Part shown: positions 1 through 42,492 of the stretch, piece by piece
Layout of the letters: each line of letters opens with the position of its first letter
How positions within the stretch are numbered: position 1 is the stretch's first letter
Source: Hyphochytrium catenoides
Taxonomy: Eukaryota > Protista > Hyphochytriomycota
Direction: 5' to 3'
Length of the DNA stretch: 42,492 nt
Assembly: GCA_900088475.1 (NCBI GenBank)
Contig: FLMG01001331.1
Coordinates: forward strand, 1 to 42,492
The notes under the pieces: generated by a model
Told to the model about the DNA's origin: nothing
The model's input: the letters and a program-made list of their open reading frames with translations, nothing else
Database searches by the model: none
Made by a program: the position numbers and the translations under genes

Positions 1-3000
1 ACATTTCTTGGTCTTCGTGCTCAGTCTTGGTCTGGTGGTCGCTCTCTTGGTCTTCGAGTTTCTCGGACGACATTGACGTCTCTAAAGACTCCATAGACGT
101 CTTATCAGCTTTGGGGTCACACTTTGAAGTCTCGTAGGCCACTCGCCCATAAGTTAAGGACTTCATTTCGCCATGCGTCTCCTTTGTGAGCTCTTGGTGC
201 TTGGTTTCTCCATTCTCCAAGGGTGGTCTTTGCTACATCAGGATAGACAACATAGACATAGGTGACCAGGAGGGTGTGAGCAATAGCTAATACCAACCAG
301 GAATCGCGAAGGGGGTTGCCCAGGACTAGGAGGAAGGAATTTTTTTGTGGAGATAATCGGACTACTGGCTCCGCTGCTCAAAGGGTCTGTCAGCGCTCAC
401 CTCCACAGAGTCTCTGACAATCAGTGGTGGATTAAGCAGGTTGCTCAGTCCCTTAACAGAATCCTCAGGAGGTTCTAGCGCGGTAACCCACAGGAAAGCT
501 GCGGCGCTCACAGCCTCGGACAGGACCGATGATCTGAGAGAGAGTGTTGGGATGGAAGCTGCAGATGACACCGAGAGTCAAATCCATTGCAAACGTCAGT
601 TCAGCAATAAGAACGAAGCGGCAAGTTTGGAAGAGGAAAGCCGTCCTGGGACACTTAAGCAAGGAAGGCGTTTAGATGCAGGAGAGTTGAAACGAGGGCT
701 TTCGGCTTTCCACATGAAAGAGAGGGGAGAGAGAGTGAGCCAAAGGAATTTCCTACTTGACGCCTGCAATCGCAGCCGAAACCTGGGTCCTGGTCTATAC
801 AACTTTTTACGAAGGTAACGGCGAGCGCGACTCAATAAATAACCTGGGAAATCACGGTCTACATCGCAACAAAAGTGGGAAATAGATTAAGGAGAGGCCA
901 TCGATCGGGAAGAGGTATCGGAGACAGAGCAGAGGCGGCTGGGACTACAACGAAAATAGTTATTTTTTTTCTTGACACTACTGTCAAACCCGCCAATCGA
1001 GAGACCTGGTGGGACACTGACCTGGCTTCTCTATCATCACTGATGAAAAGTTCCTTGCCTTTATGGCTTGCACTCTACTTTGTGCCAAGCTACGGCGAGA
1101 AGATTATGGTCAGTAACGGGACGGGTCAGAGATTTATTTGAAAGACAGGGGATGGCAATCACTCCAAGCACCTTATAAAGAATCTGAGGAGTAAAAAGAG
1201 AGGAACAGAGCTCAGGCAGGGGCAAGCATAACGAGCCATAGGACTATAAATAAGCCTTTGGGAATGAAAAACCCTGATAGCAGAGTAACGTGAGGCGTCA
1301 GGCTGGCCAGACGACTTACTTGACAATTCCCTCGTAGTCTGTCTTCTCATCAGTCCATCTTCTAAGCTTTTCTTCGTCTTCCCTTGTTCGTTCTTTCTCT
1401 AGCCAGTCTTCCCTCATTCTCACTCTTCTTCTCTGGATGCTACAGATCTTCTTATGTATGTCCCAAACCTCTTTGCTCTCGCCCAAGCCTGAGCGTAGGT
1501 GACAGGGCACAGCGGTGGTCACTCTGCAGACAGGACAGAAGTAGGTTGCTGATTCATCTTCTGTTAATTTCAACAGCTCGGCGGGGCCTGTGACCATCCA
1601 ATGAGACGGAGACTCTTTCAGACTGTGGATGCTTTGTGATGGATGAGCGAAGACAAATGACAAAAATGAAATACGTATAAGACAGCTGAAGAGATGGGGG
1701 TGGCCATGTCTCTGACTTAGACTTGACGACGCCTTACCCAGACCGTCACATTGCCCATGGACCCACAACTCGCATGAGTCACACTGCACCATAGACAGGT
1801 CATCCTCCTTCCATTGCTTCATACAGCCAGGACAGATGTCTTTCTTTTCTTGAAGTATCTACGAATCAAAAAGTGGCTCAGATACAGCCCAAAGTTGCGC
1901 TACGTCTGTCATGAATAGCCTACCTTGACTTTTTCTTCAAACTCCCTCTTTTTTCTCGCCTCGGCCTGGGCCTTTTGGTCTTTCCGAATGCAACGATAGC
2001 ATCGCCTTGGTTCCCGACTCCAGCTGTACGGTTCTTGCAACTCTCCACATTTGCAGTCAACGCACCTACCATTTTCAAGTTAGGTGCAGAGGAGTGACGA
2101 AACGTAAATGCTTTGGCTATCACAACTCTATCTCTTGCTGCTTGATGTCCCTTCTGAGAGCATCTGCGTTTGTCCACCCTGCACTCCCAGTCAACCTCAT
2201 ACACCCTGTACCGACCATAGGGGATTACCTGGCACAGAACCAAGATCCCTCAGGGACTTTCTTAAGTGGCGGTTGCATGCAGTCAAGATGAAAGGCCCGG
2301 TCACAACTGTCGCATACGATCAGTGTTCTCTCGTCATCCGGAGTGCAGTGCTAGTGATGGAGCAATAAATCGTTTCGTTAGACTTTGACGATGTCTTAAA
2401 AGAATAAAAAAGCGGAAAAGATAGGACCACGTCTTGGACTAGGGATCATACCGTGCAGGCTTCACAGAGCTTGCAATTTGTACACCGCCAGTATCTGATT
2501 ATGTCCTCCGTGGCTGCTAGTGGGGGAACAAGACAGAACCGGTGAAAGCCTTCGCCGCAATCAACGCAGAATATCATATGGTCTGGAAGGCCATTTGAAC
2601 CGCAGCAGCTGCAGATGTCAAGCCAGGAATAGAGCCGAGCTTGTGCTATGGGGATGCACGCAGCGGGGTACAGGGGGGGATAGAAGAGCAAGATAAGCGG
2701 CTTAGTGGATGTTTCAGTAAGCACTTTTCGTAGCCCTTGTCTTACCTCTCGTGACAGAAACAACTGCAAGGGGAATGCAGGATAGAGGCTTCAAGGGTTC
2801 AGCTTTCGTCACGGGCACCTCTACAAGGGCATCTGAAGAGCCACCTCCCGCGGTACCAGCACCTCTTTTGGCGAACTGCTTGGCTAGAAGGTCATCCAGC
2901 TGTGCGCTGTACCGGCCAGGCTTTGTCATGGGTAGGTACTAAGTTGGCAGGAAGGGCATAGCATTACTTAACTCTCCAAATAAGGGGCTCATCCACCACC

Positions 3001-6000
3001 TTTAAGAGATTGTGAGGCCAGAGTGAGTCATAAATTCACGGGAAAAGTAGAGAAATTCGAAGCATCGTCAAAAGCTATGATGCCGGATGTTGCTGGATAA
3101 AAACAGCCCCTACGTCCATGCCATCCTAGAAGCGGTAAACCCCAAGAAGGACAAACCTTTTCAATAATGGCAATAGCTGCTTTATAAAATCGCCAACATT
3201 CCCGCCAGATCTTGCCTGGAGGCTGATTGAACGTGACCGCATTGAAGCACAAGAGCTCTAAATCATCTCGTAGGTCTGAACATCATATAGCGTAAGTGAG
3301 GAACACATCCATCGGCTTGCTCTCGCATTCGCTCTTTCTGTCAAAGATCTCTCTCTAATAGCACTCTTTTCCACCACCGTACCTTGTGGGGTCTTGTACT
3401 CGCCGCTGAAAGCTCTGCCCCTCATTGTCTGCAGATCCATTGGCTCCTTGATTATAGAGAAGTAGGTTGGAGCAATGTCGAGGGTCACTGGCTCCAGGAA
3501 AAGGAAGGTCCGATCTTCCGCGCAGAGGTGGTCCAAGGTTTGGACCATCACCTTCAATCTGAATCGTGGCAGCAAACAAAGAAATGGCAGAGAGGAGAGG
3601 GATCGTGTGCCCAAGGCGATCAGATCGCATAGGGTTATTCAAGAGGTAGGAGGTACAATTCCGTTGGCATAAAGGCGTGGGAAACGCATGAACCCTATGA
3701 GCTTAGCCGCAAGTACTATCAACGGTAGAGACACCTTCAGCAAGGACTGAGCTTTTGCTCTCAGAGAGAAGGAAACGATATCTACCTGCAAGCGGGACAA
3801 AGGTAGGACTCAGCCCACACTGGGTGCTCTCCTCTGGCAATGCTATGATACTCTTCCTCAGTCATTCCCTCGCAAGCAGCATGTACCCAGAGGTCGCAGC
3901 CATCACAACCCATCATCTGTGAGCAGTCAGATGCTGCCCAAGATCGTAGACAAATAGGACAGAATTCTCGGCCCTCAAAGGCTTTTACACACTTGGAACA
4001 TACAGTCACGCGTTCAGACGAAACCTGTGAGAGAGGTCACCCATTAGCGAAGAGCTAGGACAGAGGATGTTGGCGGATGTGGGATGAGACTACGCTCCGA
4101 ATGCCACCTAACAGCGGTACAAGTAAAGCCGCATGGTTGCGATACACCCATACCTCAACCTGATGCCATTTCGAGTCTTTTCCTTGCTCCGAGGTTTTCT
4201 GAAGACCACAGCCTCTGTAGTTGATATAAAAGGAAGGGAAGTGAGGAGTGGCGACGTAGTCCGGGAGATAGTCCATTGTGGTATCCAAGTAGTGAGAGTA
4301 AAGGGAAGGTACGAAAGAAGACCTCAGCCACTAAACCATAGACTATTGTGCAGGGCTGACAGAGTCTCATCTAACGGGAATGGAAGATAGCATCAAAGAA
4401 GGGGTGTGACGAAGAATAAATTGCAGGCGTTGCCCGCGGCAAGGCAGGGCATCCTGGGGGAGTTAGAACGCGGAACAAATGGGTACCTGCATGTGACACA
4501 CTCTCCGCAAATAAATACGAATCCGACGCCGTTCTTTTCCCCTAAAGACTTCTCCTTCTCTTGCATTCCAGAGAGCAGGTGCTTCATTGCAGGATCGAGG
4601 CAGTATTTGTGAAGAGATATGGAGCAGACTGCACACGAGAGTAGGTCGTCTCCATTGGAGAGTTCACAAGCAGTACATCGCCCTTTCCCTGGCAATAAAA
4701 AATATAAAAAAATGGTAGCATCAGTACAAAGACGACGTTCTTTATCGGCAGTGCCAAAGATGACCAGGGGAAATAAAAGACCACCGCAACTCTCAAAGAA
4801 CATTATGTAAAGCAGAGAACTTCAATCCGGCTCATGTCGTCACCTGATATCTGTCCTTCCTCCTTTGGCACCTCATCGTGCCATCCTCTGGTGCTCGAGA
4901 GTATCCCTTTCTTCACTCCAAGTTTGAACTCCATCCCGCTTTCCTCTTCGTCCTCCCCTAACAATTGCAATGCTCCAGCAGGCGCACAGAGCGAGAGCCA
5001 CTGAGGCCGGATAGTTAGGTCATGGAAAGCGACGAGATGCTTCTTGGAGGTCTCGCTGTACTGCTTCACTGTCCCATAGCAGTAGCTTCCTTGTGGGTAG
5101 TTTACTTCGGGCAGGAACACCGAAACACGTTTCTGGAGCGCACCAGCAGAAGAATAAGGAAATGAGGACAAACCATCACGAGAGAATCGAAGGCGTGGAG
5201 ACGGTCAGTGATTTTGGCCTTTCAAGAGAAAAGGACCATCGGGAATGAGAAGGTATATAGCTCAAGCCTCTACAGCGAGTTCGAGGCCTGAAAGGTCTAT
5301 CTGAGACGCCAAGAGACACTCCTCAGAGCATCACTTCCAAAGGAAAGGTTGAAGATGATATAATAGTGTAGGAGACGGTAAAAAAACACGTGAAGCGCGC
5401 CGGTACTAACCTCTAACCAGTCTTTCCCTTGGAGAGTGCTCTGTAGGGCTTTCAACCGGTTCTTTGCTTCTGCTTGAATCACTCGCCGTTCATCTGCTAG
5501 CTCCTTTTGTGCCTGCTCCACCGCTAAGTGGAACGCTTTCTTCTTGATTTTTGCGGCTAGCTTTTGAATATTCTCAAGCGTGAAGGGAATAAAGGTTCGG
5601 GTGTGGTACCAACCCTCCTCATCAGTCTCAAAGAAGACACAATATTCTTCGCCTAGGATAAGAGGTAGAAGCACTTAGATGATTGAGATATCGCGCAGTT
5701 CTCGAGACGGCTTCAAACCGCACATTCCCTAACGTAGCAGGGAAGTCTCTACAATATGAAGATCTAGGCTGACCGAGAATCTACGTTCAGCAGGATCAGA
5801 AAAGCTTCAGGTAACCGAGGCACCAAAAGGGACAATGAATTATTTGAGAAGAGCAATCTCTGAAAATATAGAAGATGGTAAGGCCCTTACCTCTCTGCAG
5901 CTTGTCTGAGTGTTCCTCTTGGAGCTTTGGAGACCTAACACATCGCAGTGCAGGCCATGCAGGATGACCGCGAACCTAAGGTGTGAGAGTTAACGCCTAG

Positions 6001-7606
6001 TGAGCAACAAAGAATAGGCTAAACTTTTACTTGCTGAGTGGGTCTTAGGCTACCCTGATCTGCGACGGACTTCATCATAGTCACGGTAAGAACAGGAAGG
6101 GACCAAGGAAGAGAAGAGAGCGGAGAACAGCGTAACCTCGGTCACGGTAAAAGTACACTTGCCTGCACAAAGATGACCTCCTTGCACAGAATGTATTCAA
6201 ACTCCTTCTGAAGGTGGATCCATCGCACTTCGTCGTCCCCAAACAGGGAAACAAGGTGACGTCCATCTGAAACGTTATACTTGATGATGCGACCTGTCAA
6301 CCAGGCCTTTCCCTCTCCGTCGCTCTCACCATCGTCCTCTTCGTTGGAATCTTCACCTTTTGGAAATAAAAGTATTTTCTTGCCTACCATCCCTAAGTTT
6401 TCTTTTGTCTCTTCCGCAGCCTGGCCTTTACTTCGAACATGTGAGGACGAGTTTGTACCGCCTTTCGCAGTTTTCTTGCTGGACTTCTTCATTGACATTT
6501 GCTTCACTTTGCACTCAGCACAAAACCAGTCTCCTTGAGGCACCTAGAAGCGGCAGAGGAGCAACAGGGTACGGAATCTTAAACGAAAGAAGGATATGGA
6601 CAACTACGGGCCAACAGACATGGCTCACACCCATCTCATAAGGACCAATAATAGCGTTGGATAGCAAGAAGGGATGCCGCACCAGCTTGTTCTGATCACG
6701 CACTTTTCTCACCTTTCTCAGAGGAGGTCTCAAACAAGCCATGTGGAACTCCCCGTTGCAGTCATCACAGATGATGACCGCGGAATCGGGCATAGGTTCC
6801 GCACAAAGCGGACAAGAAGGATCCTCTTCAGTTTCCCTTGATTCCCTGGGAGTCTCCACCTCTACTTCTGTCGGACTCTTGACCTCCTTCTTGAGCTGCT
6901 TCTGAACATCCAGTTCTAATGCGTCCCCGCCTTTGCTTTTGCGACTAGTAGTCCGGGCCGGAGTGACTTTCTGTTTCTTAGCTCCAGGCTCGGTTGGAGG
7001 CTTTGATATCTCACTCCTCCTTTTGGATCTTGATGATGGGAGCGTCGAGGGAGACAGTGCATCGGCGACATCTTCTCTCTTGTCTTCCGCTGAGTATACC
7101 TGATTTGCTCCCGGAGACAGAGGGGCGACTGTGGCAGACCTCCGGCGCCTCTTCGGGAGATTCTCCTCCTTCAGGTTGTTGCTTTTGAGATCCCCGGTTT
7201 CTTGCGGGGAGTCTATTCCCTCTCTGCCTCTTCCATCTCCAACCGTGGTCTTGCGCCCCTTCGCCTCGTTCTCCTTCTTAACCTCGACGTCCGAAGAAAT
7301 GTGCTGTGCTTTTTGGGGCGAGCTTATGGTCGACCGCCGAGAGGGATACCTAGGACTGCAATGGAAGGCTTAGAGACCATAGAGGTGCGCTCTGAGGGGT
7401 TAGGGAACTTCGTGATAAGATAGATCGACTTGCAAATATGCTAAATGGCACTGGGGCACTGGGGCCTGAGCTAGAAGCGACAGTGCCGATGACAGCAAGA
7501 TACCTTACCTCTGTCGGAATGTCAAGACGGCAAGCTCTCTATCTGCTTCAAGTGCCGCAGCAGCTGCGGCATCGGCAATAGGTTTCTTTGTTCCTGTCGT
7601 GGGCAT
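1..7606 (-). CDS. Multi-exon chromatin reader/regulator, trithorax/KMT2C-D (MLL3/4)-like; 3' end runs off the left edge (any SET domain would lie outside the window)
   Basis: Manually spliced across about 18 or more introns from ATG at 7606 ([12 protein letters not shown]...). Domain order: PHD ([25 protein letters not shown]|[11 protein letters not shown]); Tudor-like ([21 protein letters not shown]); PWWP (VIFVQ|[21 protein letters not shown]); second Tudor-like ([19 protein letters not shown]); PHD pair (..[29 protein letters not shown]); bromodomain ([36 protein letters not shown]); triple PHD cassette ([18 protein letters not shown]; [27 protein letters not shown]; [28 protein letters not shown]). 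The exon at about 1-232 is open to the edge. Exon structure at 360-845 is uncertain. Confidence 0.85.
5976..6162 (-). other. Probable GC-AG intron within the PWWP-domain coding sequence
   Basis: Donor CAG|GCAAGT and acceptor CTTAG|GTT join VIFVQ to VRGHPAWPA in phase 0, restoring the PWWP motif. The nearest in-frame GT (AGT|GTACTT) is a weaker donor. Confidence 0.65.
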
Positions 7607-8413
7607 GGCTCGAGTAGAAAGAGCTGCTGGATTAGCGTTAAGGTCCTAATTCTGCAGGTGCCGTCGCAGCGTCTCGGCGGGCGACAGATAAATCTAGCCA
7701 GACACGCGGAGATAGGCCTCTCCCTTCCACGGCGAGTTAGACAGACGTCCAGCTAAGCCTCTGTCCACCTCCGCCTGTCGTCTAATGGCGACCGGTAGCT
7801 AATTAGCATATCGAGGCGCCGGAAGAGAGAGGTGATAACGACCTGATCCTGCCACCGAGCTCGGCACCAGCAGACTGCCCCTAAAGACTTGACAAAGCCT
7901 TGCCCAACAGGCAGATACGCGGTCAGCCCTGGCCCTAGTGCCTCACCTCTGTGTGCCGTGCCTCTGTTCACTGTCCAGTTCGTCGCTTGGTGTTGATGCG
8001 TATCGAACTCACTCTTTCACCTTTCAATCCAAAGCTCTCCCCGTCTTCCTTCCTCTCGGTTCGACAGTTCAAACCAGAGTTTCGCGCGAAGAATGTGTGA
8101 AGCAGTGCGCAAAGATAATGCTTTATAAGGTATCAGAGAGGTGTATACGTACATTGTGCGCGGCCTCTAAATATTCAAATTAAGAAACTTTCCATTGGTC
8201 TTATAGGAAGCTCTGCTACGAAAACATAGAAAAGTACTGAGGTAAGCTTCAGGTTTGTGGCCCTAACCTTTCAATGATACGATAACTAAAGCTTGATTAA
8301 TCTGTCCGGTTCTTCTACTCATGCGTTTAGCTTCCCCTCCCTCTGTCCTTTTACTTGATCATCTATGCGCTCGACATCTGCCTCGGTTGAGGTTTGGCAC
8401 GATGAGTGTGGCA

Positions 8414-8646
8414 TGAGTGTAGCTCAGGAAAGTAGGTCCCGGTTCATTGAGCCTCGGTGAGAACGATGCTGCGTCCCCATCAACGGCGGAGTGCGCCTCA
8501 AGTGCCAGTCACCGAAGATGTCTTAGAACTGAGTTTAGCTTAGGCAAGTAGGTCCCGGTCCATCGAGCCTCGGTGAGAACGATGCTGCGTCCCCGTTAAC
8601 GGAGGAGTGAGCCGCAAGTGCCAGACACCGAAGATGTCTCTAGAAC
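8414..8646. repeat. Two-copy head-to-tail tandem repeat, ~116-bp unit
   Basis: 8414-8529 aligns with 8530-8646 (TGAGT..AAGTAGGTCCCGG..GAGCCTCGGTGAGAACGATGCTGCGTCCCC..CACCGAAGATGTCT..TAGAAC) with 11 substitutions and 1 indel by manual alignment. Confidence 0.95.
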
Positions 8647-9273
8647 AGCCAGTGAGCTTTCTCTGGGAGGGATGCTTAAGAACTCCATGCGGTAATGCCA
8701 CACGGACTCTTCTCACCAGTGATACACTTGCGATAGCAGCACTAAGCATTAGCCCGTCTACTTTTCCACAGCAGCTGATATGATGTTCCTCTTTTTCAAA
8801 CTAGTAAGAGGACTGATCGTTTCCAGTCACGATGTTAATCTTTATGGGCATCATACAGAGACTGCGAGCCTACCTCGCCGGTGTCCTTTATCTCAGCTTC
8901 GAGAATGCCTCTGCATTCGGACATCAGAATGTCCACAAAACATCGAAAGGAAGAATCATTGGCAAAACTTCATAAAAACAGCTCGTTCTGTGACAAGAAA
9001 CACTTAGCCAGCCCCCGTGGTACCGCAAGAGAGAGTCGGCACCAGACTCCTCCTAGTAGGGTGGAACAGATCACGCACAATAGAGCGCCAGAAATGCACT
9101 ATCATTTCCCGCAAACCGGGCTCTGTGACGAATTTACGTCATGGAAATTCATTGCTCTTGCATTTTACAGCACGAGAAATGCAATGTCTTTCATGTCAAG
9201 ACTAGACAGAGCTCTTCGAGCCAGGTGGACTGCACCTTGAATGCATAAATAGACTCCATGCTAAGTCGCCCCG

Positions 9274-11198
9274 CTAGAGGTCCTCTCTTTCTGCCTTTCC
9301 TGTCTGCTCCCTCTTAAACTGATCTTTGATCTTGTTGAAGTATCGGTGTACTTTTCCATCCAAAAAGTTTTTGAACTCTCGCCGTTCGTCACAAGTGAAC
9401 CACATGCTCATTACATATCGGACGCCGCTTTCCACTTGGCGTACCTGTGACACAGAGAAGAAAGAAAGACGTAGAGCTTATAATCACTAGCCCTCACAGC
9501 CGCCGCGTTTGACAGACCCCTAATACAGCTAGAGAGCGAAAATCAACAACGAAAGAGGGTTACCTGGTGAAGATTCTCTCTTCCCGAAGAGAAGACCAGC
9601 AGTCGGCCTGTAACAGTGAGCAGAGGATATTTAGAACCACTGACTACTAGGCAGGAAACTTCAAAATTAGGGTGAAAAGAGCTGAATATTGATGTGAAAG
9701 AAGCCGAAGAGCAAAACAAATTAACGGATCTTGGGGGAGCGCATACCTTTGGCTGGCTCTACAGTGGTGTTCTTTTGTCCTTCATCCAGGAAGGCGAAGA
9801 GTCCACCGGTAAAATCCTTCCCTCGAGTTGATAGGTAAACAAGGCCAGAGTAGTCGTAGTGCGGAGTATTGTTTTTATCCACATGCGGATGCCTTCTCAA
9901 TATACGTAACGAGGGTGTACAGGAAGGATATAGTGGACGTTAAACTTGAACTACGAGGAAGTGGGTTCAGGAGGCGGCATCGAAGACTGACCAGTATTCG
10001 TCGTGCAGATCTTTAGGGCTCCAGTCTTTGTTACCGACTATCCGAGTGATAAAGGTAGGCGCTGTGAAGAAGAGTGAGGAGAGCGAGAACTCTTCCATCA
10101 CCTTTAGCCGGATCTTTTCAATCACACTAGAGAAATGAGGTCAGCGCTAGATTAACAAAAAAGGGGTGCCCCTTACTGATCAATGGAGAACATGTATCTA
10201 CAGATCCTTAAGGGGTGGTCTCACTAAGCCTCCGTCAAAGAACATCCTTTATACCAGAATTCGTATCGGTTCCTCATATGAAACCAACCGCGTCGGCTCG
10301 GTCTCTGATCAATCATGACTTTTTACACTTGGCACTATCTCTTTCCATCACCCAGTGTCAGTTCTAACCTGCGATAAACCTTGTAGTCCGCTTCCGAAAA
10401 CACCTTCTTGAGTGCCCTCTTCTTCGTGGGGTGCTGATAGATGTTAATCAGGCCATCTCCGTCCTTAACATATCCTGTCCCAAGAAGAGTATGTCAGCAT
10501 CAGTAACCTTCCTCATGCCGGACATCTGCGTAGCCTATGATCCGTCAGATAGCGGTTCTCCTTACAATCATCCCACACACTCGGAAGATTACAATGTCCA
10601 CCCTCATTTCTATCGTATACCCAATCAATCGTAGATCATGAACAAGGAGATTGATGATGATGATGCCTATTCGAAGCACCTTTCACCCACGCTATGTTGT
10701 CTTGCCTGAATTAGCATCCATAATGGTAGGTCCTCCACTTCGGTCTCGTCCGGCCATTCCCTTCTCTGCGATCTCCAGCAAATGTTCAACTGTCTCTGGT
10801 GATAAGAAATCATCCATGACTACCCGCGCGCAGACGGACTCAGGGTGGCAGCCGGGCACCCGAGGCTCATACTGGAAAGCAGCCGGGAAGCCACATGCAA
10901 GGTGCAAAGCAGGGAGTCCACGGTCGTTTCAAATGTTAACAAAGGCAACAAACAGCGTACACTCGTCTTATAGTACCTGATCCGAGCATGGCAGTTCCCA
11001 TCGTCTTCTTTCTACCTTGTCACCCGCTCGTAACACGTCTCCACCTTCAAAAAGTTCACCTCCGACGTTGACATCTGACGCCTCAATGTCATCCAACGCC
11101 GAGGTCGCCGGAACCGCTGGTGATAAGACTAGGAGGAGCAAGAGGAGGACTAGGAGATCTACAGCTCTCCCAGCTCCATGCCGTACTCCAAATTCCAT
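9274..11198 (-). CDS. OGFOD3: 2OG-Fe(II) oxygenase, OGFOD3-like (prolyl-hydroxylase superfamily), 7 exons, signal peptide and C-terminal REDL
   Basis: Exons approximately 11198-10977, 10871-10706, 10474-10369, 10126-9992, 9892-9747, 9607-9564, 9444-9274. Spliced protein: ..[118 protein letters not shown]. The HxD...H iron ligands and the 2OG-binding Arg are present, and the motifs match OGFOD3 as I recall it. Confidence 0.88.
10475..10705 (-). other. GC-AG intron (intron 2 of the OGFOD3-like gene)
   Basis: Donor TCAG|GCAAGA; branch-like GCTGAC; acceptor GGACAG|GA. The junction gives DANSG-YVKDG. No GT occurs before the in-frame TAG downstream, and an upstream GT would delete the conserved GGPTIMD. 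Confidence 0.8.
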
Positions 11199-11449
11199 TG
11201 TTGGATTGCTGGCTAGTGAGAAGGTTTGCCTTTTCCCTCGCGATGATTCCTCGCCCTTCCCAGCCCAGATGCTCAGACATCGAGAAGGACAAAGATCTGC
11301 AGTTTTTTTGTTGTCTCCGAGGAGGAGTTTCTGGAAGAGCTTGATCAGAACCTGTCAGAACCTGTCAAAGATCAAGGATATCCGAAGGTGATTTCCCCCA
11401 GGAGCTATGAGCTGAGTTGCTGAATGAAAGGATGGACTAACAGGTACAA

Positions 11450-12680
11450 TAGCTCTACGCCTTATGATGTAGTCAGAGAGCTCTCTTCTCTGCAAAATTC
11501 TATAGGAAAAGCTGCTGAGAGACGCCAGCGCAAGTTTGCTCAAAGAATAGAGACCTACAGTGTACAACTTCCACTGATTGATCATTTGCAGGCAGGCAAA
11601 AGCGGGGTTCTGCATCTTGTTGTCTCTTCAGCCCTAGTAGAGCCAGTCGTCAAGCATCGGCTTATAGTTCTTGTTCCGCCATCTTCTGCTGCTGCTGGGC
11701 TGTGTCATGCAGCAGCCTTAAGTAAGGCAGAGCAGCATGGAGTCCTGGACTCTCAGCATACCATTTCTGCAGCATTGACTAGAAAGGTCTGGAGATACCA
11801 AATCTTCCCTATCCAACACGCCGTCAGAAGGGGGCCGTCAGAAGGGCGAGAAAAGCGCTGAAGGATAGAATCTATCTAAGTCAAGCGTCGCCTGGCCCGA
11901 CGCATCACCCTCTACGCTTGCCCCATCTTTCTGCAGTATCCGTCATGGACACAGAATCGTCGTCCCATACGTCAATCGAAAAGGCAGTCGCATAGTCACT
12001 TCTGGCTCATGACGGTTCGTGGGAAGCATGTGACCGCAGAGTTTGAAAACGAAAGCGTAACAGCAAGATGGTCAGAATCATCGATCTTCCGGTACCAGTC
12101 TACGCAGCATGTAAGTACCTCCAGCGCAAGGGAGCTACTTGTTTGGAGCGCATTGGCCATCCTTCTAGTGCCTTCTTCTTGTCAATCAACCTCAACTTGG
12201 TTTGCGCGAGTTCGGTAAATAGCTCCCTTGCCCTGAAGCTCCCACCTACGTGCTGAGCACACTGATAACGGAAGATCCCCACCATGTTGTCCTTTCGCAT
12301 CCGCTTTCGTAGGCCTTGAAAAGCCTCCTCTGCTTGACCACCTTGTTCGGGTCCCCTCAGTTTCTATGAAGACTCTCTATTCATCTACTGGATATCCCTT
12401 TTGGCGAAGCATCACGGCTGGCATAGTTTATTGTGCAAGCACGCTGGCCTTCTATGGGATGCGCGGTGGCACTCTGAAATGAGGTCGAACTATGCAGATC
12501 TTTCGCTCCTCCAAATGCCCATGTTCTTTACCAGCGCTTTAGCACTAGCGATGGAGCTCCGCGAGCGCTCAGCTGTCCGAAAGTAGACGGGGAGGAATTC
12601 AGAGTTCTGCTCACTACTGCCCACAATGACATTTGGCGAGAGACGGTTCATATCTAGGATTAGGGGCACCACTAGGGAGA
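11450..12680 (-). mobile_element. Degenerate hAT-superfamily transposase relic
   Basis: Broken frames carry hAT-like motifs in the expected order and roughly the expected spacing: VPLILD..NVIV..PVYFRT (~12655, first Asp); TINYAS (~12430, TDNA-like); RYQCAQHV (~12258, CxxH); APLRWRYL (~12122, RW); QWKLYTVGLYSLSKLALASLS..RELS (~11570-11480, C-terminal dimerisation-like). Many stops and frameshifts; no TIRs found. Confidence 0.5.
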
Positions 12681-13012
12681 GATCCGCACTGGAAACTCCT
12701 AAACATCACTAGCAACTTCTAGAAGTTAGACCTTCACCCCATCATTGATGGTTAATTCATGGTGAACTTTATAGTTGCCAGATATGGAGATAAATGGGCA
12801 ACGCTGAATACTCGCTGCACTTTTAAGAGCTGTGGATTGAGTTATTTCCCACAGGGAAGCTAGCAGGGAAGCTAGTGGCGAAAGCCCTAACAGTAGGCAA
12901 GCTTGGACGCTTCAGAGGCCAACGAGGTAATGGGATTTAGGTATTGAAGTCGGAAGCAACAGAATTGGGATGAGCGGCAGGATAAGAAGGCGACAGAAGC
13001 TTCTCAACAGAG

Positions 13013-15199
13013 CTAGAGCTCCATTTCCACGCCCATAGCCTTTGCGACCTGAATCATATCCTTGTCCCCTCTACCACTCAGAAGAATAAGAACGTCCTTA
13101 TCTTTGCCCAACTTCTTTGCCAGCTCTTGAACGAAGTAGATCGCATGGGCGGGTTCCAAAGCAGGAATGATGCCCTCAGTCCGAGACAAGAGCTGTGAAG
13201 TGATTGAAAAGCAATAAGCAAATCGGAGGTAAGAAGACAAGCCCAGAACTCGCAGTATCAGCCATTCCACTGCTTCATAAACGGTCCGGGAGACTATAGA
13301 ATAGAGTAATAACAGACGAGAACGGTGACCAATGTCGCGCTGTCTTACCTTGAAGCCTTCCAGAGCTTCACTGTCCGTCACGCTAACATAAGTGGCACGA
13401 CCACTTTCCTTCAAAAATGCGTGCTCAGGGCCCACACCTGGATAGTCCAGGCCGGCAGAAATACTATTAAGAGAGGAGCAAGTGGTCAGATGCAGAGCCC
13501 AAAGGCAAGAGGTAGTCACGACCTGGGTGGCGCAAGAGAGCTCGGAAGTTGCGTGACTAGCAATCAGGTAGTGACGGCAATCTAGCCTAGACAGTAAAGG
13601 CTCCAACCTCTCTTGGCCCATTAATACCTGTGAGTCTCCGTAATCTGTCCATGTGCATCTTGCATGAGGTAAGTGCGTGTCCCGTGCAGCACCCCGGGAG
13701 TCCCAGCGAACAGAGTAGACGAGTGCTTATTTGTATCTACGCCCTCTCCCCCAGCTTCCACGCCATACATTTCAACCTGTAAGCGAGAACGAGGAATGAG
13801 ACAACTGCTAGTCCATAAGGAAGAGCGATTACGAGGAGGGGTTAGAAGCCGCGTGATTTCGCAGCAAGCTTTACCTCGCTGTCGCCCGTAAATGGGTGGA
13901 AGAGGCCAATCGCATTGCTTCCGCCCCCTACACATGCCACTACCGCATCTGGCAGCTTCTTGGCCTGTTGAAGCATCTACAGCGCAGAACCCAAATGGTG
14001 TCAACTGTCTCACGCTCAACCGACTGTAGATCTACGATGGATACCTGGGCTCTGGCTTCTTTGCCAATAACAGCCTGAAAGTCTCTTACAATGGTAGGGA
14101 AAGGATGCGGCCCAATGGCACTGCCGATGATGTAGTGAGTTGTCCGGACATTCGTCACCCAGTCACGCAGTGCCTCGTTGATCGCATCCTAAGATGGGCG
14201 TGGAGGCCAGGATGACAAGTGTAAGTAAGACCGGGAATGATAAGACAATAAACAGGAAATGGCCGCCAGGACTCCCTGTCTCACACCTTACAACCTATCC
14301 AAGCTTACCTTCAGCGTTTGGCTTCCTGATTTGACAGGGACCACAGTCGCACCGAGCATTCTCATGCGAAAGACATTCAGTGCTTGACGTTGAGTGTCCT
14401 CGTACCCCATGTACACAGTGCAGTCCAGGTCTAGAAGAGCACATGCCGTCGCCGTAGCCACTCCATGCTATCGCCAGAGAGTCTGTCAGTGCTTTCATCG
14501 TCTACGTGCACCTGGCACTTTTATTTACCTGTCCAGCGCCTGTCTCCGCGATAATTCGTCTCTTTCCTAGTCTTTTAGCTAAGAGGGCCTGCAGTCAACA
14601 AGCAGTTGCAAGAGAGATTAAGTCATAGAGAACAACGGCATTATGATGCAGTTCCAGAATATGGCAGCCTACCTGTCCAACCGCATTGTTAATCTTGTGA
14701 GCACCTGTGTGCGCCAAGTCTTCTCTCTTGATCCATATACGGGCCCCTCCTACTTCATCTGTAAGTCTCTTAGCGAAGTATAGTGGAGTCGGCCGCCCAA
14801 TGTAGTCGCGCCCAAGCTTCTCTAGTTCCTCTCTGAAGGTAGGATCCTGCGTAGCCTTCACATATTCCTGGAAGCAGTACCGAAACGTAGCATTACGCAA
14901 TGAAGGGCTAACGAGGATCGTGCTTTCACCGTGCAAGAACTGCACTGTTTAGAGGACGGATACTTTGATGGAGCCAGGCAACCTGCGTCACAGATGATGC
15001 CCAAGAACAAAAAGAGCAAGCGTTCGCTGCTGTGACGGTTTACCTTCTCTAGCTGCTCATGCGCCAGCACTAAGGTTTCCGGGATGTATCGACCGCCGAA
15101 CTGTCCGAAATGGCTAGCGAGCTCTTCAACAGAGTCATAGATCGGAGGTGCATTGGAGACTTCCAGAATAGGCTCGCTGCGCTTGATGCTCTTTGACAT
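13013..15199 (-). CDS. trpB: Tryptophan synthase beta chain (stand-alone), 9 exons
   Basis: Spliced protein carries all hallmark motifs: [41 protein letters not shown] (PLP Lys), [86 protein letters not shown]. Eight GT-AG introns; TAG stop at 13013. Confidence 0.96.
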
Positions 15200-15200
15200 T

Positions 15201-15438
15201 CTACTTCCAAGAGAGTCAGCGAGTTCACTATGTTAGCAGATATAACGTTCTTCCAATAGCACCAACAGTCGATCGTGGTCTGCTGTCGCGTGGTGGCGAG
15301 GCGATAATGAGAAGCAAGGTCTACTCCATCCAGCAGCCCAGTAGACAGTGTGATGATGCGGCTCTGTGAGCGGGACTGGGAACAGAGAGAGGAGAAGGGA
15401 CGGACGAACAGGAGATTCTTGTGAGCTTCGTTACGTAC
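15201..15438 (-). other. Possible 5'-UTR intron of trpB
   Basis: Donor TT|GTACGT at 15438, branch-like GCTGAC at ~15220, acceptor GTAG one base before the ATG. The upstream exon has an in-frame stop and no ATG after it. Confidence 0.4.
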
Positions 15439-15933
15439 AAAGATCGATTGTAGGCAGCAAATTTCTTGAAGTCCCTTTCTTGTCAGCGCAACCTGATCAG
15501 AGATGACCCGGGTATCCGAGACCCGAGACCCGAGTCAGCCTAACAATGACATCACAGTGAGACACCACCCTTGGGACCCGAGCTCCAACCCATCATACGA
15601 CCTAAGAAACCCATGTGACATCACCCCGCTTGCTTCTGATGGGAGTCGTGCTGCCAACCGCAAGAATGAGACAAGGAGCGCAAGGAAGCACCAAGGCTCC
15701 TTGCTTGCTCTCAATCAGTAATGGACCAGTAGCAGACATGGGACAGAAGTCGCGTGAATGGGATCATCCATAAACGATCGTAGGAGATCTCCCGTCGTGG
15801 CCGTAGGTGAACCGTGTTCCTCATGCCTCTGCTATCTGTCCCACGTCCAGATTGCTGCTGCTCCATCCCAGCTTGGTCGAGAAGAGCATACAAGTTATTC
15901 TTCTAACGCGCACACAAGCAGCTTTTCTTCCAG

Positions 15934-16126
15934 ATGATCGACGACGTTAAGAGAGGATGGAAGAAGGCAGGCGCCCTCTTGCATCCGTACGACTGAGAGC
16001 TAAGCTACGAATAGAAGGTCGAAGCTAATAACGGTAGGTTCATCGCACACAGTGTTCGAGATAAGCAAATGCTTGCCAAGGAGCTTATTATAGCAGACAT
16101 CAACTTGCGACGCCCTAGTTTGCTAC
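15934..16126 (+). pseudogene. Decayed exon of an unknown gene
   Basis: CTAAC..TTCCAG acceptor and C|GTATGT donor flank one protein-like frame, MIDDVKRGWKKAGALLHPYD*ELSYE*KVEANNGRFIAHSVRDKQMLAKELIIADINLRRPSLL, with two internal stops. Confidence 0.3.
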
Positions 16127-16558
16127 GTATGTTATGGTCTATAGAATGGAGCCAACGCCGCTCTGAAGCGGGTTCTTTGCAGGAAGGACGCCAGTGCGGA
16201 GTGTGCAATACTGTCTGAGGCTCACAGTCACCACAAGACAACATTCACGGCCTTGTCCCCTGTCCAGAATTTAGCGTCCTCGCCTTCTTGCCATGCCTTC
16301 GCCGCCTACTATACTAAGCAGCCCTGCCCTGTGCATACACTAGAGCACCTCCTTAGAGTACGAGGAGCCTGAGCTAGTCTATAGCCTGCCTGTGTCCCAC
16401 CATTCTGACCGACGTTCACAAGGGCGAAAGCTTGTATTTATTAACCAAGAAGACGTCCATCACAGAGGAAGGTTGAGCCCCGGGGGCTCCAGCTGTTGCT
16501 CTAGCTCTCACACTAACATAGTGGTGTGGCCTCTTAAGTTGTTAGTCATCACTTCAGA

Positions 16559-19174
16559 TCATGAGGTCCGACGGGGACGGTGGCTGGTGGGCACCTCATA
16601 AGAGACCGAAGCAGTCAGAAAATATAGCTGCCTGGCGTTCTCCTCTCGAGACCGCTGTAAACCCGTATCATTGGCTTCATCCATTCCTTGAGAAGGTGCG
16701 GAGGAAGAGGAAGAGGCGGCGACCTTTGATAGAGGGAGCGTTAGATTATAGCCAGAGCATTTGATGGCTAGATGGTAGAGGAGAGGGAGAGAGAAGACAA
16801 TGAGCGACATCTGTCGCGCCACTATGAAGCTGTCCGTGCTGAAATCTAAGATGTGGGACTCTTCTGTCCTCTCCAAGTGATCCTTTCTGGCCCCTCCGTC
16901 CTCCAGATACTTGGTGATGTGGAGTAGGTTCCGTGCCCGCAGATGGAGACTTCCATCTCTGAATATCAGATCATAGAGAAACCAGCACTTGGTGCACAAA
17001 AGAGGGAAGAGAATGGCAACGCCTAGAAAAGGCTTCGTTACTGCTGCAGTGCCGACAGAACTTCTATAATCCTTCTCTTTAGGCTGTCCGAGTTGCCGCG
17101 TCTCTCCAGCAAATGCTGACTTCGTCTCTGCTGCCTTTGCTGGCAATGATGGTATAATGGAGTCGCAGAAGAGGCACGCTGCATAGAGCAAACACCAAGC
17201 TAGTAGCGGGAGGCAGCGCTCATCATATCTAAAAGCGTCGCAAAGGGAGACAAATAGTGCTCCTGCTTGGCCGCAAAGGAACCAAAAGTCAAAAGAGGAG
17301 CCAAACACTAGCCGAAGGAGGTCGAAGTTAAAAGATCTGGCCATGTAGAGGAAGGAGAAGGCATTCCACACGAGACAACAAGCAGCGAATACCGGCGAGA
17401 GCCAAGAATATCCGGAAGTTGTGGTTGAACTCTCACTCGCATTGCCCAGGTAGAAGGCCACTGGGATGGTGCAGACGCCGGCTAACGTAAAGCTCTGGAC
17501 CGCAATGATTTTCCATTTCGTTAATGGCAGTTGGGAACCGCTCTCGCCTCTCCCTCTCGGTCTTTGCCGCTCTGTGTTTCCTTTTATGGTCGTTCCTCGC
17601 TTGAGCTTCCGCCCACGTCTTCTTCCTACAAGGAATGAGCACGATGCAAGAACTTTGTTTTGGATGTGTCTGAACAAGTCGGTGCCGTCGCTGTACACTT
17701 TAGCCTCCCAAGGCCCAGCAATTTGCATTGGGGCACGCAGATCTTGTTGTCCTTTGCCGCCTGGCTGTTGCTTATCTGGTGTCGCTTTCTCTGTTTTCTT
17801 TTCATCTTGCCGATCCTGCCCAAGCTGCTGGTCCAGCCTCTTGCCTTCTGCTTCCTTGTGCTGCTCCAAGAAAACGTGTTCCGCGATGAGGTTACCAGTC
17901 ACTGTCGCCACCGCCTTTACTTTGAGGCTGTTCCTGGGCTGCAGCACAAGAGGCCATTGTAGGTAAAAACAAGGAACGACTCTCATCCTCTTTTCTTTCC
18001 CAGTGGTAAGGGTGGTAGGATCAAGCGTACGAGAGATGTGTGGTTGAACTGGCTGAGTCTTCTTCCTTATCTTGCCCTGAATCTTGCCACTGTCCCTCCG
18101 CCATCTCGCTCGGAAGGACTGCAAGAGAAAAGGGAGAAGGGAGATAAGAATTGTCGCTGAGCAATTCACGATAACGTCTTCCCCTGTGAGCTGCCTGCTG
18201 CCAATGGCCCAACGCAACATCTTGCCCTCCTCAAAGACTTTCAGCACCATACTCACAGACAAAGAAACGTAGAGAACGATGGCAACAAAGTATGTGGCCA
18301 AGAAGCCAGTGCTGGGTCGTAGGCGGTAGTGATAAGCATCATAGAATGGGCCCCCAGTAACTGCTTGGAGAGCGCTTGAGAAAGCGAGAAGCGGTCCACG
18401 GACGCCGCCTAGGGTGATGCCAATAGTGCCCCACAGCATTAGCTCCAGCAGGCAGATGCTCCAGAATTGAGAGCTGCTGATAACGCGCTTCAATAGCGCG
18501 ATGTTGACTGATACCAAGGCTTGTACGATCCCAGGTAACGCCCCAATGGCAACGAAGGCGGAGAGCGCTAGTCCCCATCGTTCACCTGCTAGCAACGATG
18601 CACAGGTTGCTGCAAGTGCCGCATTATATGCCAGTAAAGAGAGACGGACAAGCCGTCGATAGCGAAGAAGGCCCTCAAAGTACCGCTGATGGCCTCGAGG
18701 GCCGAAGAGTCTGCTACAGATGGAGTCTCCAAAGTCCACGACCAGTGTCCCAGCAAGTTCTTCTTCCTTTGTCGACCAGAGCGGAACCATCACCCAGCAG
18801 GTTTCTTCAGCCTCCTCCTCTTGTCCAGCTGTTGAGGTTCCTGTTGCTTCTCTTTCTCTCACAGCGTCCTCTTCTGGCCGAAACGACTTACACATGCTCT
18901 GTGATGCATCAGACGCCATCCAACGGAGGAGAGGAGATGGTGACGGGGATTGGAGACTGACGCCAGGGCCAGCAATGGAGGATGAAGAAAGCCTGACCGC
19001 CGCACTGCTTTTAGGCTCAACCATTCCCGCGGGGACTGCAGAATGACGGAATGAAGAAGAGAGGCGCATCGTCTGTAGTTTGGACTCCTTGTCTTGCTCC
19101 TCGGCGGCATGGTTGTCCTCTCTCTCCTCAGGACTGGCTCTCTTCTTTTCGCTTCCTCTGTCGGGGGCCTTCAT
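16559..19174 (-). CDS. Uncharacterised ~12-TM membrane protein, array paralogue 1 (871 aa, intronless)
   Basis: Uninterrupted ORF with ~12 hydrophobic segments. Shares the family motifs PLWS, DF.SIC.LFG, GGP, LRW.LGSR.L.GED, WPL, SSFDFWFL.GQ, YDERC, WFLY, TDSFI.AR, LYFLT..VSY with the four other ORFs. Confidence 0.9.
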   Translation of the reverse strand: MKAPDRGSEKKRASPEEREDNHAAEEQDKESKLQTMRLSSSFRHSAVPAGMVEPKSSAAVRLSSSSIAGPGVSLQSPSPSPLLRWMASDASQSMCKSFRPEEDAVREREATGTSTAGQEEEAEETCWVMVPLWSTKEEELAGTLVVDFGDSICSRLFGPRGHQRYFEGLLRYRRLVRLSLLAYNAALAATCASLLAGERWGLALSAFVAIGALPGIVQALVSVNIALLKRVISSSQFWSICLLELMLWGTIGITLGGVRGPLLAFSSALQAVTGGPFYDAYHYRLRPSTGFLATYFVAIVLYVSLSVSMVLKVFEEGKMLRWAIGSRQLTGEDVIVNCSATILISLLPFLLQSFRARWRRDSGKIQGKIRKKTQPVQPHISRTLDPTTLTTGKEKRMRVVPCFYLQWPLVLQPRNSLKVKAVATVTGNLIAEHVFLEQHKEAEGKRLDQQLGQDRQDEKKTEKATPDKQQPGGKGQQDLRAPMQIAGPWEAKVYSDGTDLFRHIQNKVLASCSFLVGRRRGRKLKRGTTIKGNTERQRPRGRGESGSQLPLTKWKIIAVQSFTLAGVCTIPVAFYLGNASESSTTTSGYSWLSPVFAACCLVWNAFSFLYMARSFNFDLLRLVFGSSFDFWFLCGQAGALFVSLCDAFRYDERCLPLLAWCLLYAACLFCDSIIPSLPAKAAETKSAFAGETRQLGQPKEKDYRSSVGTAAVTKPFLGVAILFPLLCTKCWFLYDLIFRDGSLHLRARNLLHITKYLEDGGARKDHLERTEESHILDFSTDSFIVARQMSLIVFSLPLLYHLAIKCSGYNLTLPLSKVAASSSSSAPSQGMDEANDTGLQRSREENARQLYFLTASVSYEVPTSHRPRRTS

Positions 19175-19904
19175 TATATGCCGAGCCTGCCGCCCTCCTC
19201 ATCCAGTAATGCCTTCATGCCTCTTCATCCTACTCTTTCTCCTGCTGCTGCACTAGAGCGACTCTCGTTTAAGACGAGCAGGCGAGTGAAGATCTCAACA
19301 ATGAAGTTAGAGCTGCAGAGGATTCTCTGCGGAAAATGTCATGACCTTCGACGCTGCTGGCGCAGAACGAGGAGAGAGAGAGATAGAAGTCAAGGAGCTT
19401 GAGATGGTCCTATCTCCAATCAGCGACGAGGAGGAGCTCTGCTGGGTTATATGAGCCGTTGTTAGCGTAGGATAAAATGAAAGAAAAGGAAGAACTAGTC
19501 CTCGTAACGGAGGATTTGAATGTGCGTCGCAGGAAGCTAGGGATAATAAGGCATGACGACTGTCACTCCTCGATATCCCGCCTGCTGCTGCACTTTCAGT
19601 TACTTCCTCACGAGATCAGGACTTCTACATGGATCCTTCCAAGTCCCGCACGCTGTTCACGATTCTCCTCACTCTACTGTTTGTCCGCTTTTAGATATCA
19701 CAACGTGTAGCTCCCAGCGTGCTCCAGATGATCCTCCGGTCGGTCTCTAGCTTTTTTTCAGATAACCTCTCCCCAAGTCTCTCCTCTCTTGACACTGATA
19801 TGCCAGGATCACTTGCAACAAGGGCGTCTACAGCTCGCTAGGGCCGTTCATCATCTACTAACTCTGTCCTCTTCTAACTCCCACTTGGTCTTACACCTAC
19901 TTTA

Positions 19905-20200
19905 AGTGACCTTCTTCTCGTCTTTTTCTCTCACTCCTGAGCTCCCTTCGCCTCCTTCCTGTTGCCCCTGTTCCTCTCTCTGTTCCTCTCTCTCTGTTCC
20001 TCTCCTCTTTCCCTGTCTCTGTCTGTTTGCTTCTCTCTCCTCTCTCTCTCTGTCTCTCTCTCTTTGGCTTCCTTGGCTGCTCATGTGCTCCTGGGCTTAC
20101 CTGGAGAGCGATTGGTCTCTCTCTTTGTGCTGGCTTCGCTCTCTCATCTTCGCGCTCTGTCTCGATCTCTAGCCAGGATCAAACAGTCTCTTTGCCTTTT
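19905..20200. repeat. CT/GA-rich low-complexity tract (imperfect microsatellite); a (GCT)6 run lies nearby at ~20358
   Basis: Directly visible runs such as CTCTCTCTGTTCCTCTCTCTCTGTTCCTCT and TCTCTCTCTCTGTCTCTCTCTC. Confidence 0.85.
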
Positions 20201-21220
20201 GAGATGGGGAGAGCGACTGAGGACACCTAACTTAGTCCAGTGATTGTGTAACGGCCTGGGACTCAAAAATCTTAGGTCAAAAAGCCCTCGAGATAATAAC
20301 AGTGTTTGTTCGTCTTGAGAGTGGTCTTGAGGACTTTAGGACTTTGGTTCTCTCAGAGCTGCTGCTGCTGCTGCTGCCAGAACTCTCTCCCTTCTTCGGG
20401 CTCAAGGTCCCTCTCCACACTTCTTATGCCCCTGCTGAGAGCTCGTTCCAGCCTCTCCCTCTGCTCGTCCGTCTTCTCACTTCTTCTGTTACGGGCCCTT
20501 CCACATCAGAAGCTTACTTCTCTTCTTTGTAGGTTGTTGATGGGTCTTAATCATTGACTACGAACCTTCGCTGACTCTCCAGCCAGCTGCTTGGTCAGCG
20601 CTAGACCTCAGCGACTCTAGAGATGATCGCTCGCGAGGTCGGACTGAATCAGGAAGAAGTAATAACCGTTCTGAGGTCTAGATGATCCTCCTTCCTTCAC
20701 TAGGAACAGCTTTCATAAGCGTCCTCTTTTGCGGCGCTGAATGTACCTTCTCCAGCCGTCGCCTGTCTCTCTGTTCGAATGCGTTCGCTACTGTTCAAAC
20801 AATAATAGACAGGGGTCAAGTCCCTCAGCGGAGAAGGGCATTGGAGGTCGCGAGCGGAGGTCACCTCTTCTTGTTCTAAACCTTGATAGTTATAGCTAAA
20901 AACGAGCTCTTTGTTTCTGCCGCTTTCTCCTTCGACCTATATAAAAGCGACAACATCACTGCCTGCAAGGGAATAGCAAAGGCCAGACCTTGAGAAGAAG
21001 ACTTCTTATGTCGTCCTATGGCCTCGAGCAAGGAGGAATAACCTTCCCGCGGCTTCTTTTAACGCATAAACAAGGTCCTTCTTGGCACTACATTAGGCAG
21101 TATCTACCTTTGGCTGCTGTTTATTTGGAGGGAGTAAGAACTCTAACAGCAGAGAGGCTTCACTTAGCAACCCTGAACTGTCGTCGTTACCTCGCCCTCC
21201 AGTATAGGGGCTACCCTTCT

Positions 21221-23632
21221 TCATGTGTCCAGTCTCACAGGCACCTCATAAGTCACCGAGCCAGTAAGAAAGTAGAGTGTAGTACCTTCACATGCCGTCG
21301 TTAGAGAAGCAACAGTAGCACCGCCGCCAGAAGTTCTTCTGCTCTTGGTTGACAAAGAGGAGCGACCGGAAACGCTGTCTGAAGCAGCCCGCTTTCCTAC
21401 TTTCCTCCCGCGACTAGAAGATGAGAAAGCTGCGAGATGAAGGATAAGAGGAAGAGAAAACACGATGATGGAAGTCACCCTGGCGATGATGAAGCTATCG
21501 GTGCTAAACTCCAAAGTGTCTGCCCCTGTAAAGGCCTCCTCCCCAGTGATAGTATCCGGAAGATTCTTCCTGTCGACCCCAAGCTCCAGTGTCTTGGTGA
21601 TTCTTACAAGGGTTCGGAAACGCAGCTGCATGGTCCCACCGCCATAGAAGAGATTGTAAAGGAACCAGCATTGCGTTCCGATCAGAGGAACCAGTATCCA
21701 CATGCCCATAAACTGCTTTGTGATAACAGGAGGACGGGACTGTCCCTTCTTGCTGTCCAAAGCATCTTCGCAAACTGGAAGCATAAGGTCACTGAAGAGA
21801 CAACTAAGGTAGAGAAAGCTCCAGGCGAGCACCACCAGGCAGCGGTAATCATACTCAAGCGCATCTGAGAGTGAGATGCCGCCCGCCAGCGTCTGGCCAA
21901 GAAGAAACCAGAGATCAAACGACGACTTCATAGCTAGCCGAAGAAGATGGAGGTTCCAAAGGCGGGAGAGGTAGAGAAAACAAGCGATGCTCCATAAAAA
22001 GGCAACGATAGAAAGCAATCGTAAAAGCCAAGGAGCTAGTTGAGGTGCAGAAGTGCCTTTCTCTTGTTCTCTGATAGAAAGGTAAAGCACTAGATTGATC
22101 AGGCCAAGTCCAGTGAGAAGAAAGCAACGTGCTGCAAGTTGGAGAATGATAGGAGGACATAAAAAGGCTACCCTGTCATTCACCGACTCGTCCACTCCCT
22201 TGTTGGCCTCTACCACTGTCTTCTCGGTGCCGTCGCTCTTTTCGATCTGCTCCGCCGGGTGCGGGGCAGTTACAGAGTGCTTTCTTCTTCTAGAGCAGGC
22301 GGTTCTTAGGAGGCAGGAAGAACAGCTTTTTATTAGCCGATGACATTGATGCAACGCCGGCAGCGATCTGAACAAACTGCTTGTTACGCCTTCTTCAGTC
22401 TTGAGCAGGAATGACGGTCCGGGAAGCGCAATATGTAGAGAGACTAGACCGTTGAATGGTTTGCACTCTGTCCATGCTTCGGGACTTTCTGATGATGGAC
22501 CAGTTTGAGCGCAAGGTTTTTGTGGCTCTTGACCCTTTCCTATGGGATATATCACTAAGGGCCATTGTACCTCAGTGCAGGGGATGCGCCTTGTTCGCCG
22601 CAGAGATATTGTACCGCCTTCTCCTCCTTTATCGCTTTCTCCTCCTTTATCGTTTGTGATAGATCCAGAACTTCTGGGCCAGGTTGCCTTTACAGAGCTT
22701 CCTAGTCGGCGCAAACGAGTACGTGCGCTCTGGATGAGATGGAAGGAGAAGTAGACGACAAGAGTGGCGGCCGAGTGGATGACAACGTCTTCGCCACTTA
22801 GATATCGGGAACCAAGCGCCCATCTCAAGACTTTGCCCCCATGAAAAACTTTGAATGCCACACTTCCTGCTAGGATGCAATATACGACGAGACCAAACAA
22901 GAAAGAGAAGACGGCACTGCCACTGGACCGGAACCGATAATGCCAGCTATTATTCATGGGACCCCCGACGGTACCTGTCAGCGCGGTGCCAGCTGATAGA
23001 CAGATGCCCCGCGTACCCCCAAGAATCACTCCCACAGTTGCCCACAAGCCGACAGTCAGTGCCATCAGCGTCCAAAACGACGGGTTCCTTGCTGATTTAC
23101 CTAGTAAGGTTGGGTTAAGGCCTAAGATGAGCTGCAGGTTTCCTGGCAAAGCCCCAAGCACTGAGAAGATAGATAGGGGAGTTCCAATACTCTCTCCGAG
23201 GAGGAGAGCCAAACAGATTGCTAGGAGTGAGAGGTTGTAACACAAGCGCGTAAGTCTTGCAAGACCCTTCCTTCTTCTGAAGAGCTCAAGAAACGCATCG
23301 TGAGCACGCCGACCAAAAAGCAAGCCGCATATGGATGTGTTGAAGTCTATGATGACCGTCTGGAGCTGTTCCTCTTCATCCGTGGACCACAAAGGAGCCA
23401 GACACCATCTCATCTGTCTCATTTCAACATGCCCGACGTTACGGGCACAGGCAGTATCCAAAGGTCCCTTTGTGGCGTTTGACCCTCTCCTGCTTCCAGT
23501 GGTTGCCTCCTCCGCGTTTGGCAAGCTTCCATTGCAACTTAATGCATGCTTCCCACGATCACCTTTTGCCAATGGGTGCATATCTGCCGATCGCTCATCC
23601 TCCTTTAGCAGACTTTTCGTGACTGTCTGCAT
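21221..23632 (-). CDS. Uncharacterised ~12-TM membrane protein, array paralogue 2 (803 aa, intronless)
   Basis: Uninterrupted ORF with the same motif series (APLWSTDEEE, DFNTSICGLLFG, GSRYLSGED, SSFDLWFLLGQ, YDYRC, STDSFIIARVTS, LYFLTGSVTYEV). Confidence 0.9.
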   Translation of the reverse strand: MQTVTKSLLKEDERSADMHPLAKGDRGKHALSCNGSLPNAEEATTGSRRGSNATKGPLDTACARNVGHVEMRQMRWCLAPLWSTDEEEQLQTVIIDFNTSICGLLFGRRAHDAFLELFRRRKGLARLTRLCYNLSLLAICLALLLGESIGTPLSIFSVLGALPGNLQLILGLNPTLLGKSARNPSFWTLMALTVGLWATVGVILGGTRGICLSAGTALTGTVGGPMNNSWHYRFRSSGSAVFSFLFGLVVYCILAGSVAFKVFHGGKVLRWALGSRYLSGEDVVIHSAATLVVYFSFHLIQSARTRLRRLGSSVKATWPRSSGSITNDKGGESDKGGEGGTISLRRTRRIPCTEVQWPLVIYPIGKGQEPQKPCAQTGPSSESPEAWTECKPFNGLVSLHIALPGPSFLLKTEEGVTSSLFRSLPALHQCHRLIKSCSSCLLRTACSRRRKHSVTAPHPAEQIEKSDGTEKTVVEANKGVDESVNDRVAFLCPPIILQLAARCFLLTGLGLINLVLYLSIREQEKGTSAPQLAPWLLRLLSIVAFLWSIACFLYLSRLWNLHLLRLAMKSSFDLWFLLGQTLAGGISLSDALEYDYRCLVVLAWSFLYLSCLFSDLMLPVCEDALDSKKGQSRPPVITKQFMGMWILVPLIGTQCWFLYNLFYGGGTMQLRFRTLVRITKTLELGVDRKNLPDTITGEEAFTGADTLEFSTDSFIIARVTSIIVFSLPLILHLAAFSSSSRGRKVGKRAASDSVSGRSSLSTKSRRTSGGGATVASLTTACEGTTLYFLTGSVTYEVPVRLDT

Positions 23633-25495
23633 CGTTACCGTCGGGGTGAGGGAGGGGCCAGTTCAGCTTTGACGCAAAGGATGATAAAGAGCGATGACCG
23701 GGGCACAGCCGGTATAGCATCACCGGCTTCGGTGTAACATTATGATGCACAATGAAGACTTTGTGGACATCACAGCAGTCCTTGCCTCGTCTTCTGCCAC
23801 AGAGGAACATACGTCCTTATTGATCATTCTTCTTCTCCTGGACCCAACATTGCTCTCTCTCCATGAGTCGCGCAGGACTCAAAGTATCATAACGTTGTCT
23901 GTCAGGTCGTGTGACACGCTATTCAATCAAAAGGTCTGTCGACGCCAGGAAGAAAGAGTTGCACTCCTCCGTCCCAGCTCTCATTAGGGGCCCAAACGAA
24001 CAATACTCGCTACCGCCTTTCTTGGCATTCCCCGTTAGTTTCAGTGTCTTCTTGGAAAGACTTAAGACTAGGGCCTTGTAACGAACGAACCAGATATCAG
24101 CATCAGCGCACCGACTGCCTTCAAGGGAGCAAGGAGGCAATCTCTTCCACGTGCCTGCTATCACCCAGGGCATTTCAGCCGGCAGAATAGCAGGAGAAGC
24201 CCTCTTTTTCCTTATGCCGACGGAAGACTCGTAGAAGGAGGAAACGGCATTTGTTGGACTTCGTTCGTCCACTGAGTCTAGTTTAAAGACTTTGTTGCCA
24301 AGCTCTTCTCCTAATGCTAACCTGGGTGTGGCCGATGCCCTCTCTTTCACGTCTGAGAGCATCCTTTATACAGCAAGAACTCATCTGCATTGTCCCATGA
24401 CTTATTGTTGGTCGACTGTAACCACTCCTTTGATGGGGCTTTTCCTGATGCGTAACGGTCATGCCGCCATCCCAACAGGCTCATCAGTGCTGCTATCTCA
24501 GCTACTAAGTGCTGGCTAGTCATTTGCTAACTCTTATCTTTGAAACCAACTGCATTGAGGGAGACACAGCGACGGCTCAGGCTTTCTTGTGCCAAGAGCA
24601 ATATCGGGCCTTGTGTGCTCCTGCAAGGCACTCCTCTGAATAAACAGTCGACAGCTATCATCATCTTCTTTAGTATTGTCATAGGCCGGCAGGAGGACGA
24701 GAGCTGGACAGCTGTGCCGTGGGCACCTGTACCTCTCATACCCTAGGACCTCCTGCTGCTTTCCACCGTCCCAAAGCGTCTCATGGTCAGACAGTTGAAC
24801 GCAATGACTCCGTTTACCACCCATCTCTTCCCGTAGAAGCACGCGATGGCCATTATAATCACCGTTGCACCACGTTAGACAGAAGCTTCTTCTACTACTA
24901 GTAGTAGAGAAATAGAAGCAGAAACGGATGTATGGGAGCTCAGGGTTTTTGCGATGTTCTCCTACTGCCAGTGCACTGACCGATCGAGCCAAACGCCCAA
25001 ACAGAAAGCCCTCCCTCCTTACGAAGTCATTGCTCCATCATATTGCCGGCGTAGCTTTCCAATGTGACCGTAGAAGCAGAGCTAGATGATCATCATGACA
25101 GGCGGAAAGGTAGACCATGACAACCAGATGGCAACAACGTTAACGATCGGAGTGCTAGCCACCAATGAGAGATGTGTCTAGGGCATCATTAATTACGCTT
25201 GGTAAGAGCAGGACCTATATCATAGCAAGCCCTCCTTACTGCCGCGCAGGAGACTCAGGCAGGAGGGCAAAGTTTAGCAGTACAGTTCACGAATGAGTTA
25301 ACTATATAAAAAGCTGGTGGACGTCAAGCAGCACTCAGCAGAGAGCGCTTGCGAGGCCGATCCGGGACAAGATGTTGTCGTCAGTTGATGACAATCTTCT
25401 GACAAGTAAGTCATTGTAAGTATAAGAAGTACATACAGTCAATTATTCGTCGCTGTTTCTACTCCTACGACATTGGACTGAGAACCTTGACGGCG

Positions 25496-28036
25496 TCATC
25501 GCCTTCTTCGAGGCCTTGCGGGAATGGCGTAGGATACATAGCCAGTGAGGAAGTAGAGGACAGTTCCTTCCACGGGATCTCCCGGCAATGGCCGCTCCGT
25601 CGCGACATTGAACTGGTCGTCTGAAGTAGGGGAACCTGATGAGGTGGAAGACTGACCTCCGGATACTGACCTAGTGGTAGGTGTGGAACCGATGACTGGG
25701 CGATGGGCAGAGGCGATAAGCAGATGGTACAGAAATGGAAAAGAAAGGATGATGATACTTGTAAGCCTTGCGATGATGAAGCTATCCGTGCTGAAGTCCA
25801 ACGTGGTATCGCCACCTTCGTCCTTTCCAAGTGCTGTCTGCACCCCTTCTTCTACTCCTATCTCCAGATACTTGGTGACGTGAAGAATCGTCCTAAACTT
25901 AAGGTGTAGGCTTTCGACATAGTAAAAGAGGTTATAGAGGAACCAGCACTGCGTGGCCAGGAGTGGGAGGAGGACTCCTAAACCCAGCAAAGTCTTTGTG
26001 ATAACGGCTGGACGTGTCAAGGAAACATTGCCTTCTCGCTTTTGACCGCGTTTCTTCCATAACGGCAGCATGGAGTCGCTCAAGAGACAGGCTGTGTACA
26101 TGAAACACCAAGCCAAAATGATGAGACACCGCTCATCATACTGAAAAGCATCCGATAAGGAGAGCAGCGCACTAACGCACTGTCCAAAGAGGAACCAGAA
26201 GTCGAAGGATGACCGGCAAAGTAAGCGTAGAATATGCAAGTTCCAAGTGGAGGATAGATAAAGGAAAGACACCAAGTTCCATACGAAGGTGGTGATGCAT
26301 AATGCCTTCAACTTGTCTACGTGGCTAGAGCTTTGCTGCTGACGTTGAGCGTCCCTCGCTTTATAGCTAAAGGAAAGCGCCGTCGGTATCAGCAGGACAC
26401 CAGCAACGAGTGAGACGCGGACTGCCCACAGCTTTAGCCTCTTGGCAACCTGTTGAGCGTCTGTAACATCCCTTGTGATCCATTTCCTGGTCCTATCAAC
26501 CCCATTTTCTCCTCTATCTATTGAGTCTCCACCGATCCTGTGTAGGAATCCTAACCCTGCACTGGCAGCATCCAGAAGGGAGCGCTCACTCTCTATGCGC
26601 GAGTACTCTGGCAGAGTTATGATGAGGGGCACGCGGCCGTTGAATACGGGTGAATTGTTCCTTTCATCGTCCTGGTGCCGCAGGATGGGCACAACGGCCC
26701 TTGAGCTAAGAGGCTTTCCGCCAGCTTCTACCTGCTGCAGAACTAAGGGCCAACGGATTTGTAGACAGGCAAGCTTCTTCATCGTGGCGGTACCACCACG
26801 ACTGCTAATGGCTGATTGGTGATGAGTACCATCCTCCCTCTTTACGCGTCGCCAGATGGAACGGCCACCCTGGACAAGGTGGGGGATGAAGTAGATGATG
26901 AGAGTGGCCGCGGAGTGGATAACGATATCTTCTCCGCTGAGATAGCGAGAACCGAGTGGCCACCTTAGCACCTTTCCGCCCTTGAAGACCTTCAGAGCCA
27001 TGCTAGCCGCGACAGTGCACACAAGCAGGGTTCCAAAGAACCATGATACAAAGGCACCGGCACTCGATCTAAGACGATAATGCCAGCTATTCTCAATAGG
27101 CCCACCTAGCACTCCAGTGATGGCTGTGCTGACAGAAAGGAAGACTCCACGAGTGCCGCCGAGGAGAACACCGACCGTGGCCCAGAGAACAAGCATAAGA
27201 ACGGTGATTATCCAGAACTCTGCGTTCTTGGCTACTTTCCCTAAGAGTCGAATGTTCAGTCCCAGCACCATGAGAAGATTTGCTGGCAAAGCTCCAACCA
27301 AGGCGAGGATAGATAGCGGTGTACCGAGCTTCTCGTCTAAAAGGAGTGTGGCACAAGTAGCGAGCAGCGACGCATCAAAGCATCGCCGAACGATAAAGCC
27401 AAGGCCCTTCGTAGCCCAAGCAAGGAACCGTAGGTAAGCCTGATGGGCCCGGGTCCCAAAGACCAACTGGCACAAAGATGCGTTGAAATCCACGACTATT
27501 GTCTGTCGCTGTCTTTCCTCCTCTGTGGACCATAAAGGCACCAGCTCCCAGTGGCCACTTTGCTGGTGACCTTCTTTCTCTTCTACGTTAGCAAGCGAGG
27601 TTCTCCCGTTGACAGCCCTACTGCTTCTTACTCTAATTGGCAGGGATCTCTCCGCCGCTGGGTTTGTGCCTCTCTTCTGCGAGGAGCCAATGCAGCCAGA
27701 AGATTGCGGATGTTCTCCAGGGCTCTTGATGACCATCTCTTCTTCCGATGTTGTTGCTGCACCAGGTAATAGCAGGGAATTAACATTCGGCCCATCTCTC
27801 TTTGGCGGAATACTTGCCGAAGCATTTTCTCTTCTAGGAGCGCCATTGCCACTACTCATGGTGCTTTGAGTCGTACTGATGGCGTCTTTCTCTCGGGTAG
27901 AGGACAGTCCTTGGACTGAGACTATCACGAAGGGCGAGGTTGAGCCCTCACTCATTATCCCTCCTCGCTTGCCGCCGAGAGAATCTCCGTCCATGTCTAG
28001 GAAGGGCAGAGCGCCGAAGGCTAAGCTACTCCTCAT
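25496..28036 (-). CDS. Uncharacterised ~12-TM membrane protein, array paralogue 3 (846 aa, intronless)
   Basis: Uninterrupted ORF with the same motif series (VPLWSTEEE, DFNASLCQLVFG, GSRYLSGED, SSFDFWFLFGQ, YDERC, STDSFIIARLTS, LYFLTGYVSY). Confidence 0.9.
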   Translation of the reverse strand: MRSSLAFGALPFLDMDGDSLGGKRGGIMSEGSTSPFVIVSVQGLSSTREKDAISTTQSTMSSGNGAPRRENASASIPPKRDGPNVNSLLLPGAATTSEEEMVIKSPGEHPQSSGCIGSSQKRGTNPAAERSLPIRVRSSRAVNGRTSLANVEEKEGHQQSGHWELVPLWSTEEERQRQTIVVDFNASLCQLVFGTRAHQAYLRFLAWATKGLGFIVRRCFDASLLATCATLLLDEKLGTPLSILALVGALPANLLMVLGLNIRLLGKVAKNAEFWIITVLMLVLWATVGVLLGGTRGVFLSVSTAITGVLGGPIENSWHYRLRSSAGAFVSWFFGTLLVCTVAASMALKVFKGGKVLRWPLGSRYLSGEDIVIHSAATLIIYFIPHLVQGGRSIWRRVKREDGTHHQSAISSRGGTATMKKLACLQIRWPLVLQQVEAGGKPLSSRAVVPILRHQDDERNNSPVFNGRVPLIITLPEYSRIESERSLLDAASAGLGFLHRIGGDSIDRGENGVDRTRKWITRDVTDAQQVAKRLKLWAVRVSLVAGVLLIPTALSFSYKARDAQRQQQSSSHVDKLKALCITTFVWNLVSFLYLSSTWNLHILRLLCRSSFDFWFLFGQCVSALLSLSDAFQYDERCLIILAWCFMYTACLLSDSMLPLWKKRGQKREGNVSLTRPAVITKTLLGLGVLLPLLATQCWFLYNLFYYVESLHLKFRTILHVTKYLEIGVEEGVQTALGKDEGGDTTLDFSTDSFIIARLTSIIILSFPFLYHLLIASAHRPVIGSTPTTRSVSGGQSSTSSGSPTSDDQFNVATERPLPGDPVEGTVLYFLTGYVSYAIPARPRRRR

Positions 28037-29656
28037 TCATCGTAATCTGCTACCAACAAGACGCCCAGCCGCAGAACGGAGGGACCACACCCTCATCATG
28101 AAAGAAGGAAGCAGAAGGCCATATATATGAAGAGTGCTTGTGGTCAAAAGGGCCGTTGAGCTTGCACTAGGACTAGAGAAGAAGAACAGCAGGATCTGAT
28201 GGATGGCACACCCGCTGAGCACCGGCCATTTCGTGTCAGCTTACTCTTTGAGAGGAGAGTGCTTCTCTATCAAACGACAACGCTGCGCCTGTTGACATTC
28301 ATGACGACTAAGGCAAGGGCGGGCGTTCCCGGTGTTTCTCTCTCTTCAGCTTCGCAGCAAACAACCACGCGCTGCTGGCAACTGCTTCTGCCGCCCATCT
28401 TCTTTGAAGCCCTGGAGCCGGAGACCTCTTAATGTTCTCATCCTCCTTCTTCGTATTCCTTCTCTCCCTAATGGTAACCTCTGCTGCTCCGTCCTTCAAG
28501 GTCAGGTTAACAGTTCCTGGAGCATTTTATAAAAAAGTGGAACACAGAGAGGCGATCTGGGAGCGGCTAACCGTACAGTGCGATGTAACGGGCTTCCATC
28601 ACTGAAAGTGGTTATGCTACTGGGCAACCTTTATCGCTGGCTCTCTTGACCTGCAAATGTTCCTCACGGAAAGAAAGACCACGAGACAGGCAAGGGTCCT
28701 GCCGAGCGCGAAAGTCGAAAAGTGAAACATCATTCATAGCCATTTTGGCCAGCAGGGATCACGAAGGCAGAACGTAGGTGGACGTAATAGTAGGAGAGGT
28801 TGAGGCTGCAGGCGATCAAGGAGTGAAGCAGGCAGCAGGCGACCATGATGATCCTGAAAGCTCTCAATAATTGACAGAAACATGACCACGAAAAGGAGAC
28901 GAAGAGACAGGAAGCTGGCTTCCCAAACGTAGCCAGAGAAGGATCGAAGAGGAACGTAGAACCCGTGACCTGTTACTGATGCCAGCAGGGCTCAAGCCAT
29001 GACCAACATTGAGCTACTCACAGAGGATTCTAACCACCGGCCTCATAATGCCGTTCATAATGCTGGTGTAGTTCCGCACCCACTACAGCGTGCCGCCCCA
29101 GTCACGTGCTCTACCTAGCCAGCGGCCAATGATACATGCGACTGGCAGTGTGAAGGCTGCTTCCGAAGAAGGAAAAGGATATGAGGCGCTGTAACACTGA
29201 ATGCTCTTGCTACACAGCTAGCAGTTCTTTCCTAGGGATGCACAAACCTTTCAAGCATAAGCTAAGAAGATTCATCGACTGTTTCACTAATGCCTGGGTA
29301 AGGTTAGAGAGCGAAGAGCAGGAAGGCTCGGCCGTACCGCCTTTGCCACTTCACCTCCGCAGTCCGCCTCATGCGGGATCAAGTAAATGGTCGTCGGTGC
29401 CGGGAGTTTAGCCAAAGCAGGCAGCACTTTCTCGCTAAGTCTAATACATTACCTTGACTTCGATTGGCTCTATTCTATAATTAACTGTGTATCAAAGGAT
29501 GGGAAGTGGTAGCCTGGGGATGATAGACATACGACCACTAGCAGGGGAAAGTGGGCTCTATTCTCTTTCGGCGATAAGGTGGAGATTCATGTTACCGCTC
29601 AGACTCTTCCTCCAATTGAGGGTTGCGGATCTTTGTTTTCTACCGATCATGGCACG

Positions 29657-32284
29657 TTAACTCCTTCTTCCTCCGCGCCTCTTGCCTTTAGCTAGGACTC
29701 GATAGGATACTGAGCCGGTTAAGAAGTAGAGCAAGGTGCTACTTTGTGGGACTGATGACGTCCTCTTTCCCTGTAAAGTCCTGGCCCAGTTGTGAGAGCA
29801 AGAGACGACGGCTAGATGGTAGAGTAGCGGGAGGGAGAAGACTATTATAGATGTCAATCTCGCGATGATGAAGCTATCTGTGCTATAGTCCACATCACTG
29901 ATGTCATCTCTGCCATTTGCCAATGAGTCCTCCGTTTTGGCAGCTCCCATCTCTAAGTACCTTCTGATATGAAAGATAGTCCTGAACCGCAGATTGAGGC
30001 TATCGATCCCGTAAAACAGTTCGTAGAGAAACCAAGCCTTGGTGAACATAAGAGGAAGTAGTACACCCACTCCAAGAAGGTGTTTGGATATTGCTTGCTG
30101 AGCCACGCAAGGTCTTCTTTTGCTGTCCTTGCAAGCTGTAGGCGGAACCATGCAATCAGTGAGAAGACAGGATATAAAGAGCAAACACCAAGCTAGGAGG
30201 GGTAGACAACGCTCGTCGTACTGAAAGGCATCCGCTATGGAAAGCAGCGCACAAACCGACTGGCCGACGAGGAACCAGAAGTCAAAAGAAAACTTCAAGA
30301 CCAAGCGCAGGAGCTGATAGTTCCACAAACTGGAGAGATAGAGTACGACGACCATATTCCAAAGCAGAACAGTAGCGGAGATAGCAGGTGATAGCCACTG
30401 TAGAGAAGAAGATTGTGGCGCGGCCCTTCGTGCCCATGCTACATAATAACATGCTGGGATCATCATGACTCCGGCAAGTATGAGAGACTGGACTGCCACC
30501 CGATATAGCGGACTCGGGGTTCCACACGAGACACCGCACCCCGACATTAGAAGATGGGGCTTGATGATAGGCCTCCTTGGCGGCCCCAACCGATCCTTAC
30601 GCTGTCTTCCTTGATCGAAGGAAGTCCCAACATCTTTTGACGGATGCTCTGGTGACTCTGGGACAATCAGGGCTGATCCTTGCATATTCCAGTTGCGACC
30701 CGCTCGGAGGCATAGAAGAAAGTGACTGAACCGGTTGGATAGCTTGGCGCTTACAAAAGCGAAGAAGGAACGGTCACTTTCCAGTTGAGTAGGCTTGGGT
30801 GGCACTATAATCAAGGGGACCAAGAGCTCGGGAGTGCTTTGCTTGCGTTGTTTAACCGGGTCGGGTCGGCTGTTCGCAGCAATGGTGGAAGGAGTTGAAC
30901 CACCAAGTCGACCTTCCACTCTTTGCAAGAGGAGTGGCCATTTGATATCTGAGCATGGGAGTACTCTCAATCTACGCCCTTCTCCCCCTCCAGCCGCCAC
31001 TGGAGGAAGAGGAGGCTCTGGTTGACTGGATTGGGGCTTTCTAAATCGTCGCCACATCGAGCGACTGCTCCTGACAAACTGAGGAAACAAATAGATGGCT
31101 ATAGTGGCGGCAGAATGTATGACAATATCCTCGCCACTCAGATAGCGAGAACCCAGAGGCCATCTGAGAACGTTGCCCCCTCTGAACACTCCGAGTCCAA
31201 CACTTCCAGCCAGAACTAGACAGAGCAAGATACCAACCAAGAAAGAGAAGAAGACGCCAACCCCAGACCTGAAACTACAGTGCCAGCTGTTCTCCATCGG
31301 CCCACCTAGCACACCCGTGAAGGCTGTTCCCGCTGAAAGAAACACGCCACGCCAGCCGCCCAGCATAAATCCTACTACTGTCCATAGTAGAAGCATCAGG
31401 AGAGTTACTGTTAAAATCTCAGCATTGTTAGCGACCTTCCTTAGCAATGGCGGATTTAAACCGAGAAGCAGGAGCATGTTGGCGGGTAGGGCGCCTAGCA
31501 GAGCCACGACGGAGAGCGGTGTTCCCAGTCTCTCTCCTACTACTAATGTCAAGCAGGACGCCAGTAGGGCAACGTCATGCAAGAAGCGAAAGACATAACC
31601 CAAACCAAGTCTCCCGCTCCATGCCACAAAAGCCAAAAAAGCTCGATGTCCCTTCTGCCCAAAGAGGATCCGACAGAGAGATGTGTTAAAGTCGACTATC
31701 ATTGTTTGAGAGTGCTCTTCCTCCTCGTTGGACCACAGAGGGGCAAGTTCCCAGTAGTAGCAAATGGAGTCCTTCTCATGCTTGCTACTGTCCTGTTCAC
31801 CAGTCCTTTCCTTTGCTGCTGGCAGCACCACTTCACCTGCCAGACCAGTCCCCGTTATGGTCCCACCCCCACAAGAGCCTGGAATATCTTCCACTTCCTC
31901 TGACATCGCCTGCTCTCTTTCCTCAGATTGATAATCTGCCAGTAAGTCCGCCTCCCGCTCATGTCTAAGAGACGACCCTTGCCAAGTGAGTCCTGAGCCA
32001 GCCGAATGTAGAGAGTCATCAGCCGAGCCAGGAAGCAGCTGTCGATGGGATGGGCCATGGTGTTTGCGAATCATTACATTATCTTGCGTCTTCTCTTGTG
32101 CCTCTGGAGATTCAATAGATGGTGACTGTTGGCAGCGGCAGGAAGGCGAAAGGGCCGAATCCTTAACCCAGAGAGGAGTAAGAGGAGCCTGAGAGAGAGA
32201 GGATATGCACACCTGATTGTTACATGTCTCCGAGCTCCCATCTCTTTCCCGCTCCTTCTCCACCTGCTTAGTAGTGCTCTCCAT
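29657..32284 (-). CDS. Uncharacterised ~12-TM membrane protein, array paralogue 4 (~875 aa, intronless)
   Basis: Uninterrupted ORF. The first ATG is at 32284 (the track start at 32302 is a TTG). Same motif series (APLWSNEEE, DFNTSLCRILFG, GSRYLSGED, SFDFWFLVGQ, YDERC, STDSFIIARLTS, LYFLTGSVSY). Confidence 0.9.
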   Translation of the reverse strand: MESTTKQVEKERERDGSSETCNNQVCISSLSQAPLTPLWVKDSALSPSCRCQQSPSIESPEAQEKTQDNVMIRKHHGPSHRQLLPGSADDSLHSAGSGLTWQGSSLRHEREADLLADYQSEEREQAMSEEVEDIPGSCGGGTITGTGLAGEVVLPAAKERTGEQDSSKHEKDSICYYWELAPLWSNEEEEHSQTMIVDFNTSLCRILFGQKGHRAFLAFVAWSGRLGLGYVFRFLHDVALLASCLTLVVGERLGTPLSVVALLGALPANMLLLLGLNPPLLRKVANNAEILTVTLLMLLLWTVVGFMLGGWRGVFLSAGTAFTGVLGGPMENSWHCSFRSGVGVFFSFLVGILLCLVLAGSVGLGVFRGGNVLRWPLGSRYLSGEDIVIHSAATIAIYLFPQFVRSSRSMWRRFRKPQSSQPEPPLPPVAAGGGEGRRLRVLPCSDIKWPLLLQRVEGRLGGSTPSTIAANSRPDPVKQRKQSTPELLVPLIIVPPKPTQLESDRSFFAFVSAKLSNRFSHFLLCLRAGRNWNMQGSALIVPESPEHPSKDVGTSFDQGRQRKDRLGPPRRPIIKPHLLMSGCGVSCGTPSPLYRVAVQSLILAGVMMIPACYYVAWARRAAPQSSSLQWLSPAISATVLLWNMVVVLYLSSLWNYQLLRLVLKFSFDFWFLVGQSVCALLSIADAFQYDERCLPLLAWCLLFISCLLTDCMVPPTACKDSKRRPCVAQQAISKHLLGVGVLLPLMFTKAWFLYELFYGIDSLNLRFRTIFHIRRYLEMGAAKTEDSLANGRDDISDVDYSTDSFIIARLTSIIVFSLPLLYHLAVVSCSHNWARTLQGKRTSSVPQSSTLLYFLTGSVSYRVLAKGKRRGGRRS

Positions 32285-33329
32285 GCACTCTTCCTTTTCC
32301 AAGATGCCTCTTCGATACCGATGGAGGCGCGGCCACCACCATCATCACGCCGCTCTCCAGATCTCTTGCAAAGGGTGCTTTGCCCTCATAAGACTAACGA
32401 CCAGAGTCAAATGCATTGTGCATTGTGAAGTGGCCCTGCTGACTGCTGCTGCTTTGAAGTGGTGCTTAGAGTATCATTCCAAGGGCAAGCCTCGGGGGCT
32501 GGTGGCTAAGCTTTATTCGTTAGCTCTGCCGCACACCTTATAATCTGTTGGCAAAAGACAGCTTTTATCATCATCACCATCAGCGAGGTGCACCTCCAGA
32601 ATGCTAAGCTCAAGAAATAAGATTAGAGAGTCCCTCCTCCACAATGGCCTTGTCTTTCCTTGTCAGCAGGTGACTGCAGAAGATGATGGGCTAGAGGCGG
32701 GAAGAGAGCAGATAAATGGCCAGTGGTACCTCTTGAATCCTCCCATTCCTTCCACCATCTTTCTTCCTTAATAGCTTCTGCCATCTCTTCTGCTGCTTTT
32801 ACTTGCTGACTTCACGTGGGCCCTTCTCCTTCTTCCCACACCTGGTCCTTCGGTAGGCTTGCGTCACCGTCTCTGCTCCGCTCGTGCTCTTCTACTGCTA
32901 TCATCCTATTGAGCTTACACATCCCATCATCTTACTCCTCTCCTGCATCACTCTAGAGCGGCAGTGTAATGTGCCCTTGGCAGCTTGTACTTCTTCCTTC
33001 GCTTCTGGCGCTTCCCCTTGTGGTCTTCGCCAGCGTTGTACCCTCAAGCTACGGACAGGGAAGGGCGCTACACTTAGCTGCTAACGAGCGATTTTGGTGT
33101 AACGGTCCATTGGGTCTCAGCCTGATCTGTGGCCTCATCTGCCGCTTCTCATCAGTAGAATGAGACCCTCGGTCTGGTAGGGCTCATGCCTGAGGAGAGG
33201 GCTCATACTCTTCTCTAGCTCTGCCCTGTCTTGTCCTATTGCAGTGTCTCTCTCTTCCTTCTATCCTGGTTCTTATCTCCTTTTAACTTTCCCTCTGTCA
33301 GATGACCGCTGCCTGCAGCAGAAGATTGC

Positions 33330-33600
33330 ATTTTGAGCTGAGTCCAACGATTGGCATCAATGCATTGAGTTTTGTCCAATGTAGAGAAATTGCACTGCAC
33401 GGGTCAAAGGTCAGTGTCCCCGTTGAATGAGCTATCAGCCTTTTGAGGGCGCATTAAGGGTTCAGGTAGACAGTGAGCTCCATCATATCGCTTGAGTCTT
33501 GCTATTAAACATGGGGGAACGGTGGAACCTTGCTCTGAACTTCTCAGCATCAAGCAAATCTATCTTCTTCGCCGTCCAGCGCCCTTCTGCTCTAACTAGC
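33330..33600 (-). pseudogene. Possible Myb/SANT-like (trihelix) domain relic
   Basis: GRWTAKKIDLL..F..NSKTQAI*WSSLS followed in another frame by KTQCIDANRWTQLK resembles the three-Trp Myb/SANT-like pattern. Stops and frameshifts are present, and the W2-W3 spacing is too long. Confidence 0.25.
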
Positions 33601-33981
33601 ATACGTTCCTCCTCAAGGTGTCCTTGAGCTTTTGAGCAGCTCAACTTCCTGACTTTGAAAGATTAGTCATCATCAGCCTCTCTAGTACAAAAAGAAGTGC
33701 GACTCAGAGCTAATATGCTTTCTCTCTTCTCCTCTCTTCTACAGATGACAATTCTTCCGGTCTTTCAGCAGTAGCTGCACTCCGGTTGTTAAACATGTAG
33801 CTAATCATGGCTGATGCATCACAGCGGTCGACCAAGGTAGAACTATTAACCTGTTGGCGTGGGGCTTGCCTGTTGCTCTTAGGGTTAGTCCCTAAGCAGA
33901 GGTCGACTAGGTTACACTAATCCTTGTCTCACGCTCCTCAAGATATAGCAACCTTGAATGGTGCCTGATTACCACCTGCTC

Positions 33982-36213
33982 TTACATCTTTCTAAGGCCT
34001 TGGGGCTCCACCTCCCCTGGTGACACTTTCGCTCTACTAGTACGGCTGCTTGTGGGGACTTCATATGAGACCAGGCCGGTTAGGAAATAGAGAACGCCTT
34101 CCTCAATGCTAGGTTCTGCTTGCTGGTTCTTCGCAGCGATCCCAAACCCGCCTCGAGCATGTATGACGGTCGTGCTCCGACGAGAGCCTCCCGGATCGGG
34201 AGCCAAGGGTCTTGGTTTGGACTGCCGCTTCGTAGAGGCTGTCAGCAGATGGTACAGGAAAGGAAGAGAGAACAGGAGAATGGATGACATTCTTCCAATA
34301 ATAAAACTGTCCGTCGTAACATCTAAGCTCGAGGGAGGAAGGATCCCTTGCGCGCTTCCTGCTCCCTCCTCTGTTCCAGCCAGTGATGGCGCCTCATTCT
34401 CTAGGTACTTGGTGATGTGAAGCGCTACCCTAAAGCGGAGGTGGCTGCTACCGCTTCGAAACACGAGATTGTACAAGAACCAGCAGTGAGTGGCCAAGAG
34501 AGGCAACAGCACGCCCCCTCCAATAAAGCGCTTCGTGATGACCAATGCTTTGCCTCCTGCTTGCGCATTGCTCGCGCGGCGGAGGATGGAGTCACTGCAG
34601 AGGGAAGAAACGAAGAGGATGCACCAGGCTGTGAGGCTAATGCACCGCTCATCATACTCAAAGGCGTCCGACAAAGAGAATAACAGCGCCATTGCTTGAG
34701 CGATCAGGAACCATACATCAAAAGAGGATCGAAGCATGAGACAGAGGACATCGTAGTTCCACATTGTTGTCAGATAGATGGCAATAGCAAAACTCCCTGT
34801 GAGGCTAAGGCTTGCCACCAGAGGAGAGAAAACCCCTAAGAGTGAGCAGTCCGGGAAATCTCTTCGAAGCTCTCCCAAACTGAGGCTTAAAGGGATTAGA
34901 ACAACGCCGAGACAGATAAGTATGCGCAGTAAGGACGCTCGGCGTTGTTCAGCGCCTACTCTATAGTGATGATGATGAACGGCGGTCGATGAGCCATCCA
35001 CAGCCCCCTGTTGCACCTCCGCGCATGGAGTGACAAGAGTGTGTCTGTTGCTAGTTCTTGAGTGGCAGCCAATCTCTAGCGGAGGTGGAGGGGATGGTAA
35101 GCCTGGCCCACGCTTCTGCTTCCGTTTTCTGACTCCCTTTACGAACCAATGACAGTTAGAGAAAAGACTGGCTGCAGATATAGAGGTATGGACAAAGGGT
35201 TTGCTTACGTCCAGCAGGACAACCGCCTGAAGAGGATCTTTATGTCCAATAGAGTCGCAGCAAAGCTGCTGTGTTTGCTCCTGTTGAGGTGACTCCCTAG
35301 CTTCAGAAAGAGAAGTTAAACGTCGTTGAGCAGCCATTGTCTCTTCAATGATAAGAGGCCAGCTCAGCGCGGAGCACTGGATCCTCTTGGTCTTGATCGC
35401 AGGTCCGGAGGAGTAGGCGCGGAATCCCTGATCTTTCTTGCGCATGCGCCAGTAGCTCACCGTGCGAACTAGCGGTCGCCCAAAATAAATAAGGAGGGTG
35501 GCTGCTATGTTAAGAACAATGTCCTCTCCTGTCAGCTGTCGAGTGCCAAGAGGCCAGCGAAGGATAGTGCCTCCACTAAAAACCTTGACTAGCACGCTTG
35601 CCATGAGAATGCAGTAGATGATAATAGCCATTACCAGGGACCATAAATGAAGGGCCGTGGACCGACAGAGGTAGTGGTAACTATCGTACAGGGGACCGCC
35701 AATAAGAGCCGTCGCTATAGCCCCAACAGACAGGAAAAGACCGCGAAGACCACCCATCATGACGCCCACGGTGCTCCAAAGGGCGACCATAAGTATGGCC
35801 ATGAACCAGAAGTCAGACGTAGCAGAGCTCAGCCTCACAAGGGTGGGATTGAGACATAAAACAAGCTGGATATGGACAGGAAGCCCTGCCAGTACCACAA
35901 ATGCTGATAAAAGGGTCCCAACCTTTCTTTCCACGATCAACGTTGCACACACAGCGACGAGCGACATATTATAGAGGAACGCCGACAACATGACGAGGCG
36001 CTTATGGCGCCTGAGGAAGCTGAAGAGGCGGCGATGTCCCTCAGGGCCAAAGAGCAAGCTACATATGGAGCAGTTGAAGTCTATCTTGGACCACGCCGGT
36101 TGCTCTTCTGTCCATAAAGCAGAGATAGTCCATGAGGTGACCGTGCAGGGAGACCCTAAAGGTTCATTAGGATTCAGCAGGGTGCTCTCGTCGGTTCTGC
36201 TGGAAAAGATCAT
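33982..36213 (-). CDS. Uncharacterised ~12-TM membrane protein, array paralogue 5 (743 aa; short N-terminus, an upstream exon is possible)
   Basis: Uninterrupted ORF with the same motif series (SALWTEE, DFNCSICSLLFG, GTRQLTGED, SSFDVWFLIAQ, YDERC, TTDSFIIGRMSS, LYFLTGLVSYEV). ACTAAC..CGCAG just upstream of the ATG may be an acceptor. Confidence 0.9.
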   Translation of the reverse strand: MIFSSRTDESTLLNPNEPLGSPCTVTSWTISALWTEEQPAWSKIDFNCSICSLLFGPEGHRRLFSFLRRHKRLVMLSAFLYNMSLVAVCATLIVERKVGTLLSAFVVLAGLPVHIQLVLCLNPTLVRLSSATSDFWFMAILMVALWSTVGVMMGGLRGLFLSVGAIATALIGGPLYDSYHYLCRSTALHLWSLVMAIIIYCILMASVLVKVFSGGTILRWPLGTRQLTGEDIVLNIAATLLIYFGRPLVRTVSYWRMRKKDQGFRAYSSGPAIKTKRIQCSALSWPLIIEETMAAQRRLTSLSEARESPQQEQTQQLCCDSIGHKDPLQAVVLLDVSKPFVHTSISAASLFSNCHWFVKGVRKRKQKRGPGLPSPPPPLEIGCHSRTSNRHTLVTPCAEVQQGAVDGSSTAVHHHHYRVGAEQRRASLLRILICLGVVLIPLSLSLGELRRDFPDCSLLGVFSPLVASLSLTGSFAIAIYLTTMWNYDVLCLMLRSSFDVWFLIAQAMALLFSLSDAFEYDERCISLTAWCILFVSSLCSDSILRRASNAQAGGKALVITKRFIGGGVLLPLLATHCWFLYNLVFRSGSSHLRFRVALHITKYLENEAPSLAGTEEGAGSAQGILPPSSLDVTTDSFIIGRMSSILLFSLPFLYHLLTASTKRQSKPRPLAPDPGGSRRSTTVIHARGGFGIAAKNQQAEPSIEEGVLYFLTGLVSYEVPTSSRTSRAKVSPGEVEPQGLRKM

Positions 36214-37039
36214 GTTACCAAGCTCTGCGGTTTATACTAGTTAGTCCTTTGTCTTCCGTTTGACCGTTTTCGTTGTTAGCCCTTTCCTGCTGATTATCTG
36301 ATGCACCTACAGGTCAGCCTCCGGGTATCATTAGACAAGGAGCGGGAAGAGTTTATCCCATGGTCTTTCCCTTCTCGAATAACTTCTCGCCGCCAGTGAA
36401 AATTGGCTGATTAGCTCACACCGAGAGATCGCTGCTCTCAACTAACAAAGGTGATTATATCCTTCTGGTGGTAGGTTATCTCTATCTTGCTATAGAGGAG
36501 AAGTAGGCATACGTAGACTTGATCCAAGCTTTAGTATGTAAAAGAAGAACTTAGGAAGAACTAGTCCGTATGGAAGGTGGTGGCTGCTGCACCGGAGGCA
36601 TATGACGTGTGAGGCGCATAATGAACACCATCGACCTGAAGTAGGCTTCTATTTGCCATAATGCTTTGATGCCCCCTTCATGGCACTTCGAGAGGAGCTG
36701 TGGAGGGAGAGGAGGGGACGAAGAGAAAGGGATAGGGGAGGAGGAGGAGAGAGGATGGAAAAGTGCCCGAGCGAGCATGGCGAGAAGAGAGGGAAGTTGG
36801 TGGCAGGAGGTGAGGAAGCAATCAGTGTTGACAGGCAGGCAGGACCACCGCCTGTCTCCGTGGGCTGAAGAAGAAACTGCTGATGTTCGCCGTTGTTTGG
36901 GTCAGAGGAGGGATGATGGGCTTCGGACTTCGGACAGGCCTTTACCTTTTGGGGTTAAGTGGGCTTCATAGGTAGTTAACCAAGTTTTAGTAAGTTATGG
37001 ATGCATCTGCATTGGCTTCTTCTCCGCTGGGCAAAGATG

Positions 37040-37480
37040 AAAGGGGAAAGACGACGAAGAGGATCAAGAGGAGGAGGAACGAAGACAAGAAGCCTTGAAC
37101 AGCAGGACAAAGGACACTGATGAGGAGGTGCGTAAGAAGGATGATGTCCATAATGGTGCACGGAGAAGTGAAGTACACAGTGAGGAGGAAGACGAGTACG
37201 GGCGACGATAATAGCAGGGAAGGAGAGTAGTAGGAGCTGAGGAGAGGCAGAAAGAAGGACGGAGAGCAGCTGATGAGGAGCAACCGGACGAAGAAGAGAA
37301 GAAGGACCAAGGACACACCGCGACTGTCCTCGATAATGGTAGTACTAGTGGTGGTAGTGTACCATCAGCACACGCTCCTCGCCCCAGTTGTCATTGTGGT
37401 TGCATTATACTGTCGTTGGTCTGTCTCTATTATATTACCACCACCACCGCTCTCGGTGGAATATCCAGGGAGGGATATTA
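37040..37480 (+). pseudogene. Acidic/charged low-complexity coding relic
   Basis: One frame reads KGKDDEEDQEEEERRQEALNSRTKDTDEEVRKKDD..EEEDEYGRR**QGRRVVGAEERQKEGRRAADEEQPDEEEKKDQG.., interrupted only by adjacent TAA TAG. No start or identity recognised. Confidence 0.3.
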
Positions 37481-40067
37481 GGTTTTCCTGGCGCGGGTGT
37501 AGGATGGGCTGACCCTCCGTCACTTTCAAATTTCCTCGGTCAGCCTCAGCCTCTGCCGCCTGCTCAAAATCTAGACACAGCGGCAACGGATAGAAGAAGC
37601 ACAGCTGATTGACTAGACCTATGCGCTGCCGCAGAACAGTCAACCGCTCTCCTCTTAATTTGTAAGAGGATATCATCATCATCAACGACACAGAGAGTCT
37701 TAATGCATTCTAGTGTGCTCGATCGTCCTCAAGGTCCTGTCCGCTGCTGCTACCCGTCTGAGCCTTCTGGGTTGGCTGAGGAAGATGAAGGGATGACAGT
37801 GTCACATAGCAGAAAACAACCCTGTTTGGTATTATCGTCATTGCTAGTCGGACCGGCAGGGCAGCAGCAGTGCTGGTGCGTGCTGGTGGAGTAGTAAGGC
37901 CAACGTAGCACGCAGCAGAACTTTATGTACATAGTTATGAGAAGTAGGTCTCCATGCTTTAGACCTCCGACCTAACAAAGGGGCTAAGTGAATATCGTCG
38001 TCCCAAAGTGAGAGTGTATGAAAAAAAGTTGCAGGGTGGCAGCAACCTGCTGCAGCGAGCTTTCTTTCCCCCTTGCCTTTAGCAAAAGGGCTAGAGTTGG
38101 ACACCCTTCCCTTCTCGGCAGGATTCTTTCTTGACACAGCAGTTAGAAGATTAGCGGCTCCTCTCCACACTTACTCCCGGAAAAAACTCGTCATCCACGA
38201 CAGCCGTCGTTGTCATAAGCTGCATACCTTAGAAAGAGTTACAGAGTCTCCTAGACCTCTTCTGACAAAAGCTTGAGCTCTAGAATAATTCACAGCTTCC
38301 GTTCATGAGTCTCCCAAATGTGTACGACGACTGAGCGGCAGAAAGAAGGCTGTCTGTCTCATTATCGTTTTCCGTTGCAGGCGTCGTGAGAAGCGATGAT
38401 ACCTTCACTACAAGGAGCGGAAACATGATCAATGGAAATGGAAGGGTTGGGGAAGATTGAAAAGACCGAACTGCGACAAATGGAGCCTCAGCACGTGGGG
38501 TTGAGAGACAGTCCGCCTCCAAGCTATGCGCAGTAATAATGGATGCAACAACGATAATGTACGAGTAGGCTGCTATTATTCTATTCATTGGGAGATTACT
38601 AGCTCAGGAGGACAGAAGCAGAGGAGGAAAGAAGGAACGAAGGACGAGAAGAGTCCAGGCCAGCCCGTCCTCCTCCCTTCTTCCTCATTCTTGGTACAAA
38701 TACCCTTCTGATGATTGGTGGCTTCTGCTCAGTTCAAAGCTTTAGCTGATCATCAGGTAACACGATGATCAGCTTACCGCGCCTGTAACGACCTTCGCCC
38801 GATCCCTCGCTACAGGGACCTGCTGCACCATGATCAACCGTCCGCTGAAGCTTTCATGCCAACACCCATTGAACTATTTATTAGTCTGTGATCCTAATTG
38901 AAGACTGATGAAAGATACTGCCTGTGAAAGCTTCAGGAGTTAACATGCCGACCGTTACTGAGTGCGGAGTGCCCAGCACTTGAGGTCTAAACCCAAGAGC
39001 GAAGTCCTGTTGTTGGTCCTGTCCCTCGAGCCGATAGCATAGAGCCAAGTCAGGTGAGCAAGATTGGTCAACAAGAATACTATCGACTAAGCCTTAGGTG
39101 GGCAACAAGTCCCCCTAATGACAAGCTAACCACCACGTAAGCCTTTCCTCCTTTCTGTCCGGGTGCTGTCTCTCCATGTACCTGCCCCAGATCATCATCA
39201 TCCTCTCCTGTCAGGTCAAGCTTCACTCTAACTTAGCTGGACAGTAGATATTATCCATGTACCAAAAGGCGGTTCACTGAATCAGGTGGTGCCCTATCCT
39301 CATCTTCTGGTCTACCTCTGGTGGTTGCCCTTCGTGATGAGCATTATCAACGGACGGACAGCTCGCTAGGCTTGGCACGGGCAGATCATGGCTACGCTGA
39401 TCACCATCAAGAGGCACGCGGGCAAGGAAGCTTGAGATGGTAAGTGTTAACAGCAATTAGAGAGAAGACGAAGATTCTCAAATGCAGTAGTAGGTCGCGT
39501 CGTCTTTGGAGGCGAGAGGCAGACGAACAACGGAAGACGCCGAGATCGATGCAAGCTCATTCTGGGTCATCCTGCCAACAACCGTGGCGATGGGCAAGCG
39601 GTTACTTCTTCCATGGTGCTATAAATGGGAAAGCATGAAAGCATTATCGTGCTTTTAGCAATTATAAGCTTCTGAACGTTTTAGCTTCAGTGTAGCTGTC
39701 ACACGACACCTATCTTTCTACTTCCTCAAGAGCAGGCGCCGGAGCCACGGCCTGTAACCTAGTATTGAAAGAGAAGAGAATAAGAGCTGCTTACGATAAG
39801 CTCTAACAAAGGTCGATAGTCAATCATTCCTTAGCTGCCAGCCTTGGCAGCTCCTCGCCATTGAGTCCTCTACACTCCGTCCTTCTCCATCAAGCTTTCA
39901 CTACGTTACTTTCAGGACTCCAAACAAGTCACTAGTCCCCACTGTTACCAGTCTGAAAGATCTGCCTTCTGGTCGCCATCTCCGTTTAGCAGCGCCATCG
40001 GCTTTCTTTCTCTTACACCACGACCGGCTGCTCAAATTTTCTTCGTGTATGATAAACACTAACCCTG

Positions 40068-42492
40068 ATGCGCTTGACGTACTTCCTCTGTTGGCTGGTG
40101 GCCATGACATCAGTCCTAATATACGTCACCACCATTCCGCGTGCCTTCTTTCTATATGCGCCAACTCTTCAGGTCTCCTCCAGACTCTGGACGAGCGCTC
40201 CCATGACCAGCCAAAATATCAGCTCAGCTGCTGAGGGTCTGGGCATTGCCTCTCAGGTTGCCCTTGAAGCTCCAACTTTGCCTGTCCGGAAAAGCAGTGG
40301 CAGCGGTGCAGATGAAGAGGGAGAGGGCTCAGGAAGCTTAAGGGCTATCAGCTTCCTTAGAAGAAGAAGAAGTGCGTCCAGTGCCTATTCTTCCACGTCA
40401 TCCACTCCCTTCTGTAGGGACATGCTGGTGCAATGGGCTAGTGCATGTGTGGACACCGGCGCCTATCTTCATCAGAAATGCGACACGCCAGAGTTCAACA
40501 ACAAAGTCTGCCTTCTCGAGGTTGACGAGAGAGACCTTGTCACTGACAGGAACCCCAAGTCAAAACAGACCTCAACTTCGGCATCGACAGTCGAGCTCTC
40601 CCTGTGGGAAGTAGACTTCACACACTCCTTGGAGGCCCTGTTAGTCGGGTACTTCAGCAAGTATGCGCCATCAATCTTAGACTCAGCAACTCAGGCCGAA
40701 GTGGTGCTGAAGGCGCAGGCTGGATATGGCAGCTGCAGGATCATCCAAGAGGGAAGACTTTCACCTGGCTGGCTCACTCCTTACCTAGTTGCCGCAGAGC
40801 TCAAGCAGGAAGATGTCACAAGTGAGAATGGTACCATCACTTCCAGCACCGCCAAATACCAGGACGTCTATAAAGTGACCCTGCAGGAGACATATGAGAA
40901 TCTATGGGGCCATCTTACAGCCACCTTCGTAGATGTTCCTGCACAGACCTCTCAAGTCCGATACTTCCGTGACTACATTCCTGCCATGGTCAAATCTGTT
41001 AAGTTCTTCCCACTATCAGAATCGGTGGCCCCTGAGGGCTTCCATGATAACTTCATGATGCTCAAGGCCCTGGTCCCCGGCTGTGACACTATCTCCAGGG
41101 CTAACTATCTCGTCTCCAACTGGCGCGCTACCTATTATAATACCAGTAGATTAAACTTTGAGGTGCAGGGAAATGGGTGGAAGTTTGCTTCGCCTGCCAT
41201 CATCGGCCTTGAGCTCATTCGTGTTATCGGTTATGTCTCTCATTACTATGGTCTCTCTCCTGATGATACCGGACGACTGTTGTTCAAGGGAAGAGAGCTG
41301 GATGCCGGCGCTGGCTGTAACCCTAGTGGCACCAGGAAGATATGGGATGCCTTCGTCTGTGCAGCAGTCAGGGGAGACCTTCCGTTTACCTTCAACACAA
41401 GGAGAATAGTCGCGGGGCTCATTACCGAGAGTCAACACTTCCGTACGGCTCTTCAGTCAGACTTCTCTAGCCTATTCAAAGTGCTGCAGAAACTTCATAA
41501 AAATCCAAAGCTCAGGATGAGAGCCAAAGCGGGTGCTCGAGTGGGATCAGTTCATGACCTGGACGTGACTTACATGCGTGATGTCAGCTCCATTGATCGG
41601 ACCTGGGCCGTGTACCAAGACAGTCCTTACTTGACGGGCACCTACATATCACGGGTTGGATTCTATTCCACGGCGGTGCACAACAACTTCTCAGATAGTT
41701 CTGCAGCCTTTGCTCGGATGCTGAGTTCCACAATGGACAGTAACATTCTCGCTGGCCACTTCACTGTCATGTTCCTGGAGGGCAGTGGACTTCCTCTCAA
41801 TCGCCTTGCCAATCTCACGAGAGATACTCTGAGGATTGGAGGATATGCAGACGCAGAGCTTGGCAATCGCTTGGTGGTCACAGCGACCAAGACGAATATC
41901 TCCACCGCGGGAGGCGTGGGTGGCAACCCGCGGTCCGTCGCCTATGAGAACAGAAATCTCACTGGCTGCAGCCTGGACGCCTATAAAAGGAGCGTCAGGA
42001 CCACGCTATTTGGCCGTACAGCAAGCATCATAGCCTACTGCCTCTCAGGAAAGGTGACAACCGACTATGCAGCTGTCCGTTCGCACTTCCTTTCCTATTA
42101 CACAGGGGGCAAAGGCGACACCCCGTACAAGATCAGCACGAATGACTACATTTCCATGGCTAATGAGGTGCCAGTGGTGGACATTGCAGGAAGCATGGCA
42201 ACTGTTCCTTCCAGAGACGTCCGGCCTGGTGAGGAGGGCAGTCTGGACCTCGTCTCAGACCAAGTCCTGCTGCAAGCTCTTTTGAAGACGTCAGACCGCT
42301 GTCACTTGCTGTTCTTCAATAAAAATGATGATGTGGCCACCGCTATCGCCAGCAATCGGCCGTTCTCGTACAGCAAGATCATCAACTCTGCCGGACTGGC
42401 GGAGTTCTCGTATGTGGCTGTGAGCGAGCTTTGCTATTGGGAGATGCAGAAGGAGCTGCGAGAGGGTTACGGACTGAGATATGAGCTTCGTC
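40068..42492 (+). CDS. Large putative membrane-anchored or secreted glycoprotein of unknown function, at least 808 aa, 3'-partial
   Basis: Manual translation shows no stop from ATG 40068 (in-frame TAA at 40053) to the window end. Features: N-terminal hydrophobic segment MRLTYFLCWLVAMTSVLIYVTTIP, S/G/E-rich linker, FLRRRRS, then 12 Cys; 7 N-x-S/T sequons in total. Presumably missing from the ORF track because it has no stop in the window. Confidence 0.85.
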   Translation, partial: MRLTYFLCWLVAMTSVLIYVTTIPRAFFLYAPTLQVSSRLWTSAPMTSQNISSAAEGLGIASQVALEAPTLPVRKSSGSGADEEGEGSGSLRAISFLRRRRSASSAYSSTSSTPFCRDMLVQWASACVDTGAYLHQKCDTPEFNNKVCLLEVDERDLVTDRNPKSKQTSTSASTVELSLWEVDFTHSLEALLVGYFSKYAPSILDSATQAEVVLKAQAGYGSCRIIQEGRLSPGWLTPYLVAAELKQEDVTSENGTITSSTAKYQDVYKVTLQETYENLWGHLTATFVDVPAQTSQVRYFRDYIPAMVKSVKFFPLSESVAPEGFHDNFMMLKALVPGCDTISRANYLVSNWRATYYNTSRLNFEVQGNGWKFASPAIIGLELIRVIGYVSHYYGLSPDDTGRLLFKGRELDAGAGCNPSGTRKIWDAFVCAAVRGDLPFTFNTRRIVAGLITESQHFRTALQSDFSSLFKVLQKLHKNPKLRMRAKAGARVGSVHDLDVTYMRDVSSIDRTWAVYQDSPYLTGTYISRVGFYSTAVHNNFSDSSAAFARMLSSTMDSNILAGHFTVMFLEGSGLPLNRLANLTRDTLRIGGYADAELGNRLVVTATKTNISTAGGVGGNPRSVAYENRNLTGCSLDAYKRSVRTTLFGRTASIIAYCLSGKVTTDYAAVRSHFLSYYTGGKGDTPYKISTNDYISMANEVPVVDIAGSMATVPSRDVRPGEEGSLDLVSDQVLLQALLKTSDRCHLLFFNKNDDVATAIASNRPFSYSKIINSAGLAEFSYVAVSELCYWEMQKELREGYGLRYELR

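Follow-up and report, generated by a model that had tools for sequence, protein, structure and literature searches.

The 42.5 kb window (the whole stretch of Hyphochytrium catenoides DNA that was analysed, 42,492 nucleotides) contains five long, intact open reading frames of 743–875 amino acids, hereafter called G1 to G5, which are arranged as a head-to-tail array on the minus strand. The longest remaining ORF in the window corresponds to 202 amino acids. G1 (16559..19174, 871 amino acids), G2 (21221..23632, 803 amino acids) and G3 (25496..28036, 846 amino acids) are each intact and intronless, as judged from the ORF and the alignment of the paralogues. G4 (29657..32284), delimited in the same way, codes for 875 amino acids from its first ATG at position 32284; the ORF itself opens with a TTG at 32302, which gives 881 amino acids (29657–32302). 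G5 (33982..36213), with 743 amino acids the shortest member, was the source of the full-length structure model. The predicted proteins have 32–44 % pairwise amino acid identity and are alignable over their full length, with approximately 100 invariant columns, among which are the motifs SFDxWFLxxQ, DAxxYDxRC and LYFLTxxVxY. The five intact ORFs with a single ordered set of motifs described in the initial annotation were thus confirmed at these positions.

The flanking PHD/PWWP and PALP genes are broken into short ORFs in differing frames, in contrast to G1–G5. The five genes are called intronless because each ORF, from its N-terminal strand motif through to the C-terminal one, spans all of the region homologous to the full-length oomycete relatives, and this end-to-end collinearity supports the absence of introns proposed earlier. 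The composition of G1–G5 matches that of their neighbours. No similarity was detectable between the intergenic spacers of the array, no common promoter motif was found in the regions upstream of the five genes, and a tblastn search for extra copies or fragments of the family found none elsewhere in the window.

Duplicated six-helix architecture

Comparison of the profiles of the N-terminal and C-terminal halves (hhalign, probability 97.5 %, E 7.6e-12, 218 columns) revealed an internal duplication, in which EFWF..N is paired with FDFxF..Q, and DxR with WDxRC. In each protein a disordered linker connects two homologous modules, each built from a short pair of beta-strands, six transmembrane (TM) helices and a beta-hairpin. 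In G1 the N-terminal repeat (17939..18796, amino acids 127–412) includes the strands, six TM helices and the hairpin, and the C-terminal repeat (16589..17533, amino acids 548–862) includes SFDFWFLxxQ, DAFRYDERC and the C-terminal YFLTASVSYEVP strands. The corresponding N- and C-terminal repeats, all on the minus strand like those of G1, are found at 22547..23407 (amino acids 76–362) and 21239..22144 (497–798) in G2, at 26735..27550 (163–434) and 25520..26455 (528–839) in G3, and at 30923..31753 (184–460) and 29693..30526 (593–870) in G4, the latter numbered according to the 881 amino acid ORF. In G5, also on the minus strand, the N-terminal repeat (35344..36132, amino acids 28–290) has strands at 28–32 and 43–45, TM1–6 and a hairpin at 275–291, and the C-terminal repeat (34054..34959, amino acids 419–720) has TM7–12 and the C-terminal strands at 707–720.

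Twelve long helices were supported by hydropathy and by the AlphaFold2 model of full-length G5 (pTM 0.79), which also contains the strand elements, so the 12-TM protein of the initial annotation was borne out. The C-terminal half modelled alone had a pTM of 0.77. In the structure model, the strands from both modules are predicted to form one sheet. The count of K and R residues is approximately 22 on the proposed cytosolic side versus approximately 8 outside, and the N- and C-termini, the strand elements and all of the long variable linkers are probably located in the cytosol; the modelled sheet would therefore be cytosolic too. The variable segments, namely the N-terminal tail, the linker between the repeats and the linker preceding the C-terminal strands, are of low confidence (disordered) in the model. 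Such low-confidence, charged or Ser-rich sequence, predicted to be cytosolic, accounts for approximately 40 % of each window protein and is missing from the oomycete homologues. The loops that face outward in the predicted topology are short, and few parts are more conserved. Conservation of the helices is highest in TM3, 6, 9, 10 and 12 and lowest in TM1, 5, 7 and 8.

The C-terminal repeat of G5 carries D499, Q506, D516, D521, R523, D541, R595 and R641, which, except for D499, D521 and R595, are invariant or nearly so. In the topology that we infer for the conserved residues, including their lumen-facing positions, each module would have a cluster of polar residues towards the outer face and one amide in the middle of the membrane, the conserved amide being on TM3 or TM9. 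The cluster of the C-terminal module, which is probably kept in every member, would consist of D516, D521, R523, R595, R641 and Q506; on TM9 and TM10, D499 and D541 would be located at the inner ends. TM4 and TM10 have only one Arg each, located at the outer end. In the window genes all 40 polar positions of the C-terminal module are retained, versus 16 of the 40 equivalent positions of the N-terminal module, where the residues have mostly been replaced in the window clade (D155 by G; N142 by M, E or T; N182 by R, L or S).

Relatives and comparison with known families

A profile of G1–G5 found 27 relatives at E ≤ 1e-3, mostly matched in both halves, and all of those with a source name were hypothetical proteins of oomycetes, among them Pythium oligandrum (TMW55528.1, TMW57520.1, TMW55495.1), Lagenidium giganteum (DAZ98517.1, DAZ98518.1, DAZ95768.1), Globisporangium polare (GAB9474387.1) and Pythium insidiosum (KAJ0402923.1). 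Cluster representatives in the AFDB (A0A2D4C5A0, A0A5D6XGM1, A0A662X8M0 and K3WJ54), all uncharacterised, were matched with E values of 8e-17 to 1e-11 and TM-scores, normalized by hit, of up to 0.75. The resemblance to oomycete transmembrane or hypothetical proteins, noted in the initial annotation, was thus correct, and G1–G5 belong to this oomycete 12-TM family by homology, predicted fold and internal duplication. The oomycete proteins are collinear with the window proteins from the N- to the C-terminal strand motif and share the 2 × 6 TM duplication. F498, F502, Q506, D541 and R641 are invariant in them as in the window proteins, D516 and R523 are nearly so, and 87 % of the relatives have retained D499 and D521. 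The oomycete relatives are likewise single-ORF genes that are grouped locally, with three copies within 10 kb in Lagenidium and another three within 12 kb in L004, and the oomycete-type family varies in copy number. However, identity to the window proteins is only approximately 17–21 %, and the window proteins are 150–300 amino acids longer, owing to their disordered, predicted cytosolic tails and linkers; they form a separate clade together with sequences of two further assemblies.

Judged from sequence searches, the family appears to be restricted to oomycetes and their kin. No relatives were found in collections of prokaryote genomes, metagenomes and viral contigs, and an exact-sequence look-up of G5 returned no record. 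The AFDB cluster hit A0A6C0C1K0 had been guessed from its accession series (A0A6C0...) to come from a viral metagenome, a guess rejected since BFVD and the viral contigs gave it no support.

A Pfam search of G1–G5 gave no match, a profile search of the PDB gave only chance hits (CorA, E 1.4), Foldseek found nothing significant in the PDB, Swiss-Prot models or BFVD, and neither the shape nor the feature search of the ESM Atlas rose above noise, the weak look-alikes by features being orphan TMEM-type proteins. The earlier statement that there is no enzymatic or known transporter signature agrees with the lack of a Pfam match and of a sequence relative in the PDB, and the Pfam and Foldseek checks proposed with it gave no confident match to any characterised family. 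The family is unnamed, is not covered by a Pfam model and lacks a solved relative, and a full-text literature search found nothing on it or on otopetrin-like proteins in stramenopiles.

Two well-known classes were considered and rejected. The major facilitator superfamily (MFS) and other 2 × 6 TM carriers resemble the family in having twelve helices that derive from internal duplication, but Foldseek TM-scores against solved and Swiss-Prot MFS models were 0.10–0.20, there was no Pfam MFS hit and no MFS chain was among the best 50 VIA matches. A voltage-gated-like six-helix (Ion_trans) or two-pore channel was rejected because PF00520 had no match at E ≤ 1 among 32 family members and because TM4 and TM10 lack the repeated basic residues of an S4 helix. 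One AFDB relative is automatically named 'Ion transport domain-containing protein', a name that could not be reproduced.

Selection on the membrane core and the linkers

Between paralogues, dN of the core was 0.35–0.55 and that of the loops approximately 1 (NG86); dS of the core was not computable by NG86 because it was saturated, in agreement with the strong synonymous divergence noted earlier. The DNA runs contain two haplotypes, with a difference of approximately 1 % between them. Among the listed haplotype variants, the helices and strands had 0–1 non-synonymous versus 5 synonymous changes, and the loops and tails 16 non-synonymous versus 3 synonymous changes; this contrast (Fisher p 0.001–0.006) rests on 25 coding SNPs, since 40 of 104 variants were listed. 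Leaving the hairpins aside, the predicted outer loops had only 1 of the 17 listed non-synonymous changes. G3 contains three listed haplotype indels, each with a length divisible by 3, and a 2-base haplotype indel lies 6 bp upstream of the ATG of G2.

The membrane core is under purifying selection, and the tails and linkers evolve almost freely. The earlier description of the genes as old and maintained by selection holds on the paralogue values: the membrane core is conserved and the linkers vary. As for the per-region dN/dS analysis proposed in the initial annotation, the core was constrained; the pooled haplotype pN/pS was approximately 0.7 and not significantly below 1 (binomial p 0.49). 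It is very probable that G1–G5 represent a genuine, selected gene family with a 2 × 6 TM architecture.

Possible functions of the family

The shape of the family weakly resembles, in the structure models, that of the animal otopetrin proton channels (OTOP1, OTOP3, CeOTOP8; PF03189; PDB 6NF4, 6NF6, 6O84, 8UG4), which are likewise composed of two homologous halves with six helices each. Among solved chains, only otopetrins aligned collinearly over all twelve helices (265–277 residues), and the C-terminal half of the family aligned to otopetrin C domains. In the family as in otopetrins, it is the C-terminal half that is more strictly conserved or more critical (PMC6483595). Otopetrins have constriction triads of Gln-Asn/Asp-Tyr, with the Asn or Asp on TM5/TM11, and an FYR motif in TM12 (PMC6483595). 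In contrast, going by sequence pattern only, the family has T..SF...R in TM12, no conserved polar residue on TM5/TM11 and its amide on TM3/TM9 instead, and PF03189 had no match at E ≤ 1 in G1–G5 or in any of the 32 family members. True kinship with the otopetrin fold is doubtful. It is fairly doubtful, too, that the family represents a stramenopile offshoot, deeply diverged, of the double-barrel proton-channel fold of the otopetrins, with gene arrays, a working barrel in the C-terminal repeat, a degenerate second barrel and a clamp formed by the cytosolic sheet.

We tentatively propose that the protein is a pseudo-symmetric conduit for ions or small solutes, either a channel or a carrier, which is possible but short of probable. 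The array holds five anciently duplicated, intact, intron-free genes of an unnamed membrane-protein family. The polar path of the C-terminal module along TM9, TM10 and TM12 would do the conducting work, with the N-terminal module as a degenerate structural partner and the disordered cytosolic linkers as putative regulatory elements, in an overall plan that may be closest to the otopetrin double six-helix design.

Several other readings were weighed against the conduit. The initial annotation had taken the array, the lack of introns and the variable loops as the pattern of a chemosensory repertoire, i.e. receptors or ligand-gated channels whose paralogues diversify for different external ligands. 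Tandem, intronless, divergent paralogues are indeed found both here and in the oomycete relatives, and the family is lineage-restricted and variable in copy number, but the likeness to chemoreceptor arrays (the 7TM ion channels of insect OR/GR and GPCR repertoires) is limited to this genomic pattern. Here the variability falls in parts that are predicted to be disordered and to lie in the cytosol, whereas in chemoreceptors it faces the ligand; the loops on the outer side are conserved and short, and both points argue against such a repertoire. Furthermore, there are twelve helices arranged as 2 × 6 and not seven, fold matches to GPCRs and 7TM ion channels all had TM-scores ≤ 0.25, the listed haplotype changes in helices and strands were almost all synonymous, and the outer loops contributed the single non-synonymous change mentioned above. 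A chemosensory repertoire is thus improbable. A membrane-embedded enzyme or lipid-handling protein (scramblase, flippase, acyl or glycosyl transferase), in which the Asp, Arg and Gln residues would be catalytic or bind lipid head groups, is unlikely. Membrane enzymes and lipid transporters, too, typically have features such as the invariant Asp and Arg residues at helix ends and the single mid-membrane Gln, and a Pfam channel signature is absent, but there was no Pfam or PDB sequence match to such families, MOP/MATE, MBOAT, GT-C and XK/TMEM16 folds were absent among the top matches, and a search of the window clade for a conserved His or DxD-type motif found none.

The predicted cytosolic sequence specific to the window proteins, and the orphan TMEM-type look-alikes, would suit a non-transporting structural or scaffolding protein, for example of an organelle or the cortical membrane, whose disordered linkers recruit partners. 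The linkers, however, are the least constrained parts, and the most conserved positions are buried charged or polar helix residues, which a pure scaffold would have little reason to keep, so that this role is distinctly unlikely. Decaying, unexpressed, or mobile-element- or virus-derived ORFs without cellular function could be suspected from intronless genes amid intron-containing neighbours and from the pooled pN/pS. This is very improbable, as five ORFs of 743–875 codons are still open although the spacers have lost all similarity, the listed haplotype differences of the core are almost only synonymous, coding indels are multiples of 3, composition matches that of the neighbours, viral relatives were found neither by sequence (viral contigs) nor by fold (BFVD), and homologues are conserved across oomycete genera.

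The membrane core is conserved from Pythium to H. catenoides and kept in multi-copy arrays, and the conserved Asp/Arg/Gln network of the C-terminal repeat provides concrete residues for mutation, with or without otopetrin kinship. If the family were a stramenopile branch of the otopetrins, otopetrin-type channels would not be confined to animals and the origin of the channel fold would move outside them; if there is no such kinship, the family is a candidate for a new pseudo-symmetric membrane fold. Major pathogens of crops and animals are found among the oomycetes and their relatives, whose lineage-restricted membrane proteins are potential selective targets.

The gene array and its surroundings

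Only five ORFs in the window exceed 700 codons, all on the minus strand: G1 (16559-19174), G2 (21221-23632), G3 (25496-28036), G4 (29657-32302) and G5 (33982-36213). The sixth-ranked ORF has only 202 amino acids. The G4 ORF opens with TTG and its first ATG (32284) gives a protein of 875 amino acids, in agreement with the estimate of the initial annotation, whose five intact same-strand ORFs were confirmed. The translations have 32-44 % identity end to end with about 100 invariant columns, and every motif quoted earlier as part of one shared set is present in their alignment. A sixth family copy or fragment was not found in the window with tblastn. Spacers of 1.6-2.0 kb separate the genes; no similarity was detected among them as DNA or in translation, and no motif shared by the upstream regions of G1-G5 was found. 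GC3 and base composition of the array genes are like those of the flanking genes.

These are a chromatin-reader gene that encodes multiple PHD fingers plus a PWWP domain (1316-6859, minus) and, immediately downstream of the array, a gene whose product has a PALP (pyridoxal-phosphate-dependent enzyme) domain (13013-15199, minus). Both are multi-exon genes, as judged from their division among short ORFs that lie in different frames; against these, the unbroken 2.2-2.6 kb ORFs of the array are conspicuous. A 116-bp unit occurs in two tandem copies (89 % match) at 8414-8646, where no gene was recognised. In the approximately 6 kb upstream of G5 (36300-42492) no domain was recognised in any ORF; low-complexity reading frames rich in Ser, Leu and Pro occur there, and the GC skew peaks locally (0.175) at 36-38 kb.

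Relatives and phylogeny

None of G1-G5 has a Pfam match. An exhaustive HMMER search of 1.84 billion cluster representatives with a five-gene profile (E <= 1e-3) matched 27 representatives. All those with a named source are hypothetical proteins of Pythium oligandrum, Pythium insidiosum, Globisporangium polare and Lagenidium giganteum, the remainder being Logan, JGI or MetaClust records. The oomycete family to which the initial annotation likened these proteins is real. No credible Pfam match was obtained among 32 family sequences. Family members align collinearly between the N-terminal strand motif and the C-terminal ELxFIxGxVxYxxP, with F498, F502, Q506, D541 and R641 (G5 numbering) invariant and P112, W136, R157, T239, C280, D516, D521, R523, L538, P545 and R595 nearly so. 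Literature searches for the family, for its locus tags and for otopetrin-like proteins of stramenopiles found no paper, and the family is public solely as hypothetical proteins.

In a maximum likelihood tree of the C halves (TM7-12), G1-G5 grouped with one fragment (P0001, locus L001; support 98/99), and the sister of this group was an 895-amino-acid single-ORF protein (P0002, locus L002; support 99/98). The 22 oomycete-type sequences fell on the other side. Within the array, G2, G3 and G4 formed one group, from which G1 and G5 at the ends were more distant. The closest relative of the window clade (L001:8732-11102, Logan SRR28521185) is in pieces on different frames, which may reflect introns or assembly errors, and adjoins CitMHS-type and ZIP-type transporter genes.

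Family members characteristically lie in local clusters of single-ORF copies. In Lagenidium, three lie within 10 kb, two of them fused into one gene model, and another locus (L004) has three in 12 kb. The fused 868-amino-acid model, DAZ98518.1 (L003:10001-14043, Lagenidium giganteum NSDO01000170.1), joins two complete intronless copies (~10067-11695 and ~12343-13983), and the final part of the adjoining 1105-amino-acid model contains the third.

Architecture and fold comparison

Hydropathy identified six hydrophobic segments per half in each of the five proteins. The AlphaFold2 model of G5, with the alignment of 32 family sequences as input (pTM 0.79), contains five strand elements (residues 28-32 with 43-45, 275-291, 331-337 and 707-720) in addition to twelve long helices, with low confidence only in the N-terminal tail, the linker between the halves (~361-416), the TM11-12 loop and the linker preceding the C-terminal strands. 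The profiles of the two halves matched each other (hhalign probability 97.5 %, E 7.6e-12, 218 columns), pairing EFWF..N of TM3 with FDFxF..Q of TM9, the DxR following TM3 with the WDxRC following TM9, and the strand motifs before the helices. The protein has therefore arisen by tandem duplication of a module in which a strand pair precedes six helices and a hairpin. When the C half was modelled alone its helices were still confident (pTM 0.77) and its C-terminal strands fell below 50 pLDDT; this loss fits a single sheet built from strands of both halves.

Lysines and arginines number about 22 on the side where both termini, the strands and every long linker lie, compared with about 8 on the opposite side, and an N-in/C-in topology with cytosolic variable regions is predicted from this excess. 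The argument of the initial annotation from variable loops to chemosensory function fails at this key step, as the variable parts would face the cytosol. A chemoreceptor repertoire is improbable.

No match was found with Foldseek in solved structures (whole chain, best E 0.26; C half, best E 0.76; TM-scores <=0.26), reviewed UniProt models (TM <= 0.20) or viral models, nor in the ESM Atlas. The blank Pfam and solved-structure searches agree with the earlier observation that the proteins carry no known transporter or enzyme signature. In the AFDB cluster set, all Foldseek matches at E <= 1e-3 were uncharacterised proteins (best E 8e-17 to 1e-11), which were taken for family members. Two relatives there have automatic names, K3WJ54 ('Ion transport domain-containing protein') and K3WU21 ('DUF4203 domain-containing protein'); the Pfam matches which these names imply were reproduced in no family member scanned. 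The MFS fold (Pfam, Foldseek) and the voltage-gated-like six-helix fold (Pfam, fold searches) were not matched.

Otopetrins have an FYR motif on TM12 and a constriction-triad Asn or Asp on TM5/TM11 (PMC6483595). Several observations speak against the window proteins being otopetrins: they have no Otopetrin Pfam match, and their family lacks both the FYR motif of otopetrin TM12 and a conserved polar residue on TM5 or TM11, and has an additional sheet that is predicted to lie in the cytosol.

Selection on the core and possible function

Synonymous divergence in the core of the paralogues is saturated, with no computable NG86 dS, consistent with the strong divergence noted initially, and dN is 0.35-0.55 in the core and ~0.8-1.5 in alignable loop columns. 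Logan contigs from three DNA runs bearing the same organism label contained two haplotypes approximately 1 % apart, with SNPs and small indels, across 21100-27000. The organism or sequenced culture appears to be heterozygous or polymorphic, and both forms are represented in the assembly, which is a mosaic. In the sample of 40 of the 104 variants that was listed, 25 were coding differences in G2 and G3 (17 non-synonymous, 8 synonymous). Pooled pN/pS among the variants listed was ~0.7, a value that does not fall significantly short of 1 (binomial p 0.49). The distribution was sharply uneven, and changes in the core were nearly all synonymous. Among the variants listed, helices and conserved strands had 0-1 non-synonymous and 5 synonymous changes, compared with 16 and 3 in tails, linkers and loops (Fisher p 0.001-0.006). 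All three internal G3 indels listed were multiples of three; spacer indels included sizes of 1, 2 and 4 bases, and one of these lies 6 bp before the ATG of G2. That the ORFs are junk is very improbable.

Most conserved positions are occupied by charged or polar side chains, located within helices and at their ends. D499, Q506, D516, D521, R523, D541, R595 and R641 of the C repeat are kept in 40 of 40 instances in the five genes, and the equivalent N-repeat positions in 16 of 40, with D155 replaced by G, N142 by M, E or T, and N182 by R, L or S. Such retention in the C repeat only makes an ion or small-solute conduit the most economical explanation, and a putative channel or carrier role, akin to the channel or transporter option of the initial annotation, is tentatively proposed. 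The pseudo-symmetric protein would have retained a working polar pathway in its C repeat, leading from an outer polar cluster via a Gln in mid-membrane to Asp residues on the inner side, and the N repeat would have become a structural partner. The long, charged, disordered linkers, found in the window proteins and not in the oomycete homologues and predicted to be cytosolic, may be regulatory. The C pore of otopetrins is reported to be dominant (PMC6483595), which the C-repeat retention may parallel. The same conserved residues could instead serve an enzyme or lipid-handling protein, which is unlikely, and a scaffold role is less likely still.

G1-G5 are rated as a divergent clade of an uncharacterised, unnamed family with a 2 x 6 TM plan of a known general kind. 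To this family the window adds a divergent clade with long linkers, evidence that the core is under selection, and polar residues that are retained in one repeat more than in the other. Interest would be considerably greater if otopetrin kinship or conductance were true.
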